In this document: in pieces, positions 1 through 64,000 of the stretch | How the letters are laid out: each line of letters starts with the position of its first letter | How positions within the stretch are numbered: position 1 is the first letter of the stretch | From: an uncultured Mycoplasmatota bacterium | GTDB lineage: Bacteria > Bacillota_I > Bacilli_A > RF39 > UBA660 | Reading direction: 5' to 3' | DNA length: 64,000 bases | Assembly: GCA_946488855.1 (NCBI GenBank) | Contig: CAMLWC010000002.1 | Coordinates: 7,292 to 71,291 of the forward strand | The notes under the pieces: model-generated | What the model was told of the DNA's origin: nothing | Seen by the model: the letters and a program-made list of their open reading frames with translations, nothing else | Database searches by the model: none | Made by a program: the position numbers and the translations under genes

Positions 1-18
1 ATTTAATTATTATATAAA

Positions 19-1887
19 TTATCTGTTATTATAATTATTTTTAATTTTTAAAACTCTTAAAGCATTTACAATGGCTAGCACAGAAACACCAACATCAGCA
101 AATACTGCTTCCCACATAGTTGATACTCCGAATGCACTTAAAATTAAAACTCCAATTTTTACTGCAATAGCAAATACTATATTTTGTTTTACAATTCTCA
201 TTGTTTTTTTAGAAATCTGAACAGAACTTGCAATTTTAGATGGTTCATCTGTCATAATAACCACATCAGCTGCTTCAATAGCTGCATCACTTCCAAGACC
301 ACCCATTGCTACTCCTATATCAGATAGTGCTAGAACTGGAGCATCATTGATTCCATCTCCAACAAAGATAAGTTTTCCTCCAGATGATTTTTGAGTCATT
401 AATTTTTCTACCCAAGAAACTTTATCTTGTGGTAATAATTCTGCGTGATACTCGTCTAAATTAAGTTCATTAGCTATAGACTCACTAATATTATCACGAT
501 CTCCTGTTAACATAACAACTTTTTTAACATTATTGTTTTTAAATAACTTTACTGCTTTATAAGAATCTTCTTTAATTTTATCAGCAATTAATATTGTTCC
601 TGCAAATTCATCATTTATTGCAACATATACTATTGTTCCTGTTTCTTCACTCTTTTGAAATTTAATATTATATTCTTTCATTATTTTTTCGTTTCCAACT
701 AAAACCATCTTTCCATCTACTTTTGCTAAAACACCTTTACCTGAAATTTCTTGTGTTTCAGTAACAAGTTTTTCATTAATTTCTTTATTGTATGCTTGTT
801 TCAATGAAATAGAGATTGGATGATTAGAAAAACCTTCTGCATAAGCTGCATATCTTAATAACTCATCATCAGAGTATCCAATAGCTTTAATTTTTTGAAC
901 CTTAAATACTCCCTCTGTTAATGTTCCTGTCTTATCACACACTACAATTTCAGCACTTGCAAGAGCTTCTAGGTAGTTACTTCCCTTTATTAATACCCCT
1001 ATTTTAGAAGCTGCTCCTATTCCACCAAAGAATGATAAAGGAATAGAAATAACCAAAGCACATGGACAAGAAACAACTAAAAATGACAATGCTCGATATA
1101 ACCAATCACTAAATAAGGCTTCTTTAATAACAAGAGGAGGAATTACTGCTAATGCAACTGATACTATAACTACAATTGGAGTATAGTATTTTGCAAATTT
1201 GCTAATAAAGTTTTCAGACTTCGATTTTCTACTACTAGCATTTTCTACTAAATCTAATATCTTACTAACAGTTGATTCTTCAAATTCTTTACTTACTTTA
1301 ATTTTTAATATTCTATCATTGTTTATACAACCACTTAATACTTCATCATTTACAGTTACTTTTCTTGGTACTGATTCTCCTGTTAATGCTTGTGTATTAA
1401 GCATTGATTCGCCATCTACTACAATTCCATCTAAAGGAATTTTTTCTCCCGGTTTTACTAATATAATTTCTCCAATATTTACTTCATCTGGATCTACTCG
1501 TTCAATTTCATCCTCTCGATATACGTTAGCATAGTCTGGCCTTATATCCATAAGACTTGCAACAGACTTCCTTGATCTATCTACTGCATAGCTTTGAAAT
1601 AATTCTCCTATTTGATAGAAAAGCATTACTGCAACCGCTTCTGGGAATTCTCCAATGCAAAATGCTCCAATTGTTGCAACAGTCATTAAAAAGTTTTCAT
1701 CAAAAACTTTACCTTTAAAAATATTTCTTACTGCCTTCAATACAATGTCATAACCCACAATTATATAAGCAATTACATACAAAATATTACTATATAATTC
1801 GGTATCAAATTTAAGCAATAAGGAAATAACAACCAATAAAAGAGAAATAATTATCTTAATTAATTGCTTACTCATTTTTCGGCTCAT
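19..1887 (-). CDS. cadA: Heavy-metal translocating P1B-type ATPase (Cd/Zn/Co type by context)
   Basis: 622-aa ORF with TGES-type actuator motif (LTGESVP), membrane CPC metal site (SCPCALVISIP), DKTGTLT phosphorylation site and GDGINDAP hinge. Last gene after the ArsR/CadC-like repressor and HMA protein. Metal specificity is inferred from context only. Confidence 0.9.
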   Translation of the reverse strand: MSRKMSKQLIKIIISLLLVVISLLLKFDTELYSNILYVIAYIIVGYDIVLKAVRNIFKGKVFDENFLMTVATIGAFCIGEFPEAVAVMLFYQIGELFQSYAVDRSRKSVASLMDIRPDYANVYREDEIERVDPDEVNIGEIILVKPGEKIPLDGIVVDGESMLNTQALTGESVPRKVTVNDEVLSGCINNDRILKIKVSKEFEESTVSKILDLVENASSRKSKSENFISKFAKYYTPIVVIVSVALAVIPPLVIKEALFSDWLYRALSFLVVSCPCALVISIPLSFFGGIGAASKIGVLIKGSNYLEALASAEIVVCDKTGTLTEGVFKVQKIKAIGYSDDELLRYAAYAEGFSNHPISISLKQAYNKEINEKLVTETQEISGKGVLAKVDGKMVLVGNEKIMKEYNIKFQKSEETGTIVYVAINDEFAGTILIADKIKEDSYKAVKLFKNNNVKKVVMLTGDRDNISESIANELNLDEYHAELLPQDKVSWVEKLMTQKSSGGKLIFVGDGINDAPVLALSDIGVAMGGLGSDAAIEAADVVIMTDEPSKIASSVQISKKTMRIVKQNIVFAIAVKIGVLILSAFGVSTMWEAVFADVGVSVLAIVNALRVLKIKNNYNNR

Positions 1888-1892
1888 GATAA

Positions 1893-2117
1893 CTATACCT
1901 CCTCAATGGTTACATCTGGTTCTTCTTTTTTTATGATTTTTCTAATTTTCTCTAATGCTTGTTCCTTATTTTCTTCAGTACATTCAAAGTTTAATTTTTG
2001 TGTCATAAAACTGATACTAACATTCTCAATAATATCAATTTTTCGTAATGCTTCTTCTAATTCATTTGCACAATTTGCACAATCTAAGTTTTTAATTTTA
2101 AATTTGTATTTGTTCAT
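1893..2117 (-). CDS. Heavy-metal-associated (HMA) domain metallochaperone-like protein
   Basis: 74-aa ORF with a CxxC metal-binding motif near the N-terminus (LDCANCANELE) and the size of a single HMA fold. Sits 5 nt upstream of the P-type ATPase. Confidence 0.7.
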   Translation of the reverse strand: MNKYKFKIKNLDCANCANELEEALRKIDIIENVSISFMTQKLNFECTEENKEQALEKIRKIIKKEEPDVTIEEV

Positions 2118-2141
2118 TTTAATCCTTCTTTCTTTATATTT

Positions 2142-2504
2142 TTAACCTTTATGGTTAATGTGCACTAAACCAATTTCAAACAATTTAACAATATGTTCAT
2201 CATCCAAAGTATAATATACTTCTTTTCCACTTTTTCTGCACTTAACAACTCCACTTCTTCTAAGAACTGCAAGTTGGTGTGAGATAGATGATTTAGTCAT
2301 ATTTAGTATATTTGCTAAATCACAAACACACATTTCGCTTTGATCTAATGCAAATAAAATTCTACATCTTGTTGTATCTCCTATCAGTTTGAATAAATCT
2401 GCTAAATGGTTAAATGTGTCTTCATTTGGCATTTTTTGTAATACCTCATCTACAGCTTCTTGATGAATAACATTACAATCACAAGAAAATTCATTTCTAG
2501 ACAT
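2142..2504 (-). CDS. cadC: ArsR/SmtB-family metalloregulatory repressor (CadC-like)
   Basis: 120-aa ORF with the family motif around EMCVCDLANIL (ELCVCDL-type metal site plus wHTH). It also has an N-terminal Cys pair (FSCDCNV) as in CadC. First gene of the metal operon. Confidence 0.8.
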   Translation of the reverse strand: MSRNEFSCDCNVIHQEAVDEVLQKMPNEDTFNHLADLFKLIGDTTRCRILFALDQSEMCVCDLANILNMTKSSISHQLAVLRRSGVVKCRKSGKEVYYTLDDEHIVKLFEIGLVHINHKG

Positions 2505-2534
2505 AAATTCCCTCCAATAATATTATATGTTTTT

Positions 2535-2554
2535 AGTTGAATATTTGTTCAACT
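2535..2554. promoter_or_regulatory. Candidate ArsR/CadC operator (perfect 7-bp inverted repeat)
   Basis: AGTTGAA-N6-TTCAACT lies about 30 nt upstream of the cadC-like start. A further TTCAACT half-site is at 2579-2585. ArsR/SmtB repressors bind imperfect dyads overlapping their own promoters. Confidence 0.45.
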
Positions 2555-2596
2555 GATTATATTATATATGAATGCATATTCAACTGTCAATGATTT

Positions 2597-2760
2597 TAGA
2601 ACAAAAGTCAAATAAATTTGACTGCATCTAATCTCACGATTAAATATTTCTCCTTCTTCGGTGGCTTTTGCTTTTTCCTCCAGAGACTAATTTCCGATAG
2701 TCGCTACCGTACTTGTTTTTATTTATTTTATTTGCAGTGAAATTTTTTTGAGGTTTGTTC
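2597..2760 (-). ncRNA. Putative omega-RNA (reRNA) scaffold / right end of tnpB element, copy 1
   Basis: About 165 nt of non-coding tail directly 3' of tnpB is conserved almost base-for-base with 42440-42605. TnpB guide RNAs are known to derive from the tnpB 3' end plus the right end. Confidence 0.5.
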
Positions 2761-3904
2761 ATGTAAATAACTTAGTATTATTTATTAAACCTTCCCACAT
2801 TATATTTATTGCTGCATTTATATCTCGATCATTTTCATTGTTGCATTTTGAACATGTCCATTTTCTTTTATTTAAGTCTTTTAATTCTCTATTTTTATTA
2901 TTACAATGACTACATATTTGACTACTTGGATAATATGTGTCTATTTGATAAAAATGTTTGTTTTGCCATTTACTTTTATATTCTAGTTGTCTTATTATTT
3001 CACTTAAACTTGCATCACTTAAATATTTGGACATCTCTTTTTTTTCTATTAGTTTTTTTATTTGTATGGTTTCGGTTATTATTAAGTCGTTAGCACTTAC
3101 TATTTCTTTTGTTATTTTATGAATTGTATAATTTCTTGCATTTTTTAGTTTTTTATATGTTTCTTTTATTTTGTTTTTTATTTTGTAATAATTTTTGCTA
3201 TATTTTTCTTTTTTGCTTAACCATTTTTGTAAATTTTTTATTTTATTTTCATATTTGGTTATTTATTTTTTGTTTTCATATTTTTCACCAAAACTTGTTA
3301 TTACTAAATCTTTTACTCCTAAATCTATTCCAACTATTGTTTTTGGTATTATATTTTTTTCTTCTAAATCTTCCTCATATAACACTGATACATAATATCT
3401 ATTTATTTCTTTACTTATTGTAGCATTTATTATTCTTCCTTTTATTTCTTTTGTTTTACGATATCCTCTTATTTTCATATTCTTTAGTTTTGGTAACGTG
3501 ATTGTTTTGTTTATTATATCTAATTTAATATTTTCATATACTTTATTTTTATAGATGTTTTTTATATAGTTTGTGCGATAACTATTTTTACTATATTTAT
3601 CTTTATATTTTGGATAATTTTTTGTTCTATGAAAATTTTTAAAGGCATTTCCTAAATCAAATATAGTAGTTGATAGAGCCATACTATCTACTTCCATTAA
3701 CCATGGATATGTTTGTTTTAAAAGTGGTAATTCTTTTATACAATCAAATTTTTGCTTAGTCATTTTATTTTCTTTATATAGTTTTTCTTTTTCATATAAC
3801 ATTGTATTATAGATAAATCTAGTACTGCCTAAAGTTTTATTTATTAATTCTTGTTGAATTTTGTTTGGATATAATCTAAATTTATATGCTTTATATATTT
3901 TCAT
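2759..3904 (-). pseudogene. tnpB: tnpB (RNA-guided nuclease / OrfB) with a single in-frame nonsense codon
   Basis: Same 382-codon frame as the intact copy at 42603-43748. TAA at 3263-3265 replaces the Tyr codon TAC of the intact copy (..ENKK*ITKYE vs ..ENKKYITKYE). The C-terminal Zn-finger/RuvC-III region (CSHCNNKN..CSKCNNENDRDINAAINI) is retained. Confidence 0.85.
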
Positions 3905-4010
3905 TTTATCACCACCGTGATTAAATTTTATCATACGTACATATGTTTGTTAATATACTTATTTAAAATTTTTCAAAGCACTTTTCTAGTATATAAAAAA
4001 AAGAAAGGAT

Positions 4011-4853
4011 TTAGCTTTCTATTAAATATAATTTATTTAATTCATTTTTAACATCTATTGCAACGCATCTACTAAGCATATAACTTTTTTTAATATAGGG
4101 AATAATAGTTCCTATGTCATTTCCGTTAGATATTTTATATGTCATACATAAAGGCTCTACTCCTGTTTGATAAGTATAATCTAATATATTTTGATTGTCT
4201 TCTACTTTTAACAATCTGACATATAATCCATATTTTCTTTTAGTAATAGAAATAAAATTTCTTTTCGATTTAAATCTATAATCTCTATATAATTTATTAC
4301 AAACAATATTATTTCCTAATTCCATAATTCTATTTGAAATATTTTTGAACAATAATTCACAAATAGATTCATGTGGCGTTTTAAGATAGCCATATAATTC
4401 TTTAGCTAGTTCAAATGCATATTCCAAATTTTTTATATTTTCTACTAGCAAATAATAGCTTAAAGATGTATTTTCATAACCTTTTCTAATTTTTAATTTG
4501 TTTTGTAAATCAAATTGTTTAACATCTTTTAAAAAACATATATATAAATCATTTTGATTGATTCGAACTTCTATAAATCTCCTTTTTAATTTATATACAA
4601 CATTTTTTAACAAATAATTTCTTATTATATCTTTTTCTATAGAAATAATATACTCATCAAATTTATCAAATAATTTAATAGTTTCATCTTTCTTATTGTA
4701 AGTTATATCTTTATAATTACTAGTATCATTATTATAAATTACATTGTTAATATTATCATCTTCACTTTTAAGCTTACAAATTTCCACTTTAACTTTTCTT
4801 TCTAATTTTGGATACTCCTCATTTTTTGAATAAATAACATTGTTATAGATCAA
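4011..4853 (-). CDS. Hypothetical protein, paralogue of 19644-20423 (two DUF5655-like modules by pattern)
   Basis: 280-aa ORF alignable with the 259-aa ORF at 19644-20423 (IIRNYLLKNVVYKLKRRFIEV.. vs IKRNYLIKNVVYRFGKKIIEI..; RKYGLYVRLLKVEDNQNIL vs RKYGIYVRLLDVEDNNNIL). Both directly follow the 27-nt att-like core. The domain assignment is from memory and weak. Confidence 0.4.
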   Translation of the reverse strand: MIYNNVIYSKNEEYPKLERKVKVEICKLKSEDDNINNVIYNNDTSNYKDITYNKKDETIKLFDKFDEYIISIEKDIIRNYLLKNVVYKLKRRFIEVRINQNDLYICFLKDVKQFDLQNKLKIRKGYENTSLSYYLLVENIKNLEYAFELAKELYGYLKTPHESICELLFKNISNRIMELGNNIVCNKLYRDYRFKSKRNFISITKRKYGLYVRLLKVEDNQNILDYTYQTGVEPLCMTYKISNGNDIGTIIPYIKKSYMLSRCVAIDVKNELNKLYLIES

Positions 4854-4923
4854 ATTAAATGTAGAATAGACTTCTATATTGGAATGACTTTTCTTATTTA
4901 TATAAGCATCTTCGAACTCAAAA

Positions 4924-4950
4924 ATGTTCCTGTGTAACCACCAAGATTGC
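4924..4950 (-). repeat. 27-nt att-like core, copy 1 (junction between two tandem elements)
   Basis: atgttcctgtgtaaccaccaagattgc is identical to 20533-20559. It lies 45 nt beyond the 3' end of the serine recombinase pseudogene and is followed by the paralogous first gene of the next element. Confidence 0.7.
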
Positions 4951-4994
4951 TGGACGTCGATTTTACTTGTAAAAAAAATTATTTGACATAATAT

Positions 4995-6577
4995 TTAATT
5001 TTCAAAATAAATATTTTTTATACTTCCATCTTTAAAATATATTTCTAAATTCATTTTATATCTAGTTTCTAATTTAGTAACTATAATTTTATCTAATAAT
5101 AAGTTTATAAATACATTTAAATTATATTTAACATTTAAAATGTTTTTTATTTCTTTTTCTACATCATTAATACTTGAAGGTATATCAATATCTTTTTTTA
5201 TATTCATTAATTGAGCATTTATTTTATTTATCTCATTTTCATTTTTATCTAGCTTAGTTTTTAAATCTTCATCAGAAATAATTTTAGATAAATTTAAATT
5301 TATTAATTTATCTTTATGACTTATTAATTCTTCAAGTTTGTTTTCTAAATCTATTTTTGTTTTATTATTCGATACAATTAAAACTTCATTATAAAGTTTA
5401 ATCATTTCATTAATTATATCTTTTAAATATTCTTTAATATATTTATTTATTATATTCTCCATTAACTCATCTAGTTTTTTTCCCTAATAATTAGAGATTC
5501 ACAAGTAAGTACTCCTTCATTCTTATATCTTTTGCATACCCAAGTAGGATTACTTCTTCTATTTGATCTAGCACACCTCACAAATATTTCATTATGCTCA
5601 CCACAATATATTTTATATGTATATCTAGATTTATCAATCATTGTCTGGCTCGACATAATATAAGTATTTCTTGCTTTGTGTTTTTTTTCATAAATTAAAT
5701 TTGCTTTATCCCATAATTCTTCAGATACTATTGGTTCAATCAAATCAGTTTTATATATTATATGTTCTTCTTTAGGTACTTTTATTTTTTCATGTGTCTT
5801 ATAACTTTCCACTTTTGTTAAATTAGCTGTATAATAACCCTTATATCTAGGATTAGTAAGGATTTTTTTTTAAGTAGTACCTGAATAGACTTTTCCATTT
5901 TTATTTTTATATCCTTTCTTACATAAGATATCCGCTATCTTTTCAAAAGAATATTTTCCAGTTACATATAAATTAAATAATGTCTCAATAATTGGTCTTT
6001 CTTCTTCATTAATAATCATTCTTCCATCTTTTTTATAATAACCAGTTAAATTACTACCAATTACTTTTCCATCTTTAATCATTCTTTTAATTCCAAATTT
6101 AACTCTTTCAGAAAGTTTTCTTACCTCATCTTGAGCAAGAGATGACATCAAGGTTAATCTGAATTCACTATCTGGATATATAGTATTAATATTATCACTT
6201 ATAAAAAATACTACTGTTCCATTATTTAAAAGTTCTTCAGTATATTTAATACTATCAATTACATTCCTAGAAAATCTAGATATTTCTTTTGTAACTATTA
6301 AATCAAGTTTCCCAGTTTTAGAATCCTCAATCATTCTTAAAAAATTATCTCTATTTTTTATACTAGTTCCACTTATACCTTCATCAATATATTCTCCGAC
6401 TAATTTCCAATTCTTATTTTCATTTATCATTTCTTTAAAATAATTAGATTGATTTTCCAAACTATTTAATTGATCATCTTTATCAGTAGATACTCTTGCA
6501 TAATAACCAACATTTAAATTCATATCAAAAATGGTTTTACCTAATAATAATTCGCTTCTAGTTTTTACAATATTCAT
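4995..6577 (-). pseudogene. Large serine recombinase (integrase), decayed
   Basis: Three consecutive ORF fragments. The first is the resolvase catalytic domain (YYARVSTDKDDQLNSLENQ). An in-frame TAA at 5870-5872 sits just before the ILTNPRYKGYY motif. The second is the recombinase/Zn-ribbon part (CGEHN..CARSN..WVCKRY..C). A frameshift lies around 5462-5473. The third is the coiled-coil C-terminus. Confidence 0.8.
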
Positions 6578-6695
6578 TTTCTTTTTCTTTCATTATTTTT
6601 TCGTTTGCTAATTTAAATTCTTCAAATGTTATTTTACCTTTTTGATATAACTCTTTATTGATTATTAATTTTAATTCTTTTAATATTTTTTTCAT
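6558..6695 (-). CDS. Small 45-aa ORF translationally coupled to the recombinase (function unknown)
   Basis: GGAGGT RBS 6 nt upstream of the ATG at 6695. Hand translation gives MKKILKELKLIINKELYQKGKITFEEFKLANEKIMKEKENEYCKN. It overlaps the recombinase start and is not in the supplied ORF track (too short). Confidence 0.35.
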   Translation of the reverse strand: MKKILKELKLIINKELYQKGKITFEEFKLANEKIMKEKENEYCKN

Positions 6696-6761
6696 ATATA
6701 CCTCCATTTTAATTTTATTAAAATTATTAGTAAATATGAAAAAAACAAGAATTCTTCTTGT

Positions 6762-7562
6762 TCAATAATTATTATTAGTATTATTCAAAAATGCAATTAA
6801 ATAATCAGCAACACCATCTTCATCATTACTTTTAGTAATATAGTCAGCATGCTTTTTTAATTGGTCAGTTGAATTTTCAACAGCTACTCCAATACCAGCA
6901 ATATCAATCATTGATATATCATTATTATCATTGCCAATTGCTATAGTATTCTTTATAGGAATATTTAAGTACTCTGCTAATACTTTTAAAGAATTACCTT
7001 TTGATGAATTAGAACTAATCACACTAAACCATAATTCTTCTTTATCCTCTCTTGATGAATCAACAACACATAAATTAGATTTTTGTTCAATTGATGATTT
7101 ATATTTTTTAACTAATTCTTTTTCTTTACTAATAATCATAATTTGTTTTATCTCTTTTTTTAATAATATATCGAGATTATTATCATCTAATAAAATCTGT
7201 GAATCATTTCTGGTAAACATTGTTACATATTCAGTATTTTCTGATACGAACATAACTCTAAGCCCAAGCTTCTTTGTTTCTTGATATATTATTTTACATT
7301 CCTCTTCTGGTAAATATGTAGAATAAATATTTTTTTTATTAATATTATCATAGATTTCTGTACCATTAGATGATATTAAATATTCATTTAAACCTACTTC
7401 ATTTGAAACCTTTAATGTATAATATCTTGGTCTTGCAGTGCAAATAACAACAGTATTTCCACATTCTACAACCTTTTTTATAATTTTTTTTGTTTTATCA
7501 GAGATATTACCATCAGAATGTCTTAATGTACCATCACTATCAATTGCAATTAAATATTTCAT
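6762..7562 (-). CDS. HAD-superfamily Cof-type (IIB) phosphatase
   Basis: DxDGT nucleophile motif (IAIDSDGTLR) and GDxxND motif (GNDNNDISM). 266 aa. Confidence 0.8.
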   Translation of the reverse strand: MKYLIAIDSDGTLRHSDGNISDKTKKIIKKVVECGNTVVICTARPRYYTLKVSNEVGLNEYLISSNGTEIYDNINKKNIYSTYLPEEECKIIYQETKKLGLRVMFVSENTEYVTMFTRNDSQILLDDNNLDILLKKEIKQIMIISKEKELVKKYKSSIEQKSNLCVVDSSREDKEELWFSVISSNSSKGNSLKVLAEYLNIPIKNTIAIGNDNNDISMIDIAGIGVAVENSTDQLKKHADYITKSNDEDGVADYLIAFLNNTNNNY

Positions 7563-7563
7563 A

Positions 7564-8106
7564 TTAATCTTTATCCATATTAATTATTTTGTTATATTCT
7601 TTAAAAATGTCTAGCATTTCTTCAACAATTACCTTGTTTATTGGATTATCAGGTATACTATCAATTAATACTTGTTCAACGTTTTCAATTGGGAAAGTTT
7701 TAACAGTAAAATTACCATCTTTTTCCCAATCATCTAATTTTGAATTGTTCATATCAAATTTAGCATCAGTATTTATAATATAATAATAAATATCATTTTT
7801 TCTATTCTTACCAGATCCATGATAATTTTTACTATAATAAGTAATTTTTTCAAATGGTTTTAATTTAGCATCTTTTATTTCTATTCCAGTTTCTTCTGAT
7901 ATTTCTCTTAATAAACATTCTTCTAAACTTTCACCATCCTCTAAATGACCACCTGGAAATTGGTAAGTTTTATGAGAATAGCCTAAAGTTATTTCATTAT
8001 TGCTATTGATAATCAAACCTTTTGTTCTAGTAACAACCTCATCAATATCTTCTAATTTTAAATTATCATAATTATATAATATTTCTTTCATACAACTACA
8101 CTCCAT
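7564..8106 (-). CDS. NUDIX hydrolase
   Basis: Complete Nudix box GGHLEDGESLEECLLREISEETGI. Confidence 0.85.
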   Translation of the reverse strand: MECSCMKEILYNYDNLKLEDIDEVVTRTKGLIINSNNEITLGYSHKTYQFPGGHLEDGESLEECLLREISEETGIEIKDAKLKPFEKITYYSKNYHGSGKNRKNDIYYYIINTDAKFDMNNSKLDDWEKDGNFTVKTFPIENVEQVLIDSIPDNPINKVIVEEMLDIFKEYNKIINMDKD

Positions 8107-8133
8107 TCTTTAATCAATTTATATTATATCACA

Positions 8134-9039
8134 TTATCTCAATAATTTTTTACTTTTGTTAAACAAAATATCATTATATAACTCATATTTAGGATACTTT
8201 TCTAGCCACATTAATGAGTTTAAACAATCAAAAAGTAATAATCTGTCATCAAATTTATCACCATTTATCACTTCAAAATTATTTTTTATAAAATTCATAA
8301 TGTTTCGAAAATCATAAGCAGTTAATATTATTTTTGAATTAGTGTTAAAGGAATTAGGATTTCTTGACATACGGTTTATAGGATCTAATTCCCTCTCAAC
8401 AAATGAACGTTTTATTTTTTCAAAATCAATTATTGATATTTTATTATCATCATTAACTAAAATATTATTAAAATGCAAATCCCCATGAATTAATCCAGTT
8501 TTTGCGCCTTCTAATAAATTTGGAATTATATTCTTTAATTCATATAAATAATGTATTTTTTCCTTATTTAAAATATTAGAATCTATAATTTTATTTAAGT
8601 AATTATCATATTCTTTTAACAGCAAATCTAAGCAATTATCATCAAAATGTGAATTATAATCAAGAGAATGTATTTTATCTAACTTTTCCAATAATTGAAC
8701 TAATATCTGTTGTTTTTCACTTTCTTTTAATAATGGCCATTTTAATAATAATGATTCTCCATTAATTTTTCTCTCTAAATAATACACATATGGAAAAGAC
8801 TTTTTCGTAAAATCACTAAATATCACCTTTGGAATAAATTCTAAAGTATCATTATTTAATAAAAATTCCACTTCTTTAATTGTACTATTATCTTTAATAG
8901 GATTAGTGACAATTTTCAAAATATATTTATCATTTATCTGATAAATCATTCTGCTATAACCAGAGGTTATTTGCTTTATACTTGTTATTTTTTCATTTAT
9001 ATTTTTTTCTATTATTTGTATTACTATTTCATTAGGCAT
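8134..9039 (-). CDS. APH/choline-kinase-family phosphotransferase
   Basis: Brenner motif LIHGDLHFNNILV followed by IIDFE (the HGDxxxxN...DFE pattern of aminoglycoside/small-molecule kinases). Confidence 0.75.
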   Translation of the reverse strand: MPNEIVIQIIEKNINEKITSIKQITSGYSRMIYQINDKYILKIVTNPIKDNSTIKEVEFLLNNDTLEFIPKVIFSDFTKKSFPYVYYLERKINGESLLLKWPLLKESEKQQILVQLLEKLDKIHSLDYNSHFDDNCLDLLLKEYDNYLNKIIDSNILNKEKIHYLYELKNIIPNLLEGAKTGLIHGDLHFNNILVNDDNKISIIDFEKIKRSFVERELDPINRMSRNPNSFNTNSKIILTAYDFRNIMNFIKNNFEVINGDKFDDRLLLFDCLNSLMWLEKYPKYELYNDILFNKSKKLLR

Positions 9040-9043
9040 ATAA

Positions 9044-9610
9044 TTACCTCCTTAATACTAATCTTTTATCATCTTTAATTAAATTAATATAATCATTTGG
9101 AGTATTTATATTGACAAATCCATCCCCAACATTAACAAAAGTTCTGTACTCTTCAAAATTATCAAATAAATGATAAAGAGAATGAAGACTATTATCTGAA
9201 TTATCTATTACACTCTTTAACAACTTATAATTATTTACTTTCACAGCAACAATAGCACGTTCATTACCATAAAAGCTTATGTTTTCACATATATCCTTTA
9301 TAATTATATCCATTGTTTTTTCATCATAATATGTATCTCCATATAAATAAGTTGTTGGATCATCAAGATAATCGTAAGCATACTTTTTATGAAAATAATC
9401 ATCATATTTTGAAACTATTCTCTTTGCATATTTACTTTCATGATTTTGATTACTTGATAATATATATATATCATCAGTTGACCTTTCTAAAATCATTCTA
9501 ATAGTTCTATCAATTAATCTTTCATTGTTAATAATAACTTCTTGTTTCGTAATTCCAAGATAATTATTCCATCTTGTTCCTTTGCCATCTGACATTATTA
9601 TATATTTCAT
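9044..9610 (-). CDS. Nucleotidyltransferase-fold protein (NTP-transferase/MobA-like, putative)
   Basis: N-terminal G-rich loop pattern IIMSDGKGTRWNNYLGITKQEVIINNERLIDRTI resembles sugar-/small-molecule nucleotidyltransferases. Confidence 0.5.
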   Translation of the reverse strand: MKYIIMSDGKGTRWNNYLGITKQEVIINNERLIDRTIRMILERSTDDIYILSSNQNHESKYAKRIVSKYDDYFHKKYAYDYLDDPTTYLYGDTYYDEKTMDIIIKDICENISFYGNERAIVAVKVNNYKLLKSVIDNSDNSLHSLYHLFDNFEEYRTFVNVGDGFVNINTPNDYINLIKDDKRLVLRR

Positions 9611-9619
9611 AATTCCACC

Positions 9620-10387
9620 CTAAAATTTACTAATTATCTTTTGAAGTTTTTTTGTTCTAGTTGAAAGATATTCTTGCTTATTCTCGATTGGCTCATAATA
9701 ATTTGTACCAGTGATCAATGAATCAGATATTACTAAAATTGGAAACCCTTCTTTTCCCATAATTTTCATACATTTACCAAATGAAGCAGTTTCTTGTTCA
9801 ATGCAAGACGCACCAAGTTTCATTATTTCTTGCATATGATAATATTCGCCTATTAATGTATCTGTCGAATAAACTCCACCATTTTTATACGAAAAATTAC
9901 TATTTTTTAAAACTCTCTCGATATGTTGTTTAATTTCAGTGCTAAAAAACATTTTATTAAAAAAATTGGCAGTTTCTATTTTCTTTTCAAAATATAATGA
10001 TGCCCCATCACCTGAAATGGAATAACATGGCATAAAAATGTCTCCTTCATGAACATTTTTATCCAAAGAACCAGCAGAACCTAAAAATATATATGGTGCA
10101 TCAATATTTCGCAATAGTAGTAAATTATCAAACATATTTGGTGCTCCTTTGCCAGTCTTAATAAATAATATTTTTTTATTATTATAATACAAAATAAATG
10201 TAGAAGTGCTTCCTATTTTCAAATTTTCAACACTATATTCTTCATTAAATACAAAATGTGGTTTCCAAGTTGGTGAAACAATCACTAAATCAAAATGTTG
10301 CTTATCATCTATATTCAATTTACTCATAGCTACATCGCTAAAAGAATAGTACTTTTTTAGTATATTATTTAATTCATTCTTATTCAT
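9620..10387 (-). CDS. Phosphorylase-superfamily (PNP/UDP/MTAN-fold) protein
   Basis: FLGSAGSLD and CIEQETASF resemble the GSxGxL and E(M/Q)E(x)A motifs of nucleoside phosphorylase/nucleosidase-fold enzymes. Confidence 0.5.
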   Translation of the reverse strand: MNKNELNNILKKYYSFSDVAMSKLNIDDKQHFDLVIVSPTWKPHFVFNEEYSVENLKIGSTSTFILYYNNKKILFIKTGKGAPNMFDNLLLLRNIDAPYIFLGSAGSLDKNVHEGDIFMPCYSISGDGASLYFEKKIETANFFNKMFFSTEIKQHIERVLKNSNFSYKNGGVYSTDTLIGEYYHMQEIMKLGASCIEQETASFGKCMKIMGKEGFPILVISDSLITGTNYYEPIENKQEYLSTRTKKLQKIISKF

Positions 10388-10500
10388 ATTAAATCTTTCT
10401 AACTAAACTTTTTATTTTTGGATTATTAAGATCCTGAATATTTTCGATGCCTAATTCACCCATTTTATCGCCTAAACACCATGTGCGATCATTTTCAAAA

Positions 10501-11313
10501 TCAGAATATATATATTTCACCATCAATTATTTCTCCAACTTCATAACCAGGTTTACAAATACATGTACATCCATAAATTTTATCATCAGGTGTAATACAA
10601 ACTTTTTTTACACCAGCACTACATCTGAAATTATTTGGTTTATTGACAGTATCACAACCAAAAGTTCCACTTCTTCTTACATCAAAATCATTTATATCAT
10701 ATTTATCTCTGGCTTGCTTTAATTGTGTAAAGAAACTATCATAATCTTCCCTTACTAATCCTATATTAGATAAATTTTTAGCTCTTCCTTGAATAAATAT
10801 TTTATTAAATTCAATTCCAGATGCACCTAGTTGATATGCGTTATCACATATTTGCAAAGTATCTTTTGCATTTTTATTTGTTATTGTTGTCATTAGAACA
10901 ACTCTAAGTCCTTTTTCTCTTAGCATTTTAATAACTGTATTTAACATCTCGTTGGTAATACCATTTAAGCTATCTTGTATTTCAAAATGATAAGACATAA
11001 ATACATTCCTTATTCCATTTTCTAATAATAAATCTATTATCTCTGGTTCTTGAAATATCCTAAGTCCATTTGTCATAATCCAATCTTGTCCAATTATTTT
11101 GTAAGAAGGTAAATATCCCAAGTCAACAAGTGGTTCGGCACCATCTATTCTTACTAATTTATATCTATTTTTATAATATTCTGCTAATTTTTTTAGTTCT
11201 TCTGGAGTTCTATTTCCAGTATATCCTATGTAACAATGATTGCAAGCAACATTACATTTTGAACAAGCCATTAATATAACTCTATTTCCTTCATATTTTT
11301 TCAACTCTCTCAT
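10501..11313 (-). CDS. Radical SAM enzyme with Cys-rich (SPASM/twitch-like) C-terminus
   Basis: CxxxCxxC cluster motif CNVACNHCY near the N-terminus. The C-terminal region holds several cysteines (FGCD..FRCSAGVKKVCITPDDKIYGCTCICKPG). Confidence 0.8.
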   Translation of the reverse strand: MRELKKYEGNRVILMACSKCNVACNHCYIGYTGNRTPEELKKLAEYYKNRYKLVRIDGAEPLVDLGYLPSYKIIGQDWIMTNGLRIFQEPEIIDLLLENGIRNVFMSYHFEIQDSLNGITNEMLNTVIKMLREKGLRVVLMTTITNKNAKDTLQICDNAYQLGASGIEFNKIFIQGRAKNLSNIGLVREDYDSFFTQLKQARDKYDINDFDVRRSGTFGCDTVNKPNNFRCSAGVKKVCITPDDKIYGCTCICKPGYEVGEIIDGEIYIF

Positions 11314-11315
11314 AT

Positions 11316-12200
11316 CTATTTTTCCTTTCTTAAAATCTTACTATTATCAAACCACCTGGGTTTCAACGAACTAAATTCATCTGAATAATCTAAAAATTTA
11401 TTAACAACTGTAACACCATCTTCCAATGTTTTATTACCCATTCTATTACAATAAAGTATATAATCCAAACAATATAATGAACCATATAAATTATATATTA
11501 TCCAAAAATTATCTGGGATACTATTATTAAAATATTCATTTATTAAAATTGTGTAAAATTTAGGATAATCTAAATTACAAGCATTTGTTGATAAATCTAT
11601 CCAGGCAAAATCGTTCTTACATACATCTAAATCTATAAAACAAATTCTATCATCATTAACTATTATATTTCCAGGATGAAAATCGCCATGTATAATACTT
11701 ATATCTAATTCTTTTAAATACTTAATATTATCTAAAACAAATGATTCTAAAACAGAAGATGTATAATCTATACCAAGATTTTTTAATTTATTTATTTTTT
11801 TATTAAATGACTTTATAAACTTATCATATATATCTGTTTTTGCATTTGTATCTATATTATGCATTTTTAATAGTTCTTCTGCAACTATTTTTCCATATTT
11901 AATAATTAAACTATCATCAATTAATAAATTATCTAAAGAAACTCCATCAATCCAATCTACAACAGCATAACCATGTTTATTATCAGAAAATTAACCAAAA
12001 TCATATATTTCAGGAACTGCTATTCCCTTATCATGTAAAATCCTAATATTATTAAAAGCTCTATATCTACTATCCATAAATCTTATATCATATAATCTTA
12101 GCATAAATATCTTATTATCTCTTTCAACAATATATTTTTGAACAGATGAACCACCTAATGGAAATTTTTTTATAATCTTATAACTATTAATACTATCCAT
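11316..12200 (-). pseudogene. APH-family phosphotransferase interrupted by one in-frame stop
   Basis: A single 295-codon frame from the ATG at 12200 (MDSINSYKII..). TAA at 11991-11993 falls between ..EIYDFG and FSDNKHGYAVVDW... Catalytic motif IIHGDFHPGNIIV..FIDLD lies downstream of the stop. Confidence 0.7.
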
Positions 12201-12864
12201 GTTTTTTCTCAAATAAAGTATGCTTATTAAAACTAAATATTCTATCTGACACTTTATCAATAAACTCATCTTCGTGTGATACTACAATTAAAGTCATATC
12301 TTCATCAACAAGTTCATTAATTAATTCCAGTACATTATCTTTCATTTCTTTATCTAAAGCACTTGTAGGTTCATCTAATAGGATAATATCTGGTTCCATT
12401 AATAAAGTTCTAGCAATAGCAACTCTTTGCTTTTGCCCTCCAGATAATTCATCTGGATATTTATCTTTTTTATCATCCAAATCTACTTTTTTTAAAATAT
12501 TTAAAGCTTTATGAACACTATCTTTTTTAGAATAACCCTTTATTTTAATTAAACCTATTATAAGATTATCTAATACAGTTAAGTGTTCAAATAAATTATA
12601 ATCTTGAAATACTATACCAATTTTTTGTCTTAATTCCACAAGAGATATTTCAGATATATCCATTCCTTTAAACTTTATCTTACCATCATTAATATTTTCT
12701 AAACGATTTATACACTTTAATAAAGTACTCTTTCCACTTCCACTTTTTCCTATTATAGAAATCACTTCTCCAGTTTTTATCTTTAAATTAACATTATTAA
12801 ATACCAGTTCATCTCCAAAATATTTAGATACATTTTCAAATTCTAATATGAAATCTTTTTTCAC
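12193..12864 (-). CDS. Amino-acid ABC transporter ATP-binding protein
   Basis: Walker A GKSGSGKST, ABC signature LSGGQKQR, Walker B ILLDEPTSALD. GlnQ/HisP-like size (223 aa). Confidence 0.9.
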   Translation of the reverse strand: MKKDFILEFENVSKYFGDELVFNNVNLKIKTGEVISIIGKSGSGKSTLLKCINRLENINDGKIKFKGMDISEISLVELRQKIGIVFQDYNLFEHLTVLDNLIIGLIKIKGYSKKDSVHKALNILKKVDLDDKKDKYPDELSGGQKQRVAIARTLLMEPDIILLDEPTSALDKEMKDNVLELINELVDEDMTLIVVSHEDEFIDKVSDRIFSFNKHTLFEKKHG

Positions 12865-13652
12865 GATTTCTTCACCACCCTCGGATTAATTTTCTTATAC
12901 ACTAAATCCAATAGTTTACAAAATGCATAACAAATTATAAAATATATAAGTGCTGTAAAGATTAATGGAAAGAATGCTTCATAAGTCCTATTTCTTATGA
13001 TATCAGTTGCTTTAGTTAATTCTATTACAGATATATAGCCGGCTATAGAAGTTGATTTTATTAATGAAACACTTTCATTTTTATAAACTGGTATTACATA
13101 CGAAAGCACTTGAGGAATAATTATATATCTAACTGTTTGAAGTTTAGTAAAACCTAAAGCATAAGCAGAATCAATTTGTGTTCTATTAATTGATAAAAAA
13201 GCTCCTTTAACAATCTCAGAAACATATGCAGAAAAATATATTGAGAATGCTATTATTGCAACTAAAATAGGTTCTATACTTATATCTCCAAAAATCCCAA
13301 AATAGAATGTTAATAATAATACTGTTACTGGAACCCCCTGTAAAAATCGTACTATTATATATGACAATATATTTAAAACCTTTATCTTTGATTTCTGTAA
13401 TAAGAACAAAATAAATCCTAATAGTGTGCCAAATACAATTGATAAGAATGAAATTAATAGAGTTGATTTTAATCCTTTAAAAAATAAAATATATCTTTTT
13501 TCAACAATTACTGTTCGATTAAAACTATCACTAATATCTTTAAAAAAATCGATAATTACATCTATACTAATAACTGTAACTATTAGTATAAGAAGTAATA
13601 TAATGAAGTACTTTATAAATTTAGTTTTGTTTTTCATTTTTTCCTCTAACAA
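12861..13652 (-). CDS. Amino-acid ABC transporter permease
   Basis: Multi-pass hydrophobic ORF with an EAA-loop-like IDSAYALGFTKLQTVRYIIIPQ, typical of the His/Glu/Gln/Arg permease family. Confidence 0.8.
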   Translation of the reverse strand: MLEEKMKNKTKFIKYFIILLLILIVTVISIDVIIDFFKDISDSFNRTVIVEKRYILFFKGLKSTLLISFLSIVFGTLLGFILFLLQKSKIKVLNILSYIIVRFLQGVPVTVLLLTFYFGIFGDISIEPILVAIIAFSIYFSAYVSEIVKGAFLSINRTQIDSAYALGFTKLQTVRYIIIPQVLSYVIPVYKNESVSLIKSTSIAGYISVIELTKATDIIRNRTYEAFFPLIFTALIYFIICYAFCKLLDLVYKKINPRVVKKS

Positions 13653-14418
13653 CTACTACAATTCCACCAGTATAATCCGGTTCTGAAAATAAAACAGATT
13701 TTTTTCTTTCTTCAGTAACTATAATCGAACATCCAGCTATATCTACCTTCCCTGATTTTAATGCTGGTATTATTCCATCAAATGACATTTCTATAACTTC
13801 CAATTTATAACCTAATTCTTTACAAATATAACTAATTACATCAATATCATATCCTACTATTTTATTGTTTTTCATATAAGCAAATGGTGCTGAACCAGAT
13901 ACTGTAGCGAATTTAACCACGCCTTTTGAATCATCATAATGGTAAACTTCTAATTCTTTCTTGCTTTCATCATTACCCATCCATTTATCCTCAAATATTT
14001 TTAATTTACCATTTTTATTCATCTTAACTAATTCTTTATTAATCTCATCCTGTAAATTACTTTTCGATGGATTAATAGCAAATGCATAACTATCCTCTGT
14101 TAATTTCTCTTTTAATATTCTTAAATCTTTATTTTCTTTTATTATTTCTTTAGCTAAAGGCTCATCTGTTAAGAAACCATCTATCTTACCAGATTTTAAA
14201 GCAGATATTTGATCACTATAACTGTTATAATATAAGATTTTAGGATTTTCTATATTATCTTGTGCTATAGTGTCATATTCAGAACCTGTATAAACGCCAA
14301 TATTTTTATTATTTAAATCATCTTTAGTTTCGATAATATTTAGTTTTTTTGAACAACCAGTTGTTATTAATATGACAGATATAATTATTAATAAATATTT
14401 ACTAAATTTTTTTAACAT
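13621..14418 (-). CDS. Amino-acid ABC transporter substrate-binding lipoprotein (family 3 SBP)
   Basis: Lipobox ITTGC after the signal peptide. Two-lobed SBP pattern (KIDGFLTDEP.., VDIAGCSIIVTEERK). Adjacent to the permease and ATPase. Confidence 0.75.
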   Translation of the reverse strand: MLKKFSKYLLIIISVILITTGCSKKLNIIETKDDLNNKNIGVYTGSEYDTIAQDNIENPKILYYNSYSDQISALKSGKIDGFLTDEPLAKEIIKENKDLRILKEKLTEDSYAFAINPSKSNLQDEINKELVKMNKNGKLKIFEDKWMGNDESKKELEVYHYDDSKGVVKFATVSGSAPFAYMKNNKIVGYDIDVISYICKELGYKLEVIEMSFDGIIPALKSGKVDIAGCSIIVTEERKKSVLFSEPDYTGGIVVVVRGKNEKQN

Positions 14419-15661
14419 ATTTTCTTTCTCCTATATCATCTGATGATACTATTTCAAAAGCATCATAAACTGCTTGCATCTTTCTTAATGTATCAAATTC
14501 ATCTACACCAGAAATTTGAACCCAACCAGATGCATCATTTCCAACCCGTCTTTTTTCACAATATTCTCCAGGTTTAACAAACATCTCTCCATCAATTACA
14601 CCATCCATTTTAAGAAGTTCTTCTAATGATGTAACTTTTTCTATTAAACCTGACTTATTAGGTAAATATAAATCACCTACACTAATAATGTCATCTCTAT
14701 ATTTTAAATTAACCTTTTTATGAATTGATATATCTATTAATGCATTAATCATATCAAATCCATATGATAAACTATGATTCTTAGTTGCTTGACAACCAGG
14801 TAATCTCCAACCTAATTCACTTGGCATTACGTTACCATCTCTATCAATAAAGACCTCTATTGTCATTGCTCCATTTTTCAAATTCATACCATCAACTATT
14901 TTTTGAATTAATTCTTTAGGAACAAATTTGAAATACTCAGGAACTTTTGGAACCGTCATATGACAATTTAATTTATTATCCATAGCCGCCCACAAAGTTC
15001 TATTTGGAATATATGTAACATATGAATCTAAAACAACACCATCTTGAACTAAACTTTCTATTGACCATTCTTGATCAGAGCAATATGATTCAACCATATA
15101 TTTTTCAGTTGTTAAATCAATATTTATCTGTTCTAATTCATCTAATGACTCTATTTTATAAACATTTTTACTATTCATTAAATCTCTTGGTTTAAATATA
15201 ATTGGCTCACCAACATGTTTTCTCATAAATTGTAAAATATCCTTTTTAGAAGTAACAACTTGATAATCAACTGTTTTCAAACCAATTTGATTAAATTTAT
15301 CTTTCATAGCAACTTTATCTCTTACCCAACTAACTTGATCTTCACTTAATGCATCAAGTCCAATACTTCTAGCAACCTTATTAGCAAATTCCATATAAAA
15401 TTCTGAATTATTTAAGAAATAATCAATTTTATATCCTTTATGCTGTAACCAATTATCACGGAATATATGAATATCAAAATCGGTATATGAATAAGGAAAT
15501 GCATAAAAATCTCTATATTTATCCATATACTCCTTACTGAAATATCTAAAACTCTTAACATTTCTAAAAAAAAGCGTGTTAATATCATCCCTTTTACGTA
15601 ATGCATATGAAAGATCAGAATCGTACTCTTCAAAACATAACAGCATTTTTTTATCCGCCAT
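14402..15661 (-). CDS. ATP-grasp-fold ligase (putative)
   Basis: 419 aa with ATP-grasp-like segments (PIIFKPRDLMNSKNVYKIES.., TIEVFIDRDGNVMPSELGWRLPG). Assigned by pattern only. Confidence 0.55.
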   Translation of the reverse strand: MADKKMLLCFEEYDSDLSYALRKRDDINTLFFRNVKSFRYFSKEYMDKYRDFYAFPYSYTDFDIHIFRDNWLQHKGYKIDYFLNNSEFYMEFANKVARSIGLDALSEDQVSWVRDKVAMKDKFNQIGLKTVDYQVVTSKKDILQFMRKHVGEPIIFKPRDLMNSKNVYKIESLDELEQINIDLTTEKYMVESYCSDQEWSIESLVQDGVVLDSYVTYIPNRTLWAAMDNKLNCHMTVPKVPEYFKFVPKELIQKIVDGMNLKNGAMTIEVFIDRDGNVMPSELGWRLPGCQATKNHSLSYGFDMINALIDISIHKKVNLKYRDDIISVGDLYLPNKSGLIEKVTSLEELLKMDGVIDGEMFVKPGEYCEKRRVGNDASGWVQISGVDEFDTLRKMQAVYDAFEIVSSDDIGERKYVKKI

Positions 15662-15663
15662 AT

Positions 15664-16575
15664 TTATCTAATTCTCCTTTCAATTGTTTTGGCAAATGTT
15701 CTTATAGCATTAGCCTTAATATCTTCATCATCAATATACTTTATTAAAAGATCTGGCTCTGATAATTCAACTTCCATTATCATAGGTTTATTATCAACCA
15801 ACACCATATCTACTCTCATGTATAAATAATTATTAAACTCTGGTATTTTCTCTACCTTTTTAGCTAGTTGAATTATACTTTCTGGAACTTTTTTAACTAA
15901 ATAAGTTTTTTTCTTTTCATGAAATACATTTGGAAATCTAAGCATAGTATGAGTTAATACACCACCTATAAAGATACATGAATATTCACCATCATTTATA
16001 TTAGATATAAATGGTTGAACCATTAACATACAATCTTTATTTTTTTCTAATATAGCTTTATATGTTTTTAAAATATCTGATTTTTTTAACGTATTTGGTG
16101 TATTATTACTATTAAATTCATCTACAAGATAAGTATTTTCACCACTTCCTGATATTGTTGGTTTTATTACATAAGGTTTATTATCAAATAAATCTATTTT
16201 TTTTAAGTTAGATAGATTTAAAAACATTGTATTTATAAAGTTTATATTATTCTTTTTCAATATTTCAAATTGAATATTTTTCATAATATTCTTTAAAATC
16301 ATATCAGGATTATTTAATAAAAGAATATTGTTATTTTTTATATATAATAACCAATTTTTAAATTTTTCAAAATCGTTTTGATATCCCCATACTGATCTTA
16401 ATATGAGTGCATCATAATTGCCATCAACTGGTTGTTGCCAAGAAATAATTTTAGTTTCTATACCCAAATCACTTAATGCATTTTTTAAAAACATATCTTC
16501 ATCTATTTTATTAATCCATTTATCACAAGATACTATTGCTACTTTTTTCATACTTATCTCAACTTTCTTAAACAT
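15664..16575 (-). CDS. ATP-grasp-fold ligase (RimK-like, putative)
   Basis: YVIKPTISGSGENTYLV, MLMVQPFISNINDGEYSCIFIGG and YMRVDMVLVDNKPMIMEVELSEP match the usual ATP-grasp strand pattern. Confidence 0.55.
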   Translation of the reverse strand: MFKKVEISMKKVAIVSCDKWINKIDEDMFLKNALSDLGIETKIISWQQPVDGNYDALILRSVWGYQNDFEKFKNWLLYIKNNNILLLNNPDMILKNIMKNIQFEILKKNNINFINTMFLNLSNLKKIDLFDNKPYVIKPTISGSGENTYLVDEFNSNNTPNTLKKSDILKTYKAILEKNKDCMLMVQPFISNINDGEYSCIFIGGVLTHTMLRFPNVFHEKKKTYLVKKVPESIIQLAKKVEKIPEFNNYLYMRVDMVLVDNKPMIMEVELSEPDLLIKYIDDEDIKANAIRTFAKTIERRIR

Positions 16576-18074
16576 TTATTCATCGCACTAAAGTGTTCTA
16601 CTAAATCTTCCCTTGGTAATGCTGTAGTAACTCTTCCTATAAGTTGTTCCTCATTTGGCCATGATATTGATTGTCCTAAAATAAGTTTAATTTTTTCTTG
16701 TTCATACATATATTTAAGCAATTCTTTCTCATCACTAATTATTCTTCCATTTTCTGCAACTTTATTTTTTAATTGGGTAAAATCTAACATTTCAAAAAAG
16801 CCTGAATCTGGTAATGTTCCATTTACAAAGTCAACATTTTGTATTCCATCTAAAATTTGACTTATGTTATAACCAAAACCATAATTTCTTATATCACTCT
16901 CAATTTGTACTTTTACGTTACTATCTTCAATAAAATCTATACCATTAATTAATGCTTTCAATAATTCTAAACGATATTTATATTCAGCAATAATTGGATT
17001 AAAATAGTTATCATATTCTTTTTTTCGTCTTTCAGATACATTAAATGCACCAGCTAATGCTCTACCTTGTAATACTGGTGAAGAATCCATTGTCTGAAAA
17101 ATCCTATTTCGTATTGCCCTAATTATTATTTCATTTGCAACTATCATACCAGATCTAATTGACGCTAAACCATAAGATTTTGATAAACCAGTTATTGTTA
17201 TTGTATTGTCAAAAAATTTTTCATAAGATGCCATTGGCTTTGCTAAATTGTCTCTATCATAAGTTAAATCTCTATATATTAAGTCATCTATAACAAATAC
17301 ACCTTTTGATAAACACACATTTCCAATACCCTCAAGTATTTCTTTATTATTTTCATTCATCACTTTTCCTAAAGGATTATGTGGGTTTTCATTTAAAAAT
17401 GCAACAACTTTTGGTGTATACCCTAAAGATTCACCGTATTTATCTTTTAAATTTAAATTAATTTCATCTATTCTTTTAGATAGTTTTTGTGGATTAACAT
17501 ACCAATTATCTTCTTCAGATAACGGTAATATCTCAACAGTTGCTCCAGAAATACGTTCAGGAACAAAAGTAAATAAGCCATAATTAGGGCCAGTCATCAA
17601 TATTACATCATGAGGCCTAGCAATAATGCTTGAAATAATATTAAATGCATGTGTAGAGGAAACCGTAAAGATAATATTATCTTTTGATAATTCACTATTA
17701 CTCTTAAATCCTTCTTGTTTTAAATACTCTAAAATTGTTATTCTTGATTCTTCGTCACCGGCTGCCATAGGATAATCTGATAGTTCATCGCTATCAATTA
17801 TCTTAATTAGTTCTTCTTTACATAAAGGAAATGCAGGTGTTCTCATTGGACTACCACCACCAAGTGATCTAGAAGATATGTTTTTTATTCTTTCATTTTC
17901 AAGTGCATATAAATCATTTCCATATAATCCAAAAGCATCATAAATTTTACTAACTTCTTTAGAAAAGTGACCATCAACTAAGTTTTCTCCTAAATTGGGT
18001 AACCCTCTAACAGGATGTTCTAAAATTGGATTTTTTTCTATAACTCGTTTTAATGAATCAGGTATACTTTGCAT
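16554..18074 (-). CDS. PLP-dependent aminotransferase, class I/II fold
   Basis: 506 aa. PLP-lysine context ITGLSKSYGLASIRSG, NENPHNPLG (the NPxNPTG-like motif) and VIDDLIYRDL. Confidence 0.8.
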   Translation of the reverse strand: MQSIPDSLKRVIEKNPILEHPVRGLPNLGENLVDGHFSKEVSKIYDAFGLYGNDLYALENERIKNISSRSLGGGSPMRTPAFPLCKEELIKIIDSDELSDYPMAAGDEESRITILEYLKQEGFKSNSELSKDNIIFTVSSTHAFNIISSIIARPHDVILMTGPNYGLFTFVPERISGATVEILPLSEEDNWYVNPQKLSKRIDEINLNLKDKYGESLGYTPKVVAFLNENPHNPLGKVMNENNKEILEGIGNVCLSKGVFVIDDLIYRDLTYDRDNLAKPMASYEKFFDNTITITGLSKSYGLASIRSGMIVANEIIIRAIRNRIFQTMDSSPVLQGRALAGAFNVSERRKKEYDNYFNPIIAEYKYRLELLKALINGIDFIEDSNVKVQIESDIRNYGFGYNISQILDGIQNVDFVNGTLPDSGFFEMLDFTQLKNKVAENGRIISDEKELLKYMYEQEKIKLILGQSISWPNEEQLIGRVTTALPREDLVEHFSAMNKCLRKLR

Positions 18075-18159
18075 ATAATCACCTCAAACTACAAATATTA
18101 TATAATAATAAAGTTCATTTTAATCATTCAAAAATTCGATAAACTATATATAAAAAACT

Positions 18160-18191
18160 AATAATAAAAGACTAATTAAATCAATTAGTCT
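18160..18191 (-). terminator. Putative rho-independent terminator after the LysR-Nudix unit
   Basis: 9-bp perfect stem agactaatt/aattagtct (18169-18191) overlapping the stop codon, followed on the minus strand by a T-rich tract. Confidence 0.5.
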
Positions 18192-18696
18192 CTTTCATTA
18201 AAGGTATTACATACTCTTCTATTCTTGGAATTAAAACCCATGCTATTTCACCATTTTCAATCATATTATACAACTCTTTCAAATCAATCCATTTTGCTTG
18301 AACAGCGGTATTGTCTACAAAACATATATCATTTAAATCAATATCTTTATTAACAATATAAGTTTCATAAATATAATGATAAGGATCACGTAATTTTGTA
18401 TCTATTTTTTTAATATCAAAATTTGAAATTTTTATTCCAATTTTAGCAGCAATTGCCCTAATACATGTATCAGTTGGACTTTCACCACTTAAAACATTGC
18501 CATTAATACTATTCCAAAAACCAGGATAATGTATATTATAATTTAAAGTATTTCGTATTAATAGTAATTGATTTTTTGAATTTAAAATCCATGTATTTAT
18601 AGAGTAATGATACTTACCATCTGGTATTTCATCAGTATCATTTATAACGATTCCAGTATTATTAAATTTATCATCATATAAATCCCATCTACTCAT
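18181..18696 (-). CDS. Nudix-like protein with degenerate Nudix box
   Basis: GNVLSGESPTDTCIRAIAAKIGI keeps the G..GE spacing but lacks the REUxEE acidic residues. ATGA-type overlap with the LysR gene. Confidence 0.45.
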   Translation of the reverse strand: MSRWDLYDDKFNNTGIVINDTDEIPDGKYHYSINTWILNSKNQLLLIRNTLNYNIHYPGFWNSINGNVLSGESPTDTCIRAIAAKIGIKISNFDIKKIDTKLRDPYHYIYETYIVNKDIDLNDICFVDNTAVQAKWIDLKELYNMIENGEIAWVLIPRIEEYVIPLMKETN

Positions 18697-19592
18697 TATA
18701 ATTCCTCCTTATATTGTTTTTTTAATATGTTTATAAATCTAGAGATATTTTTAGAATTTTTTGATTTTTTGTGAACAATATATATATTATCATTAAATAA
18801 TTCTTCTGTTACTTTTATTTCTTTTATTTCACCACTTGCAATTTCTTCTTTAAAAAACTCTTTATTTCCAAAACATAATCCTAAATTGTTTTTTACTAAT
18901 TCTTTAGATAATATACTATCATTAATTGAAATAACATTTTCAAATAATATTCCATTTTCAAAACACATTTTTTGGAATTTACCATTTTTCTTATTTGGAC
19001 ACATTGATATTAGTTTTGTATTTCCAAGTTCTTTAATAGATACAACAAATTCATAATTTTTGGATAACTCTTTACCTGAAACAAAAACATTACTTAATGT
19101 ACATAATAACTCTTTATTATCAGCATTTATTAAATTTGTATAATCTTCGTAGTCAATAACAATATCATATTCATCCTCATATTTTTTTACATCTAATTTT
19201 GAATAAAGTTTCATATTAATATGAATATTTGGATACATATTCATAAATTCAACTATAGCATCTTTAAATATAAAATCAGATAGGTAATGTCTAATTCCAA
19301 TAGTTATTTCCATAGTATTTGGATTATCAAATTGTTCTAAATTTTGATTTAAAATACTAAAAGCTGATTTTAGATTTTCATATAAGTTATATCCATCTTC
19401 AGTTAATTCAAAATTTTTATTATCTCTAATAATTAATACTTTATCTAATTGCAGTTCTAATTGTTTAATATTGTAACTTAAGGATGATTGAGCAATATTT
19501 AAATTTTTTGATGCATTTGTAAAGCCATTATAATAAACTACATAATAAAAATATTTAAACAAATTTAAATTAAAATTATTCATAAATATCAC
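18696..19592 (-). CDS. LysR-family transcriptional regulator
   Basis: N-terminal wHTH FTNASKNLNIAQSSLSYNIKQLE followed by a roughly 200-aa substrate-binding-type domain. 298 aa. Confidence 0.8.
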   Translation of the reverse strand: MIFMNNFNLNLFKYFYYVVYYNGFTNASKNLNIAQSSLSYNIKQLELQLDKVLIIRDNKNFELTEDGYNLYENLKSAFSILNQNLEQFDNPNTMEITIGIRHYLSDFIFKDAIVEFMNMYPNIHINMKLYSKLDVKKYEDEYDIVIDYEDYTNLINADNKELLCTLSNVFVSGKELSKNYEFVVSIKELGNTKLISMCPNKKNGKFQKMCFENGILFENVISINDSILSKELVKNNLGLCFGNKEFFKEEIASGEIKEIKVTEELFNDNIYIVHKKSKNSKNISRFINILKKQYKEEL

Positions 19593-19643
19593 CTATTAAC
19601 ATATATTATAACATACATCATTCATTTATATAAATACGTTAAC

Positions 19644-20423
19644 TTATTTTTTTTCTAAATAATATAAATCAATAGATTTATATTTTGATATTTCATAACT
19701 CATTATAATATATGGCATTATAATATCTATATCTTCTTCTTTTAACACTTTAAAATATCTACATAAAGGCTCATAATTAGTTCTACTTACTATATTAAGA
19801 ATATTATTGTTATCTTCAACATCTAATAATCTAACATAAATACCATATTTCCTTTTAGATAAAATAGTAAAGTTTCTTTTATTTCTAAATACTAATCCTT
19901 TATTTGTAGTATGGAAAGTAACATTAGAATTAATAGAATTAATTTTAAATGATAAAGTATTAAATAAGTTATCTATTGAATCAATATTAGATTCTGATAT
20001 ATATGAATAATAATTTCTAATTAACTCAATTACATAATTTAAATTTTCTAATTTATCTACTTTAAAATAATAACAAAAACTAGATTTTTCATAGCCTTTT
20101 CTTATTAAGAGTTTATCATCATAATCAAATTGCTTTATATTCTTATGTAATGAGATTAAAATATCTGATTGATCTACTTGTATTTCGATTATCTTTTTAC
20201 CAAATCTATAAACAACATTTTTTATTAAATAGTTTCTTTTAATATTGTCACTAATACTTAAAATTTGCTTATCAAACTCATCAAACAATTCAATGGCAAT
20301 ATCTTTTTTATTATAAATTATATCTTCATAACAACTTGTATCTACATTTAGTAATTTAGTTTTTCTTTCTGATTCTTCTTTATCAATACTAGAAATAACA
20401 TTAACATCAAACATATCAATCAC
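19644..20423 (-). CDS. Hypothetical protein, paralogue of 4011-4853 (first gene of inner element)
   Basis: See 4011-4853. It begins about 110 nt after the 27-nt att-like core at 20533-20559. Confidence 0.4.
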   Translation of the reverse strand: MIDMFDVNVISSIDKEESERKTKLLNVDTSCYEDIIYNKKDIAIELFDEFDKQILSISDNIKRNYLIKNVVYRFGKKIIEIQVDQSDILISLHKNIKQFDYDDKLLIRKGYEKSSFCYYFKVDKLENLNYVIELIRNYYSYISESNIDSIDNLFNTLSFKINSINSNVTFHTTNKGLVFRNKRNFTILSKRKYGIYVRLLDVEDNNNILNIVSRTNYEPLCRYFKVLKEEDIDIIMPYIIMSYEISKYKSIDLYYLEKK

Positions 20424-20532
20424 TTCATTATTTGAATATTGTACTCCATTGTATATTAAATTATATGTAGAACAAACCTCTAGTTTGGTAGATTAATTTA
20501 TATTATTTGTAAGTTTTTCAACAAACACAAAT

Positions 20533-20559
20533 ATGTTCCTGTGTAACCACCAAGATTGC
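20533..20559 (-). repeat. 27-nt att-like core, copy 2 (junction PBP gene / inner element)
   Basis: Identical to 4924-4950. Its upstream side reads in frame as the end of the PBP remnant (..VVENSC-N). Confidence 0.7.
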
Positions 20560-21613
20560 AAGAGTTTTCAACAACCTGTAAGAATGTTTGATCTCCATGA
20601 CCGCCATGTTTCTAACAATGAATAGTAGCCCCACCTACTTTAACAGCACCACTATCAAAAAAATGTTCTTCTTCTAAATTGACAATATTTTCTTCTAAAG
20701 CTGTTGCTAGAGTAATTATTTTGAAAGTAGAACCTGGTTCATATGTCATCCATATAGGTAAATTACGATTAATAATTTCAGTTGAATAATTCTCATAGTT
20801 ACTAGGTTCAAATGTAGGACGTGAAGCCATTGCTAATACTTCTCCAGTTTTAGGATTCATAACAATACCTAACGCTTGATCAGGATTATATTTACTAACT
20901 GCATTATCTAGTTCTCTTTCCAAAGCAGATTGAATATTATAATCAACTGTTAAATAAACATCTATACCATCTTGTGGTTGTTCATATATTTCGGACAATT
21001 CTAATTTATTCCCTTTAGCATCACTAAAAAATTTAATAGCTCCATAACTTCCTGTTAAATAATCATCATACATAAGTTCTAAACCAGATAATCCTTGATT
21101 ATCGATACCTACAAAACCTAAAGTATGAGCAAGCATACTACCATATGGATAATATCGTTTACTTTCTTTTAATAAATATACTCCTGGTAAATCAAGATCA
21201 TTTATTTTATCTGCTGTTTCATAATCTAATCTTCTACCTTCAGGATGAACTCTTTCAATAGAAGATTTTACTGAAACATGATCATACATTTCTTCATAAG
21301 TAACACCTAAAATAGGTGCGATTAATTCAGCAGTTTTTTCTTTATCTTCAATTTGATTAGGTATTAAAACTAAAGAAGTTGTTGTTATATTATCAGCTAA
21401 TACAACACCGTTTCGATCGTATATTTTTCCCCTATTAGCTTCAATTGGTAAATTTCTACTCCATAAACTAGTAGCATAATTATTTAATTTTTCATAAGAA
21501 AATACTTGAATATAAAAAACTTTACCAATTATCAAAATAAAAAATAAAAATATAACTAACATAACTATTTTAATTCTTATATGAATATTTTTAAAAAACA
21601 TATACTCACCCAT
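20555..21613 (-). pseudogene. Class B penicillin-binding protein (SpoVD/PBP2B-like), truncated at SxN motif and carrying a nonsense codon
   Basis: N-terminal TM helix, dimerisation domain and SxxK active site (EPGSTFKIITLA). TAG at 20612-20614 sits where homologues have Trp (..IHC*KHGGHGDQTFLQVVENSCN). Homology ends at SCN (the SxN motif) where the att-like core begins. No KTG region is present in the window. Confidence 0.85.
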
Positions 21614-21664
21614 TTAAGTATATGTTTTATTTATAATATTTTTACTTTATGAATATTTACTTAA

Positions 21665-22009
21665 CTACTCATATAATTCATAATTCCAATCTTTTATTTC
21701 GCCAAAAGTATATATATTATCATACCCATTTTCAGCTAAAATTTCTAAAGCAATTTGAGCACGATTACCAGATAAACAATAAACAATTATTTTTTTATTT
21801 TTATCTATTTCATTTAATTTTTCTTCTAAATCTTCTAAAGGAATATTAATTGCATTTTCTAAGTGTCCACTGTTATATTCAAAATATTCTCTAACATCTA
21901 TTATAACAACATCTTCGTTTCCCATCATCTTATAAGCTTGTTCTGGTGAAATATTTTGTTTATCACAGCCAACTAATAATAAAATTAAACAAATAATTAT
22001 ATATTTCAT
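21665..22009 (-). CDS. Rhodanese-domain lipoprotein
   Basis: Lipobox LLVGC. Rhodanese active-site loop CLSGNRA. 114 aa. Confidence 0.75.
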   Translation of the reverse strand: MKYIIICLILLLVGCDKQNISPEQAYKMMGNEDVVIIDVREYFEYNSGHLENAINIPLEDLEEKLNEIDKNKKIIVYCLSGNRAQIALEILAENGYDNIYTFGEIKDWNYELYE

Positions 22010-22230
22010 TATTATTCCTCCTTTTATTATAAACTTTTTTTTATTCCATATAATATTTTACACTTTTTTTGTAATTATTCAATATTATTTTCTTTATATA
22101 ATCAAATAAAATTGTTTTATGCATAATATATTCATAAGTATCAAAAAGAGTAGATTTTCATCCACCCTTCAATTAATCATTTATCATTAATTTTATTTTC
22201 AATAAAAATATTTGATAAAAAATTACATCT

Positions 22231-23442
22231 TTAAACTAATAAATTAGATTTAGATACAATAATAACAGGCACAACTTTACAACTATCAGTTTTTAAACCT
22301 TTATAATATTTTGAAGTATTATCGTCAATTTTTAGATATTGAAATGCACCATCATTATATTCATTATTAATCCAATAACAACTATTAGAAACTAAATAAC
22401 TAAAATTAGAATTATTAAATTTATAATATCCATCATTTGTGATTGCATAATTTAATTCATTATTTAATCTATCTTGATAATTTAAATTTCCAATTATAAC
22501 ATCTGATAAATTATTTCTTACTAAAACAGAATTATTAACATCTTTAGAAATAACAGATAATATATCACTCATTTCTAATGGTTTTGAAGTAACTTTCCAA
22601 TTTTTAGTTATTTGATTCATAGTAGTAGTATAATTTTCATATGTACTTACATCAAAGCCACTATTTAAATCAGGTAATAACTTAACTGTAGTATCACCTA
22701 CTTTATTTCTTGAATCAATTACATAAGTTTTTAAACAAAAAGCACTTACTTGATCACAAACTTTATTATTAATAACATCATACAAAACAACATCACCTAA
22801 ATTATAATTAGTGTCTGATGTTTCATTAGTAATCATCATTTGTTCTGCTTTTATTTCGATAACAACTTCTAAAGAAGATCTTATTTCATAATCAGGATTA
22901 GATTGTTTTTTTTGTTGTTCTTCCATATAAAATTGATATGCTTTATTTCCCCATTCACTATCTAATTCATCATTATTAGAATCAAGTGGCCATGATATAG
23001 AAACATTAAACTTACCACTATCACCATGGGCTAAAGCGTAATCTTTATCCAAACTCATATTAATATGAAATGGATAATCATGAGATAATTTATCTATTAA
23101 TTTCTCATTAGAATTATTATTTAAAACTTCATTTAAAACTCTAACTGATTTAATATTATAACTAATTTGAGCATCAGAATCTCCTAAATTAGATATATCA
23201 ACATCTTTAAATTCATTATCCATACCAGGATGAATATCTGATAATGAGATAACAATTTCATTTGAAACAACTTGTTCACCATTTTTAAATTCAATGTTCC
23301 AAGCTTTGATATCGACATCAACAGTAGCGCTTGATAAACCACTATAAGCAAACCAAGCTAAAGTAATAGAAACAAAAGAAATTGCAACAAAAAATAGCGA
23401 CATCAAATTTAATTTCAAAAATAATTTATGTTTTCTTTCCAC
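22231..23442 (-). CDS. Secreted TasA/camelysin-like protein with SipW-cognate-type signal peptide
   Basis: N-terminus K-rich, then hydrophobic, then ..SITLAWFAYS. The following segment LSDIHPGMDNEFKDVDISNLGDSDAQISYNI parallels TasA LSNLKPGDKLTKDFQFENNGSL. Last gene of the McrB-like unit. Confidence 0.5.
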   Translation of the reverse strand: MERKHKLFLKLNLMSLFFVAISFVSITLAWFAYSGLSSATVDVDIKAWNIEFKNGEQVVSNEIVISLSDIHPGMDNEFKDVDISNLGDSDAQISYNIKSVRVLNEVLNNNSNEKLIDKLSHDYPFHINMSLDKDYALAHGDSGKFNVSISWPLDSNNDELDSEWGNKAYQFYMEEQQKKQSNPDYEIRSSLEVVIEIKAEQMMITNETSDTNYNLGDVVLYDVINNKVCDQVSAFCLKTYVIDSRNKVGDTTVKLLPDLNSGFDVSTYENYTTTMNQITKNWKVTSKPLEMSDILSVISKDVNNSVLVRNNLSDVIIGNLNYQDRLNNELNYAITNDGYYKFNNSNFSYLVSNSCYWINNEYNDGAFQYLKIDDNTSKYYKGLKTDSCKVVPVIIVSKSNLLV

Positions 23443-23461
23443 TGTTACAACTCCTTTTCTT

Positions 23462-24025
23462 TTACGCTTTTTTTCTTCTTTTTTCTTCTTTTTCTAACAT
23501 AGTCATAAGTATTTCAGAACCAATAATATATAAAAGTGGTATAAATATTAGGAAAAACATTCCAAATTTTGTAGCAACTATTTTATATATAAATGATAAT
23601 ATTATGCATTTATATATAATTTTGCCATACACTTGATTTTCATAAACTATTGGATCTGGTGCATCATTGGCGATACCTTGTGTATGAAAAATATATTTTC
23701 CATCCTCATCTTGTTCGATATTAATAACTTCATGAGTTACAACTTTCCCAGCTAAAGTACCTTGCTTACCTAAATAAGAAATAGAATCTCCAATTTCAAT
23801 TTTAGATGGTTCAATCTCTTTAGCAATTAAAACGTCACCTATTTTATATTTTGGATCCATACTTCCAGAAACAACAGTAAACATTCTAAAACTTAAAAAT
23901 GATATTTTATTATTACTAAATCTTTGTAAAGCAACTACTAACAAAAATAAAATAATAAATATTGCAACAAATATATTTAAAATTGTTTTAATTATTTTAA
24001 AAGCTTTATTATTCATACTAACCAC
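23462..24025 (-). CDS. sipW: Signal peptidase I, SipW (ER/archaeal S26B) type
   Basis: TM helix, then VVSGSMDPKYKIGDVL (catalytic Ser box), VVTHEVI (His box), GIANDAPDP and a C-terminal TM. The track start is GTG at 24025; an alternative ATG is at 24016. Confidence 0.75.
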   Translation of the reverse strand: MVSMNNKAFKIIKTILNIFVAIFIILFLLVVALQRFSNNKISFLSFRMFTVVSGSMDPKYKIGDVLIAKEIEPSKIEIGDSISYLGKQGTLAGKVVTHEVINIEQDEDGKYIFHTQGIANDAPDPIVYENQVYGKIIYKCIILSFIYKIVATKFGMFFLIFIPLLYIIGSEILMTMLEKEEKRRKKA

Positions 24026-25149
24026 TACAAGTATTCTTGTGCCCTTTCTAAGTATTCTTCCATTGCATTTTTAAATTTTTTCTTAACATCATCCATACCA
24101 ACCAATCTTTCACTCTTATCTTTTTTTATTTCTTTAGCTATCATATTTAATAATTCTTCATCAGTTATTTCAATACCTGCACTTAATAATAAATCAACTA
24201 TTCTTCTTATTTCTTCCCTTAACAATAAAACTGCATTTTTAGCCATTTTTTTCTTTTGTTCTCTTTTAGAAGGAACTAAAGAATCTAAAACTAAATAATC
24301 TATTAAGAATGAATGATCCAAAAATCCTTTTAATACATCATTACCATTATCAGTATCATTTTCTTTTTTATCTTCATCATCTTCAAATTTTAATAAGTAT
24401 TCCCATAATTTAACAGCAATTCTAAAGTTAGGATTCTTTAAAATGATATTAGTTTTCTTAATTGGTGGCTTTATGAATGACACATGTGCTTTATCTAAAG
24501 CCTTATACATTTCACTTCTTTGCCAACTAGAAATATATTCTTTAATTCTTTTAATTCTAGCTTTGATTTTTTTAATTTCATCTTTAATTTTTTTGTCAAC
24601 TTTTGCAGTTGGTAAAGTTTCTGATGTAACTTTTAATTCAACATCTATTTTTTCAAAATCAGTTACTGTTTTAGCAGAATACTCTAATACTTTATCATCA
24701 CTTAATTCAAAATTATTAAGTAATTCTTCTTTTTCTAAAACAAATTTTAATAAAGAATCTATTAGAGTATAGAGAAACCTATTTTCATATATATTATAGG
24801 TTTCTTCATTTCTAACATCCAATATTTTTTTAGGTTCAACACTTTTAGTTTTCTTATCAACTTTATTAATATATTCAGTATGTTTACTCAAATCCTTGAT
24901 ACTTGCTACAGTAATTTTTTTAGACTTTTCAATTTTAACAGTATTTTCTTCTCTAATAAGAGCGATTTTAGGTTGTCTTACAATAATATCAATATATGGA
25001 CAAGCATCTTCTATTACATCAACCCAATCAAAAGATACTAAATTACCTTCATAATCAGATTTAAAAAACATTTCAGAACCTAATTTTTTTAAAAATATAT
25101 CAGTTCTATCTTTTACATCTTTTTCAACTTCACATTTAAAATTGTCCAT
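24025..25149 (-). CDS. McrC-N-terminal/DUF2357-like protein without recognisable nuclease domain
   Basis: 374-aa soluble ORF immediately downstream of the McrB-like gene. It contains NIYENRFLYTLIDSL, resembling the xENRF/LxK motif I associate with McrC/DUF2357 N-domains. I could not find a PD-(D/E)xK pattern. The C-terminal half is K/E-rich and helical. Confidence 0.4.
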   Translation of the reverse strand: MDNFKCEVEKDVKDRTDIFLKKLGSEMFFKSDYEGNLVSFDWVDVIEDACPYIDIIVRQPKIALIREENTVKIEKSKKITVASIKDLSKHTEYINKVDKKTKSVEPKKILDVRNEETYNIYENRFLYTLIDSLLKFVLEKEELLNNFELSDDKVLEYSAKTVTDFEKIDVELKVTSETLPTAKVDKKIKDEIKKIKARIKRIKEYISSWQRSEMYKALDKAHVSFIKPPIKKTNIILKNPNFRIAVKLWEYLLKFEDDEDKKENDTDNGNDVLKGFLDHSFLIDYLVLDSLVPSKREQKKKMAKNAVLLLREEIRRIVDLLLSAGIEITDEELLNMIAKEIKKDKSERLVGMDDVKKKFKNAMEEYLERAQEYL

Positions 25150-25166
25150 ATAATATCAACCCCTAA

Positions 25167-26696
25167 CTATATGCTTTTCTTAAGATTTTGTAAATATGCA
25201 ATACATTCTTTCATTACATCTTTACCAAATTTTTTATTCAAATAAGAAATAAATGGATCAATTTCATCTCTTAATAATGCAACACTTAATTGATCAAATT
25301 TTCTTAATATTTTTTTAGCAATAAAGTAATCAATTGCTTCTATTTCTTTACCACCACAAGCTACATAAACAGGAGTGAATACCCCTAATTGTTTCATAAT
25401 ACGATTACCAAAAGCAATTCTAAAATGTTCAATAACGTAATCATCTATTTCTCCAACATAATTTAATCCTTTATCAGATAATGGATATTTTTCAACTGCA
25501 TCAGCAAACAAACTGTCTAAATAACTTGAATTAATTTTTACTACATCCTGTTCACGACATTTAAATGGATCTACTTTAGTATTAATATCGATAGGCATAG
25601 CCCTATCATATACTTTATCAGTAACCATAAATGTTGAGTCATCATTATTAATAGTACCAATATACCAAAGATTTCCTGGTAATTTAATTTTTCCTTTAAT
25701 TAATTTTTTAGGATCATCTGGCCAAGCACTAGGAACTAAATCTACTAACCATTCATCACGACTAGGCATTTCAAGAATTGATAATAAATCTGCAAAATAA
25801 TATTCAACACGAGCTAAGTTCATTTCATCTAGAATAATTGTGTGAACATCATCATCAAATGAAGCAGCATATATTTCACCTAAAGCTTTAGTTTCATTGA
25901 ACTTTTTAGTAAATTCATTGAAATATCCTAAGAAATCTGATTTATCTCTCCAAGATGGTTCAACAGATGATACACAAGCATCCATACCCATAAATTTTCC
26001 CCAAGCATATGCTAAGGAAGTTTTACCTGTACCAGAGATACCTTGTAAAATAATTAACTTGCCACAAGCTAACCCACCAAAGAAAGGTCTTAAAATTGAA
26101 AAATCATAATATAAATGTAATTGACTAGCTGCAAAACATCTAAAATCATCAATTAATTGTGCTAAAGTTGTATCGTTTTCATATTTTTTAATTTTATAAC
26201 CTTCAAATTGTTCATCGATAGCCACCAATTTAGGAAATCTAATTCCTTTAATAGCAGCATCTTCTTCTTCAGGTTTTTCTTCTTCTTTATTTTCTTCAGT
26301 TTCTTCCTCAGGATTAATTCCTAATTGAGAAACTTTCATAGCCATTAATTCTTCTCTTTCTTTCATTAACTTTCTAACTTGATCATTTAAATTACCAATT
26401 TCAGTTAATAATTCATCTTTGCTTAAATTATTATTTAATTTTCTTATAATTTTTTTAACTAATAAGAAGATTAATAATGCTATTAATAAAACAATTATTA
26501 TTAAACAAACAACACACATAACAACAAATATTTTTTCATTACCATTAAAATTATCTTTATAACTTTCGATTATTTTAGCGTAATCACCAAAACTAAACAT
26601 CTGTTTAATACCATTAATAAATCCTTTAAAAGCATTAAACAATCCATCAAAAAAGATAGATATAAATTCGTAAAAAAATCTTAAAAATGTATTCAT
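25167..26696 (-). CDS. Membrane-anchored McrB-family AAA+ GTPase-like protein
   Basis: One TM helix (VVMCVVCLIIIVLLIALLIFLLV), a coiled coil and an acidic linker precede the AAA+ core. The core has Walker A GISGTGKTS, EPSWRDKSDFLGYFNEF, Walker B IILDEMNLARVEYYFADLLSILE and NLWYIGTINNDDSTF..YDRAMPIDI, paralleling the McrB GTMNxxDRS and RRF blocks. No DNA-binding N-domain. Confidence 0.7.
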   Translation of the reverse strand: MNTFLRFFYEFISIFFDGLFNAFKGFINGIKQMFSFGDYAKIIESYKDNFNGNEKIFVVMCVVCLIIIVLLIALLIFLLVKKIIRKLNNNLSKDELLTEIGNLNDQVRKLMKEREELMAMKVSQLGINPEEETEENKEEEKPEEEDAAIKGIRFPKLVAIDEQFEGYKIKKYENDTTLAQLIDDFRCFAASQLHLYYDFSILRPFFGGLACGKLIILQGISGTGKTSLAYAWGKFMGMDACVSSVEPSWRDKSDFLGYFNEFTKKFNETKALGEIYAASFDDDVHTIILDEMNLARVEYYFADLLSILEMPSRDEWLVDLVPSAWPDDPKKLIKGKIKLPGNLWYIGTINNDDSTFMVTDKVYDRAMPIDINTKVDPFKCREQDVVKINSSYLDSLFADAVEKYPLSDKGLNYVGEIDDYVIEHFRIAFGNRIMKQLGVFTPVYVACGGKEIEAIDYFIAKKILRKFDQLSVALLRDEIDPFISYLNKKFGKDVMKECIAYLQNLKKSI

Positions 26697-26699
26697 AAA

Positions 26700-28742
26700 C
26701 TACTCTCCCCAATAACTTCCTATTTTACTTGCTATATCATCATAAGCAATTTTATTGTGTAATTCTTCTTTAATTGATGATAAAACATCAATTGATTCAA
26801 ACATTTTCCCTTTTACTCTTTTATCGACAAATATGTATTCCATTGCTTCAACAATACCTTGATCTTTTGCTTTAACTGCTGAAGTTTTTAAATCAACGGC
26901 AAATCTATATCCATCTTTAATTAATGATTTAATAACCTTTTTATTCTTTGATAATTCTTCATATTGCGCTAAAACAATAATATTATTTTTAGCATATTCA
27001 TCACCAAATAAATTAAATATTTTATCTAATTTATTAGATTTAGTATATAAACTTTCTGGTATATAGAATATATATTTTTTATTAAAATCAGCATTCAACA
27101 TATCTTTAACAACTTGTACCAATAATAATGTTAATAAAACTTCTATTTTATCTTCAGCAACAATGCCATCATAATATGTTTTATCTACAATATAATCACT
27201 ATATACTTTACTAAAATTGATATTATGATTTAGTTCAACAGCATAAGTATTTTTTATTGATAAACTATTATAATTTAATTCAAATAAACTTGTTTCTAAT
27301 TTTTCAATTGTTTCCTTAACAATAGATTTATAAGTTTTTTGAATTTTTAATATACTACTAATCATAGTATTCATTGTTTTTGGATCAACTTCAGTTCCAA
27401 TTAATTTAACCATCTTATTTTTATAAGTTTGTTTTTTTATTTTAGTATCATCAATAACTAGATAAGTGTGTTCTAAATGCATAATTAAAGTAAATATATT
27501 AGTGTATTTTTTAACCTTTTCACTATATTTATTATCAGTACCTTTATATACTTTAATCATTTTTTCTGCTGCTTCTTTTAATGCATTTTCAATTCTAGTA
27601 TTCATATTACGGCCATTATATTCAACATTGACATCTCCGCAATAATTATAATATTTACCATCAATATAAACACTCATAAAGTTTTCTCTAATCGTTGCTT
27701 CATTAGTTTTTAAAGTTTCATCATTATTTAAAACTTCAATAATTTCCTTTAATTCTTCTTCTTTCATAAACATAATTTTTTCGATTATATTTTTGAATTT
27801 TTTCTTTTTATTTTGTAACATTTCTAATTTTAATTCAACTTCAGCAACTTTAGGTTCTTCTTCTTTTTCTACAACGACTGGTTGTTCTTCTTCAATTTCA
27901 ATTTTTTTAGCATAAGCATTTTCGATTTCATCTTTATCAACTTGAATCATTCTAAAATACATAGTTTTATCTAAATCTTCTGCTTCTAAAGGTTTTAAAT
28001 CAGTAATTGTTTCATCAATTTTTTCATCTTTTACTTCTTCAACCTTAGTAACTTTTACTTCTTCATCTTCTTCTTTTATATTATTTTGAATTTTTTCTGG
28101 TTCTGATTTTTCTTTAATATATTCATCATTAACTATTTTTTTCTTATCCTTTTTAATTAATTTAATAATATTTTTTATAAATATTTTTATTTTTTTAACT
28201 ACATTTGCCATAAATACATCAAATTTCTTCATATCTTTTTCCTTCTTATTCTTCTTAATTGTTAATGTTACTAAATAAACAGTAATAATAATTGCAACTA
28301 AAACATAAGGATTAAATATTGTTTTTTTAAATATACCAAAAGCAGGTAATACTTTAACAACTTTTCCAACTATTTGTTCTTGTGTAATTGGATCATCCTT
28401 AGCATCATTAGCATCACCTTTAGTTACATAAGTACCTTGGTATGCCTCAATAACTCTATGAGTTATAAATTCACCATCTTGCTTAAATGTAATAATATCA
28501 TCTAATTTTATATTTTTAGAATACTTAACAACTATCCAATCACCAGGTTCAACTGCTTCACCCATACTTCCTGTTTGCACTTCAAATACAGAGTAACCAA
28601 AAAAACTAGAGTAATCATTACCTAATAATTTAACTTGGATATTGTTATATATAGAAATTAATAATACTATTCCAAAAATAAAAATCAAAATATTTAAAAT
28701 AATATTAGTAATTTTTTCTAATATTTTACCTTTATTTACCAT
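26700..28742 (-). CDS. SipW-type signal peptidase fused to a large cytoplasmic domain of unknown function
   Basis: The first roughly 160 residues are TM, then QTGSMGEAVEPGDWIVV, ITHRVIEA, TKGDANDAKDDP and a second TM, a complete S26B peptidase. About 520 further residues follow: a K/E-rich low-complexity stretch and then a roughly 330-aa globular part. Confidence 0.7.
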   Translation of the reverse strand: MVNKGKILEKITNIILNILIFIFGIVLLISIYNNIQVKLLGNDYSSFFGYSVFEVQTGSMGEAVEPGDWIVVKYSKNIKLDDIITFKQDGEFITHRVIEAYQGTYVTKGDANDAKDDPITQEQIVGKVVKVLPAFGIFKKTIFNPYVLVAIIITVYLVTLTIKKNKKEKDMKKFDVFMANVVKKIKIFIKNIIKLIKKDKKKIVNDEYIKEKSEPEKIQNNIKEEDEEVKVTKVEEVKDEKIDETITDLKPLEAEDLDKTMYFRMIQVDKDEIENAYAKKIEIEEEQPVVVEKEEEPKVAEVELKLEMLQNKKKKFKNIIEKIMFMKEEELKEIIEVLNNDETLKTNEATIRENFMSVYIDGKYYNYCGDVNVEYNGRNMNTRIENALKEAAEKMIKVYKGTDNKYSEKVKKYTNIFTLIMHLEHTYLVIDDTKIKKQTYKNKMVKLIGTEVDPKTMNTMISSILKIQKTYKSIVKETIEKLETSLFELNYNSLSIKNTYAVELNHNINFSKVYSDYIVDKTYYDGIVAEDKIEVLLTLLLVQVVKDMLNADFNKKYIFYIPESLYTKSNKLDKIFNLFGDEYAKNNIIVLAQYEELSKNKKVIKSLIKDGYRFAVDLKTSAVKAKDQGIVEAMEYIFVDKRVKGKMFESIDVLSSIKEELHNKIAYDDIASKIGSYWGE

Positions 28743-28782
28743 ACTATATCAACCCTATCTTTGACTCTTTTCTTACTATATA

Positions 28783-28800
28783 TAATTTTACCATATTCGA
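28783..28800 (-). promoter_or_regulatory. Putative extended -10 promoter with abutting Spo0A-box heptamer (McrB-like unit)
   Basis: The minus strand reads TGTCGAA-TA-TGG-TAAAAT, about 40 nt upstream of the 680-aa ORF start: a perfect 0A-box heptamer (28794-28800), then a TGn extended -10. Confidence 0.45.
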
Positions 28801-28837
28801 CATTTTTTTACAATACTAAAAATTAAAAAAAGAATGT

Positions 28838-30448
28838 TTAATCATTCTCTTTAATTTCTTTAGCAACAATTTTTTCAACTTGCACAATAAACCAAATCTT
28901 TTCAATTGTTGTCTCACTTTTTTCTATTTTATTTACTCTTAATATTAATAATATCTTATTAAGTAAATTTTTAAGATTATCTTCATTTAAATCATCTTCA
29001 CTAATATTAATACTATTTAATCGATATTTATTACTAATTGTTTTAGCAATATTATTACTAGAAAAAATTGGTACACCAGTAATAATAATATTAGTTGGAT
29101 TCATTGCAAATAAATCAAAATTATCGCTATATTTAATAATTTCATCATAATCAGTTATATTATAAACTTTTTGAATAGTTAATTTTTTAAAATAATCAAA
29201 ACTATAATATAAATTCAAAACATCAGATATAGTTAATGTATCATTTAATATCATCATTACTTTATCCTTAAAATATTCAACATCATAAGTTTTATATAAC
29301 TCATATAATTCTTTTGCTTTTAAAACTGATTGTAATTTTAATTGTTTTAAAGCACTATCAGATCTAAACTCAAATAATCCTGGTTTACCACTAAAGATTT
29401 TCTTATTTAATTTTTCTAATTCATTTTCTTTAGTTTCTATTTGATCAATAATAGTTTTTAAACCTTTATATTCTTTTTTATCAGTTGTAAGTAATTTTTC
29501 ATATTCATCTTTAAAATATTTAAACATTGGATAAAATTCTAAATAATTTTGATATTCTAAAATATTTAGTTTTAATTTTTCTAAAGCAGGCGCTACTTTA
29601 TCAACATCAGTAACTTCTGGAATTAAAGTTTCAAACGCTGTTTTGCGTCCTTTACTATCACTTAAATATTGTTCGATATCTAATTCTTTAGTTTTAGCCA
29701 TAGCTATTATGTCACTAATAGTTTCTTTACTTGCCATATTTAAATCAATATAAGCATCTTGTAATTTTTCTAAACAATGAGCATAATCTCTAATTTTATT
29801 TTTCTCCATTACTTCTTTTTGTAATGTTAAAATATAATTATTAAATTTACGGCTATTTTTCTTAATTAACTTTCTAAAATTTAACTCTATATGTTGAATA
29901 AGTTCAGGATTTACCCAATAAATTTGTTCAAAAATTTCTGATACTTTATCATAACTACTTAATCTTCTATTTCTTACTTCTAAAAAAGCAGTCATATATT
30001 CATGAACATAACAAGTATAATTAAAATCATCACTTTCTAAATGAATACCTGCTTGTTCAAATTTATCTAATAAACCATTTATTATTTCATTTAAAGATTT
30101 AAAATTAAATGTATCATAATTATTAATTTGATATAGTAAATCATCAAAACACATTTTTTCGACATAAGTATTAGTTGGGTTTAAAAGAAATTTAACATTT
30201 TCTAAAGTTTCTAATTTTTCAGTTAATTTATCTAAATCAGTTGATTCCTTAACTTCAAAACTTTTAGCTTTAGCAATTAAATAATTTCTAGTGCTAGTTT
30301 TATATTCGTCATATCTTTCAATTATATTATCAATTGTTTCATTAAATTTCTTTTTATTTGTTTTAGTTTTAGTAGGCATAGTGGAAATTAATGTTTTTTT
30401 TGCTTCAATATCTTTATTTATAAATTCTAAAAAATTATTCATCTTCAT
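28838..30448 (-). CDS. Hypothetical cytoplasmic protein, 536 aa, helical/coiled-coil character
   Basis: No TM segment or signal peptide and no motif I recognise. Last gene of fibre operon A. A weak hairpin plus T-run overlaps its stop. Confidence 0.5.
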   Translation of the reverse strand: MKMNNFLEFINKDIEAKKTLISTMPTKTKTNKKKFNETIDNIIERYDEYKTSTRNYLIAKAKSFEVKESTDLDKLTEKLETLENVKFLLNPTNTYVEKMCFDDLLYQINNYDTFNFKSLNEIINGLLDKFEQAGIHLESDDFNYTCYVHEYMTAFLEVRNRRLSSYDKVSEIFEQIYWVNPELIQHIELNFRKLIKKNSRKFNNYILTLQKEVMEKNKIRDYAHCLEKLQDAYIDLNMASKETISDIIAMAKTKELDIEQYLSDSKGRKTAFETLIPEVTDVDKVAPALEKLKLNILEYQNYLEFYPMFKYFKDEYEKLLTTDKKEYKGLKTIIDQIETKENELEKLNKKIFSGKPGLFEFRSDSALKQLKLQSVLKAKELYELYKTYDVEYFKDKVMMILNDTLTISDVLNLYYSFDYFKKLTIQKVYNITDYDEIIKYSDNFDLFAMNPTNIIITGVPIFSSNNIAKTISNKYRLNSINISEDDLNEDNLKNLLNKILLILRVNKIEKSETTIEKIWFIVQVEKIVAKEIKEND

Positions 30449-30578
30449 TTTCCTCTTCTAACTCTATTTTACTTTCAACTAAAAATTGCGAAAAATCTGT
30501 AATATTTTGATAAACTTCAATCAATTCTTTTAAAGTTAGTGTCGATAAATCGAAATCTACTTTCTCTTCCCTTTTCAT
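30435..30578 (-). CDS. Small acidic 47-aa ORF (unannotated)
   Basis: AAAGGTGA RBS, ATG at 30578. Hand translation gives MKREEKVDFDLSTLTLKELIEVYQNITDFSQFLVESKIELEEENEDE. It overlaps the 536-aa ORF start by 14 nt. Confidence 0.4.
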   Translation of the reverse strand: MKREEKVDFDLSTLTLKELIEVYQNITDFSQFLVESKIELEEENEDE

Positions 30579-30595
30579 CTTATCACCTTTTTCCC

Positions 30596-31642
30596 CTATT
30601 CATATCCTTGTGTATCTTTTAAGAAATTTAATGAAATATATATTTCAGCGCCATCAGAATCTGTTTCTAGACTATCAATATCTTGTCCTTCAATCCAAAC
30701 ATATACTCTTGTTTTAGTTATACCATCTGGTACAGTAAATAAAGGTTGTTCGAAATCTTCATCAGTCATTGTTTCTTGTAATTCAAAATAATTTGGATCA
30801 AGATTTGGTGAACCAGATACTGTATTAGCTACAAATATAGGACCACCTGCTCTTGTAAATGCATATGTTGGAAACTCTTGTCCATCAATTAAATTAACGC
30901 CATATTTAGTAGCTCTTTCAATAGATAAATCAGAATGTGCTTTACTATTTGGTTCAAAAATAATAGAATAACAATTATTATTACATTCAATATTTTGAAC
31001 TTCATCTGCTGATGCATCTTTAGCAACAGATCCTAACTTAACAATACCAATACGAGCAGAATTTAATAAACCAATCATTTCTTCATCTGCATCTTTTTCC
31101 ATTGTGATTGAAGTACCATATTCAAAATATAAATTATCACTTACTGGAGAACCAGAATCATTTTTGAAAAACAAATCAAATGCTATATAATTATTGTACT
31201 CATTTCTGCCACCTTCATGCATTAAATTAGTTCTTATATAACCATTATTTTTATCCTTATTTGGATATCTAACCCCACTACTTGAAAACATATTAAATAT
31301 CGGACTATCATGATTAGTAATTCCATTTGAAGAAATAGGTACTAATCCACCACCTGCCCATTGACTTGTATTATTAGGATAAGTATATCTTAATCCTCTT
31401 ATAAGTTCATCAGCAGATATAATTAAATCAGTATCAAAATTAATCCCATCTAAAGAAATAGATAATCCAGTATTCTTTTTAACCGTCATAGTAAATGTTT
31501 TTACTCTAACATTTAAATTGGTTGAAAACCACGCATATGTTGAAAAAATAAGCAAAATACCTACTAATACCATAATAGTGATAGTAACTTTTTTATTTGT
31601 TTTTTCGATAATTCTTTGTCTAAAAGTATTTTGTTTTTTCAT
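30596..31642 (-). CDS. Secreted 'STYAWF' family protein (divergent, short member)
   Basis: Signal region ..LLIFSTYAWFSTNLNVRVKTFTMTV. Shared family blocks include LSISLDGINF, GLVPISSNG, YIAFDLFFKNDSG, ARIGIVKLG and the C-terminal ITKTRVYVWIEGQDIDS. Confidence 0.55.
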   Translation of the reverse strand: MKKQNTFRQRIIEKTNKKVTITIMVLVGILLIFSTYAWFSTNLNVRVKTFTMTVKKNTGLSISLDGINFDTDLIISADELIRGLRYTYPNNTSQWAGGGLVPISSNGITNHDSPIFNMFSSSGVRYPNKDKNNGYIRTNLMHEGGRNEYNNYIAFDLFFKNDSGSPVSDNLYFEYGTSITMEKDADEEMIGLLNSARIGIVKLGSVAKDASADEVQNIECNNNCYSIIFEPNSKAHSDLSIERATKYGVNLIDGQEFPTYAFTRAGGPIFVANTVSGSPNLDPNYFELQETMTDEDFEQPLFTVPDGITKTRVYVWIEGQDIDSLETDSDGAEIYISLNFLKDTQGYE

Positions 31643-31665
31643 TTTTCACCACCTAATTAATAAAG

Positions 31666-31692
31666 GAAGAGTAATTAACCAAATTACTCTTC
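31666..31692 (-). promoter_or_regulatory. Intercistronic hairpin between the 441-aa and 348-aa genes
   Basis: 11-bp perfect stem gaagagtaatt/aattactcttc with a 5-nt loop. Only a weak T-tract follows on the minus strand. Candidate partial terminator or mRNA-stabilising element. Confidence 0.45.
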
Positions 31693-31703
31693 TTTATTAT
31701 CAA

Positions 31704-33029
31704 TTATTCACCGTTTGTTGGAGTAATATCTGTACTTGGTCCATCATAACCTGGAATATCAGATTCATTATATCTTTCTTTAGTGAATCCAAAATTAACT
31801 GTAATTTTCTTTCCTAATGAAGCAAAGTCGTAATTATCGATATCTTGTCCTTCAATCCAAATGTAAACTCTAACTTTTGTAATACTATTTGGAGCTAAAG
31901 TCATAAATTGTGGACGATCTTTACCAGCAACATTTTTCATTGTATCAGTAAAGTACCCAATACCATCTGCTTTAGAATAAGTCATATCAACTAAATTATA
32001 TGTACTTCTTACTCCTTCTGTATAAGTTTTATAATCTACAGTATTTTTTGTATAAGTATTGTAAGCAGCACCATCATAAATATTAACATTATCAGCAATT
32101 TCAATATTATTACTGATTGCATATGTTGGATAAGCTGTTCCATCTTCTACAGCAGTACATTTTGAACCAGCAGTATATGAATCTGGATCATTAACATCGT
32201 CACCATCAGTAGATGCTTTTCTTAATAAACAAGATTTTTGATACCAATTAATAGCATTTTGTACGTGTTTAGTATCGTTTGGTTCCCAAATTTGAGCATC
32301 TCTACAAATTCCAGTTACTTGAACTTGGCCATCAGCAGCAGGTACATTAGCACAAGTTATTTTTGTGATATTATCAGCTGAAGTTGTATCTGCTTTAACA
32401 CGCCCGATTTGTGCGAAAGCAACTCTTACTGAATTTTCAATACCAGCTTTTTCTTTTCCACCATTTGCAGAAACTTTAACTTCTGAATTAGTAGTTAAAT
32501 AAATTGCTTCTTCATTTAATGGATTATTATCAGTATAATAAGCATTTCCTGATAAGTTTTTAATGAACAAGTCAAATGCTACATAACCATTTCCTTCTTC
32601 ATATTCAACACCACCAGCATTTAAAGTTGTATGATTATCAACTTGTTCAGATAATAATCTATAACCACCAGTAACAGCAGTTAAACTTCCTTTTTCATAT
32701 AATTTCATTCTTGATGAAGCTTTATCCATATCACCAACAGATGACATTGGAATTAATCCTTCGCCAGGTTGATCTAACCATTGGTTAGCATTTCCTTCAT
32801 AAGGATCAGCATTTCTTGCATCTAATGTATATTTCCAGTTTTCTCCATCCATAGATAAGAATAAACCTTCTGTTGTTGCTATATTAACACTAAATTCTGC
32901 AACATTAACAGTTTTCATACCAATAAACCATGCATAGGTTGAAACTGATAATAAAATTGCACACAAAGAACAAATAGCAACTAAATCTCTAATTCTTTTA
33001 CTTTTTTTACTATTATGTTTTTTTGCCAT
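31704..33029 (-). CDS. Secreted 'STYAWF' family protein, operon A copy (paralogue of 43873-45189)
   Basis: Signal region RIRDLVAICSLCAILLSVSTYAWFIGMKTVNV. Family blocks: GLIPMSSVGDMD, GGYRLLSEQV, GYVAFDLFIKNLSGNAYY, AGIENSVRVAFAQIGRV, IWEPNDTKHVQNAINWY, YPTYAIS and LAPNSITKVRVYIWIEGQDIDNYDFASLGKKITVNFGFTKE. Confidence 0.6.
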   Translation of the reverse strand: MAKKHNSKKSKRIRDLVAICSLCAILLSVSTYAWFIGMKTVNVAEFSVNIATTEGLFLSMDGENWKYTLDARNADPYEGNANQWLDQPGEGLIPMSSVGDMDKASSRMKLYEKGSLTAVTGGYRLLSEQVDNHTTLNAGGVEYEEGNGYVAFDLFIKNLSGNAYYTDNNPLNEEAIYLTTNSEVKVSANGGKEKAGIENSVRVAFAQIGRVKADTTSADNITKITCANVPAADGQVQVTGICRDAQIWEPNDTKHVQNAINWYQKSCLLRKASTDGDDVNDPDSYTAGSKCTAVEDGTAYPTYAISNNIEIADNVNIYDGAAYNTYTKNTVDYKTYTEGVRSTYNLVDMTYSKADGIGYFTDTMKNVAGKDRPQFMTLAPNSITKVRVYIWIEGQDIDNYDFASLGKKITVNFGFTKERYNESDIPGYDGPSTDITPTNGE

Positions 33030-33059
33030 AATTTCCTCCTATATTTAAATTTTAGTAAC

Positions 33060-33085
33060 CTAGAAGATTAATTAAAATCTTCTAG
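33060..33085 (-). promoter_or_regulatory. Intercistronic hairpin between the 414-aa and 441-aa genes
   Basis: 10-bp perfect stem ctagaagatt/aatcttctag with a 6-nt loop in the 64-nt gap. No strong T-run. Confidence 0.45.
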
Positions 33086-33093
33086 TTACCTTA

Positions 33094-34338
33094 TTATTCA
33101 CCTAATGTTGGTCTCTTATCAACATCACTTGGTAATGCTGGATCACCATCATAGTTGATATCTTCACCATATAATTGTTCTTTAGTAAATCCGAATGAAA
33201 GTGAGATTTGTCCTCCTAGTGAAGCAAAATCATAATTATCAACGTCTTGTCCTTCAATCCAAATATAAACTCTAATTTTTGTAATACTATTTGGAGCTAA
33301 ATAGAATAATTCTGGTCTTTCAGTTCCTTTTAAATTTTTCATTGTATCTGTGAAAGTAGATACTTTCATTAATTTGCCTTTAGTAGCAGTCATAGCAACT
33401 GAATTAGTATAACCATTGTATTCAGTACCATCATATACATCTACTTGATCAGTGTAATTAATTTCACCACTTACTGCATATGTTGGAACAAAAGTACCAT
33501 CAGTAACAGCACCACATGCACCACTAAATGAACTTGGATTAGTAATATCAGCCGCATTTCTCTTTAAGCATGATTTTGTATACCATTGAATTGCATTATT
33601 TACGTGTTTTGTATCATTTGGTTCCCAAATTGTAGCATCTCTATTTGTACAAATACTAGAAACGCCATTACCACCTGTACAATTAATTCCTTGAATTTTT
33701 GAAGTATTTTCTTCAGTTGCAACTACACGTCCGATTTGTGCGAAAGCAACTCTTACTGAATTTTCAATACCAGCTGTTTTTTGTCCAGCAGCACCAGTTT
33801 TAACAACTGATTGTGGAGTTAAATAAATTCCTTCTTCATTTTTTATATCAACTGTATCATAATAAGCATTTCCTGATAAGTTTTTAACAAATAAATCAAA
33901 TGCTACATATCCATCTTGTTCATCTGTATCATTTTCAACTTGGCTAGCCATTACACGATAACCACCAGGTGATGCAGTGAAGCTTCCTTTTTCAAATAAA
34001 ATTAAGTTTGAAGAATCAGTGTCGATTTTTCCAACTGTTGACATTGGAATTAATCCTTTACCACCCCAACTGTTTGTATTAGTCAAATATGTTCCTTTAA
34101 CACCAGGATCACTATAATTACTTTCGTTAATTGTTACTGTGTCACCAAAATTTTTACCATCTAATGAAAGTGATAAACCATCGATTGCAGCAATTTCTAC
34201 ATCGAATGCGGTAACATTAACAGTTTTCATACCAATAAACCATGCATAAGTTGAAACTGATAAAATAGTAGCACATAAACCAGCTCCAACAAGCAATCTT
34301 TTGACACGTTTTTCATGTCTTCTATTTCTTTTTTCCAT
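33094..34338 (-). CDS. Secreted 'STYAWF' family protein, operon A copy (paralogue of 45200-46594)
   Basis: Signal region RVKRLLVGAGLCATILSVSTYAWFIGMKTVNV and the same conserved blocks as 31704-33029 (e.g. AGIENSVRVAFAQIGRV, IWEPNDTKHVNNAIQWY, ITKIRVYIWIEGQDVDNYDFASLG). Confidence 0.6.
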   Translation of the reverse strand: MEKRNRRHEKRVKRLLVGAGLCATILSVSTYAWFIGMKTVNVTAFDVEIAAIDGLSLSLDGKNFGDTVTINESNYSDPGVKGTYLTNTNSWGGKGLIPMSTVGKIDTDSSNLILFEKGSFTASPGGYRVMASQVENDTDEQDGYVAFDLFVKNLSGNAYYDTVDIKNEEGIYLTPQSVVKTGAAGQKTAGIENSVRVAFAQIGRVVATEENTSKIQGINCTGGNGVSSICTNRDATIWEPNDTKHVNNAIQWYTKSCLKRNAADITNPSSFSGACGAVTDGTFVPTYAVSGEINYTDQVDVYDGTEYNGYTNSVAMTATKGKLMKVSTFTDTMKNLKGTERPELFYLAPNSITKIRVYIWIEGQDVDNYDFASLGGQISLSFGFTKEQLYGEDINYDGDPALPSDVDKRPTLGE

Positions 34339-34357
34339 ATGTACCTCTCTCTTTTCA

Positions 34358-35053
34358 TTAATTTTCTACGTACTCTGAATTGAAATCCATATAAACAGAG
34401 AATTCTCCACCTAAGATATCATCTGTACATTCAGGATCACTACCTTCAACCCAAATGACAATTGTGTATTTATCGATATCTCCAGGTTTAAAATTATCAA
34501 CTTTATTACGAGCAACTAATTTTTCTTCTTCAAACGGAATAGTATCTGGCTCATTTCTTCCATTAGAAGCTTTCTTAGCATATGTAACAGGTTGTCCGTT
34601 TCGATAGACTCTAATTCTTACAGCACTGTCAATTTTTTTGATAACATCTGTGATAAAAAGTTCACTCCAATAGCTTGTGATTTCATCTCCAACATTCTCA
34701 ACAAAAAATGTATAAGCAAGGTATTCAGAACCATTGTGAGAACCACCAGTAGAATCATCTAAATTATCAGGTAACCAATTACCAGATATATTAGTGAATG
34801 TTTTAGGCGAAGCAACTGATAATTCTGCTTGATACACTTTATAATTAGGATCATCGTAAATGATAATACCTCTACTAAAGTATAAGTTTTTATCCAGTGT
34901 TATACTAAAATTACCACTATTATAAATAATACCTATAACTAAATACAAAAGAATAAATAGGAAAAGAAATATTAATAAAGCTATTCTAAAGATCTTTTTA
35001 AGTTTTCTTTCATTTTTGATTTTCTTTGAACTAAGCTTAATCTTATCTTCCAT
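34358..35053 (-). CDS. Signal-anchored small fibre-locus protein (paralogue of 46608-47300)
   Basis: K-rich N-terminus, one TM helix, then IIYNSGNFSITLDKNLYF. C-terminal DIDKYTIVIWVEGSDPECTDDILGGEFSVYMDF shares the WxEGxD strand motif of the larger family. First gene of operon A. Confidence 0.5.
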   Translation of the reverse strand: MEDKIKLSSKKIKNERKLKKIFRIALLIFLFLFILLYLVIGIIYNSGNFSITLDKNLYFSRGIIIYDDPNYKVYQAELSVASPKTFTNISGNWLPDNLDDSTGGSHNGSEYLAYTFFVENVGDEITSYWSELFITDVIKKIDSAVRIRVYRNGQPVTYAKKASNGRNEPDTIPFEEEKLVARNKVDNFKPGDIDKYTIVIWVEGSDPECTDDILGGEFSVYMDFNSEYVEN

Positions 35054-35118
35054 AACTCTACCCCTTCATATTACCCTATAGACTAGGGTCACTATGATAT
35101 TCTTTACAATACAATATA

Positions 35119-35170
35119 ATTATAACATACATATTTTTTTTGTCAATATAATATGTCGATAATTGTCGAA
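35119..35170 (-). promoter_or_regulatory. Operon A promoter: TTGACA / TGn-TATAAT with two 0A-box-like heptamers upstream
   Basis: On the minus strand the -35 TTGACA is at 35141-35146, with a 16-nt spacer and TGT-TATAAT (-10 at 35119-35124). On the plus strand TGTCGAT is at 35154-35160 and a perfect TGTCGAA at 35164-35170, 10 bp apart. The whole block is duplicated at 47354-47405. Confidence 0.6.
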
Positions 35171-35210
35171 TTTAATTTTACTTTATTTTTCTTTAGTTTA
35201 CAATACTTTT

Positions 35211-35336
35211 TGTAAATCTTTTACATTATTTGAATACATTTATTAAATATTTTACATATATTGACATATACAAAATCATATTTTACATTTTTATGTTGAT
35301 TTTTTACATATATATATGTATAATAAAGATGTAAAA
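35211..35336 (+). promoter_or_regulatory. Cluster of TTTTACAT motifs plus sigma-A-like promoters upstream of the 203-aa gene
   Basis: TTTTACAT occurs at 35219-35226, 35250-35257, 35281-35288 and 35302-35309, with an inverted ATGTAAAA at 35329-35336. The dyad TGTAAA-N3-TTTACA is at 35211-35225. Candidate promoters are TTGACA-17-TACATT and TTGATT-17-TATAAT. Confidence 0.45.
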
Positions 35337-35355
35337 GAAGAAAGAAGGGTTTTAA

Positions 35356-35967
35356 ATGGCAATGAAATTTAAAATATTGTTAGTTATTAGTTCTTTGGCA
35401 TTGACATTAAGTTTAATGAGTAATACTTATTCAAGATATGTTGCTGATGTTGATAGCAATATTGATTTGTTATTTGCTAAGTGGCAAATTTTAGTTAATG
35501 AAAATGATATTACCAATAATACTACAACTTCTATCAATATTACTCCAGTAATGGAAGAAAATGTTAACGTTGCTGAAAATACAGTAGCCCCTTCTTCTAA
35601 AGGTTATTTTGATATTGATATTGATCCTTCTAACGCCGGTGTTTCATTTGATTATTCAATCAACTTAAATGTTGAAGATGAAAATATGCCTGATTTAATG
35701 ATCAGTAAATACGCAGTTTTAGATAAGGATTATAACGAAGGAGATCAAATAACTACAACCACTATTTTAAATAATACAATAGATGGAACTGTTGATTATA
35801 ATGCTACAGCACACGAACCATTTACAATAAGAGTATTCTTTGAATGGTATGAAGGTGTTGATGAAAAAATGGATGATGAAGCAGATACAAATATAGGTTA
35901 TGAAGCTGCATTAAATAATAAATCATTATTAGTGAATGCATCAATTAGTTTCAATCAAAAAATGTAG
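35356..35967 (+). CDS. Secreted TasA-like small protein (SipW-cognate-type signal)
   Basis: Signal ..LTLSLMSNTYSRYVADVD. IDLLFAKWQILVNEND and APSSKGYFDIDIDPSNAGVSFDYSINL parallel the 403-aa ORF at 22231-23442. C-terminal FTIRVFFEWYEGVDEKMDDE. Confidence 0.5.
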   Translation: MAMKFKILLVISSLALTLSLMSNTYSRYVADVDSNIDLLFAKWQILVNENDITNNTTTSINITPVMEENVNVAENTVAPSSKGYFDIDIDPSNAGVSFDYSINLNVEDENMPDLMISKYAVLDKDYNEGDQITTTTILNNTIDGTVDYNATAHEPFTIRVFFEWYEGVDEKMDDEADTNIGYEAALNNKSLLVNASISFNQKM

Positions 35968-35990
35968 AGATTATTAAATCTCTTTTTTTT
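35966..35990 (+). terminator. Rho-independent terminator of the 203-aa gene
   Basis: 7-bp stem agagatt/aatctct with a 4-nt loop, followed by a run of 7 T. Confidence 0.6.
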
Positions 35991-36000
35991 ATACATAAAA

Positions 36001-36022
36001 AAACACAATTTTTATTGTGTTT
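36001..36022 (-). terminator. Hairpin terminator after the 177-aa gene
   Basis: 9-bp stem aaacacaat/attgtgttt with a 4-nt loop. T-tracts lie on both sides, so it may act bidirectionally. Confidence 0.5.
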
Positions 36023-36555
36023 TATTCTTCTACATCTACTTCATCACCATATTTAATTTCAACTATTAATGCATATAATTCATAGATAAAGATTAAGAAA
36101 CAAGGTACTAATACGATAAATAAGAAGCCCCATTGTGATTCAATAATTCCTAAAACTGTTCCAATATCATTATATACTTTAGTAGGTCTACCAATTAAAT
36201 ATTTAATTGAATATGTTTCACCATTTTCTAATGTAAGATAATCATCCATAACTTCTCCAACTTTGCCAATATTTATATCAGCAGTTTTAGACATCTTATC
36301 AACTTTATAAACGAATACTTCTTCACCTTTTTGTAAATTTTCTGGTGCTGCTGCTTCAACTAAAACTAAATCACCTTTTTGATATTCTTCATGACTTACT
36401 TTATCTTTTAAAATTACTAATGAAGTTTCACCAAATACTGTTACACGATAATCATTAAAGTTTAATAAGAGAATTGTCATAAATAATGCAAAGGTAAAAT
36501 AAACAATTCCTAATGTTACTAATAATACTTTCTTAATTTTTTTTAAAACTTTCAT
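36022..36555 (-). CDS. SipW-like protein lacking the canonical catalytic motifs (pseudo-peptidase?)
   Basis: Same size and topology (N- and C-terminal TM helices) and the same GD..V / G..V..V strand pattern as SipW paralogues. However, SGSM(E/D)P is replaced by GETSLVIL, and no THRV/THEV His box is recognisable. Confidence 0.45.
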   Translation of the reverse strand: MKVLKKIKKVLLVTLGIVYFTFALFMTILLLNFNDYRVTVFGETSLVILKDKVSHEEYQKGDLVLVEAAAPENLQKGEEVFVYKVDKMSKTADINIGKVGEVMDDYLTLENGETYSIKYLIGRPTKVYNDIGTVLGIIESQWGFLFIVLVPCFLIFIYELYALIVEIKYGDEVDVEE

Positions 36556-36564
36556 ACTTCCTCC

Positions 36565-37422
36565 TTAATTACATTCTACTTCTAATAAAGAAAATTCATT
36601 TATATCATAAGTAGCATCTTTATCTACTTTATAAAATATATAACTTAAATTATCTTTACTAGGTATTTCTAAAATTATTTCATTAATATAACCATTTGAC
36701 ATATTATAATTTGTTATATTTTCGTTATCAATTCTTAATTTATTAGCATCCCAATTTATTTTAACACATTTTTTAGTGTCAGAAGAATTAATTACTGTTA
36801 ATCGATCATAATTAGAAAATGATTGATATAACATATCTGTTTTTTCTATTAAGTTTTTATCTTTTTTAAGAATAAATATTCCTGTTAGTTTTTTTTCATA
36901 TGGTTCAGTAGTAACAACTTCAATGTTAGCAGTTACATTATCATTTTCTACATCAAAATATATATCTGAAGTAGCTTTTTGAATAACCCAATCATAACCT
37001 TTTACTTCACAAGTTGCTTTATCAAAATCGGTTGTATCTATACCATCATTTGTATTATTTACACAACTATTATAACTAGATAATGTCCCATAATAAACAT
37101 TCGAATCAGTTCCATTGACTTTACAATTACTACCATCATCTAATATACAAGTTACTTTATATTTTATATCATAATCAGTAACTAAAACATCATTGATATT
37201 ATTTTTTAAATTAAAATGAATACTTGTTCCATCCCAAACATTATTAACATTTTTAACGTTATTTCCTAGTTGATCACTACTTAAATAAAATCCTTGAGAA
37301 TTTAAATAATAATTCCAAACTGTATTAGATACGTATTTTGCTAATGTAAAACCGTTTGTAATAAGTAAGATTGTACCTAAAAATATAACAATCATTATTA
37401 AATATTTGCGCATTTTAATCAC
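36565..37422 (-). CDS. Secreted protein with SipW-cognate-like signal peptide, 285 aa
   Basis: N-terminus ..IFLGTILLITNGFTLAKYVSNT. N/T/D-rich mature part. No other motif recognised. Confidence 0.4.
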   Translation of the reverse strand: MIKMRKYLIMIVIFLGTILLITNGFTLAKYVSNTVWNYYLNSQGFYLSSDQLGNNVKNVNNVWDGTSIHFNLKNNINDVLVTDYDIKYKVTCILDDGSNCKVNGTDSNVYYGTLSSYNSCVNNTNDGIDTTDFDKATCEVKGYDWVIQKATSDIYFDVENDNVTANIEVVTTEPYEKKLTGIFILKKDKNLIEKTDMLYQSFSNYDRLTVINSSDTKKCVKINWDANKLRIDNENITNYNMSNGYINEIILEIPSKDNLSYIFYKVDKDATYDINEFSLLEVECN

Positions 37423-37951
37423 CTAACTTCTGCCAACTATTTATTTCTACATCAATGAAATCAGCTAAATTTGTATATTCTAATGAATTATATTCACTAG
37501 GAAAAGTTACTTTTAATTTGTAATTATCTAATGTTTCCTCGGTATGTTCTAGTGTTTGAATTGAAGAATTACATACTAATTCATTTTTTTCATTTCTTGA
37601 ATAAGTTTCATCACATTTCATTATCAATTCTTCTGTTTCCCCTACTTTGTATAACTCAATATCTAAAGGCATAAAATGAAATGTTTTAATAGTAATTTGA
37701 TATTCAACTGTTACGTTACTTAATTCATTATCTTTATTAGTAACTGAAAATAAGTATTCATCATTACTACCAGGATTTAGATTACTTAAATTTAATTCCA
37801 AATGATCTAATTGTTTACTTTCAAATACAAATTTAGCTATTTTTTGATCTATTTTTACATTAATGTTAGAATTAAACATTGAATATGTAACACCAGTACC
37901 TAAAAATATAGTTATTAAAATAAATAAAATTATCAATACTTTATGTTTCAT
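37415..37951 (-). CDS. TasA/camelysin-like small secreted protein
   Basis: Signal ..IFLGTGVTYSMFNSN (compare TasA GGGTWAAFND). LNLSNLNPGSNDEYLFSVTNKDN parallels TasA VNLSNLKPGDKLTKDFQFENNG. 178 aa. Confidence 0.6.
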   Translation of the reverse strand: MKHKVLIILFILITIFLGTGVTYSMFNSNINVKIDQKIAKFVFESKQLDHLELNLSNLNPGSNDEYLFSVTNKDNELSNVTVEYQITIKTFHFMPLDIELYKVGETEELIMKCDETYSRNEKNELVCNSSIQTLEHTEETLDNYKLKVTFPSEYNSLEYTNLADFIDVEINSWQKLGD

Positions 37952-37960
37952 GATTCCCTC

Positions 37961-40900
37961 CTATCTAACAATAAATTTCTTTTCGATTGTTCCTATTTTA
38001 GTTGTACCATCATACAATTCAAATACAAATTTGTAACCACCTAACATATTTTTAATTTCTAATTTATTAGGTAATTCATAAATGTTATCAGTTATTTTAT
38101 TTAATTTTGTATTAGTATAACTACTTAAATCAACTAATGAATAATCTTGATTATAAGCTGATAAAACTTGTTTTTTATATAATGAAACTCTTACAGTTGG
38201 ATTAGTAAAATTACCAGTTTTAATTATATCAAAATTAATTATATTGTCTGTTATAACATTATCAAATGATACATCAAATCCATAATCAATTGTAACATTG
38301 TTAGTTACTGTTACTGGAACAGTTATTTCATTACTATATGTATTAGCATATTTTCCATCGTAAGATGAAAGTGCTTTTATTTTAAAATAATAACTTCCTG
38401 TTTTTAATTTACTATTATCAGCTGAAGTAGTTATTTCTAAATTACCAATATCAGGTATTCTAACTATACCATCATTACTTGGTGAGTATTCTTTTCCATT
38501 TATTTTAAATGTTAAATTTTTCAAATATTCCTTATTCACTATATTTCCATTTTTATCAACTAAACTAATATTTAATCCCATTATTTTATCTTCATAAGTT
38601 GTATCATTTATTTGATTTCCATTTATAAAATCATATACTAAATTACTTGTAATATCAATTGTATTAGTAGAATCACTATTATAAATAATTGTGTCACTAT
38701 AATTGGTACTAATATTTATACTAGCACTACTTTCATAAATATTAAATGGTTTTAAAGTAGTTGTTAAAGTTTTAATTACACTATCCTGATTATTTAATTC
38801 CATAGCTATTTTAATATCTTCAATATTAGTTATATCAGTATTCTTAAAATCTAAAACAATAGTAAAATTCTCATTTATTTGATTTGTATAATTATCTTCA
38901 CTAAATAAATTATCGCTACCTACTTCTTTAAATAAAGTTAAATTATAAATTGTATCTTGTTTGTCAACTGTATATGTATATACTCTATTTTGATTGTTAT
39001 CAATTAAAGTTATTTTTGTATTAAGTGGTAAAGAAGTATTAGATACAATACTATGTGTTTTTCCTTCGTTATAATTATAACTTGATTGATAACTTACATT
39101 CAAAGTAACAGATGATTTATTTGTTATATAATTTGTAGTAAATTTATTATTTCTACCAGCGCTTAAACTATCAATACTATAACCATCAAATATTATATAT
39201 TCACTATTAACATAAGTAATATAATCAGCATTATCAATTACTTTAACATATAAAATATAAGTACCTTTATTATTAATAGTTATTTTATCATTATAAGTAT
39301 TCCAACTAACACTATCTAATTTATCTTCATTTATTATTTCATTAGATAAATAATATTCAACACTTTTAATACCAGATAAATTATCAATAGCAGTTATTGT
39401 TAAATCAGTATTTTCATTTATATAATTTTTAATAGTTGGATTATTTAAAGTATTCCAATTCTTGTCATTCATATTAATAGTAACATCAGAACCAGATAAA
39501 TCCACTATAATTAAATCAGAATTTAAATAATAGATATTATCATTATTATCGACTACTTTAACATATATAACATATTTTCCTTCATTATTCAAATCAACTA
39601 TACTTTCGTAATTAGTAAAAGTTAAATTAAGTATTTCTTCTTTTGTTAACTCTTTATCACTAATATAATAACTAACTTCTTTAAATGGTCTTAATGGATC
39701 AATTTGTTCGATACTAAAAGCAGTTGTCTTATTAAACTTAATTGAATTTAATTCATATCCTAAATTATTCCATGAATATGTTCCTACATGAATATTAGCA
39801 ATTGGATTATTTATATCGTCAGTAGCTAATATAGGAAAACTTCCTTCTTCATAAACCCAAACATTTTCTGCGTTATTAGCCAAATCTGTACTATCAATAA
39901 ATTCATTAAATTGTAAATTATTGATAACAAAATCTTTATCTTTTAAATTATTAACATCTGTTAAAGTAACACTTCCAAATATACTTCCTTGATTTGTTAT
40001 ATTACCATCAGTATAATATGAATTATTAAAACTAACAACACTACTTATAATAGAATTTACTAAATATGTTGTTTCTGTAGCAAAAGAATTATTAATAGTT
40101 AAATTACCATTTGTAACATTATTAATTAAATGAGTAACATTACCTGTACTATAAACTTTATTTAGTGTTCCTTTACCATGAAGTTTATTAATTAATCCAG
40201 ATGTTTTATCACCTGATAATGTTCCATTATTATAAGATTTATTAATTGTAATATCATTAGTATATCCTACTAAACCAACACTATTTTTACCTATAACATT
40301 AGCTTTATTGATAACATTATTTAAAGTAATTTTATCAGCCTTAGCAACTATTCCACTACTAACACCATAATTATAAGTTACATCATAAGTTAAATTATCT
40401 AATTTTATATTAGTATCTATAACTATTTTACTAATATTTCCTAAATCGAGACTAAAATTACCACTTACTTCATTATTATTAATTTTTATTTTATTTTCAC
40501 CAATACTACCTTTAATTGTAACATTAATTATATCACCCTTTATATAAGGAATCATTATATTAGAAAAATTAGATATTGTAGGAACATTAAATGTTTCTGT
40601 TTTAGTTAATTCTTCATTAGTACCAACTACATAACCATTATATAAAACATTAGTTATTTTAGAATTAGTGGCACTGGATGCAATTCCAGCAGTAATGTTA
40701 CCACCATAAATCATAGCATTTTCAACATACAAATTACTTACATTACCACTTAAATTAGTAAATAAACCTACTTCTTCATTTTCACTAGAAATATATAATC
40801 CATATATTCTAAAATAATTACCATCTAAATTACCCTTAAAATTATTTAAAGATTCAAATAAATTAATAGTTTTTATTTTAGTACCAGTTTTATCTACATT

Positions 40901-41290
40901 ATCATATATTTCATTAGTATTTTCTTTTATATAAAATGTTGTATTATTTAATTTGTATTTAATACCTTCTTCATCATAACTAAATGTACCATCATTTAAA
41001 ACAATATCCTTATTTAATTCAAAATATGTATCAGCATAATCAGTAGTTTTTAACATTTGTGCAAAATAAGCTAATTCATTACCATTAGAAATAATATAAG
41101 GATCATCAATTGTACCACTACCACTTCGATAACTAGTAGCTACATTGCCATCCCAAACTTCAATATCTTTGATAGTATTTCTATTTTTATAGCGCGCTAA
41201 ACTAGGTATCATAATAGAACAAACTAATATTAAACCTAAAATTAAAATTAAATAATTCTGCTTAGGTATTCTTTTCAACAAATTTTTCAT
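37961..41290 (-). CDS. Large (1109 aa) surface/fibre-associated protein: beta-helix-like N-terminal region plus tandem Ig-like repeats
   Basis: Signal ..VCSIMIPSLARYKNRN, then GSGTIDDPYIISNGNELAYFAQML, typical of the start of parallel beta-helix adhesin-like proteins. Two roughly 100-aa repeats are present (..VSYYISDKELTKEEI..GKYVIYVKVVDNNDNIYYLNSDLIIVD and ..VEYYLSNEIINEDKL..GTYILYVKVIDNADYITYVNSEYIIFD). No LPXTG motif. Confidence 0.55.
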   Translation of the reverse strand: MKNLLKRIPKQNYLILILGLILVCSIMIPSLARYKNRNTIKDIEVWDGNVATSYRSGSGTIDDPYIISNGNELAYFAQMLKTTDYADTYFELNKDIVLNDGTFSYDEEGIKYKLNNTTFYIKENTNEIYDNVDKTGTKIKTINLFESLNNFKGNLDGNYFRIYGLYISSENEEVGLFTNLSGNVSNLYVENAMIYGGNITAGIASSATNSKITNVLYNGYVVGTNEELTKTETFNVPTISNFSNIMIPYIKGDIINVTIKGSIGENKIKINNNEVSGNFSLDLGNISKIVIDTNIKLDNLTYDVTYNYGVSSGIVAKADKITLNNVINKANVIGKNSVGLVGYTNDITINKSYNNGTLSGDKTSGLINKLHGKGTLNKVYSTGNVTHLINNVTNGNLTINNSFATETTYLVNSIISSVVSFNNSYYTDGNITNQGSIFGSVTLTDVNNLKDKDFVINNLQFNEFIDSTDLANNAENVWVYEEGSFPILATDDINNPIANIHVGTYSWNNLGYELNSIKFNKTTAFSIEQIDPLRPFKEVSYYISDKELTKEEILNLTFTNYESIVDLNNEGKYVIYVKVVDNNDNIYYLNSDLIIVDLSGSDVTINMNDKNWNTLNNPTIKNYINENTDLTITAIDNLSGIKSVEYYLSNEIINEDKLDSVSWNTYNDKITINNKGTYILYVKVIDNADYITYVNSEYIIFDGYSIDSLSAGRNNKFTTNYITNKSSVTLNVSYQSSYNYNEGKTHSIVSNTSLPLNTKITLIDNNQNRVYTYTVDKQDTIYNLTLFKEVGSDNLFSEDNYTNQINENFTIVLDFKNTDITNIEDIKIAMELNNQDSVIKTLTTTLKPFNIYESSASINISTNYSDTIIYNSDSTNTIDITSNLVYDFINGNQINDTTYEDKIMGLNISLVDKNGNIVNKEYLKNLTFKINGKEYSPSNDGIVRIPDIGNLEITTSADNSKLKTGSYYFKIKALSSYDGKYANTYSNEITVPVTVTNNVTIDYGFDVSFDNVITDNIINFDIIKTGNFTNPTVRVSLYKKQVLSAYNQDYSLVDLSSYTNTKLNKITDNIYELPNKLEIKNMLGGYKFVFELYDGTTKIGTIEKKFIVR

Positions 41291-41342
41291 AAATATCTTC
41301 CTTTACCACTTATTTATTCTTTAACCTCTTACTCTTATATCA

Positions 41343-41361
41343 ATTATAACATAATTCGACA
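41343..41361 (-). promoter_or_regulatory. Putative extended -10 promoter with abutting Spo0A-box heptamer (1109-aa operon)
   Basis: The minus strand reads TGTCGAA-TTA-TGT-TATAAT: a perfect 0A box at 41355-41361 and a -10 at 41343-41348, about 50 nt upstream of the ORF start. Confidence 0.45.
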
Positions 41362-41464
41362 TCTTTTGCACTATGTTTCAACTAATTTATATAAATAATT
41401 AGTTGGAAAAATTATTTAATAAATTATTTCTTTCATAAAATAAATTTTGAAAGGAGGTAATAAA

Positions 41465-42439
41465 ATGACAAATATAGAACTCAAAAATAAATTATTAGAT
41501 ATAGTTAATAATTATAAAACAATTTATGGTATGGGCACTTGGGGTTGGATAGTAACGAAATCAGCTATTGAAAGAAAGAAAAAAGAAAGCTCTTGGTGGA
41601 CAACTTCTAGGATTAATACTATTTCTAAAGTAATTGATAAAAATTATTTCATGTTTGATTGTATTGGATTAATTAAAGGTATACTATGGGGTTGGAACGG
41701 AAATAGTAAAGCAATATATGGTGGTGCTGGATATAATATAAATAAAGTTCCTGATGTAAATACTGAAGGTATGCTTGCTAAATGTACTAATGTTTCAACT
41801 AATTTTAAAACCATAGAAATTGGAGAATATTTATGGATGAGTGGTCATTGCGCTATTTATATTGGTGATGGATTATGTGTTGAATGTACTCCAAAATGGA
41901 CTAACAATGTTCAAATAACTGCGGTAGCAAATATAGGCAATAAAAAAGGTTATAATTCCAGAAATTGGACTAAGCATGGAAAATTACCTTATATTACCTA
42001 TTTAAAAGAAGAAAGTAAAACTTATAAAATAATTGTTGAAAAAATACCAACATACACTAATTCAGAAAATGCAAAAAATAAAAAAAATCCAATCGGTACA
42101 TATAAAAAAGATACTTATTTTATTTTTAACGAAGCAAATGGTATGATCAATATTACTAAAATAAAAAATACTCCAGGTGCTTGGATTAATCCTAATGACA
42201 ATATAATTAAAGAAAATATAGAAAATCCAATTGAAGAAACACCAGTTTCTCCTGAAATGCCGGTTGAACCTGAAATACCTATCGATGTTGAAATACCTAT
42301 TGAAGAACCTAATACTACACCACCAATTGAAACACCAGAAGAATCAATTGAAGAAAATCCTGATGAAAATAAAGAAAACATTTTTATTAGAATTTTCAAA
42401 TTAATTATCAATTTCATATCTAATTTATTTAAAAAATAA
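41465..42439 (+). CDS. NlpC/P60-like cell-wall hydrolase with Pro/Glu-rich linker and C-terminal hydrophobic helix
   Basis: AAAGGAGG RBS before the ATG at 41465. Cys box FDCIGLIKG, His box GHCAIYIGDG. PE-rich tract PIEETPVSPEMPVEPEIPIDVEIPIEEPNTTPPIETPEES. Terminal FIRIFKLIINFISNLF. Confidence 0.55.
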   Translation: MTNIELKNKLLDIVNNYKTIYGMGTWGWIVTKSAIERKKKESSWWTTSRINTISKVIDKNYFMFDCIGLIKGILWGWNGNSKAIYGGAGYNINKVPDVNTEGMLAKCTNVSTNFKTIEIGEYLWMSGHCAIYIGDGLCVECTPKWTNNVQITAVANIGNKKGYNSRNWTKHGKLPYITYLKEESKTYKIIVEKIPTYTNSENAKNKKNPIGTYKKDTYFIFNEANGMINITKIKNTPGAWINPNDNIIKENIENPIEETPVSPEMPVEPEIPIDVEIPIEEPNTTPPIETPEESIEENPDENKENIFIRIFKLIINFISNLFKK

Positions 42440-42605
42440 TAGAACAAAAATCAAATAAATTTGACTGCATCTAATCTCACGATTAGATATTTCTCCTTCT
42501 TTGGTGGCTTTCGCGTTTTCCTCTAGAGACTAATTTCCGATAGTTGCTACCGTACTTGTTTTTATTTTATCTTTTTTTGCAGTGAAATTTTTCGAGGTTT
42601 GTTCA
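42440..42605 (-). ncRNA. Putative omega-RNA scaffold / right end of tnpB element, copy 2
   Basis: Non-coding tail nearly identical to 2597-2760, e.g. the shared ttgactgcatctaatctcacgatta and agagactaatttccgatag. Confidence 0.5.
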
Positions 42606-43748
42606 TGTAAACAACTTAGTATTATTTATTAACCCTTCCCACATTATATTTATTGCCGCATTTATATCTCTATCATTTTCATTTTTGCATTTTGAACATG
42701 TCCAGTTTCGTTTGCTTAAGTCTTTAATTTCTTCATTTTTAGTATTGCAATGACTGCATATTTGACTACTTGGATAATATGTATCTATTTGATAAAAATG
42801 TTTATTTTTCCATTTACTTTTATACTCTAATTGTCTTATTATTTCGCTTAAACTTGCATCACTTATATATTTGGACATTTCTTTTCTTTCTATTAATTTT
42901 TTTGTTTGTAGTTTTTCGGTTATTATTAAGTCGTTTTCATTCACTATTTTTTTTGTGATTTTATGTATTGTATAAATTCTAGCATTTTTTAGTTTCTTAT
43001 ATGTTTCCTTTATTTTGTTTTTCACTTTATAATAATTTTTACTTCCTTTTACTTTTTTACTTAACCATTTTTGTAAATTTTTTATTCTTTTTTCATATTT
43101 GGTTATGTATTTTTTATTTTCATATTTTTCGCCGAAACTTGTTATTACTAAATCTTTTACTCCTAAGTCTATTCCTACTACCTTTGTTGGTATTATATTT
43201 TTTTCTTCTAAATCTTCCTCATATAATACTGATACATAGTATCTATTTATTTTTTTACTTATTGTAGCGTTTATTATTCTTCCTTTTATTTCTTTTGTTT
43301 TTCGATAGCCTCTTATTTTCATATTCTTTAATTTTGGTAAGGTAATTGTTTTATTTGTCATATCCAATTTAATATTTTCATATATCTTATTTTTATAATT
43401 ATTTTTTATATAGTTTGTACGATAACTATTTTTACTATATTTATCTTTATATTTTGGATAATGTTTGGTTCTATAAAAATTTTTAAAAGCTTCTTCCAAA
43501 TCAAATATAGTAGTTGATAGTGCCATACTATCTATCTCAGTTAACCATGGATACGTTTGTTTTAAAAGTGGTAATTCTTTTATACAATCTTTTTTTGTTT
43601 TAGTTATTTTGTTTTGTTTATATAATTTTTCTTTTTCATATAACATTGTATTATAAATAAATCTAGTACATCCTAAAGTTTTATTTATTAATTCTTGTTG
43701 TATTTTATTTGGATATAATCTAAATTTATATGTTTTATATATCTTCAT
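42603..43748 (-). CDS. tnpB: TnpB (IS605 OrfB) RNA-guided nuclease-family protein
   Basis: 381 aa from the ATG at 43748 (GGTGGTGA RBS). MKIYKTYKFRLYPN N-terminus, VGIDLGVKDL (RuvC-I), Zn finger CSHCNTKN..CSKCKNEN, DRDINAAINI (RuvC-III). Confidence 0.9.
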   Translation of the reverse strand: MKIYKTYKFRLYPNKIQQELINKTLGCTRFIYNTMLYEKEKLYKQNKITKTKKDCIKELPLLKQTYPWLTEIDSMALSTTIFDLEEAFKNFYRTKHYPKYKDKYSKNSYRTNYIKNNYKNKIYENIKLDMTNKTITLPKLKNMKIRGYRKTKEIKGRIINATISKKINRYYVSVLYEEDLEEKNIIPTKVVGIDLGVKDLVITSFGEKYENKKYITKYEKRIKNLQKWLSKKVKGSKNYYKVKNKIKETYKKLKNARIYTIHKITKKIVNENDLIITEKLQTKKLIERKEMSKYISDASLSEIIRQLEYKSKWKNKHFYQIDTYYPSSQICSHCNTKNEEIKDLSKRNWTCSKCKNENDRDINAAINIMWEGLINNTKLFT

Positions 43749-43843
43749 TGTATCACCACCATAATAAAATTTTACTATACACACATATGTTTGTCAACAC
43801 ATTTATTTAAAATTTTGCAAAGAACTTTCCTAGTATATAAAAA

Positions 43844-43866
43844 ATATCACACAAATTGTGTGATAT
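43844..43866 (-). terminator. Rho-independent terminator of fibre operon B
   Basis: 10-bp perfect stem atatcacaca/tgtgtgatat with a 3-nt loop, 7 nt after the 438-aa stop, followed on the minus strand by TTTTTT. Confidence 0.7.
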
Positions 43867-43872
43867 TTTAAA

Positions 43873-45189
43873 TTATTCATTTGTTGTTGGAACATCTGGT
43901 CCATCATAATCAGGGAAATCTGATTGATTATATCTTTCTTTAGTGAATCCAAAATTAATAGTAATTTTCTTTCCTAATGAAGCAAAATCATAGTTATCAA
44001 TATCTTGTCCTTCAATCCATACATAAACTCTTAATTTAGTAATACTATTTGGAGCTAACGTCATAAATTGTGGACGATCTTTGCCTTCAACATTTTTCAT
44101 TGTATCAGTAAAGTATGGGAATTCAATTAATTTCATTGCACCTTTTTGTCCCGGATCAGTTCCTTCTGCAGCAGCATTGTATTCTGCTAATGTATTAGTA
44201 TTAGCTGTATAACTATTATAAGCTGTACCATCGTAAATATTAACATTATCAGCAATACCAATTGTTCTACTAATAGCATATGTTGGATAAGCAGTTGTTG
44301 TATTTAATGTTTTACATGGTGTAGCATCAGTATAAGATGCACTTGAATTAACATCTGCACCTGTTCTTTTTAAACAAGATTCATTATACCAATTAATAGC
44401 ATTTTGTACGTGTTTAGTATCATTTGGTTCCCAAATTTGAGCATCTCTACAAATACCTGTAACATGTTCTGGATCATCATCATCATCTAAACTATCAGCA
44501 CAAGTCATACTTGTTACTAATTTTTGATTTTTTGGTACATCTGTATCTAAAGCAGCACTTACACGACCTAATTGAACAAATCCAACTCTTACTGAATTTT
44601 CAATACCAGCTTTACCTTCACCATCTAAAGCAACTGTAACAGCTGAATTAGTATTTAAATAAATTGCTTCTTCATTTAAAACATTATTTTCTGGATAATA
44701 AGGATTTCCTGATAAGTTCTTAACAAATAAGTCAAATGCTATATATCCATCACCTTCAACATATTCTTTTGAACTAGTTGTTCCACCTACTTGTTTAGTA
44801 TGATTATCAACTTGACTAGATAATAATCTATAACCACCAGTAACAGCAGTTAAACTTCCTTTTTCATATAATTTCATTCTTGATGAAGTTGCATCCATTT
44901 CACCAATTGAAGACATTGGAATTAATCCTTGTTTTTCTTGATCTAGCCATTGATTTGCATTTCCTTCATAAGCAGTTGCATTTTTAGCGTCTAATGTATA
45001 AACCCAATCCTTACCATCCATAGATAAGAATAACCCTTCTGTTGTTGCAATATTAATATCGAATTCTGTTACATTAACAGTTTTCATACCTATAAACCAT
45101 GCATAAGTTGAAACTGATAATAAAATAGCACATAAAGCACAAAGAGTAATCAGATTTCTTACTTTTTGATTTTTCTTTCTTCTTTTCAT
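43873..45189 (-). CDS. Secreted 'STYAWF' family protein, operon B copy (paralogue of 31704-33029)
   Basis: VRNLITLCALCAILLSVSTYAWFIGMKTVNVTEF and the same blocks (AGIENSVRVGFVQLGRV, IWEPNDTKHVQNAINWY, ITKLRVYVWIEGQDIDNYDFASLGKKITINFGFTKE). Confidence 0.6.
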   Translation of the reverse strand: MKRRKKNQKVRNLITLCALCAILLSVSTYAWFIGMKTVNVTEFDINIATTEGLFLSMDGKDWVYTLDAKNATAYEGNANQWLDQEKQGLIPMSSIGEMDATSSRMKLYEKGSLTAVTGGYRLLSSQVDNHTKQVGGTTSSKEYVEGDGYIAFDLFVKNLSGNPYYPENNVLNEEAIYLNTNSAVTVALDGEGKAGIENSVRVGFVQLGRVSAALDTDVPKNQKLVTSMTCADSLDDDDDPEHVTGICRDAQIWEPNDTKHVQNAINWYNESCLKRTGADVNSSASYTDATPCKTLNTTTAYPTYAISRTIGIADNVNIYDGTAYNSYTANTNTLAEYNAAAEGTDPGQKGAMKLIEFPYFTDTMKNVEGKDRPQFMTLAPNSITKLRVYVWIEGQDIDNYDFASLGKKITINFGFTKERYNQSDFPDYDGPDVPTTNE

Positions 45190-45199
45190 TTTATACCTC

Positions 45200-46594
45200 C
45201 TAATTTATTGTCCATATATCATCTACTCGCGTAGCTGTTTTAACTACTCCACCATCTTTAAATGTAAATTTAGTCATCCAATTTGGTAAAGTAAATTCTT
45301 TTTTATCATTGTCATAAGTAATTTTTGAATTTGAAATATCAGTTATTTCACCAGTATTAACATAAGATACTGTTTGGTCTCTAACTACATCATCTGGTAA
45401 TTCTGGATCACCATCATAATCGATATCTTCTCCATAGAATCTTTCTTTAGTAAATCCAAATGATACAGAGATCTTTCTTCCTAACGAAGCAAAATCATAG
45501 TTGTCTATATCTTGTCCTTCTATATAAATATAGATTCTTACCTTAGTAATACTATTTGGAGCAAGTGTTATAAAATCAGGTCTATTAACTCCTTCATTAA
45601 ATTTATCAGTATCAGTAAAGTAATCTACTTTGTATAATTTACCTTTTTGATATGAACTTGCTATTGAATTTGTATAGCCGTTATATTCATAGCCATCATA
45701 CACATCAACTTGATCTGTATAATCAATTTCACCACTTACTGCATAAGTTGGATAATAAACTCCATCTTTAATAGTTTTACAAGGTCCACTAAATGAAGCA
45801 GGATTAGTTATATCACTGCCAATTCTTTTACGACATGATGTTGTATACCAACTAATAGCATTAGTAACATGTTTGGTGTCATTAGGTTCCCAAATTTGAG
45901 CATCCCTATCAGCACATATACCAGTAACATCATCATTTGATTTACAAGTAATGCCTGTAATAACATCAACATCATCTTCTACTGCTATAACACGTCCAAT
46001 TTGTGCAAAAGCCACTCTTACTGAATTTTCAATACCAGCCTTTATTTCGCCATCTTCAGCAACTTTTACTTCTGATTCTGGATCTAAATAAATTGCTTCT
46101 TCATTTTTAGGGTTTAATTCTTTATAATATGCATGACCTGATTTATTTTTAATAAATAAATCGAACGCAACATATCCATCAACCTCTTTGGCACCAGTAT
46201 TTTTTACTCTTGCAGCCATTACACGATAACCACCAGGTGATGCTGTAAAACTTCCTTTTTCATACATTATAAGTCTTGATGAGCCAGTATCAATCTTACC
46301 AACTGATGAAACAGGAACTAATCCTTTGCCACCCCAACTGTTAGTGTTTCCAGGATAACTTACAGTTTTATGATTTTTTTCATTAATAGTTACTGTTGTT
46401 TCCCAATTTTCTCCATCTAATGATAATAATAAACTATCAATAGCAGCAATGGAAACATCAAAACTAGAAACATTAACAACCTTCATACCAATAAACCATG
46501 CATAAGTTGAAACGGTTAGAATAATCGTACATAAAACAGCAGCAACAAGTAATTTCTTTACTCTTGTTTCATGTTTTTTCTTACGTCTTCTCAT
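45200..46594 (-). CDS. Secreted 'STYAWF' family protein, operon B copy with C-terminal extension (paralogue of 33094-34338)
   Basis: Start moved to the ATG at 46594 (GAAGGGA RBS, 13 nt after the upstream stop). LCTIILTVSTYAWFIGMKVVNV and the same blocks. An extra roughly 60-aa tail (..VSYVNTGEITDISNSKITYDNDKKEFTLPNW..). Confidence 0.6.
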   Translation of the reverse strand: MRRRKKKHETRVKKLLVAAVLCTIILTVSTYAWFIGMKVVNVSSFDVSIAAIDSLLLSLDGENWETTVTINEKNHKTVSYPGNTNSWGGKGLVPVSSVGKIDTGSSRLIMYEKGSFTASPGGYRVMAARVKNTGAKEVDGYVAFDLFIKNKSGHAYYKELNPKNEEAIYLDPESEVKVAEDGEIKAGIENSVRVAFAQIGRVIAVEDDVDVITGITCKSNDDVTGICADRDAQIWEPNDTKHVTNAISWYTTSCRKRIGSDITNPASFSGPCKTIKDGVYYPTYAVSGEIDYTDQVDVYDGYEYNGYTNSIASSYQKGKLYKVDYFTDTDKFNEGVNRPDFITLAPNSITKVRIYIYIEGQDIDNYDFASLGRKISVSFGFTKERFYGEDIDYDGDPELPDDVVRDQTVSYVNTGEITDISNSKITYDNDKKEFTLPNWMTKFTFKDGGVVKTATRVDDIWTIN

Positions 46595-46607
46595 AATCCC
46601 TTCTTTC

Positions 46608-47300
46608 TTATTCTGCAACTATTGGTTTAAAATTCATACGAACTTTAAATTCACCACCTAAAATATTATCAGTACAATCAGGATCTTCGCCTTCAATCCA
46701 TAAAACTATTGTATACTTGTCAATATCGTTAGGTTTAAAATTAGTAACATCTTCACTCATGATTATCTTATCATCAATAAATGGAACTGTATTTGGTTCT
46801 ACTTCTCCTTCACTTGATAATTTTGCATAAGTTTGATATTCTCCATTCTTATAAATTCTAACTCTGATGGCAGCATCAACATCCTTGATAACATCATCGA
46901 TAATAACCTCTCTAGTATAACCAGCAACTTCATCTCCAGTATTTTCAATATAAAATGTATATACTAAATAACTATCGCCATTATGTGATCCACCTTCATA
47001 ATCTTTGATTTCTTCCGGTAACCATATTTCCTTGATACTGTTAAAAGTTTCAGGTGCTTTAGCTAATAATTCTGTACGATATACTTTATATTGAAAATCG
47101 TCATAAATAATTATGCCATTATCTAAATAAAGATTTTTATCGAGTGTTATGCTAAAATTACCACTATTATAAACAATACCTATTACAAAATATAAAATAA
47201 GTAAAAGCAAAAGTAATAATATCACAGCTAGTTTAAATTTTTTCTTGAGTTTTTTTTCTTTTTTTAATTTATCGGTAGTTTTAGTAAATTTACTTTCCAT
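46608..47300 (-). CDS. Signal-anchored small fibre-locus protein (paralogue of 34358-35053)
   Basis: IGIVYNSGNFSITLDKNLYL.. and DIDKYTIVLWIEGEDPDCTDNILGGEFKVRMNF. First gene of operon B. Confidence 0.5.
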   Translation of the reverse strand: MESKFTKTTDKLKKEKKLKKKFKLAVILLLLLLLILYFVIGIVYNSGNFSITLDKNLYLDNGIIIYDDFQYKVYRTELLAKAPETFNSIKEIWLPEEIKDYEGGSHNGDSYLVYTFYIENTGDEVAGYTREVIIDDVIKDVDAAIRVRIYKNGEYQTYAKLSSEGEVEPNTVPFIDDKIIMSEDVTNFKPNDIDKYTIVLWIEGEDPDCTDNILGGEFKVRMNFKPIVAE

Positions 47301-47353
47301 CTTTTACCTACACCCCTTTTTGTACACTACGATATCCTTTACAATACAATATA

Positions 47354-47405
47354 ATTATAACATACCTTCTTTTTTTGTCAATATTAATTGTCGACTATTG
47401 TCGAA
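47354..47405 (-). promoter_or_regulatory. Operon B promoter: duplicated TTGACA / TGn-TATAAT with two 0A-box-like heptamers
   Basis: -10 at 47354-47359 and -35 at 47376-47381, with a 16-nt spacer. TGTCGAC at 47389-47395 and a perfect TGTCGAA at 47399-47405. The geometry is identical to 35119-35170. The boxes face the divergent nuclease gene in forward orientation. Confidence 0.6.
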
Positions 47406-47465
47406 AATTGTGTTATTTTTGTGAAAATATCATGTCAAATTTGTTATAATATAATTGGTGGTAAA

Positions 47466-48050
47466 ATGAAAGTTATATATGCTATTTTTATTAGTTTTTT
47501 ATTTGTTGTTAATGTAAATGCTGAAAAATTAGAAGTTACTTTAGATAGTTGTGTCGATGGAGATACTGCTTGGTTTATTTTAGATAATGAAAGAATTAAA
47601 ACAAGATTTTTGGCCATTGATACTCCTGAATCTACAACTAAAAAAGAACCATATGGTAAAGAAGCAAGTGATTTTACTTGCAATATATTAAGTAATGCTA
47701 ATAAAATTGAAATTGAATATGATCCTAATAGTGATAAATTAGATAAATATGATAGACATTTAGTTTGGGTATTTGTCGATGACACATTACTACAAGATTT
47801 GATCATTAAAAAAGGACTTGGCAAAGTCGCTTATTTATATGCTGATTATCAATATACATATATTCTAGAAACAAGTGAATTAATTGCTAAAACTAGCAAA
47901 ATTGGTATTTGGAGCGATACAAATGATTATTTATATGTTATACTAAGTATTATTATTTTCGTTATAATTTTAATAATTTGTATTTTTAACAAAAAAGTTA
48001 GAAAAAAAGTATTCAAAAAAATAACAAAAAAGTTAGGAGTTAATATATGA
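47466..48050 (+). CDS. Secreted, membrane-anchored thermonuclease (SNase/micrococcal-nuclease family)
   Basis: Start moved to the ATG at 47466 (GGTGG RBS). Signal peptide, VDGDTAWF, RFLAIDTPES, YDRHLVWVF. C-terminal TM helix followed by a K-rich tail. Confidence 0.85.
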   Translation: MKVIYAIFISFLFVVNVNAEKLEVTLDSCVDGDTAWFILDNERIKTRFLAIDTPESTTKKEPYGKEASDFTCNILSNANKIEIEYDPNSDKLDKYDRHLVWVFVDDTLLQDLIIKKGLGKVAYLYADYQYTYILETSELIAKTSKIGIWSDTNDYLYVILSIIIFVIILIICIFNKKVRKKVFKKITKKLGVNI

Positions 48051-48463
48051 AATATTATTTAGTACCAATTGAAGAATTAAGAACATTTGATGGAAAAGTC
48101 AATAAATTTTTAAAAAATATGTATCCTAAAATATATAGTTTATATAGAGTAAATTGTAAAATTGACAAGACATTTTTAGAAATTTTAAATAAAAACAATT
48201 TACCAACTCATATATTATTTCAATCAAAACAATTTATTCCTAAAAAAAAAATAAAAGTGGTTGAGCCAATAACAGAAATTGAATTACAATTTCCATTATT
48301 TTATTGCCTTGCTCACGAAGTTACCAAACAACAAGCTTTATTTTATTTAAGAAATTTAAGTGAACAACAAATTGAAAGTATAGCCATTTCATTTTATAAA
48401 TTTATTTATGAAAAAAAAGAAAATAAATGTAAAATCATTCAATTTCCAATAAAAAAACTTTAG
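48047..48463 (+). CDS. Hypothetical protein, 138 aa
   Basis: ATGA overlap with the nuclease gene. No motif recognised. Confidence 0.4.
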   Translation: MKYYLVPIEELRTFDGKVNKFLKNMYPKIYSLYRVNCKIDKTFLEILNKNNLPTHILFQSKQFIPKKKIKVVEPITEIELQFPLFYCLAHEVTKQQALFYLRNLSEQQIESIAISFYKFIYEKKENKCKIIQFPIKKL

Positions 48464-48477
48464 ATTAATTTCTAAAG

Positions 48478-48618
48478 TTATTTTAAATTACAAGATATAT
48501 ATTCCTCATTTATATCTTTTGTTTCTTCTAATTTGGTACTAGGTGTACTAATGATTGTTATTCCTAACATAATAATAATAAAGGCAATAATAGTTTTATC
48601 TTTTAACATTTCTTTCAT
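48478..48618 (-). CDS. Small 46-aa single-pass membrane protein (unannotated), second gene of the SOS-boxed divergent unit
   Basis: ATGA overlap with the upstream 60-aa ORF. Hand translation gives MKEMLKDKTIIAFIIIMLGITIISTPSTKLEETKDINEEYISCNLK. Confidence 0.45.
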   Translation of the reverse strand: MKEMLKDKTIIAFIIIMLGITIISTPSTKLEETKDINEEYISCNLK

Positions 48619-48797
48619 AATTCAATCTCCATTCTTTTAATAAAATAAATTTTTTCAATTTTGTTTTCAAATATTACTGGTTTATAATTTTTATATCTTT
48701 CTTTAATTTCCTGATTTAATTTTTTAATCAGCAGGCAAACTTTTCTTTTACTATAACCAGTTAATAATTGAATATCTTTAATTGTATAGTATTCCAT
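48615..48797 (-). CDS. Small HTH-like protein (60 aa from the RBS-supported start)
   Basis: GGAAGGG RBS before the ATG at 48797. MEYYTIKDIQLLTGYSKRKVCLLIKKLNQEIKE resembles short Xis/DUF3173-type DNA-binding proteins. The longer track start at 48836 would lie inside the promoter. Confidence 0.4.
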   Translation of the reverse strand: MEYYTIKDIQLLTGYSKRKVCLLIKKLNQEIKERYKNYKPVIFENKIEKIYFIKRMEIEL

Positions 48798-48820
48798 AGC
48801 ACCCTTCCTTTCATGTTTTA

Positions 48821-48849
48821 ATTTTATCACGAACAAACATTCGTGTCAA
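48821..48849 (-). promoter_or_regulatory. Sigma-A-type promoter with a LexA (Cheo) box in the spacer
   Basis: The minus strand reads TTGACA (48844-48849), a 17-nt spacer, then TAAAAT (48821-48826). The spacer contains CGAACAAACATTCG (48830-48843), one mismatch from the Gram-positive SOS box CGAAC-N4-GTTCG. Confidence 0.65.
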
Positions 48850-48867
48850 TGTGTTTTTATAAAAAAA

Positions 48868-48907
48868 CGAAAATTTGTTTGACAAATGTAAAATTATATG
48901 TTAAGAT
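48868..48907 (+). promoter_or_regulatory. lexA promoter with overlapping LexA box
   Basis: CGAAAATTTGTTTG (48868-48881, two symmetric mismatches) overlaps the -35 TTGACA (48879-48884). A 17-nt spacer precedes TAAGAT (48902-48907). Confidence 0.55.
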
Positions 48908-48938
48908 GTTACTAGAAAGTTAAAAGGAGGTTTTTACT

Positions 48939-49556
48939 TTGGAAAAATTAACTAACCAACAAGAAAAAATGTTAGATATAATTAAAAAATATGTTGTCGC
49001 CCATGGATACTCACCTACTGTAAGAGAATTATGTCAAGAAATGAATTTATCAAGTACAGCTACTGTCCAAGTTCATTTAAATAACTTAGAAAAAAAAGGA
49101 TATATAAAAAAGGAAGAAAGTAAAAATAGAACAATTGAAATATTAGTTGATAATGAATATGAAATTAAAAATGAATTAATTACTGAAGTACCATTACTAG
49201 GTAAAATTACAGCTGGTAATCCTATTGAAGCAATCGAAAGACCAGATGAATATTTCAGTCTACCATCTTATTTGATTCCTAAAAATAAAGAAGTTTTTAC
49301 ACTATTAGTAAGTGGTGAAAGTATGATTAATGCTGGTATTTTAGATGGCGATATCGTTATTGTTGAAAGAAAAAATACTGCTAATAATGGTGAAATAGTT
49401 GTAGCAATGACTGATGAAAATGAAGTAACTTTAAAAACATTTTATAAAGAAAAAGATCATTTTAGATTACAACCAGAAAATGACACAATGGCACCATTTA
49501 TTATGAATAATGTTACAATTTTAGGCAAAGCAATTGGATTATATAGAAAAATATAA
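48939..49556 (+). CDS. lexA: LexA repressor
   Basis: TTG start after an AAGGAGG RBS. N-terminal wHTH (GYSPTVRELCQEMNLSSTATVQVHLNNLEKKGYI), cleavage-region ITAGNP, S24 peptidase Ser (VSGESM) and Lys (TLKTF). Confidence 0.95.
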   Translation: MEKLTNQQEKMLDIIKKYVVAHGYSPTVRELCQEMNLSSTATVQVHLNNLEKKGYIKKEESKNRTIEILVDNEYEIKNELITEVPLLGKITAGNPIEAIERPDEYFSLPSYLIPKNKEVFTLLVSGESMINAGILDGDIVIVERKNTANNGEIVVAMTDENEVTLKTFYKEKDHFRLQPENDTMAPFIMNNVTILGKAIGLYRKI

Positions 49557-49566
49557 AAATCAGGAT

Positions 49567-51780
49567 TTATTCCTGATTTTTTTCTAACTTAACTAATACT
49601 TCTCTTGGTTTAGATCCATTAGAAGGTCCGATTATACCTCTTTCTTCTAATAAATCAATTGCTCTAGCAGCTCTATTATATCCTAATCTAAATCTTCTTT
49701 GTAATAATGAAGCACTTGCTTTTCCTTGGGTTACAACAAATTCTACTATTTCATTATATAATGGTTCTTCCATAGCATCATCAGTCATTGTTGTTGCACC
49801 TTTTACATCTTCAGAAGCAACTGTTAAAGATTCATCATATCTAGCTTTTTGTTGTGATATAGTATAGTCTGCTACCGCTTTAATTTCTTCATCAGATATA
49901 AAAGTTCCTTGTACTCTTATTGGAACATTTTCTCCTTGTGGTAAAAATAACATATCACCTTTACCTAATAATTTTTCTGCTCCTGTCATATCTAATATTG
50001 TTCTTGAATCAATACTTGAAGAAACCGCAAATGAAATACGAGATGGAATATTAGCTTTTACAACACCTGTAATTACATCAGTTGATGGTCTTTGAGTTGC
50101 AACAATCAAATGAATACCAGCTGCTCTTGCCATTTGAGTAATTCGCATAATAGATTCTTCAACTTCTTTAGCTGCAACTAACATTAAATCTGCTAATTCA
50201 TCGATTATAACTACAATGTATGGTAGTTTTTTTATTTGACCATATTCATCTTTTGTTTTATTTTTCTTTTCTAAATAAGCATTATATCCAGCAATATTTT
50301 TTGTTCCAGATTGTTCAAATAAATCATATCTATGTTCCATTTCTGTAACTATTTTTTTAAGAACTATGTTAGCTTTTTTAGGATCAGTTACTACAGGTGT
50401 TAATAAATGTGGAACACCATTATACATAGATAATTCAACTTTTTTAGGATCAACTAATACTAATTTTACTTCATCTGGTTTAGTACGCATTAATATTGAT
50501 ACCAACATACTATTAATACATACAGATTTACCTGAACCAGTAGAACCTGCTACTAATAAATGTGGTGTTTTATTTATTTCACAATAAATAGGTTTTCCCA
50601 TTATATCTTTACCTAATGTTACTAACAATTTAGAATCTTCCATACCTTTAGGAACACTTTCTAATATTTCTCTTACACTAACCATTGTTACAGATTTATT
50701 AGGTATTTCTACACCAACAGTTTTTTTACCAGGAATAGGAGCTTGAATATGAACACTTTTAGCAGCTAAAGCTAAAGCAATTTCTTTATCTAAACTTACT
50801 ATTCTACTTAATTTAGTACCTGCTTTAATATCTAACTCATATTGGGTTACTGCTGGTCCAATATTAATAGCTACAACTTTAGCTTCAATTCCAAAATCAC
50901 GAAATACCGTTTGTAATATATCAACAGTATCCTTGATAGCATCTTGATTTTCCTTATTATTTTTCTTAGTAGGTTTACTAAGTAAATTAATAGGCGGATA
51001 TTTATAATTAATATTTGTATCACTTACCTCATCTTTTATTTCATCTAATTCAATTGTTTCAATGTCATCTTTTTTAGATTCTTCATTTTGAATTATTTCA
51101 TCCATACTAGAAATTACAATTTTATCGTCCTTTTCATATTCATCTTCTACTTTTTTAATATGTTCTTTGTCTTTTGTTTTATGCGCTAAATTAACTGTTC
51201 CTTGAACTGTTTTTTTAACCCCATTTTCTAATGACTTAATAATATCGTAAATAGTTATTCCAGTAAATAAAATAAATCCACATATTATTAAAGCAATACT
51301 TACAACATTAGCGCCTTGTAAAGATACTAATTTTACCATTGTTACACTAAGAACTGCACCAATCATTCCTCCACCTTGAATATCCATAGAACCATCAATA
51401 AAATAATTTAAATTATTAAATGTTTCTTCAATAACAGCACCATAACCTACAGTATCATTAATAGCTAATTGTTTAATATATCCTAAATGAAATAAACATA
51501 ATATACCTAATATAATTATATATAATCCAATTAATTTACTAGTTAATAAATCAGGTTTTGTTCTTTTTACAATCATATAGCCACCAATAATACCGACTAA
51601 GATTAATAAAATTGACCATAAAACACCAACTAAGAAGCCAGCAAATCCAACTATAATATTAGATAATAAACCAAATCTACAGCAACCAATTATGGCAGCT
51701 AAAATCAATAATATTCCATATATCTCTACTCTTGCATTATTATCTTTCTTTACTTCTTTTCTTACTTTTTTCTTAGTCAT
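49567..51780 (-). CDS. ftsK: DNA translocase FtsK/SpoIIIE
   Basis: Four or five N-terminal TM helices and a linker. Motor domain with Walker A GSTGSGKS and Walker B VVIIDELADL. C-terminal gamma wHTH (ASASLLQRRFRLGYNRAARAIDLLEERGIIG). Confidence 0.95.
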   Translation of the reverse strand: MTKKKVRKEVKKDNNARVEIYGILLILAAIIGCCRFGLLSNIIVGFAGFLVGVLWSILLILVGIIGGYMIVKRTKPDLLTSKLIGLYIIILGILCLFHLGYIKQLAINDTVGYGAVIEETFNNLNYFIDGSMDIQGGGMIGAVLSVTMVKLVSLQGANVVSIALIICGFILFTGITIYDIIKSLENGVKKTVQGTVNLAHKTKDKEHIKKVEDEYEKDDKIVISSMDEIIQNEESKKDDIETIELDEIKDEVSDTNINYKYPPINLLSKPTKKNNKENQDAIKDTVDILQTVFRDFGIEAKVVAINIGPAVTQYELDIKAGTKLSRIVSLDKEIALALAAKSVHIQAPIPGKKTVGVEIPNKSVTMVSVREILESVPKGMEDSKLLVTLGKDIMGKPIYCEINKTPHLLVAGSTGSGKSVCINSMLVSILMRTKPDEVKLVLVDPKKVELSMYNGVPHLLTPVVTDPKKANIVLKKIVTEMEHRYDLFEQSGTKNIAGYNAYLEKKNKTKDEYGQIKKLPYIVVIIDELADLMLVAAKEVEESIMRITQMARAAGIHLIVATQRPSTDVITGVVKANIPSRISFAVSSSIDSRTILDMTGAEKLLGKGDMLFLPQGENVPIRVQGTFISDEEIKAVADYTISQQKARYDESLTVASEDVKGATTMTDDAMEEPLYNEIVEFVVTQGKASASLLQRRFRLGYNRAARAIDLLEERGIIGPSNGSKPREVLVKLEKNQE

Positions 51781-51850
51781 CTTAAATCACCTTCTACAAT
51801 AAAATTATATCATATTTTATAATAAAAAGAGTATTAAAAATACTCTTTAT

Positions 51851-52465
51851 TTAAATTTCACTATTAGTTTTAACATTTATATTTATATCATTAATACCAT
51901 TTACTCTAAAAAATGTCCCATTTACATTTAAATCATCTACTGTATATATAATTTTATATATATTATTATTTTCTAAATATATTTTACCACTTGCTTCATT
52001 ATAACTATTAATATAACCTAATTTATTTAACAATTCTTTTATATATTCGTCTTTCAATTCTACTTCATATAATTTTAATTCTTTACCTTCAATATCATTT
52101 TCTATTTCTGTTTTTGATGTTATATTATTTAATCCATCTAATATTATATTTGTATCATAAAATATGTTTTGCTTTGTTTCATTATATTGAATTTCTTCCA
52201 TAATTTCTTTTTCTTCATACATTTTTCCGTCTATGAAATAGTATGTCAAATCAAATGTATCTATTTTATATTTTTGATTTTCATAATTATCTATTTTATA
52301 CATTTCATTTATTCTTTTATTATCAATACTACCATAGATTCTTAAATCTAATTGATAACTTTCAATATTTTTTCCTATATTCATATTTTTATATGCTTCT
52401 TTAAATTCTTTGTTGCCACATCCTGTTAATAAGAATAAACTTAATACTATTAATATTTTTTTCAT
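51851..52465 (-). CDS. Lipoprotein of unknown function
   Basis: Signal peptide with lipobox LLTGC. 204 aa. Confidence 0.6.
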   Translation of the reverse strand: MKKILIVLSLFLLTGCGNKEFKEAYKNMNIGKNIESYQLDLRIYGSIDNKRINEMYKIDNYENQKYKIDTFDLTYYFIDGKMYEEKEIMEEIQYNETKQNIFYDTNIILDGLNNITSKTEIENDIEGKELKLYEVELKDEYIKELLNKLGYINSYNEASGKIYLENNNIYKIIYTVDDLNVNGTFFRVNGINDININVKTNSEI

Positions 52466-52753
52466 AAAAAGACCTTTCTATTTCACTATTTTTACTTTAC
52501 CATCACTATTAACTAATACTCTTATTTCAAAATTATATCCACTTTCAAATTCATAATTAATCCCTAATCAAATACCTTACAAGTTTAATTTGTAATTGTA
52601 ATTACAAATAATCTTAAATTAAATGATATTAATATTCGCAACATCCTAATTAAGATATAGTCATAAAAATAATCATCCAATTTTTTTATATTTCAACTCC
52701 TATTCTTATATAAAATTATATACTATTTTTTTATTTAAGCAATAAAAAAGGAA

Positions 52754-54431
<1,678 letters not shown>

Positions 54432-54441
<10 letters not shown>

Positions 54442-55253
54442 TTTATTTCCTTTCTTGTTTTTATATACTCATACATATTTTTTATATATTCCATTATATA
54501 TTTCTTTTTTTCCTCTTTTATTTCATAATTAATTAAAATATTATCTAATTCTTCTATAAAATTATCTAAATTTACAATTATATCATCAACAAATTCGAAA
54601 TAATTATCAACAATATAATTAATTATATCAGGAATTTCAAAATATTGATACCCAACACAACAATATGGAATACCAATTGATTTAAAACTATTAAATGAAA
54701 AACCATTATCATATGAAGGTGGTAATCTATATTGTTTAGTTTTCTCATTAAATATCAATCCAATATTTTCTAATTTAGCATCAATATTTTCAGTTAAACA
54801 TTTACCAAATAATATTCTTATATATTGTTTTTTTAATTGCTCACCGTTATCTTTAGAAATCATATTTAAACTAAAAAATTTATTAAATATTTGTTCAAAG
54901 CATAAATGTAATTCTTTTTCTTTTGTATTATCCTTTATTGGTATCCACTCTAAAATATCATATGATACATCAGCTTCATCTATTAAAAAATTGGTAATTA
55001 AGCAACAATTATGTCGAGCATAAAGATCATATCCTAATTGTACATCAACACAAGATATGTTTAATTTTTTTAAAATAACACTAGTCAAATGTTCCATAAT
55101 ATCTTGATCACTATTATTACTAACTTTTACTAATTTTTTGACACCATTATCAATTACCCAAAATTTTTCATTTACGGCTTTACCACGAGGTTCAATTCTT
55201 AAAAAATCTAATTTTGAAACATCTATTCGTTGCATATTATCTTTCTCTTTCAT
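54432..55253 (-). CDS. HipA-like kinase-fold protein (putative)
   Basis: RGKAVNEKFWVIDNGVKKLVKV and ENIDAKLENIGLIFNEKTKQYRLPPSYDNGFSF parallel the short HipA-like pattern (..KfW....LvK.. / ..DRH..N.G......laP.YDnG.S), with K in place of the usual H. Confidence 0.4.
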
Positions 55254-55536
55254 ACTTTATCAAAATTTTATCAGTGATCAATTCACCATAATCTTTTTTC
55301 ATTAATTCTATACTAAAATCATAGTATCTATTTTTAAAAACATTAAATAAATCAATATTTTCATATATTTTATCTTTATTTAACATATCAGGAAATAATC
55401 TAAAACCATCTTTTATTGCTTTATCAATACAATTATTATTATATTTAAAATACCATAATTTATCATAAACTAAAAAGCCAATTACATATTTAACTGTTTC
55501 GTCATAATTACGCCATATAACATAAAATACTTCCAT
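55237..55536 (-). CDS. Hypothetical 99-aa protein, overlapping partner of the HipA-like ORF
   Basis: 17-nt overlap with the downstream ORF. No motif recognised. Confidence 0.35.
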   Translation of the reverse strand: MEVFYVIWRNYDETVKYVIGFLVYDKLWYFKYNNNCIDKAIKDGFRLFPDMLNKDKIYENIDLFNVFKNRYYDFSIELMKKDYGELITDKILIKYERER

Positions 55537-55539
55537 AAA

Positions 55540-56877
55540 TCACCTCAAATTGTTGATTACTCTTTTAAAGTCATCTCCTCTATCTTCAAATTTCTCATAT
55601 TGATCCCAAGAAGCACAAGCTGGACTTAATAATATAACATCATCTTCTTTAGAATTATTGTAGGCTAAAATTGTAGATTCTTCTAAATTATCTTTTTTAT
55701 AGCAAACTATATTATTTTTATTACAAAAATCTAATATTCTATCTTTAGTTTGCCCATAACATACAACAAATTTTACATTTTTCATATGTGGTAATAACTC
55801 ATCAAAGGAATGTCCTCTATCTAATCCACCTAATAATAAAATAGTTGGTTTTTTAAATGATTCCAAAGCAATAATTGTTGAAGTTACATTAGTAGCTTTA
55901 GAATCATTATAAAATTCTCTTTTATTTAACTCTTTAACAAATTCCAATCTATGTTCAACACCTGTAAATTTAGTCAACACATCTTTAATAACTTCATTAG
56001 AAACATTAAATTGTTTTGCTACTACAATTGCGCACATAATATTTTCATAATTATGATTACCCTTTAATTTGATATCATCTAACTTAATAATTTCTTCATT
56101 ATAATAAATCGCATCATTTTTAATACAAATATCACAATCTTTAGAAGAAGAAAAATAAACCTTTTTAGAATTAATATCATTAGTCAAATCTAAAACATCT
56201 TGATTACCACCATTTAAAATAGCTAAATCTAAATTAGTATGATGATTAAATATTTTTTTCTTACATCTTTTGTAGTTTTCATATGTTTTAAAATGATCTA
56301 GATGAACTGGAGTTAAATTAGTTAAAACACCAATATCTGTTTTAAAATCATAAAAATCATGTAGTTGTTGAGCAGATAATTCAATTACAATTATTTCGTT
56401 TTCTTTTAATTCATTTAATAAAGAACACATAGGAAATCCTATATTACCACCCAAATGAACTGGCAAATTAGCATGTTTTAATATTTCATAAGTTAATGTT
56501 GTAGTTGTAGTCTTACCATTACTACCAGTTATAGCTATTATTTTAGTATTTTTTGGCAAATAATGATAAGCTACTTCTAATTCATTAATAACAGGTATAT
56601 TTAATTCATTTGCTTTTAAACAAACTTTATGATCCACTTTTATACCTGGATTTTTAACAACATAAGAAAAACTATTATCTAACAATTCTTCTGGTTTATC
56701 TGTTATTATTAAATTAATACCTAATTCTTTTAATTCATTTACTTTTTCTTCATCTTGTTCTTTCATATCAGTAATTAAAATTTCACAATTATGTTTAGCT
56801 AAAACTTTAGCTACTTCATAACCAGATCTTGCCATACCTAATATGAATATTTTCTTATTGTCATACATTTTTATCAC
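55540..56877 (-). CDS. murD: UDP-N-acetylmuramoyl-L-alanine--D-glutamate ligase
   Basis: N-terminal Rossmann GMARSG, Mur ligase P-loop GSNGKTTTTTL, and a C-terminal domain ending ..SPACASWDQYEKFEDRGDDF. Confidence 0.92.
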   Translation of the reverse strand: MIKMYDNKKIFILGMARSGYEVAKVLAKHNCEILITDMKEQDEEKVNELKELGINLIITDKPEELLDNSFSYVVKNPGIKVDHKVCLKANELNIPVINELEVAYHYLPKNTKIIAITGSNGKTTTTTLTYEILKHANLPVHLGGNIGFPMCSLLNELKENEIIVIELSAQQLHDFYDFKTDIGVLTNLTPVHLDHFKTYENYKRCKKKIFNHHTNLDLAILNGGNQDVLDLTNDINSKKVYFSSSKDCDICIKNDAIYYNEEIIKLDDIKLKGNHNYENIMCAIVVAKQFNVSNEVIKDVLTKFTGVEHRLEFVKELNKREFYNDSKATNVTSTIIALESFKKPTILLLGGLDRGHSFDELLPHMKNVKFVVCYGQTKDRILDFCNKNNIVCYKKDNLEESTILAYNNSKEDDVILLSPACASWDQYEKFEDRGDDFKRVINNLR

Positions 56878-56941
56878 CTACTAACATTATATCATTATTT
56901 ATTATAAAATATAAAAAAATTGTAATATTTCATACAATTTT

Positions 56942-57385
56942 TTACAAATTATTTAATCTTTCTTTAACTAATTTATTAACTAAAGACATATCGGCTTTAC
57001 CTTTAAGTAATGGTGAAATTTTACCCATAACTTTTCCTGTGTCAGCAGCACTAGTTGGATTTACTTCATTAAATACTTCTTCAATTACTTTATTTATTTC
57101 TTCTTCACTCATCATAGCAGGCATATATTTTTCTAATATAGAAATTTCCTTTTCTGTTTGTTTAATTAATTCTGTTCTACCACTTTTTTCTAAATCAGAG
57201 ATAGTTTCTTTTCTTGTTTTTATTTGTTTAGAAATTACAGCTACTACTTCTTCATCAGTTAATTCTCTTTTTTTACTAATTTCTTCTAATTGAATAGCAC
57301 CTTTAACCATTCTTACAACATTAAGTAAATCTTTATTTTGATTTTTCATCGCATTTTTCAAGTCAATTAATATTCTTTCTTTCAT
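56942..57385 (-). CDS. GatB/YqeY-domain protein
   Basis: MKERILIDLKNAMKNQNKDLLNVVRMVKGAIQ..EEVVAVISKQIKTRKE is the typical YqeY pattern. It sits next to rpsU, as in many Bacillota. Confidence 0.85.
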   Translation of the reverse strand: MKERILIDLKNAMKNQNKDLLNVVRMVKGAIQLEEISKKRELTDEEVVAVISKQIKTRKETISDLEKSGRTELIKQTEKEISILEKYMPAMMSEEEINKVIEEVFNEVNPTSAADTGKVMGKISPLLKGKADMSLVNKLVKERLNNL

Positions 57386-57420
57386 ATTTTTCCCTTCCTA
57401 TTTAAAAAAGCCCAAAAGGC

Positions 57421-57612
57421 TTAATTATAATTTCTTTCACGACGACGACTATTTTTAATAGCTTCTTTTTTAGCTTCTCTTCTTCTTTCTCCAGGTTTAC
57501 TATAGTGTTCTCTTTTTCTTACTTCTTTTAGGAGGCCATCTTTAACATTTTTTTGTTTAAACATTTTTAATGCACCATCAACATTACCATTTTTAACTAC
57601 AACTTTTGACAT
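57421..57612 (-). CDS. rpsU: 30S ribosomal protein S21
   Basis: GGAAGGAGGGA RBS, ATG at 57612. MSKVVVKNGNVDGALKMFKQK..KREHYSKPGERRREAKKEA. Confidence 0.92.
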   Translation of the reverse strand: MSKVVVKNGNVDGALKMFKQKNVKDGLLKEVRKREHYSKPGERRREAKKEAIKNSRRRERNYN

Positions 57613-57860
57613 ATGATCCCTCCTTCCACACAACTACTTGTGATTATATCACTTTTTTCTTTGTTTTACAATAGTTTTTAATCAAAATAAATAAAAAAGA
57701 ATGATTTTCATCACTCTTTTACATTGGACAAGAAGTTAAACACCTAATAGAAGAACCTACTAAATTTCCAAACTTAAATATAATTTCTACACATATAGGA
57801 AATAGAGGCAATAAACAAACTATTATAATAGCTAATATAATTTGTTTATAATAACTTTTT

Positions 57861-58023
57861 ATTATACTGGACACATCGAACCTGATATAGCTCTTCTAAT
57901 AGCACTTCCTAAACTTCTTCCCACGTCCATTATTGCATTAATTCCTTTATAAATTGAACTTAACAAACTTCCTGTAATATTAATTCCGCCAACTATTTGT
58001 AACAATTCTTCTTTTTCTAACAT
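57861..58023 (-). pseudogene. Double-glycine-leader bacteriocin precursor, apparently frameshifted
   Basis: GGAGGTG RBS, ATG at 58023. As written it encodes MLEKEELLQIVGG-INITGSLLKFNL with a stop at 57946-57948. Removing one A in TTAAAG (about 57958-57961) restores a 53-aa precursor that continues SSIYKGINAIMDVGRSLGSAIRRAISGSMCPV to the TAA at 57861. Confidence 0.55.
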
Positions 58024-58033
58024 AATACACCTC

Positions 58034-58168
58034 CTAGTTACATTTAAGTGGTCTTATATAACCATCAATTACACCGATTAAAAATATAACACCGGCTCCA
58101 ATTAACAAACCTAAACCTAAGCCACCACCTGATATTTTTTTTAATTCTTTATTTTCTAACCTTTCCAT
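58034..58168 (-). CDS. Double-glycine-leader class II bacteriocin precursor (44 aa)
   Basis: Codon-by-codon hand translation gives MERLENKELKKISGG-GLGLGLLIGAGVIFLIGVIDGYIRPLKCN. The leader ends in GG. The mature part is hydrophobic with GxxxG repeats. It lies immediately downstream of the C39-ABC exporter and accessory gene. Confidence 0.7.
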   Translation of the reverse strand: MERLENKELKKISGGGLGLGLLIGAGVIFLIGVIDGYIRPLKCN

Positions 58169-58614
58169 TTCTCAAACCCTTTCCTTAATTGTTGATAAAT
58201 TGTTGTTTTACTATTTTTTAAAACTATATCAATAATATTATTTTCAATTTTATATTCTTCTTTTAAATCGAAATCTAATATTACTTGATAACACAATTTA
58301 TTATTTACTGCAAAATATTCTTCACTTATTGAAACAACTTTAAAACTATATTCTTCATTATCAATTAATAAATTACTTTTAGATAATTCATTTACATTAT
58401 CTTTTTCAACATATATAATAGTATAAAATGAATTATCTATTTTTTTTACATATCCAAAATATGATTGATACAAATAATACTCATATTTTAAAGAAATAAT
58501 TATAAATGTAATAAAACTAATAACTAATAATATTATCCATAAAATAATTGATGGTGAAGATTTTTTATTAATAATATAAGAGAAGTTATTATATATTTTT
58601 GGATAAATCATCAA
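58156..58614 (-). CDS. Small membrane protein, possible bacteriocin export accessory protein
   Basis: 152 aa with one N-terminal TM helix followed by a beta-rich domain. It overlaps both the ABC exporter gene and the bacteriocin gene. It is much shorter than LcnD/ComB-type proteins, so the assignment rests mostly on position. Confidence 0.35.
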   Translation of the reverse strand: MMIYPKIYNNFSYIINKKSSPSIILWIILLVISFITFIIISLKYEYYLYQSYFGYVKKIDNSFYTIIYVEKDNVNELSKSNLLIDNEEYSFKVVSISEEYFAVNNKLCYQVILDFDLKEEYKIENNIIDIVLKNSKTTIYQQLRKGFEKWKG

Positions 58615-60625
58615 TTATTTTTCCTTTCTCTATTTTTATAACTTGATTAAATAAATCAATATTATCTAATCTATGTGATATAAAAATTATTGTTTTATCT
58701 TTATATTCTTTTAAAATATTTTTTATAATTATTCTTTCCATATTTGTATCAACTTGATTTAATCCTTCATCTATTATTAAAATATCAAAAGGATTTACTA
58801 AAGCACGACCTAAAATAATTCTTTGTTTCTCACCACCTGATAAATTAAAACCATTTTCTTCAATTAAAGTTTTATATCCTAATTGTGTTTTTTTTACTAT
58901 TTCATCAATCAAACATATTTTAGATACTTTATAAATATCGTTACCAATATTGTTCTCGATTGTATCAGAAAATAAAATTTCATTTTGTGACACATAAACA
59001 ATATTATTTAATTTATAATCGTTAATATCAATACCATTAATATATACTTTATCTCTTTTGATTTCATAGTGCTGTTTTAAAATTTTAAATAAAGTACTTT
59101 TCCCACTACCACTACTTCCTAATACCATAACTTTATTTTTATTTTTTATTGTTAAATTGATATCTGATAATACATTATTAACATCATCAAAACTATAACT
59201 TAAATTTTTAAATACTATATCTCCTACTATAGCATTAGTTTGAATACTATTTTTTTTATAATATAAATATAATATTTTTTTTATAGATATTTTAGCTTGT
59301 TTTAAATTATTATCTAAATCAATAATACTTCTAATAGGACTTAAAAAATAAACGAGTAATGAATTAAATGATAATAATGTACCAATTGTTATTTTGTTAT
59401 CCATTACTAAAATAATGCCTACTAATATAATGATTAAAAAACCAATATTATTTATTAATTCTTTTAGTAAATACTGATAATTATAACTTTCATCTAATTC
59501 ACATATTTTATTAGAATAAGTAGCATATTTATCTTCAAAATTATGAATAATTTTATTTTCCATATTACATCCTTTTATTGTTTCATAGCCATTAATTGAT
59601 TCAACCATATAAGATGTAACAGAAGCTTTATTTAATGTTGCTTCATCAATTAAATCATTAAACTTATTTTTAAATATAACAATTATAAATAAATATAAAA
59701 GCATAATTATCAAACTTATAAAAAATAAAGTATTATTTAATATATACATAATTATTAAAGATAAAATAGTGAGCGGTAAATCGATAAATAAACTTAAAGA
59801 TACTTTAGAAATAACTTGCCTTACAGCTTCTAAATCATTTATCTTTGATATTATTTCTCCAGTTGTATTATTTTTATAGTAACGATAAGGGAGATTAATA
59901 ATTTGTTTAAAAGTATTAAAAGTAAGATTAAAATCAACTTTTTGATTAATTAAAATTAATATTTTATTTCTAAAAAAATCAGATATTATTTTTAACAGAT
60001 AAATAATCAAAAACAATATAAATATAAGTATAATTTTTTGCTTAGAAAACATAATGTTGTCTATCATATATTGCATATAAAATGATGTGATAATAGAAAA
60101 AATTGTAATAAAAATAGATATAAAAATAACTTGAATTAATTGTTTTGTTGAGGATTTAATTATTTCTAAAATAAATTTTATAAATGAGTTATTAGGGGTA
60201 TTTATTATTTTTTTTATAGGGTATAAATAAATTAGTATATTATTAAAAATTTTATCGAATTCTGTATACGAGCAATATTTATGTTTTCCAATTGGATCAT
60301 TTACCAATATTCTTTTCTTTTTAAAATCTATTTTTTCAATTACAACATAATGATTGTAGGAGTTATTTATAATTACATGGGCAATACATGGAAGAATTAC
60401 ATTTTCTTTTTTTAAATCATTTAAATTACATTTAATTCCATAACTTTCAAAACCAAGTTTTTTACTTGCTTCAATTAAATGATAAGCCGTAGTTCCAAAT
60501 TTATCAGTTTTACACATTTCTTTTAATTCATTAATATCAACATATCCTTTATAATGTTTTATTATATTAAGTAAACAACTTGGGCCACAATCTTTAAAAC
60601 CTTCTTGCTTAATTCTTTTAAACAC
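58589..60625 (-). CDS. Bacteriocin-processing ABC transporter with N-terminal C39 peptidase domain
   Basis: C39 catalytic Cys (QEGFKDCGPSCLLNII), His (NHYVVIEK) and Asp (VNDPIG). Six-TM domain. Walker A GSSGSGKST, signature LSGGEKQR, Walker B ILIIDEGLNQVD. Confidence 0.9.
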   Translation of the reverse strand: MFKRIKQEGFKDCGPSCLLNIIKHYKGYVDINELKEMCKTDKFGTTAYHLIEASKKLGFESYGIKCNLNDLKKENVILPCIAHVIINNSYNHYVVIEKIDFKKKRILVNDPIGKHKYCSYTEFDKIFNNILIYLYPIKKIINTPNNSFIKFILEIIKSSTKQLIQVIFISIFITIFSIITSFYMQYMIDNIMFSKQKIILIFILFLIIYLLKIISDFFRNKILILINQKVDFNLTFNTFKQIINLPYRYYKNNTTGEIISKINDLEAVRQVISKVSLSLFIDLPLTILSLIIMYILNNTLFFISLIIMLLYLFIIVIFKNKFNDLIDEATLNKASVTSYMVESINGYETIKGCNMENKIIHNFEDKYATYSNKICELDESYNYQYLLKELINNIGFLIIILVGIILVMDNKITIGTLLSFNSLLVYFLSPIRSIIDLDNNLKQAKISIKKILYLYYKKNSIQTNAIVGDIVFKNLSYSFDDVNNVLSDINLTIKNKNKVMVLGSSGSGKSTLFKILKQHYEIKRDKVYINGIDINDYKLNNIVYVSQNEILFSDTIENNIGNDIYKVSKICLIDEIVKKTQLGYKTLIEENGFNLSGGEKQRIILGRALVNPFDILIIDEGLNQVDTNMERIIIKNILKEYKDKTIIFISHRLDNIDLFNQVIKIEKGKIIDDLSKNI

Positions 60626-60713
60626 TTTTTTACCTCCCTACTAGTTATATTAGACAAAAGTATTATGAATTCCTGCAAGAAAATAAAAAAAATTGCATTT
60701 TTTTGCAATTTTA

Positions 60714-61430
60714 TTAAACATTAGCAACATTATGATATACATTAGATACATCTTCAACATCATCTAACATAGTTAATAATTTTTTAAATAAATCTAAATC
60801 TTCACCACTTAATTCAACTTTTTCCTTAGCTAACATAGTTATTTCATCCATATCAAAAGTAACATTAGGTAATACTTTAGTTATACTTTCTTTTATTTTA
60901 AATAAATCTTGAGGATCACCATAAATAACAATACCATCATCTTCTTCAATATCTTTAACATCAACATCATTTTCAATTAAAGCATTAATAGTATCATCCA
61001 TACTTAATCCTTTAAAACTTACAATACATAAATTATCATAATTATAAGAAACACTACCAACATTACCCATTTTAATATGACATTTATTAACTACAGCTCT
61101 TAATTCACTAACACTTCTATTAACATTGTCAGTTAAACATTCAACAATTAAAGTTGAACCACTTGGACCAAATAATTCATATGTATTTTTAATATAATTT
61201 TCATCTATACCACTATTTACTTTATCAATAGCTCTTTTAATAATATCAGATGGTACTTGTTCTTTCTTAGCTCTTTCTACCAATCTTTTTAAAGATGCAT
61301 TAGCTTCTAAACTAGTTCCACCATTTTTAGCTGCTTGATATATTTCTTTAGCATACATACTATAGATTTTACCACGTGCTGCTCCTGTTTTTTGAATACT
61401 TGCTTTTCTTACTTCATAAGCTCTTCCCAT
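60714..61430 (-). CDS. YebC/PmpR-family transcriptional regulator
   Basis: MGRAYEVRKASIQKTGAARGKIYSMYAKEIY.. with family size and architecture (238 aa). Confidence 0.8.
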   Translation of the reverse strand: MGRAYEVRKASIQKTGAARGKIYSMYAKEIYQAAKNGGTSLEANASLKRLVERAKKEQVPSDIIKRAIDKVNSGIDENYIKNTYELFGPSGSTLIVECLTDNVNRSVSELRAVVNKCHIKMGNVGSVSYNYDNLCIVSFKGLSMDDTINALIENDVDVKDIEEDDGIVIYGDPQDLFKIKESITKVLPNVTFDMDEITMLAKEKVELSGEDLDLFKKLLTMLDDVEDVSNVYHNVANV

Positions 61431-61457
61431 TTCAAATCACCTTTCTATATTTTACAT

Positions 61458-62471
61458 TTATTTTATTATTTTATCAATACCTAAAGTTTCAAAAATATCA
61501 AATTCAAATGGTTTTAATTCTATATTCATATATTCTTCACCTTCAAAAGGAACTGATACAATTTCAATATTTGAAAAATGATAACACAATCTAAAAAAAT
61601 TTCTAATAAATTTTTGAGTTAAATTATTTTGAATTCGTAAATGTTCGTCTTGATAAAATTTAATTAATTCCTGTTTTTGTATTTCATTTAAATTATCTTT
61701 TTTTGTTAAATAATCAATTTTATTTTTATACGCTTTCTTTTTAGCATTATACCTTACTGGCAAAAAAGGTACCACTTTAACATTATTTATATTTTTATCT
61801 AATAATTCTTTAAAAAACAAACTTAATACCAAAATAGCACTTGGTGAAACATCGCTAATATTTTCTGGATAATAGTTGCTTTCTCCTTTTTTATATTGTT
61901 CATATTCAACACTTTCTTTAATACCACTATTCATTTTATACAAAATTCTTTTTATCTTTTTACTAAAACTAGAAGATTTATCTTTATTCTTATCTTGTAC
62001 AGCATAGATATAACATATTCCATTATCTATTCCATAATATACAAGTGGTAATTCATATTCATAATTATTTTCTACTATAGTTACTTTAAAGCAATAAGGA
62101 GTTTCTTGAAAAGATTCTAATATTGAAATTTTTATTTTGGTTTCTAAGTAATTATATTCGCGGGCACTCAATATTTTATTTTTTACAAACATTATATTTC
62201 TTCTTATATATTCTAAAATATTATCATAATCAGTAAAAGTTAAATTAGAAAACAAATAAATTAATTTTATATATATTTCATCTATACTTTGAATTTGAAA
62301 TAATCTAAGAAATTCATTAATATAATTATATAACAATTTTTTATCTTTTATGTTTATGTTTACATATTCACTAGTTCCTTTTAAAGATAATTGTAAATTA
62401 TAATATATTTCACCAACTTGTACCTTTCCCTTTTCACATTGTTCAAAAAAAGAATCTAATATTTTATCCAT
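61458..62471 (-). CDS. Hypothetical protein, 337 aa
   Basis: 8-nt overlap with rnc upstream. No motif recognised. Confidence 0.45.
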   Translation of the reverse strand: MDKILDSFFEQCEKGKVQVGEIYYNLQLSLKGTSEYVNINIKDKKLLYNYINEFLRLFQIQSIDEIYIKLIYLFSNLTFTDYDNILEYIRRNIMFVKNKILSAREYNYLETKIKISILESFQETPYCFKVTIVENNYEYELPLVYYGIDNGICYIYAVQDKNKDKSSSFSKKIKRILYKMNSGIKESVEYEQYKKGESNYYPENISDVSPSAILVLSLFFKELLDKNINNVKVVPFLPVRYNAKKKAYKNKIDYLTKKDNLNEIQKQELIKFYQDEHLRIQNNLTQKFIRNFFRLCYHFSNIEIVSVPFEGEEYMNIELKPFEFDIFETLGIDKIIK

Positions 62472-63129
62472 TTTGAGCCTTCTTTAAAGCATCATGAGCA
62501 GCTTTTTGTTCAGCTTCCTTTTTACTATGAGCAATACCTTCACCATATATAATATCATCTATTTTAACTATTACTTTAAATGTTTTATTATGAGCAGGTC
62601 CAAACTCATCTACTACAACATATTCTAATGATCTTTTATCCGTTTGAACTAATTCTTGTAAAACAGATTTATAATCATTATCAAATTCTATTTCTTTATT
62701 TTCAATTAATGGTATAACATTGTCATAAATAAATTTTTTAACAGTTTCAAATCCCAAATCTAAATACATAGCACCAATAAAAGCTTCAAATATATCAGCA
62801 ACAATTGCTTTTCTATATCTTCCACCATTTTCTTCTTCACCATGGCCTAATCTTAAATATTTATTTAAATTTAATCTTTTGGCATATTCAAAATTAGCAT
62901 CTTCACAAACATATTTAGCTCGTAATTTAGTCATAATACCTTCTTCAAATGTAGTATTTTTATATAAATATTCACTGATAACCAATTCCATAACAGCGTC
63001 ACCCAAATATTCTAATCTTTCATAACTTTTTTCATTATTTTCATTAGCAAATGAAGTATGAGTAAGAGCTGTTAAATATAACTTTTCATTATTATAATTT
63101 ATTTTTAAATCATCTAATAGTTTCATCAA
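62464..63129 (-). CDS. rnc: Ribonuclease III
   Basis: RNase III signature [13 protein letters not shown] and a C-terminal dsRBD (..[38 protein letters not shown]). Confidence 0.95.
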
Positions 63130-63190
63130 ATCACCACATCTATTATACTATAAATTTATTAAAAATAAAATTTACTTTTTACTTTTTTTA

Positions 63191-63427
63191 ATGTATAATT
63201 ATTGTATGAAATATTTTTTATTAGGATTTATCAAAACATATCAAATGATACCAGGACCTTGGCATAATTGTTGTAGGCACACTCCTACTTGCTCAAATTA
63301 TGGTATTGAAGCAATAATTAAACATGGTTCTTTTAAAGGAAGTATCTTAACTATTAAAAGAATAATTAGGTGTAACCCATTTGGTAGTTGTGGTTATGAT
63401 CCAGTACCAGAGAGGAGAAAAAAATGA
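63191..63427 (+). CDS. yidD: Membrane protein insertion efficiency factor YidD
   Basis: [19 protein letters not shown] and RCNPF motifs. 78 aa (a later ATG at 63206 is also possible). Confidence 0.9.
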
Positions 63428-64000
63428 AAAAAATTATTTTATTAATTATTAGTATTTTATGTTTAACAGGATGTTTCAAAAGAGACACTATGGAAGGGAT
63501 AAATATTTATACAACAATATATCCTATTACCTATATAACTGAAAGATTATATGGTGATTATAGTAATATAGAAAGTATTTATCCTAATGGCGTTAATGTT
63601 CAGTTAGAAAAATGTGAAGAATGTGACAACTTATTATATACGTTAACTGACAAACAATTAAGTGATTATAGTAAAACTGATTTATTTATATTTAATTCAT
63701 TATTATATGAAGGTGAATATGTTAAACCGATGTTTGAAAATAATAAAAATCTAAAAATAATTAATGCTACAGATAATTTAACTATGGAAGAATTTTATGG
63801 TTTAGAAGAAATTTGGTTTGATCCATCAAGATTATTAACAGTAGCTAGAAATATAAAAAATGGATTAGATGAATATGTTACTAATTATTATTTAAAACAA
63901 AATATTGAAAATAATTTTAACACCTTAAAAGAAGAGTTAGATAAAATTGGTTCTAAGTTAGCTGATACGACTAAAGAAGCAACTAATAAAATATTGGTTA
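63424..64000 (+). CDS. Lipoprotein, putative metal ABC-transporter substrate-binding protein (ZnuA/TroA-like), 5' partial in window
   Basis: ATGA overlap with yidD. Signal plus lipobox [26 protein letters not shown] resembles the N-terminal strand pattern of cluster-9 metal SBPs. The ORF runs off the window end. Confidence 0.45.

Follow-up and report, generated by a model that had tools for sequence, protein, structure and literature searches.

What has happened to a penicillin-binding protein (PBP) gene whose reading frame departs from that of its orthologues within a 27-nt sequence that recurs identically about 15.6 kb away? The gene lies in a 64,000-nt stretch of DNA (the window) from an uncultured low-GC gut bacterium (∼24% GC), a relative of Candidatus Faecisoma and Acholeplasma sp. 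CAG:878. A first-pass annotation had read the locus as the 5' half of the PBP gene, an element of ∼15.6 kb with a recombinase at its far end, and then a second element, an order that related loci bear out. Taken as a whole, the locus is very probably explained by two large serine recombinase (LSR) elements in tandem in the SxN codons of spoVD, now fossil in this strain. The main features are as follows:

20558..21613, minus strand: 5' part of spoVD (codons 1-352 and the AA of Asn353), a pseudogene
20533..20559, minus strand: repeat copy 1, the attL of element 1 (attB/attL/attR comparison)
4949..20555, minus strand: element 1, 15.6 kb, from P' arm to P1 arm
4995..6577, minus strand: LSR1, the large serine recombinase of element 1, a pseudogene (Resolvase, Recombinase and Zn_ribbon_recom in Pfam)
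4949..4994, minus strand: P1 arm, non-coding, from the LSR1 stop codon to the crossover, ending ...TTTTTTTTACAAGTAAAATCGACGTCCAGC
4924..4950, minus strand: repeat copy 2, the tandem junction (P1 arm, AA, element 2 P' arm)
1..4946, minus strand: proximal 4.9 kb of element 2 (Pfam), which continues past the left end of the window

The ORF at 20612-21613 (minus strand) matched PBP_dimer and the beginning of the Transpeptidase domain in Pfam. The fragment represents the 5' half to two-thirds of the gene, with the TM helix, PBP_dimer and the start of the transpeptidase carrying STFK and SCN; Pfam and orthologue alignment agree with the earlier description of a 5' half that is intact through the TM helix, dimerization domain and STFK. 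It is 94–95% identical to intact orthologues of 636–640 aa in which a PASTA domain is present. Because one of these, P0004, scored 736.5 bits against the NCBIfam SpoVD equivalog TIGR02214 (cut-off 688), the PBP is confirmed, at the level of family assignment, as spoVD, predicted to encode a sporulation-specific class B PBP. The family model and the neighbours Cse60, spoVE and SpoVB-like suggest that it would act in sporulation in this lineage.

In the alignment, intact orthologues read ...IHCWKHGG...VVENSCNPGFV, while the window translation reads ...STFK...IHC-TAG-KHGGHGDQTFLQVVENSCN and then LGGYTGT, departing after Ser-Cys-Asn. Orthologues that ended naturally at this point would have argued against an insertion; they do not end there. 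At the insertion site, ENSCNPGF or QNSCNPGF is encoded by every one of the 81 intact genes examined, of which 80 come from species representatives; the site is thus deeply conserved. The stop at a conserved Trp, noted at the outset, was read directly as TGG to TAG at 20612-20614 (Trp334), and TAG is an ordinary stop in the window, terminating 12 of 47 long ORFs. The resulting 333-aa product was called on at least five contigs from other samples, and the truncation is therefore not an assembly error.

The repeat, ATGTTCCTGTGTAACCACCAAGATTGC, occurs exactly twice in the window, on the plus strand at 4924-4950 and 20533-20559, with a start-to-start distance of 15609 nt. No match was found in 100 shuffles (chance expectation 0), and a window search allowing up to three mismatches returned no third copy; the sequence does not belong to a dispersed repeat family. 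To the left of each copy lie ∼70–140 nt of DNA at 74–75% similarity and then one of two paralogous DUF5655 genes, much as the annotation had described. Its placing of the end of homology inside the repeat also stands, with a refinement: spoVD identity extends 4–6 nt into the repeat (GC-AA-TC), and across the related contigs compared the attB, attL, attR and tandem-junction sequences share AA alone, because attR in hosts with the Asn codon AAC reads AGC-AA-CC.

These comparisons show the repeat to be a composite of 2 nt of left arm, an AA crossover dinucleotide and the 23-nt P' half-site of an LSR attP; a crossover and half-site bound by the recombinase would explain its exactness as against flanks of ∼75% similarity. 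On the minus strand, copy 1 consists of GC (the end of the spoVD B arm), AA (20556-20557) and TCTTGGTGGTTACACAGGAACAT (the P' half-site, 20555-20533). In copy 2 the crossover AA lies at 4947-4948 and the 23-nt P' half-site at 4946-4924, and on its right-hand side the sequence exactly matches the element 2 attL found in other hosts. The uninterrupted locus L018, the kind of comparison that the annotation had called for, gave attB as GTAGTTGAAAACTCTTGT-AA-TCCAGGGTTTGTAGATT. Two further loci (L005 and L019) show attL, and in L009-L017, which show attR, a 579-aa LSR ORF runs into the junction, with a 292-aa spoVD 3' product, mraY and spoVE beyond it. Aligned about the central AA, the P arm, ATGTTCGTGTGTCGACACAAAGC, and the reverse-complemented P' arm agree at 17 of 23 positions, and attP has the symmetry of the LSR type; against this reading, the P1 arm was found to lack the outer ATGTTCNTGTGT motif of the other arms and any dyad symmetry with P'. 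Read in this way, spoVD is interrupted at the AA (first two bases) of the Asn codon in its catalytic SxN motif, and this position is the attB of a family of LSR integrative elements.

The cargoes were annotated with Pfam and NCBIfam, which upheld the initial assignment of biosynthetic genes to element 1 and metal-resistance genes to element 2. The first gene of element 1 has the same direction as spoVD, and no terminator-like site was found in between. The cargo proper (6762..19592, minus strand) is predicted to form a cluster, under LysR regulation, that makes and transports small molecules:

19644-20423, minus strand: DUF5655 protein, 259 aa, first gene of element 1 (Pfam PF18899)
18696-19592, minus strand: LysR regulator
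18181-18696, minus strand: NUDIX
16554-18074, minus strand: PLP aminotransferase
15664-16575, minus strand: DcsG-like ATP-grasp enzyme
14402-15661, minus strand: L-amino-acid-ligase-like ATP-grasp enzyme
12193-14418, minus strand: amino-acid ABC transporter
11316-11864, minus strand: APH-type kinase
10501-11313, minus strand: radical SAM
9620-10387, minus strand: PNP_UDP_1
8134-9039, minus strand: APH-type kinase
7564-8106, minus strand: NUDIX
6762-7562, minus strand: HAD hydrolase

At least 14 contigs of other samples carry element 1 at 99.5–100% identity. The element 1 recombinase, whose 3' end had been noticed beside the second repeat copy and judged decayed, keeps the catalytic motif YARVSTDKDDQ and is broken into three ORFs (5870-6577, 5471-5812 and 4995-5462). 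Three-frame translation against the L009 LSR and alignment to L114 (intact, 527 aa) and L021 placed the defects: codon 236 (5870-5872) has changed from TTA to TAA, and a deletion has left an A-run near 5476 shorter by 1 nt than in intact relatives. Element 1 is therefore immobile on its own.

Element 2 carries, within the window:

4011-4853, minus strand: DUF5655
∼2598-3998, minus strand: decayed IS605-family TnpB
2142-2504, minus strand: arsR
1893-2117, minus strand: HMA protein
19-1887, minus strand: CadA-type P-type ATPase

Contig L002 prolongs it with tnpB, cupin, HxlR, two radical SAM genes, csoR-copZ-copA and an HTH gene; the cargo is predicted to confer cadmium and copper resistance, and the element has been invaded by IS605 elements. 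This genome's contig stops in IS605 ∼1 kb past window position 1, and its spoVD 3' half and second recombinase were not recovered. Together, the window and L002 portions align collinearly, at 96–99.5% identity, with an element of 17.6 kb that is complete in L110, where a coupling protein, a 579-aa LSR and attR close the element and the next stretch of spoVD follows. We therefore expect element 2 to close with a T4SS coupling protein, an 80-aa ORF and a 579-aa LSR, beyond which attR and the spoVD 3' part would follow, with mraY and spoVE probably downstream.

Many related bacteria have elements at the same spoVD landing site, and spoVD 3' halves adjoin recombinases in relatives. These loci support the head-to-tail order spoVD-5', AA-P'1, element 1, LSR1-P1, AA-P'2, element 2, and both element types occur singly at this site elsewhere. 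Element 2 alone adjoins spoVD 5' halves in L005, L019, L112, L113 and 12 JGI contigs, with at least six B-arm alleles. In L129 an intact LSR1-type recombinase, 91% identical to the N-terminal part of LSR1, directly adjoins the spoVD 3' half, preceded by the P1 arm with a few substitutions. The junction between an LSR1-type recombinase and element 2 recurs in at least five other assemblies (L020, L022, L024, L114 and L126), and in L114 the LSR1-type gene is intact at 527 aa.

A single composite element, whose left end (27-mer and DUF5655 gene) had been duplicated internally, would account for the apparent duplication and for the lack of any spoVD piece between the copies. It is nevertheless highly improbable: the two DUF5655 proteins (19644-20423 and 4011-4853) are only 46% identical over 228 aa, the recombinase 3' end and P1 arm found at the second copy are also joined to the spoVD 3' half in L129, and element 2 is found alone in many hosts. 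The independent occurrences of both element types refute this reading. An artefact, in which the metagenome assembler fused two strains at the 27-mer, is the least credible alternative. The source is a metagenome contig at ∼8.6x coverage, and several related contigs break near the tandem junction; against this, 27 nt is shorter than usual assembly k-mers, and both junctions recur in independent ENA, Logan and JGI assemblies, with single-nucleotide differences.

Canonical LSRs recombine attP only with attB, and a tandem therefore needs a non-canonical event. It may have arisen when a second LSR element integrated into a site that was already hybrid (the attR of element 1 or the attL of element 2), by accretion comparable to that in SCC composite islands or ICE-CIME arrays. 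Since the same P' half-site stands at both left junctions, the element 2 recombinase might in principle remove either element 2 by itself or the entire array.

Could the array still work as a developmental switch in this strain, both elements excising in the mother cell with restoration of spoVD? In its favour are a layout like that of skin or SPbeta and identical P' half-sites at the left junctions, but the idea is close to refuted and scarcely more credible than the assembly artefact. The Trp334 TAG, an ordinary stop here, lies upstream of the junction and is fixed across samples, so that excision cannot restore the gene; LSR1, too, carries a nonsense codon and a frameshift. The arrangement in this strain is a fossil, as the annotation had suspected: spoVD and LSR1 are both broken, and the spoVD copy is so regarded because its TGG-to-TAG change recurs in other samples. 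Where relatives keep the parts intact, conservative excision would restore the exact spoVD sequence, and its coupling to sporulation, by analogy with skin or SPbeta, is a tentative proposal that we hold somewhat less probable than its opposite. None of the 13 JGI contigs with the P' arm contains a circular attP junction, and there is therefore no direct sign of excision.

The chances are roughly even that, in intact relatives as well, the elements target the invariant SxN stretch merely as a safe harbour and excise for transfer alone, uncoupled from sporulation, in a gene dispensable for vegetative growth or in a lineage losing sporulation. The relatives of element 2 have a T4SS coupling protein and resistance cargo, not phage genes; element 2 is ∼99% identical across hosts whose SpoVD is just 69% identical, and therefore spreads horizontally; spoVD has simply decayed in this strain; and one related contig has at least three elements inside spoVD, easily explained if the gene is unselected. 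However, full-length spoVD is kept by 77 of the 80 species representatives listed (in a scan that favoured long matches), so that it is still selected in the group, the edge LSR adjoining the 3' fragment is the skin/SPbeta layout, and elements of this kind classically target mother-cell genes (PMC4191935, PMC5595907).

LSR-mobilized units are known to pile up head to tail in SCCmec/SCC composite islands (CcrAB/CcrC at rlmH), where att half-sites form direct repeats between them, and some units without a working recombinase rely on a neighbour. The spoVD elements share the head-to-tail order and half-site repeats, but their recombinases are not Ccr family members, since they score 129.8 bits with the CcrB model (cut-off 900), and their target is not a gene 3' end but a catalytic motif inside coding sequence, so that insertion inactivates the gene. 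In ICE-CIME accretion (ICESt1/ICESt3 of Streptococcus thermophilus) a transferable element and a decayed relative with retained att sites stand in tandem, as here, an arrangement that permits cis-mobilization of the composite. ICESt1/ICESt3, however, insert at the 3' end of fda by means of tyrosine integrases, whereas spoVD has serine recombinases, for which tandem integration is mechanistically unexpected. The Listeria comK prophage (A118/phi10403S-type LSR) is likewise an LSR element inside a coding gene, whose excision restores gene function ('active lysogeny'); gene and trigger differ, that element is a phage, and regulated excision of the spoVD elements is hypothetical. The comK prophage is also discussed in PMC10747680.

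Among sporulation genes, LSR elements split sigK (skin/SpoIVCA in Bacillus subtilis and Clostridioides difficile), spoVFB (vfbin), spoVR (vrin), gerE (gin) and yabG (yin) (PMC4191935, PMC5595907, PMC10747680, bioRxiv 10.1101/2022.02.25.481979). The likeness lies in an interrupted coding sequence, a recombinase at the edge by the 3' fragment and a conservative excision that would rebuild the gene. In contrast to that group, spoVD is absent from the targets reported in the literature found, and its elements are not prophage-like, with resistance or biosynthetic cargo and, in relatives, a coupling protein; two stand in tandem at one site, relatives have two further LSR sites within the gene, and the window copy is dead. 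SPbeta, which splits the mother-cell gene spsM of B. subtilis, also uses an LSR and a short common core at its att sites, and its directionality is set by a small accessory protein (SprA-SprB; PMC4191935, PMC5499854). SPbeta is an active phage, whereas the spoVD elements have no recognizable phage genes or directionality factor.

Candidates for such a factor are limited to 45- and 80-aa ORFs upstream of the LSR and the DUF5655 gene; the element 1 DUF5655 product bears a weak, low-confidence resemblance in fold to the T4 MotA DNA-binding domain. One of the candidates lies just upstream of LSR1:

6558..6695, minus strand: 45-aa ORF

It matched no family and may be a candidate accessory or directionality factor; the motif LI(I/V)NKELY is found both in it and in the 80-aa ORF that precedes the 579-aa LSR of L009.

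The PBP gene interrupted in the window can be identified as spoVD, and it is cut at the codons for its SxN motif by two large serine recombinase (LSR) elements that lie in tandem.

Parts of the split gene and its elements in the window
1-4946 and beyond: element 2, with Cd/Cu resistance genes
4949-20555: element 1, with biosynthetic and transport cargo and the recombinase LSR1
20558-21613, minus strand: 5' part of spoVD

The minus-strand ORF at 20612-21613 encodes a TM helix together with PBP_dimer and the beginning of a transpeptidase domain (Pfam), and its homologues, 94-95% identical over the shared part, are proteins of 636-640 aa with PBP_dimer, Transpeptidase and PASTA domains. The window has residues 1-353 only; on NCBIfam equivalog TIGR02214 (stage V sporulation protein D; cut-off 688 bits), the intact orthologue P0004, which has 95% identity to the window protein where the two overlap, reaches 736.5 bits. 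Uninterrupted relatives carry a Cse60 gene and a SpoVB-like gene 5' of spoVD, and mraY, a 286-aa gene and a spoVE-type SEDS gene on its 3' side; it is this gene context that points to a sporulation (mother-cell/cortex) role here. The genome has a GC content of ∼24%, and relatives are labelled in the source databases as Bacilli, Tenericutes, Candidatus Faecisoma merdavium or Acholeplasma sp. CAG:878.

At 20612-20614 a TGG codon of spoVD has become TAG. Read past this stop, the window gene gives ...QTFLQVVENSCN and then LGGYTGT..., and intact homologues read ...IHCWKHGG...VVENSCNPGFVELG... The truncated 333-aa product is predicted on at least five contigs of other samples, and the TAG is therefore real and fixed in the strain lineage. 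Recoding was rejected: TAG is an ordinary stop codon here, terminating 12 of the 47 long ORFs in the window.

Two exact copies of the 27-mer ATGTTCCTGTGTAACCACCAAGATTGC are present in the window, at 4924-4950 (the second copy) and 20533-20559, with no third copy there at up to three mismatches and none in 100 shuffles. Leftward of each copy ∼70-140 nt are 74-75% similar, and beyond both flanks lie paralogous DUF5655 genes (46% identity over 228 aa). The first-pass annotation had described the repeat, its flanks, the PBP ORF and the recombinase, all correctly on re-reading of the window, and had proposed that alignment with uninterrupted orthologues would define attB. Uninterrupted spoVD alleles with the same flanks do exist (L018, L028 and other related contigs), and comparison of the junctions with L018 places attB around the dinucleotide AA.

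Attachment sites (P arms, element-side half-sites; B arms, spoVD-side half-sites; attL and attR, element-host junctions)
Site; source; sequence
attB; L018, intact gene; GTAGTTGAAAACTCTTGT-AA-TCCAGGGTTTGTAGATT
attL; L005, L019; left arm as in attB, then -AA-TCTTGGTGGTTACACAGGAACAT
attR; L009-L017; AAAAAATGTTCGTGTGTCGACACAAAGC-AA-TCCAGGG...
Second repeat copy; window; ...ACAAGTAAAATCGACGTCCAGC-AA-TCTTGGTGGTTACACAGGAACAT

The flank past the junction in attL of L005 and L019 is the flank past the second copy in the window. In attR of L009-L017, the ORF of a 579-aa LSR extends into the junction and is followed by a 292-aa spoVD 3' product (MSTQSNPGFV...). In hosts with the Asn codon AAC, attR is AGC-AA-CCCAGG, and attL is invariably AA-TCTTGG. 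As AA is the sole sequence common to all att sites across hosts, it is the likely 2-bp crossover, and the insertion point is this single dinucleotide within the SxN codons. In elements with a 579-aa LSR, the P arm and the reverse-complemented P' arm agree at 17 of the 23 positions flanking AA, a symmetry that, as far as sequence can tell, is the architecture of an LSR attP. The 27-mer then reads as GC, AA and a predicted 23-nt P' half-site, which would explain an exact repeat inside a diverged flank. Identity of P' is not universal, since the inner P' arm of L021 differs (TTGGAATAAATACAGGAACAT). Target-site duplication by a transposase or tyrosine integrase was rejected: the ends carry neither kind of gene, and what follows the second copy is element sequence, not spoVD.

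LSR1 is in three pieces and terminates 44 nt before the second copy of the 27-mer. Its resolvase domain (5870-6577; PF00239, E=4.5e-32) has the catalytic serine motif YARVSTDKDDQ; its fragments match PF07508 and PF13408 weakly, both domains being recorded on relatives of 579 and 587 aa, and a coiled-coil insert is hinted at by composition and a weak PUMA_CC match. The recombinase of L009 matches PHROG 95 (integrase) at 2e-108. These domains and the att architecture are those of the LSR family, and the enzymes are predicted to recombine attP with attB. Membership of the SCC/Ccr group was rejected, the scores of 129.8 bits (CcrB) and 110.2 bits (CcrC) being far below the 900-bit cut-offs; the recombinases are generic LSRs.

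LSR1 carries TAA for TTA at 5870-5872, where L021, L027, L114 and L129 retain TTA, and has lost 1 nt in an A-run near 5476 (∼5470-5480, minus strand). The frameshift is common to all 14 contigs, from many samples, that have the 155-aa C-terminal ORF, and the element is 99.5-100% conserved; this reflects either recent death in a widespread clone or slippage at the A-run that rescues the gene. An intact LSR1-type recombinase is present in L129 (95% identity to the 527-aa L114 gene, 91% to the N-terminal part in the window), followed by a P1-type arm, AA-TCCGGGATTTGTAGATT, the spoVD 3' half (MPSNPGFV...) and mraY. The LSR likewise lies at the element edge adjoining the spoVD 3' fragment in L009-L017 and L110-L112; LSR1 in the window lies at the edge of element 1 and adjoins element 2. 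In both element types, a small ORF stands directly upstream of the recombinase (window 6558-6695, minus strand, 45 aa; L009:3971-4213, 80 aa); both versions carry LI(I/V)NKELY...(Y/F), have no assigned family and are candidates for an accessory or directionality factor.

Each element type is found alone against spoVD, and the two therefore use the same attB independently. The type of element 1 stands alone in L129, while in L005, L019, L112 and L113 a spoVD 5' half is joined directly to the element 2 flank, which also abuts spoVD 5' halves in 12 of the 13 JGI contigs that match the P' 25-mer, with at least six clearly different B-arm alleles. The attB region codes for ENSCNPGF or QNSCNPGF in 81 of the 81 intact genes examined (80 of them from species representatives). 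The elements target DNA that codes for invariant catalytic motifs, and because such a target cannot drift, the same base is hit even in the hosts of L112 and L113, whose SpoVD is only 69% identical to the query; the element there is 94-99% identical. The tandem junction (LSR1 3' end, P1, AA, P' of element 2) recurs in L020, L022, L024, L114 and L126 with few base differences, which excludes an assembly artefact. These observations bear out the proposal of the first-pass annotation that two tandem elements occupy the gene, and their order is invariably spoVD-5', element 1, element 2.

Hybrid att sites are not normally used by canonical LSRs. The tandem would have formed when a second LSR event used such a site, which would be either the attR left by element 1 or the attL left by element 2. 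With an identical P' half-site in attL1 and at the internal junction, the element 2 recombinase could in principle take out just element 2 or the entire array, by the same logic as in SCC composite islands and ICE-CIME accretion. The left arm at the second copy, P1 (window 4949-4994; L114:860-950; L126; L129:1400-1480), is without the outer ATGTTCNTGTGT of other P arms and retains their inner TCGAC...AGC; in the LSR type of the window it has no dyad symmetry with P'. That it is a decayed P arm was rejected, since the same arm stands beside intact recombinases in L114 and L129. In its outer 13 nt P1 also carries TTTTTTA(C/G)A(A/G)GTA, at an offset from the crossover equal to that in the spoVD B arms (codons T-F-L-Q-V). 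The resemblance could be fortuitous, or it may represent a B-type half-site that would make attR1 a landing site for tandem integration.

A variant of element 1 is seen in L021:1-5347, which matches window 4873-8434 and 20460-22130 and lacks the intervening 12 kb (8435-20459). Its host spoVD region is only 90% identical, its element part 99.5%, and its inner P' arm is the divergent one, a pattern that suggests horizontal movement or recombination of element 1. At 14402-18074 (minus strand) the element encodes a PLP aminotransferase, a DcsG-like (D-cycloserine synthetase-like) ATP-grasp protein and an L-amino-acid-ligase-like enzyme, adjoined by a LysR regulator and an amino-acid ABC transporter; this cargo has the look of a small gene cluster that would make a peptide or amino-acid antimetabolite.

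The matching ENA contig, ERZ15844776 NODE_101, stops in an IS605 tnpB ∼1 kb beyond window position 1. L002, 99.97% identical to window 1-3318, continues element 2 through tnpB, a cupin gene, HxlR, two radical SAM genes, csoR-copZ-copA and an HTH gene; no overlap between L002 and the attR contigs (L009 and others) was found by blastn. A near-identical HTH gene (P0243, 99%), homologous to the last gene of L002, led to L110, which contains a complete element of 17.6 kb running from the P' arm (L110:2396) to attR (∼L110:19970).

Genes of the L110 element, in order
Start: DUF5655, arsR, HMA gene, cadA
Middle: radical SAM genes, csoR-copZ-copA, HTH gene, Rce1-like genes, mazE, hydrolase
End: 574-aa T4SS coupling protein, 80-aa ORF, 579-aa LSR

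The window and L002 together are collinear with this element at 96-99.5% identity, IS605 insertions excepted, and element 2 of the window should end in the same way. The array would then be expected to close with an LSR of the 579-aa type, attR (..TCGACACAAAGC-AA-(T/C)CC..), spoVD codons 353-640 and mraY. The leftward extension envisaged in the first-pass annotation, aimed at a second recombinase and the PBP 3' half, thus lengthened element 2 through L002 and stopped short of both in this strain. Relatives of element 2 encode the 574-aa coupling protein, which is of the TraG/VirD4 type; no relaxase or mating-pair genes were recognised, the sequence for element 2 of the window covering its proximal part. 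The P' arm had no match in viral contigs, and PHROGs matched the recombinase only, with nothing else phage-like. Hundreds of contigs, labelled as the candidate genera Faecisoma, Coprovivens and Ventrenecus, carry the element 2 HTH gene at 96-99% identity (P0243, P0255, P0262, P0271, P0313), and this near-identity across genera indicates that the element family spreads widely among gut Bacilli.

Element 2 has acquired IS605 tnpB copies, including a decayed one, and these are the likely reason for the assembly breaks inside it. Copies ∼90% identical to one another occur at window 2598-3998 (decayed, within element 2), at 42437-43861 (intact, 393 aa at 42603-43784) and at a contig end (L001:12377-12877). 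With spoVD and LSR1 decayed and element 2 invaded by IS605, the arrangement in the window is a fossil, as had been surmised from its sequence; this copy is a decayed example, of no functional interest in itself.

In relatives, spoVD contains at least two further recombinase sites, at the codons for the STFK catalytic serine and after GQGVSVTPIQ.

C-terminal SpoVD fragment classes
∼290-298 aa: site 1, SxN; at least six different leader peptides
∼347-348 aa, starting MVGTFKIITL: site at the STFK catalytic serine
∼208-220 aa: site after GQGVSVTPIQ
Loci of further sites: L110:2225-2404, L110:19955-20170, L115:779-958, L112:16080-16301, L085, L096, L100

The variety of leader peptides implies several P-arm types at site 1. 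Among the 120 best N-terminal homologues, 38 are truncated forms. Recombinase elements occupy all three sites in L110 (an element with a 576-aa LSR, the 17.6-kb relative of element 2 and a third element) and leave spoVD in at least four pieces. Most species representatives retain intact spoVD; the GTDB scan with full-length SpoVD as query, which used N-terminal peptides as anchors and sorted hits by match length, brought up intact genes for the most part and only three site-2 splits, and gives no frequencies. P0121 hints at yet another site, at ...GGA|TIHCW.

Genes known to be split by such elements are sigK, spsM, spoVFB, spoVR, gerE and yabG (PMC4191935, PMC5595907, PMC10747680, bioRxiv 10.1101/2022.02.25.481979). 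In the literature covered we found no case of spoVD as the natural target of an intervening element, the one related case being a laboratory secondary site of ICEBs1; spoVD is an added target on the short list of recombinase-split sporulation genes. An interrupted coding sequence and a recombinase at the edge next to the 3' fragment are shared with skin-like elements; what is unusual here is the cargo, which is not of phage type, the accretion in tandem, and the presence of more than two LSR sites within a single gene.

By analogy with skin and SPbeta, excision might be coupled to sporulation in intact relatives, where exact excision would restore an intact spoVD; in the window strain the restored gene would keep its TAG. 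We regard such coupling as plausible, if somewhat short of an even chance. No attP (circular) junction was present in 13 contigs with the P' arm, and scans around the junction gave background levels of terminators and of sigma-70 promoters (28 sites against 26.5 expected). Rated above coupling to sporulation, at roughly even chances, is plain safe-harbour targeting, in which the elements exploit an invariant sequence in a gene dispensable for vegetative growth. The hosts are uncultured, reduced-genome gut Bacilli, which may or may not be able to sporulate.

A more elaborate proposal, which we consider unlikely, is that spoVD serves as a multi-site landing pad. It would offer LSRs three or more attB sites, of which two fall on the codons for the catalytic STFK and SxN motifs, and up to three independent excisions would then be required before the mother cell had a whole gene again. 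The P1 arm may then mimic the left half of attB, each integration regenerating the next landing site, and promoter capture may time the excisions. DUF5655 is the conserved first gene of each site-1 element, co-directional with spoVD and with no terminator between; the spoVD promoter could read into it, and its product could act as a directionality factor. Searches of NCBIfam, PHROGs and PDB sequences with the DUF5655 protein and the 80-aa ORF gave no match. An AlphaFold model of the DUF5655 protein (two-sequence alignment; mean pLDDT 57.7) has as its best fold match the T4 MotA DNA-binding domain (E=6e-3, TM 0.63 on target), a likeness that offers a weak lead. If true, the landing pad would be the first LSR-driven accretion system within a coding sequence.

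The junctions define predicted LSR-site pairs (enzymes of 579, 587 and 527 aa, a 40-bp attB, a 48-bp attP and an AA crossover) of the kind sought as genome-engineering tools. For annotation, the 'PASTA domain' or 'PBP' proteins of 290, 348 and 420 aa in many MAGs are pieces of one split gene.

Upstream of spoVD, window 24025-47300 holds a long series of large ORFs with no Pfam or NCBIfam match, including a 1109-aa protein (37961-41290); relatives have different genes at the same position, and the region is therefore variable. Within it, a DUF2357 protein (24025-25149) and a 509-aa protein with a Walker-type GxxGxGKT motif (25167-26696) may form an McrBC-like pair. The right part of the window is host chromosome, as indicated by ordinary chromosomal genes (FtsK/SpoIIIE family, enolase, MurD) and a bacteriocin-type peptidase-ABC exporter (49567-51780, 52754-53998, 55540-56877 and 58589-60625).

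Follow-up and report, generated by a model that had tools for sequence, protein, structure and literature searches.

The five genes analyzed here probably constitute the cytoplasmic-membrane core of a CoCoPALM, a GTPase module derived from McrBC that would serve the biogenesis of SipW-dependent surface fibers and not the restriction of nucleic acids. They lie in a window of 64,000 nucleotides (the whole stretch of DNA analyzed, from an uncultured Mycoplasmatota bacterium) and would represent a McrBC-type motor devoid of DNA-reading and DNA-cutting parts, anchored in the membrane and wired to signal peptidases within a large surface-fiber cluster of hundreds of uncultured gut Bacilli. The earlier note was aware of no report of this architecture, which had already been named CoCoPALM by Bell, Sahakyan, Makarova, Wolf and Koonin (eLife 2024, section 7; PMC11090510); one paragraph of that section describes it as a McrB GTPase that has an NxD motif, a transmembrane (TM) helix and a coiled coil and is linked to signal peptidases. 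No follow-up of CoCoPALM and no experimental evidence for any CoCoPALM were found in the literature, and the features added here are the synteny across the genomes sampled, the constraint on the GTPase, the core order in distant relatives, the McrC-SipW fusions and the EAL-like tail.

Composition of the five-gene unit and its peptidases

The five co-directional minus-strand ORFs (22231-28742) lie where the earlier note had placed them, and their order and tight spacing were borne out by the ORF calls, with intergenic gaps of 3 nt and 17 nt, a 1-nt overlap and a gap of 19 nt, as shown in Table 1. The motifs quoted for the 509-aa protein (GISGTGKTS, EPSWRDKSDFLGYFNEF, IILDEMNLARVEYYFADLLSILE, IGTINNDDSTF and DRAMPIDI) and for the 374-aa protein (NIYENRFLYTLIDSL) were all found, and by hydropathy each SipW is predicted to cross the membrane twice and the 509-aa protein once, the 374-aa protein lacking TM helices. 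The unit had further been credited with its own promoter and with a weak hairpin after the gene upstream; both exist as sequence, but promoter-like sites occur at chance frequency (79 observed vs 79.8 expected from shuffled sequence, no enrichment), and the hairpin, in which U7 comes after an A+U-rich stem of 7 bp, is no more stable than its shuffled versions (z = -0.07).

Table 1. Features of the CoCoPALM-like unit and its upstream locus (all on the minus strand)
Feature	Position	Basis or remark
Intrinsic-terminator-like hairpin	22145..22170 (-)	11-bp stem then U run, past the last gene; z = -2.8 (strong)
403-aa secreted protein	22231..23442 (-)	SipW-type signal motif ITLAWFAYSG; final gene of the unit
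187-aa stand-alone SipW-type (archaeal/ER-type) signal peptidase I	23462..24025 (-)	TIGR02228 match, 2.2e-22
374-aa McrC-like protein, soluble	24025..25149 (-)	Pfam DUF2357; DUF2357 core and helical tail
509-aa membrane-anchored McrB-like GTPase, NxD branch	25167..26696 (-)	ORF; PDB, hhalign and PADLOC matches
McrB signature, NxD(D/E) form	25638..25649 (-)	N350-N351-D352-D353
Walker B	25818..25838 (-)	IILDEMN, residues 287-293; invariant in alignment A1, aligns with McrB Walker B
Walker A	26016..26042 (-)	G219-ISGTGKT-S227; invariant in alignment A1
TM helix of the McrB-like protein	26451..26534 (-)	residues ~55-82; hydropathy peak 3.84
680-aa fusion protein	26700..28742 (-)	ORF; SipW-type signal peptidase, linker and cytoplasmic domain
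680C cytoplasmic domain	26703..27755 (-)	residues 330-680; helical subdomain, then predicted degenerate EAL-like alpha/beta barrel
SipW-type peptidase domain of the 680-aa protein	28248..28742 (-)	residues 1-165; appears catalytically intact
Promoter-like site	28785..28813 (-)	TTGTAA-17-TGgTAAAAT, 5' of the 680-aa gene; indistinguishable from chance
Upstream part of the conserved locus	28838..35053 (-)	536-aa cytoplasmic protein and four membrane-targeted proteins
Surface-protein block	36022..41290 (-)	ORFs; 1109-aa surface protein, 178-aa, 285-aa and 177-aa proteins

Two SipW-type peptidases flank the McrB/McrC-like pair and both appear catalytically intact as judged by their conserved residues, in agreement with the description of one SipW fused to about 520 cytoplasmic residues and a second one standing alone. 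Ser, His and Asp are kept in 71 orthologs of the 187-aa enzyme. The 680-aa protein comprises a SipW part with TM1, catalytic domain and TM2 (TM segments at residues 7-40 and 137-165, Peptidase_S24 match at 52-129), a variable Lys/Glu-rich linker (166-329) and the conserved cytoplasmic domain 680C; its Ser, His and Asp are retained, GSM, THR and GDxN being kept in 60 orthologs, and its Ser (TGSM) and His (THRV) are in register with those of the stand-alone SipW when the two are aligned.

The 680C domain is predicted to adopt a degenerate EAL-like fold, a likeness at the level of the fold only (Foldseek E ~1e-4). For its AlphaFold2 model (pLDDT 82.8, pTM 0.78), the best 31 Foldseek PDB matches are all EAL domains (Bd1971 1.5e-4, FimX EAL 5e-4), with TM-scores up to 0.55; no Pfam EAL match and no PDB sequence match were obtained, and the EAL signature and catalytic residues are not conserved. 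Its most conserved motif, HNIxFSKVYSDYIVDKTY.G..AEDK (residues 506-532), sits in a low-confidence loop.

The McrB-like GTPase and its McrC-like partner

Judged from its sequence, the 509-aa protein is an NxD-branch GTPase of the McrB family in which both Walker motifs and the signature are intact and an N-terminal TM helix is present. The McrB-family AAA+ identity claimed in the earlier note held in the PDB search, where E. coli McrB is the only sequence relative of the family, in hhalign against that protein (probability 96.4%, E = 1.3e-9) and in the signature motif, but not with Pfam, where AAA_5 gave no match and only a sub-threshold AAA match was obtained; in PADLOC, the GTPase part gave a match to PDC-M26A (2.8e-36). 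The signature aligns with NTAD of E. coli McrB, its residues N350, N351 and D352 being invariant and position 353 being D or E in alignment A1, and distant relatives carry NHDE, NSDQ or NKDE. As had been proposed, the DNA-reading N-terminus of McrB is replaced: a conserved amphipathic N-terminus (1-45) is followed by the TM helix and a short helical/coiled-coil segment (~88-126), after which an acidic linker (127-150) leads to the GTPase (~150-509). KKIIRK stands right after the TM helix, so that by the positive-inside rule the C-terminal GTPase would be cytoplasmic.

In the 374-aa protein, the N-terminal core of McrC (DUF2357) is present and a nuclease is not recognizable. Its Pfam DUF2357 match scores 44 bits (1.8e-11), above the cut-off of 23.3, EETYNIYENRF and KKTNxxLKNPNF are its conserved motifs, and no D...(D/E)xK pattern is conserved among its 75 orthologs, which upholds the view of a DUF2357 partner lacking a detectable PD-(D/E)xK nuclease. 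The C-terminal half is predicted to be all-helical in a poor model (pLDDT 54), with which Foldseek returned no significant match, and at this low confidence a very divergent nuclease is possible. Whereas McrBC, a DNA restriction system, has DNA-reading and nuclease parts, the window pair has a TM anchor and no detected nuclease.

Conservation and possible function of the module

The order 680-509-374-187-403 was observed, co-directional, in 80 of the 80 species-level genomes sampled from at least 569 GTDB species genomes with a relative, all of them uncultured gut Bacilli, and clustering at 90% identity gave more than 8000 clusters. Among the core proteins, constraint is strongest on the GTPase, with a median identity of 72%, the other four reaching 45-59%. 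From 98% down to ~32% identity the core order SipW / TM-McrB / McrC-like / SipW is kept, distant metagenome loci that are 32-48% identical retaining it; the linkage to SipW and to genes with SipW-type signals, on whose recurrence in other genomes the earlier note had staked its reading, is thus conserved in the related genomes and in more distant loci. Differential gene structures were also observed, the McrC-like protein being fused to SipW in three metagenome loci (L131, L141 and L146; confirmed for L141 by Pfam DUF2357 + Peptidase_S26) and 680C being encoded on its own, immediately 5' of the McrB-like gene, in five (L148, L151, L153, L154 and L159). The full-length membrane-anchored form was absent from 50,697 phage and 72,556 plasmid records, collections that hold non-TM relatives only.

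The mechanism that we infer for a fiber-assembly module is as follows. The GTPase domain would form a cytoplasmic ring tethered to the membrane (the canonical McrBC ring is a hexamer), the McrC-like protein would dock into the ring and stimulate GTP hydrolysis, and the complex would be physically joined to the peptidases, through the EAL-like tail fused to SipW in the window lineage and through direct McrC-SipW fusion in the three metagenome loci; the GTPase cycle may then gate or power the steps in which signal-anchored subunits are cleaved and passed into the growing fiber, with the degenerate EAL-like domain as a possible regulatory input, as in FimX. The contacts among GTPase, McrC-like protein and SipW are those suggested by gene order and fusions. 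In its logic the module is analogous to type IV pili, with their peptidase, ATPase and platform. Signal-peptidase-like proteins act in pilus assembly, as reported for SipA of group A streptococcus (PMC2797073), and SipW processes TasA and TapA (PMC4551309). Against a fiber function, TasA-type fibers are described in the literature as self-assembling after SipW cleavage, none being known to need an NTPase, and the nearest non-TM relatives of the GTPase, CoCoNuT and the PADLOC candidate PDC-M26, are regarded as defense systems.

TasA-type fibers require no energy input, which would suit a regulatory checkpoint in place of a motor, an alternative that we consider unlikely; the cytoplasmic nucleotide state (GTP, possibly c-di-GMP), sensed through the GTPase and EAL-like domain, would switch the fused SipW on or off allosterically, so that fiber production is controlled after translation and without mechanical work. 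The EAL-like fold is indeed fused to SipW, and among its best structural matches is FimX, a c-di-GMP receptor with a degenerate EAL domain that controls the biogenesis of type IV pili. A second role of B. subtilis SipW reportedly needs its C-terminal tail. This enzyme is called bifunctional, with a role in the control of biofilm formation, in the title of Terra et al. 2012 (cited in PMC4551309). However, the EAL-like domain, besides its missing signature residues and Pfam match, is absent from most distant CoCoPALM loci, where the GTPase/McrC pair is always present, and the GTPase is extremely conserved over its full length, extracytoplasmic N-terminus included, which suggests many structural contacts, more typical of a machine.

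A fiber-assembly motor or checkpoint is favored over an envelope anti-phage or abortive-infection module, which seems very improbable and in which a membrane sensor derived from McrB/McrC would perceive phage attack (for instance, by phages using the fiber as receptor) and stop fiber export or kill the cell. McrBC ancestry is that of a restriction system, the PDC-M26A match is to a defense candidate, and the closest non-TM relatives are CoCoNuT-type, on plasmids and on one phage-labeled contig. Defense islands are typically patchy and fast-evolving, whereas this module is syntenic in every related species genome sampled; such lineage-wide vertical conservation, the strong constraint on the GTPase, the housekeeping context (FtsK, enolase, MurD and a PBP in the window) and the SipW fusions disfavor the defense reading, as do the failure to find any effector (nuclease, HEPN domain or other) among the operon's products and the absence of the full-length form from phage and plasmid collections. 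Least probable is membrane quality control, in which a tethered AAA+ ring, like FtsH or Msp1, would pull pre-subunits left uncleaved, or used signal peptides, out of the membrane and prevent clogging of the Sec/SipW pathway in a cell exporting very much fiber protein: an N-terminally anchored AAA+ protein with a cytoplasmic ring fits, and the acidic juxtamembrane linker might, speculatively, interact with the unusually long, basic cytoplasmic n-regions of the fiber subunits, but the ring pore in the solved McrBC complexes (PDB 6HZ4, 6UT6) is filled by McrC and not by a threaded substrate, a protease partner is absent, and the two conserved, sometimes fused SipW genes are left unexplained.

Secreted proteins of the wider locus

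The label "TasA-like" had been given to the 403-aa protein solely on its signal-peptide motif (ITLAWF); no profile match to TasA or Peptidase_M73 and no other family match were obtained for it, and LAWFAYSG is nearly invariant among its 69 orthologs. Because the secreted proteins do not detectably resemble TasA or any fiber subunit of solved structure, we can only infer that they form fibers. The genes of the upstream part are found together with the core module in many loci; their products gave no PDB or Pfam match, the 348-, 441- and 414-aa proteins carrying the signal motif STYAWF and the 231-aa protein being TM-anchored without it. Within the surface-protein block, the 178-aa and 285-aa proteins carry T(Y/L)(S/A)x(F/Y) signal motifs, and the 177-aa protein is a SipW-like pseudo-peptidase (Ser -> Lys, His -> Tyr). 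SipW-type signal motifs occur in the products of at least 10 neighboring genes. In most other genomes, the surface-protein block lies immediately 5' of the 680-aa gene, and the order 1109-178-285-177-680-509-374-187-403 was observed in most loci that extend far enough.

Membrane-anchored GTPase and McrC-like partner

All five minus-strand ORFs described in the earlier note were recovered, with successive spacings of 3 nt, 17 nt, a 1-nt overlap and 19 nt, and their positions are collected in the table below together with those of the other features of the locus. The G+C content of the window is ~24% and its GC skew is strongly negative throughout. The promoter proposed for the unit was present as a promoter-like site, yet it stands at chance level: 79 matches to the promoter consensus were found in the window against 79.8 expected from shuffled sequence, without excess, and as consensus matches are no commoner than in shuffles the site cannot be called a promoter, the scan having no statistical power in DNA of 24% G+C. 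The hairpin 3' of the upstream 536-aa gene is indeed weak (7-bp stem followed by U7, z = -0.07), as had been described, and the unit ends cleanly, as judged from the convincing terminator after its last gene.

Assignment of the 509-aa protein to the McrB family of AAA+ proteins was upheld by profile comparison, in which it lies closer to McrB than to other AAA+ proteins. Its only sequence relatives in the PDB were E. coli McrB chains (E = 0.003 for the single sequence and 5e-6 for the family profile of A1, the alignment of its homologues), and the family aligned with E. coli McrB by hhalign at a probability of 96.4% (E = 1.3e-9), though Pfam AAA_5 was silent and Pfam gave a sub-threshold AAA match only. 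The GTPase part also matched the candidate PDC-M26A in PADLOC. Walker A (G219-ISGTGKT-S227) and Walker B (I287-N293, with IILDE at 287-291) are invariant in 21 homologues and align to the McrB motifs. The signature motif of the family consists of the invariant N350-N351-D352 followed by D or E at residue 353, remoter homologues carry NHDE, NSDQ or NKDE, and the pattern N-x-D-(D/E/Q) was observed in nearly all representatives with a motif found, among the 150 closest. The NxD(D/E) variant defines a major McrB branch (Bell et al., PMC11090510).

Residues 1-150 of the protein comprise an amphipathic segment, one TM helix, a helical segment and an acidic linker, and no N-terminal DNA-binding specificity domain was matched in Pfam or NCBIfam, which bears out the earlier view that a TM, helical and acidic region has replaced the DNA-reading N-terminus of McrB. 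The single strong TM helix lies at residues ~55-82 by hydropathy, and residues 88-126 have the look of a coiled coil, judged by eye. Because KKIIRK follows the TM helix (positive-inside rule) and GTP is needed, the GTPase domain is predicted to be in the cytoplasm. The N-terminus (residues 1-45) would be extracytoplasmic or interfacial. These residues (MNTFxRFFYEFISIFFDG...) are amphipathic, nearly invariant and among the best-conserved of the protein, and are recognisable even in ~35%-identical homologues, a conservation that suggests a specific contact on the outer face of the membrane. A TM segment precedes Walker A in 87 of the 150 closest 50%-identity representatives and is absent in 60, for the most part proteins of 660-870 aa, with the others shorter and probably partial.

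The 374-aa protein matched Pfam DUF2357 (PF09823; the McrC N-terminal, McrB-binding domain) with 44.2 bits against a cut-off of 23.3, over residues 53-148 and model positions 96-191 of 251, and the same model is matched by its homologues of 370-1057 aa. Hydropathy gave no TM segment. The motifs EETYNIYENRF and KKTNxxLKNPNF are conserved in 75 orthologues, among which D...(D/E)xK is not conserved, and the protein matched no nuclease in Pfam, NCBIfam or PADLOC. The AlphaFold2 model from a 22-sequence alignment was poor (pLDDT 54), with a predicted helix at 186-210 after a beta-hairpin, and a Foldseek search with it returned nothing significant (best E 0.056, V-ATPase stalk subunits); as the model is poor and Foldseek uninformative, it is sequence and secondary structure, and not a confident fold, that argue against a nuclease. 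The partner had been described as nuclease-less, and this agrees with the profiles, with the conservation among the 75 orthologues and with a C-terminal half predicted to be all-helical. No relationship between the family and E. coli McrC was detected by hhalign, and DUF2357 proteins cannot usefully be compared with it. The homologues of 500-1057 aa plainly contain long helical regions rich in Glu/Arg/Lys. The long McrC-like homologues also have in common a hydrophobic FGIIPxDTDNPxY segment near the C-terminus.

Positions of the features of the module, the locus around it and one distant gene in the window
Feature	Position	Strand	Description
Terminator	22145-22170		After last gene of the unit; z = -2.8
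Locus as a whole	22231-47300		~25 kb
403-aa gene	22231-23442	-	Secreted protein
187-aa gene	23462-24025	-	Stand-alone SipW
374-aa gene	24025-25149	-	McrC-like DUF2357 protein
509-aa gene	25167-26696	-	Membrane-anchored McrB-like GTPase
680-aa gene	26700-28742	-	SipW-type peptidase with cytoplasmic tail
Promoter-like site	28785-28813	-	TTGTAA-17-TGgTAAAAT, 5' of 680-aa gene
536-aa gene	28838-30448	-	Cytoplasmic protein without TM helix
Cassette	31704-35053	-	231-aa membrane protein, 414- and 441-aa secreted proteins
203-aa gene	35356-35967	+	Secreted protein, SNTYSRY motif; sole plus-strand gene inside the putative fibre locus; between pseudo-SipW and 231-aa genes
177-aa gene	36022-36555	-	Third SipW paralogue
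330-aa ORF	41447-42439	+	Pro/Glu-rich repeats, C-terminal hydrophobic tail, no Pfam match; divergent from 1109-aa surface-protein gene
TnpB gene, IS605 family	42603-43784	-	Pfam HTH_OrfB_IS605, OrfB_IS605, Cas12f1-like TNB; between two putative fibre-subunit cassettes
Cassette, second copy	43873-47300	-	230-aa (231-like) membrane protein, 472- and 438-aa secreted proteins
Exporter gene	58589-60625	-	Peptidase_C39/ABC_membrane/ABC_tran fusion; bacteriocin-type processing exporter, unrelated to the module

SipW-type peptidases, EAL-like tail and secreted proteins

The 187-aa protein matched TIGR02228 with 79.6 bits (cut-off 51.85, E 2.2e-22) and conserves SGSM, TH and D, and residues 1-165 of the 680-aa protein, which carry the same Ser/His/Asp residues, matched Peptidase_S24 with 26 bits (cut-off 23.3); from the conserved Ser, His and Asp both are predicted to be active SipW-type peptidases, of the archaeal/ER kind of signal peptidase I (S26B). 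The third paralogue, of 177 aa, keeps both TM helices and has Lys/Tyr at the positions of the catalytic Ser/His, and it was found in 50 of 80 related loci, usually directly upstream of the 680-aa gene. By analogy with streptococcal SipA it is probably a pseudo-peptidase or chaperone, SipA proteins being needed for streptococcal pilus polymerisation (PMC2797073).

In the 680-aa protein the peptidase is followed by a variable Lys/Glu-rich linker and then by a conserved domain (residues 330-680, here 680C), for which neither Pfam nor a profile search of the PDB gave a sequence match. The AlphaFold2 model of 680C from 23 homologues was confident (pLDDT 82.8, pTM 0.78), and its first 31 Foldseek matches in the PDB were all EAL domains, as were nearly all of the top 50 (E from 1.5e-4; TM-score normalised to target up to 0.55). 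Among the matches was the EAL domain of FimX, a degenerate c-di-GMP receptor domain that regulates type IV pilus biogenesis. None of the 23 homologues matched Pfam EAL, and the EAL, DDFG and KxD positions are absent from the invariant residues of 680C; because the canonical EAL residues are unconserved, the predicted structure is called a degenerate EAL-like fold and not a phosphodiesterase. The most conserved stretch, residues 506-532, forms a low-confidence loop in the model and is a candidate docking site.

At least ten ORFs of the locus begin with a basic n-region and a hydrophobic stretch followed by one of two signal motifs, (S/I)T(Y/L)AWF (STYAWF, ITLAWF) in the 403-, 348-, 441-, 414-, 438- and 472-aa proteins, and (T/S)(Y/L)(S/A)x(F/Y) (TYSMF, TLAKY, SLARY) in the 178-, 285-, 203- and 1109-aa proteins. 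The signal region of TasA, which we take to read GTWAAF, is similar to these motifs by eye. Each class of motif might be served by one of the two active SipW paralogues. SipW is the dedicated peptidase for TasA and TapA (PMC4551309). No family match of any kind was found in Pfam or NCBIfam (E <= 0.1) for the 403-, 348-, 441-, 414- and 231-aa proteins, and a profile of 18 homologues of the major subunit matched nothing in the PDB or Pfam. The secreted protein at the end of the unit had been described as TasA-like, and this description was not sustained for its mature domain, which matches neither TasA/Peptidase_M73 nor a solved fibre subunit. The secreted proteins are putative fibre subunits, a label that draws on their type of signal, the number of paralogues, the size of the 1109-aa protein and the published reading of CoCoPALM (the architecture named by Bell et al., eLife 2024, PMC11090510).

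The remainder of the locus contains the 536-aa protein, with 25 orthologues at a median identity of 56% and no match in Pfam, NCBIfam, PADLOC or the PDB (profile search), and a duplicated cassette of a 231-like membrane protein and two STYAWF secreted proteins, in which the 438-aa and 441-aa members share 69% identity. Between the two copies lie a 1109-178-285-177 block (genes named by the length of their products in aa) and an insertion sequence, whose TnpB gene may be related to the rearranged gene order here. No sortase family match was found among the locus proteins scanned, the 1109-, 285-, 178- and 203-aa ORFs being left out.

Conservation and likeness to described systems

The GTPase family comprises >8000 clusters at 90% identity, all of ~510 aa and unannotated, and in a scan with one genome per GTDB species its relatives numbered at least 569. 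Eighty loci were retained, from bins of uncultured gut bacteria mostly labelled Bacilli, Tenericutes, Mollicutes or Candidatus Coprovivens, the last being Bacilli incertae sedis in NCBI, and we suspect that this lineage is the GTDB order RF39. The order 680-509-374-187-403 holds in 80 of 80 loci as far as each contig reaches. The larger order met most often is 348-536-1109-178-285-177(pseudo-SipW)-680-509-374-187-403, and in the window a 231-414-441-348-536 cassette lies between the 177-aa and 680-aa genes. Purifying constraint on the module is strong, and the 509-aa protein is the most constrained, with a median identity of 72%, compared with 59% for the 187-aa, 56% for the 374-aa, 49% for the 403-aa and 45% for the 680-aa protein.

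A metagenome scan seeded with TM-bearing homologues added 80 loci from gut, rumen and digester samples, with 32-48% identity to the seed protein, itself ~34% identical to the 509-aa protein of the window. HMMs of the window gene families detected the core of SipW, TM-McrB, McrC-like protein and SipW almost everywhere in these loci, and 5' of the distant core a 231-like membrane protein and 348/414/441-like secreted proteins were usually observed. SipW genes lie on both sides of the GTPase and its partner in the window and in 80 of 80 genome loci, and the same holds for most of the 80 distant metagenome loci of sufficient extent. The recurrence of this neighbourhood, proposed earlier as a check, was found both among relatives and at a distance. 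The McrC-like proteins of the distant loci are 370-1057 aa long, and Pfam matched eight of them to DUF2357 only, with Peptidase_S26 added in the one SipW fusion among the eight and never a nuclease. Fusion of the McrC-like protein to a SipW peptidase was observed in three metagenome loci, L131 (9610-12579), L141 (1948-5121) and L146, as single ORFs of 984-1057 aa made up of the DUF2357 core, a long helical stretch rich in Glu/Arg and an entire SipW peptidase, which is a Rosetta-stone indication of physical association. In five others (L148, L151, L153, L154 and L159) 680C is encoded on its own, immediately 5' of the GTPase gene, and for this reason 680C is considered to belong functionally with the GTPase.

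The module is a member of a named yet unstudied kind, CoCoPALM, with which it shares an NxD McrB-like GTPase with a TM helix and a helical segment, a nuclease-less DUF2357 homologue of McrC and linkage with genes of the signal-peptidase family. The observation in the earlier note was confirmed, whereas its claim that no system of such architecture had been described fails, since the module has the CoCoPALM features tested (NxD motif, TM anchor and signal-peptidase linkage) and the kind was already named. The single paragraph devoted to it is without gene-level anatomy and leaves the analysis for a later publication; it describes a GTPase joined to an FtsB-like region of TM and coiled coil, with coiled coils in both the McrB and the McrC homologues (PMC11090510). 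No such publication was found in the literature, and no CoCoPALM examples were found in the supplementary files of the CoCoNuT paper. The window differs in its minimal McrC-like protein, of 374 aa and with a short helical tail where other lineages carry long coiled coils, and in the EAL-like cytoplasmic domain on one SipW, which PMC11090510 does not mention. The N-terminus of the GTPase had no Pfam DivIC/FtsB match at E <= 0.1, and the GTPase, its coiled coil being predicted to be cytoplasmic, would have a topology opposite to that of FtsB.

Canonical E. coli McrBC (PDB 6HZ4, 6UT6, 7VSR) has in common with the module the GTPase core, Walker A/B, the signature Asn/Asp motif, the Arg in DRAM and a partner gene immediately downstream with a McrC-type N-terminal domain. 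It differs in that here a TM anchor replaces the N-terminal DNA-binding domain, the motif is NxD and not NxxD, the partner is without a PD-(D/E)xK nuclease and without detectable similarity to E. coli McrC, and the system is chromosomal, lineage-wide and inside a secretion/fibre locus. The closest relatives of the GTPase domain are those of CoCoNuT and PDC-M26, of the same NxD branch and with N-terminal helical extensions; CoCoNuT proteins are soluble, 700-800 aa long, with long coiled coils, linked to HEPN or other nucleases (PMC11090510) and on plasmids or phage-like contigs, whereas the window protein is membrane-anchored and linked to peptidases.

Other likenesses lie in fibre systems. The tapA-sipW-tasA system of Bacillus subtilis, CalY, BsaA and the archaeal bundling pili likewise have a dedicated SipW-type peptidase beside its substrates, a signal motif, (S/T)-aromatic-A-aromatic-F, that by eye looks alike, and several major and minor subunits, whereas NTPase/McrBC parts are absent from TasA systems, which have one SipW against three paralogues here (one inactive). 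With type IV pili and their FimX-type EAL regulators there is a common logic of membrane-anchored pre-subunits, a dedicated peptidase, a cytoplasmic ring-type NTPase and a degenerate EAL fold; the parts are not homologous and the likeness is one of analogy only. SipW cuts on the outer face of the membrane, and the NTPase is an AAA+ McrB-type GTPase and not PilB or a secretion ATPase. The 177-aa protein resembles SipA/LepA of sortase-dependent streptococcal pili as a signal-peptidase fold without catalytic residues in a fibre locus, whereas SipA is of the bacterial Ser/Lys type and works with sortases, and the scaffold in the window is of SipW type with no sortase gene noted. A pilin from clade TANB77, the subject of another paper, has no connection with the system in the window.

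Proposed role and alternatives

The module probably works in the biogenesis or control of SipW-dependent surface proteins. A true mechanochemical role in assembly is conceivable, and is held more tentatively. In the model considered, the GTPase would assemble beneath the membrane into a ring on the cytoplasmic side, like that of McrB in PDB 6HZ4 and 6UT6; the McrC-like protein would sit in this ring and stimulate hydrolysis, and the complex would be coupled to the peptidases via 680C or via direct fusion, as in the three fusion loci. The GTPase cycle would gate or drive the cleavage of signal-anchored subunits and their hand-over into the growing fibre. Polymerisation of Sec-exported subunits would be driven or gated by GTP hydrolysis, in place of sortase chemistry or self-assembly that occurs spontaneously, and the degenerate EAL-fold domain could serve as signal input. 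The McrB/McrC motor would thereby have been exapted to act through the membrane with SipW-type peptidases, and nearly all members of a major uncultured gut lineage with reduced genomes would have the machine as a core feature. Read more widely, CoCoPALM may be a previously unrecognised nucleotide-driven surface-fibre assembly machine of Gram-positives, in which an exapted McrB/McrC ring-and-shaft motor is coupled to SipW and is core to the gut lineage, a proposal made with some doubt.

Among the alternatives, a purely regulatory switch, with the GTPase cycle controlling and not powering the process, is considered unlikely. A role in defence, one of the two hypotheses of the earlier note, is rated very low. 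The kinship of the GTPase domain with CoCoNuT recalls such a role, and the domain matches one PADLOC candidate protein; this was the only match, none being found to a complete known or candidate defence system. The distribution is lineage-wide and syntenic, and not patchy or mobile as is typical of defence genes, and the genes that border the locus in the window are housekeeping ones (FtsK, enolase, MurD and, by reading of its sequence, a PBP-like protein). No full-length match to the 509-aa protein was obtained by tblastn in 50,697 phage and 72,556 plasmid records, where the GTPase domain alone was matched at <=41% identity. The best phage-labelled match (MT835511.1, 34037-45916), on an unverified 'Bacteriophage sp.' contig from human faeces with 41% G+C, contains an 824-aa coiled-coil NxD McrB-like protein without TM and a 689-aa DUF2357-like McrC with two large ORFs upstream, a pair that by its predicted proteins is of the CoCoNuT type. 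Membrane quality control is slightly less probable still. DNA uptake or competence was rejected for the McrB-like protein on the lack of a DNA-binding domain anywhere in the module, and cell division, raised by the 'FtsB-like' label, on unconserved neighbours outside the fibre locus and an inverted inferred topology; polymerisation by the peptidase in the manner of a sortase was rejected because a signal-peptidase acyl-enzyme would hold the signal peptide and not the mature subunit.

If the assembly reading holds, a restriction-enzyme motor has been turned into part of a cell-surface assembly machine. This would be a clear case of exaptation, in which a conflict system has become a housekeeping one, and would add to sortase pili, type IV pili and self-assembling TasA a new, energy-dependent way for Gram-positives to make fibres. 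Interest lies in this unusual exaptation, in the abundance of the uncultured lineage and in the concrete hypotheses that arise from the fusions of McrC to SipW and from the EAL-like tail of one SipW, both of which offer testable contacts for a named uncharacterised system. Bacteria of the host lineage, uncultured and with small genomes, abound in the gut of humans and animals. As the locus is kept in such small genomes and the GTPase retains ~72% identity across species, the fibres are probably central to attachment or to interaction with partners or host.

Follow-up and report, generated by a model that had tools for sequence, protein, structure and literature searches.

The 25-kb region from 22231 to 47300 of the 64-kb stretch of DNA analyzed (the window) is one co-inherited system of about 20 genes, which we read, with a probability of roughly 0.55 and from its genes, as an assembly locus for a multi-subunit surface filament (pilus or fibre) that would depend on SipW-type signal peptidases for processing and be coupled to a GTPase. 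The region is best explained as a system of the CoCoPALM type, as named by Bell et al. A surface fibre, the product proposed in the preliminary description of this DNA, is the likeliest product, the probability given applying to the filament reading as a whole. That description also saw a single, unusually large SipW-centred system with a cognate class of signals, which synteny over 74 genome loci and 80 metagenome loci bears out. It further called the locus autonomous; taken to mean free of any NTPase, this does not hold, as the conserved core includes a McrB-type GTPase anchored in the membrane, together with its McrC-like partner. The host is an uncultured gut bacterium. Genes A to J, L to O and Q to T lie on the reverse strand, and K and P on the forward strand.

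Signal peptidases and their cognate signals

Three SipW-type paralogues, the third degenerate, had been recognized in the region, and profile searches agree. B (23462..24025) is a SipW-type signal peptidase I with intact catalytic Ser, His and Asp, scoring 79.6 bits against TIGR02228 ("signal peptidase I, archaeal type"; cut-off 51.85). On the basis of profile, residues and TM prediction, E (26700..28742) appears to be an active SipW/Sec11-type peptidase fused to a cytoplasmic domain: peptidase residues 1-165 (TM-domain-TM) are followed by an acidic linker and a conserved domain of ~370 aa predicted to be cytoplasmic. Its N-terminus matches Peptidase_S24 above the cut-off, and its family profile finds human SEC11C/A at E = 9e-6. 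Every orthologue in the B and E families retains Ser (SGSM/TGSM), His (T-H-E/R-V) and Asp (GDAN). L (36022..36555), of TM-domain-TM topology, is homologous to B (HHalign 95.5%), and catalytic Ser and His are both missing from every orthologue; it is, to judge from these losses, a conserved pseudo-peptidase of SipW fold. In two database proteins, one ORF joins an N-like domain to a SipW-like peptidase.

The 67 ORFs of at least 100 aa in the window were examined, over their first 70 residues, for [ST][YL][AS]x[FY] preceded by a hydrophobic stretch free of charges. Ten were positive, exactly those flagged previously as carrying such a motif after a hydrophobic core, and no other ORF of this size in the window has it. 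The motif is retained among the orthologues of each exported family and recurs beside the same GTPase in distant lineages. SipW is reported to be needed where the P2' residue is aromatic (PMC10269814).

Exported subunits and membrane anchors

The predicted major exported subunits H (31704..33029) and I (33094..34338) bear STYAWF signals, have a mean column identity of 55% over their full length and share four conserved Cys; H has 2961 homologues, all unnamed. The same signal is found in their paralogues, the H-type R (43873..45189; 67% to H) and the I-type S (45200..46618; 66% to I), which are likewise candidate major subunits, and in G (30596..31642), an exported protein of the H/I family (28-30% identity) kept as a single copy in all lineages. 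The two signal-anchored relatives noted earlier correspond to J (34358..35053; TM 17-49) and its paralogue T (46608..47300; 60% identity), which are membrane-anchored, lack the cleavage motif and are candidate base or anchor subunits. The C-terminal strands of J resemble those of H and I, and the likeness of J and T to H and I is weak and confined to this end (BLASTP I-T 8e-4; HHalign 19-25%).

Both anchor and major-subunit modules are headed by perfect (12/12) extended -10 sigma-70 promoters on the reverse strand: TTGACA-16-TG-TATAAT at 47354..47381 for T-S-R, and its counterpart at 35146..35119 for J-I-H. Each is preceded by a TCGACA-N4-TCGACA repeat, at 47389-47404 and 35154-35169 respectively (promoter plus repeat for J-I-H, 35119..35169). 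A terminator-like hairpin with an 11-bp stem lies directly 3' of H (31666..31692, reverse strand).

Five further exported proteins complete the set: A (22231..23442; 403 aa; ITLAWF), K (35356..35967; 203 aa; NTYSRY), a conserved system member usually found at the far end, M (36565..37422; 285 aa; FTLAKY) and the jelly-roll protein N (37415..37951; 178 aa; VTYSMF), both candidate minor subunits, and O (37961..41290; 1109 aa; PSLARY), a candidate tip adhesin with a weak, sub-threshold match to an OmpL47-type beta-barrel domain. The N-terminal part of M aligns with N at an HHalign probability of 96% with the signal included and 1.5% without it. With signal peptides stripped, mutual probabilities among the exported families are at most 25%, and by this sequence comparison the families may lack a common fold.

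The preliminary description placed the locus in the TasA superfamily, a placement supported only in part, for N and weakly for the N-terminal part of A, and not supported for the major subunits. N is probably a remote TasA/CalY relative, as judged by profile comparison (HHalign 90.8%, E = 1.2e-6; A, 48.7%). PF12389 is matched, below threshold, by 21 of 43 N orthologues, NCBI labels one N orthologue "TasA family protein", and a PDB profile search with N placed TasA (5OF1 and 8AUR) second and third of five, on an LSNLKPGD motif and non-significantly. The model of N retrieves generic jelly-rolls, with TasA absent among the best 50 matches listed. G, H, I, R and S, together with J and T, reach 0-1% against the TasA family profile (HHalign), and the confident model of H (pLDDT 82) matched nothing in the PDB or BFVD. 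No similarity of the major subunits to TasA, to pilins or to any solved or viral predicted structure could be detected, and donor-strand polymerisation is therefore an analogy only. Residues 34-46 of H are invariant, and residues 28-38 have pLDDT <50 in the monomer model.

These features also bear on a different, possible though unlikely product, a surface structure other than a filament (a coat resembling an S-layer, a matrix, or a set of anchored adhesins or enzymes) whose cargo would be processed by the SipW-type peptidases at times set by the GTPase. The new fold of H, unlike pilin or TasA, would suit such a product, as would the conservation of H and I, unusually high for fibres, their very strong promoters, like those of S-layer genes, and weak fold matches to capsid-like or glycosidase-like jelly-rolls. 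The layout is nevertheless pilus-like, with small minor proteins and an anchor with related C-terminal strands; the single giant adhesin-like protein and the variable-copy major genes recall pilus loci, and a TasA-like N with a TasA-type cleavage site points to strand-exchange fibres.

The cytoplasmic GTPase module

The centre of the locus is the D-C pair, whose GTPase is borrowed from a restriction system (McrBC-derived); D and C were overlooked in the preliminary description, as was gene Q. D (25167..26696) is a McrB-like AAA+ GTPase, predicted to be membrane-anchored, with Walker A GISGTGKTS, Walker B IILDEMN and an NxD-type signature, N-N-D then D or E, invariant in the family. Its N-terminus has an invariant MNTFxRFFYEF, a single TM segment and a heptad-rich stretch. 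C (24025..25149) is a McrC-like DUF2357 protein with a helical C-terminal half in which no nuclease domain was detectable. F (28838..30448) is a soluble protein of 536 aa, a conserved member by synteny with 58 orthologues in the fetched loci. Predicted TM topologies put the E C-terminal domain, D, C and F jointly on the cytoplasmic side. We know of no GTPase that drives a Gram-positive fibre.

McrBC relatives are normally defence systems. The pair and the peptidases could belong to an anti-phage or conflict system related to type IV restriction, its effector being linked to the membrane and the exported proteins serving as barrier, decoy or triggered effectors; we regard this as improbable. 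D does match McrB in the PDB and the PADLOC candidate-defence model PDC-M26A (2.8e-36), a PDC-S18-like gene lies ~1.8 kb downstream of A, and CoCoNuT relatives of D's GTPase clade are described as predicted defence systems (PMC11090510). Yet C has no nuclease domain, D has a TM anchor and no DNA-binding domain, the locus is syntenic between genera, as chromosomal core and not as a variable island, some 20 kb of exported structural proteins are unlike any known defence effector, and the prediction of Bell et al. is itself pilus assembly (PMC11090510).

Conserved linkage and insertions

A tblastn search with all window proteins against 74 genome loci gave the recurrent order J-(I/S)-(H/R)xN-G-F-O-N-M-L-E-D-C-B-A-K, in which major-subunit genes occur in two to six tandem copies, varying by genome, and each of G, F, O, N, M and L is almost always present once. 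The window locus is a rearranged, partly duplicated version of this widely conserved system, a point also missed in the preliminary description. The parts of the system co-occur, in differing orders, across more than 100 metagenomic loci, down to 47% identity of the GTPase. Among the 80 metagenome loci retrieved with D as query, those whose GTPase is only 47-57% identical still have D-C beside J and E- or B-like peptidases, mostly with L; within the 51-57% group, N/M/K/A-like and H/I/G-like genes are also adjacent, in altered orders. TYAWF, TYSKY or TFSRY signals persist in neighbours of distant GTPase homologues.

This linkage in genome and metagenome loci contradicts a chance juxtaposition of a TasA/SipW-type matrix operon and an unrelated McrBC-type island, which we consider very improbable. 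The E-D-C-B-A and J-I-H-G-F blocks can be read as two units in the window, and mobile-element genes P and Q lie inside the region, but D-C is bracketed by the system peptidase genes (E upstream, B downstream), and its linkage to homologues of J, L, N/M/K/A and H/I/G survives several rearrangements and is traced down to 47% identity.

P (41447..42439) is an endolysin-like cell-wall hydrolase (phage family phrog_3513, 2.5e-14) and a strain-specific insertion, missing at loci L002 and L003; it has possibly been co-opted for opening the wall. Q (42603..43784), an IS200/IS605-type TnpB insertion outside the core system, is missing at this site in L001-L003. U (47388-48050), a thermonuclease homologue (1.9e-23), marks the edge of the region; the hydrolase and the edge nuclease named earlier are both confirmed. 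Scans with Pfam, NCBIfam and PHROG gave zero matches to phage structural genes, to sortase or to components of type IV pili, and no LPXTG motif was found, again in line with the preliminary description.

Cargo of a prophage or conjugative element (a mating pilus or phage-like particle) is least probable of all: an endolysin-like gene and TnpB lie inside the region and a recombinase remnant elsewhere in the window, but none of nine scanned system proteins matches a PHROG, relaxase, T4SS, capsid, portal and terminase genes are absent from the region, close relatives keep the system yet lack P and Q, and the GC content matches that of the flanking DNA.

Proposed assembly mechanism

For the surface filament, we infer as follows how the proteins are cleaved and polymerise, what each subunit does and how the GTPase is coupled. 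At least ten pre-proteins would be exported via Sec and stay tethered to the membrane through their signal peptides until B and E, as dedicated ER/archaeal-type peptidases, cut them free at (S/T)-(Y/L)-(A/S)|x-(F/Y); an aromatic P2' is the feature known to demand SipW instead of the housekeeping peptidase. The freed invariant N-terminal segment, unstructured in the monomer model of H, may then serve as a strand between subunits, in the manner of TasA. The shaft would consist of H and I as paired major subunits, with R and S as their duplicates, and would stand on the uncleaved membrane anchor J/T, with G, A, K, M and N as putative minor or adaptor subunits and O as distal adhesin. In a chaperone or platform role, L may bind signal peptides without cutting. 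At the cytoplasmic face, D, its activator C, the E cytoplasmic domain and soluble F are predicted to gate or power processing and assembly.

Comparison with known systems

The class was flagged as CoCoPALM by Bell et al. (2024) in one paragraph that defers its description (PMC11090510). The match includes an NxD-type McrB-like GTPase with an N-terminal TM and coiled-coil extension, an adjacent DUF2357 McrC homologue, tightly associated signal-peptidase-family genes and a predicted role in pilus assembly (PMC11090510). The FtsB homology given there was not reproduced for the N-terminus of D with Pfam. Cargo, subunit families, a pseudo-peptidase, an anchor and a signal motif are not described in that paragraph (PMC11090510), and relative to it all exported-protein detail given here is therefore new.

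B. subtilis tapA-sipW-tasA and B. cereus sipW-tasA/calY resemble the present locus in a dedicated ER-type signal peptidase adjoining its substrates, a cleavage site where -3 and -1 are small and P2' is aromatic, and the lack of a sortase, and one small subunit here, N, is remotely TasA/CalY-like. They differ in having 3-6 genes rather than about 20; here the major subunits are 350-470 aa with a different, unmatched fold, two apparently active peptidases accompany a dead one, and the locus also encodes an anchor subunit for the membrane and a GTPase module on the cytoplasmic side.

Type IV pili and type II secretion pseudopili are alike in logic only, with membrane-held precursors, a dedicated peptidase, major and minor subunits and a cytoplasmic hexameric NTPase; PilB/PilT ATPase, PilC platform and prepilin peptidase are absent here. 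The predicted cut lies on the outer side of the hydrophobic segment, as for SPase I, so that the helix would be removed, unlike in type IV pili. McrBC type IV restriction shares the AAA+ GTPase fold, the signature motifs and a DUF2357 partner directly downstream; here the DNA-binding domain and PD-(D/E)xK nuclease are lacking, the GTPase is membrane-anchored and the context is protein export.

C. perfringens sipW-bsaA-bsaB-bsaC likewise specifies a SipW-dependent TasA-like polymer in an anaerobic Firmicute, its BsaA oligomers being reported as membrane-anchored, not wall-anchored, and as needing some type IV pilus genes for efficient secretion (PMC11580942). The helper there, a type IV pilus system, is encoded separately, in contrast to the in-locus McrBC-derived GTPase described here, and BsaA provides a loose precedent for separate machinery aiding export of a SipW-type fibre.

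Organization of the locus

The region at 22231–47300 probably encodes a single export and surface-assembly system in which SipW-type processing is coupled to an McrBC-like GTPase, a reading to which we assign a probability of about 0.8. Twenty ORFs, lettered A to T in ascending coordinate, occupy this interval (22.2–47.3 kb) of a window that is uniformly AT-rich (G+C ~24%); all except K and P lie on the minus strand, and transcription runs from T to A. Two of the twenty are insertions, since both are gone from the same position in some close relatives: P (41447–42439, plus strand), which is endolysin-like and matches phrog_3513 at 2.5e-14, and Q (42603–43784), a TnpB of the IS200/IS605 type that sits between R and P. 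L001 has P (80% identity), L002 and L003 lack it, and the Q site is empty in all three of these close relatives. P, in which the preliminary description had recognized a cell-wall hydrolase, may be left over from a phage or may have been co-opted to open the wall, and the secreted nuclease placed at the edge of the locus corresponds to U (47388–48050), a thermonuclease homologue beyond T.

A truncated, near-identical TnpB copy lies 39 kb from Q at 3263–3934 (−). It adjoins an ORF at 4011–4853 (−) that resembles, by eye, a paralogous ORF at 19644–20423 (−) matching the PADLOC candidate-defence model PDC-S18 (8.8e-9). Serine-recombinase-like ORFs at 4995–6577 (−), near the TnpB fragment, suggest together with it an old mobile-element remnant at 3–6.6 kb. 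A penicillin-binding-protein-like ORF at 20612–21613 (−), 333 aa in length, ends soon past its STFK motif and may have been cut short by a neighbouring insertion.

Perfect TTGACA-16-TG-TATAAT promoters, both embedded in ~90 bp of conserved sequence, are found on the minus strand before J-I-H (35146..35119) and before T-S-R (47381..47354). Just upstream of both −35 boxes is a TCGACA-N4-TCGACA direct repeat (35154–35169 and 47389–47404, minus strand); the 64 kb contain no exact site besides this pair, with 0.11 expected by chance, and the repeat upstream of J and T is conserved in close relatives L001–L007 only. It is a candidate operator for some regulator. A hairpin with an 11-bp stem directly follows H, and promoters and hairpin together form the pattern that would be expected of abundant structural subunits with lower read-through into minor and assembly genes.

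Two predicted active signal peptidases and a pseudo-peptidase

Three SipW-type signal peptidase paralogues, one of them degenerate, had been described in the locus, and all three are recovered: B (23462–24025), the N-terminus of E (26700–28742) and L (36022–36555). B scores 79.6 bits with TIGR02228, the archaeal/ER-type signal peptidase I model, whose cut-off is 51.85, residues 1–165 of E match Peptidase_S24 above cut-off, and the E family profile matches human SEC11C (9e-6) and SEC11A (4e-5). L scores 21.3 bits against TIGR02228, under the same cut-off, and its homology to B is given as 95.5% by profile comparison. All orthologues of B and E keep the Ser (SGSM/TGSM), His (T-H-(E/R)-V) and Asp (GDAN; G-D/I-A-N) of a Ser-His(-Asp) rather than a Ser-Lys enzyme, whereas Ser and His are gone from the L orthologue in every genome, with the TM-domain-TM topology retained. 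This pattern of catalytic residues predicts two active peptidases, B and E, and one conserved pseudo-peptidase, L.

Past its second TM segment, E continues through an acidic linker into a conserved domain of ~370 aa that is predicted to be cytoplasmic by the positive-inside rule; an invariant block, HNxxFSKVYSxYIxxKTYxxGxxAEDK, falls within residues ~300–680. Neither this domain nor F (28838–30448), which is soluble by topology prediction, has a match in Pfam, PDB or PHROGs, and the guess of a degenerate EAL domain is unsupported. In two database proteins of the N-like family (P0302 and P0367) a SipW-like peptidase is fused within a single ORF to an exported domain resembling that of N, one of the exported proteins; such fusions are a Rosetta-stone link that joins the enzyme to the family of its presumed substrates.

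The GTPase module

E is immediately upstream of D (25167–26696), and B immediately downstream of C (24025–25149), in the window and in more than 30 other loci. D is an McrB-type AAA+ GTPase that matches PADLOC PDC-M26A at 2.8e-36 and E. coli McrB (6HZ4) in the PDB at 3e-3, with weak AAA_5 matches in 7/9 orthologues. It contains a Walker A motif (GISGTGKTS), a Walker B motif (IILDEMN) and an invariant N350-N351-D352 followed by D or E, which corresponds to the NxD motif of Bell et al. (eLife 2024, PMC11090510), although the ungapped McrB alignment alone leaves an NxxD reading possible. In the N-terminus of D, an invariant MNTFxRFFYEF is accompanied by a single strong TM segment at residues 50–88 that is followed, as read from the sequence, by a heptad-rich stretch (ELLTEIGNLNDQVRKLMKEREELM); there is no Pfam match to DivIC/FtsB at E ≤ 1. 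C, directly downstream of D, matches DUF2357 (McrC N-terminal) at 1.8e-11, above cut-off; no nuclease domain was found on it, DUF2357 being the sole match, and helical, charged sequence makes up its C-terminal half.

Bell et al. give the name CoCoPALM to a large McrB-like GTPase clade of the NxD type, in one paragraph that predicts a role in pilus assembly and defers the detail. Besides the GTPase signature, the features are an FtsB-like domain (TM plus coiled coil) fused to the GTPase, a neighbouring DUF2357 McrC homologue that often lacks the nuclease and carries a coiled coil, and nearby genes of the signal-peptidase family. We found no later paper on CoCoPALM in the literature searched, and the supplement text of PMC11090510 carries no CoCoPALM detail. 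As judged from sequence, the NxD GTPase, the adjacent DUF2357 McrC homologue and the association with signal peptidases are all present here, and D, C, B and E appear to fit the features listed for CoCoPALM, save for FtsB homology, which is undetectable with Pfam. D, C, the cytoplasmic domain of E and F had been missed in the preliminary description.

Exported proteins and their signals

When all 67 window ORFs of at least 100 aa were screened for [ST][YL][AS]x[FY] behind a hydrophobic stretch free of charged residues, ten came up, identical to those listed in the preliminary description, with no others in the window. The signal is STYAWF in G (30596–31642), in the major exported subunits H (31704–33029) and I (33094–34338), and in their paralogues R (43873–45189) and S (45200–46618). 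It is (I/V)(T/S)LAWF in A (22231–23442), (N/S)TYS(R/K)Y in K (35356–35967, plus strand), commonly (T/S)(L/Y/F)AKY in M (36565–37422), usually TYSx(F/Y) in N (37415–37951) and usually PSLA(R/K)(Y/F) in O (37961–41290), and each variant is kept within its orthologue family. The likeness to the SipW-cognate signals of TasA that had been drawn from these motifs holds: they obey the −3/−1 rule and carry an aromatic residue at P2′, of the kind reported to make TasA SipW-dependent (PMC10269814), and sipW-type genes lie beside these putative SipW-cognate signals. J (34358–35053) and T (46608–47300) contain a TM segment without the cleavage motif, as expected of the two signal-anchored relatives previously described, and their relationship to H and I is confined to a short, C-terminal similarity.

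Searches of the exported proteins against Pfam, NCBIfam and PDB sequences gave no significant matches, and TIGR04088 was absent. HHalign probabilities among the secreted families were high at first and fell to ≤25% after removal of the signal peptides; because the similarity is driven largely by those peptides, no common fold is claimed. Components of other surface systems, which the preliminary description had reported as missing, were likewise not detected: there is no C-terminal LPXTG-like motif in 21 proteins, no sortase in Pfam/NCBIfam scans, no Pfam/NCBIfam match to a PilB-type ATPase, PilC platform or prepilin peptidase in 22.2–48 kb, and no phage structural gene in Pfam, NCBIfam and PHROG scans. 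The cleavage motif sits after the hydrophobic segment, not before it as in class III signals.

Relationship to TasA

No window protein matches PF12389 at E ≤ 0.01; sub-threshold matches are seen in 21/43 N orthologues (best 2.5e-5), and none among the K orthologues. In HHalign profile–profile comparison with 111 genuine TasA/CalY (PF12389) proteins, N scored 90.8% (57% without the signal) and a broad N-like set 87.9%, followed by A (48.7%), K (24%) and M (12%), with G, H/R, I/S, J/T and O at 0.2–1.4%. A PDB search with the N profile gave just five matches; TasA ranks second (5OF1) and third (8AUR) among them, with the LSNLKPGD motif aligned, at E ~0.9, and one N orthologue is named "TasA family protein" by NCBI. 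The N-like family is large and separate (926 clusters at 50% identity) and lies mostly outside PF12389; a transitive link through remote N-like representatives failed, with just 2/71 matching PF12389, and a metagenome scan with a single remote N-like protein found nothing.

N is modelled as a jelly-roll sandwich (pLDDT 84) whose Foldseek matches are generic jelly-rolls (CBM4, MAM, Eph-LBD), TasA being absent from the 50 matches listed. The H model (pLDDT 82, pTM 0.82) matched nothing in PDB and BFVD at E ≤ 0.001, and the major subunits are predicted to have a new fold. The observations of the preliminary description (peptidases, ten signal-bearing ORFs, edge genes) stand as a whole. Its interpretation as an autonomous TasA-superfamily fibre or matrix machine survives in part: a large SipW-type system lacking sortase and type IV pilus parts is retained, and the TasA affiliation of the main subunits is not. 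What connects the system with TasA is its class of signal, together with one or two of the minor proteins; the main building blocks are of another kind.

Proposed assembly

In the proposed mechanism, pre-proteins would leave via Sec and remain membrane-bound through their signal peptides, to be cut by B and E. L would bind signal peptides without cutting. H/I (and R/S) are predicted to form a shaft on a J/T anchor, with G, A, K, M and N as minor subunits and O as a putative adhesin. TasA is reported to polymerise by exchanging the newly formed N-terminal strand (PMC9674648), and the invariant post-cleavage segment of H (residues 34–46) might link subunit to subunit in the system described here. 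Residues 28–38 have pLDDT < 50 in the monomer model, which is compatible with donor-strand exchange and is not evidence for it. D-C, the cytoplasmic domain of E and F may gate or power the process; McrC activates the McrB GTPase, as summarised in PMC11090510.

We give slightly better than even odds to a filament as the product. Distinctly more tentative is the full proposal of an uncharacterised Gram-positive filament class with new-fold subunits, SipW-type release, a membrane anchor, a dead peptidase as chaperone and an exapted McrB-type GTPase hexamer that would gate or power assembly via the cytoplasmic domain of E. The same exported proteins and strong promoters could serve a non-filamentous coat or matrix, which we consider unlikely. 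A defence system, to which the PADLOC match of D would point, is improbable: the pair does not look like a member of the McrBC restriction systems, the N-terminus of D being a membrane segment and DUF2357 the only domain recognized in C.

Conservation of the system

The preferred reading, one export and assembly system, is consistent with its conservation. The protein collection contains 2961 homologues of H, all of them unnamed, and relatives were found by genome scan in 74 loci, one 99% identical to the window, from MAGs recorded as uncultured Bacilli, Mollicutes or Tenericutes of human and animal gut or rumen. Window proteins mapped onto these loci give the recurrent order J-(I/S)-(H/R, 1 to 6 copies)-G-F-O-N-M-L-E-D-C-B-A, and K is encoded on the other strand; in the window and its close relatives L001–L005 this is rearranged to T-S-R / O-N-M-L / K / J-I-H-G-F / E-D-C-B-A. 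Identity between the extra T-S-R module and J-I-H is 60–67%, which makes the duplication an old one. H/S-type major-subunit genes occur in 2 to 6 tandem copies across genomes (L013, L015, L044, L073), and G, F, O, N, M and L are single-copy almost throughout, a contrast reminiscent of variable major pilin sets.

Among 80 metagenome loci fetched with D as query, those with D 47–57% identical still have D-C beside J and E- or B-like peptidases, and L in most; where D is 51–57% identical, N/M/K/A-like and H/I/G-like genes are also present, in differing orders. Neighbouring ORFs start with TYAWF, TYSKY or TFSRY signals. Chance juxtaposition of two systems is contradicted by synteny across the 74 genome loci and the metagenome loci down to 47% identity, and we regard it as ruled out for practical purposes. 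A mobile element, whether prophage or ICE, is rejected on synteny and is the least credible reading of all.

Comparison with known systems

SipW-type fibre loci are already known, as is CoCoPALM as a name without description, and the locus is a variant of both. The cargo list, cleavage motif, anchor and pseudo-peptidase give the CoCoPALM prediction concrete, directly testable content. If the assignment is true, D would be the first McrBC-family GTPase acting in protein export or assembly; under the full filament proposal, the product would be the chief surface organelle of uncultured Bacilli that are abundant in the gut. The carriers have never been grown; their locus, strongly promoted and 20–25 kb long, is likely to specify a major structure of the cell surface, through which adhesion, host interaction, enrichment or imaging could be approached.

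The best-studied relatives, the sipW-tasA/calY/bsaA operons, contain 3–6 genes each, as the preliminary description noted, compared with 20 ORFs here. The TasA-like BsaA polymer of C. perfringens is reported to be membrane-anchored and to need some type IV pilus genes for efficient secretion (PMC11580942), loosely a precedent for separate machinery aiding the export of a SipW-type fibre. Sortase-dependent pili differ in their LPXTG signals and sortase, neither of which is found here. If the filament reading is true, the system would be a functional analogue of type IV pili built wholly from unrelated parts, and would be a new kind of Gram-positive fibre system, in addition to those of sortase pili, type IV pili and the simple TasA operons.
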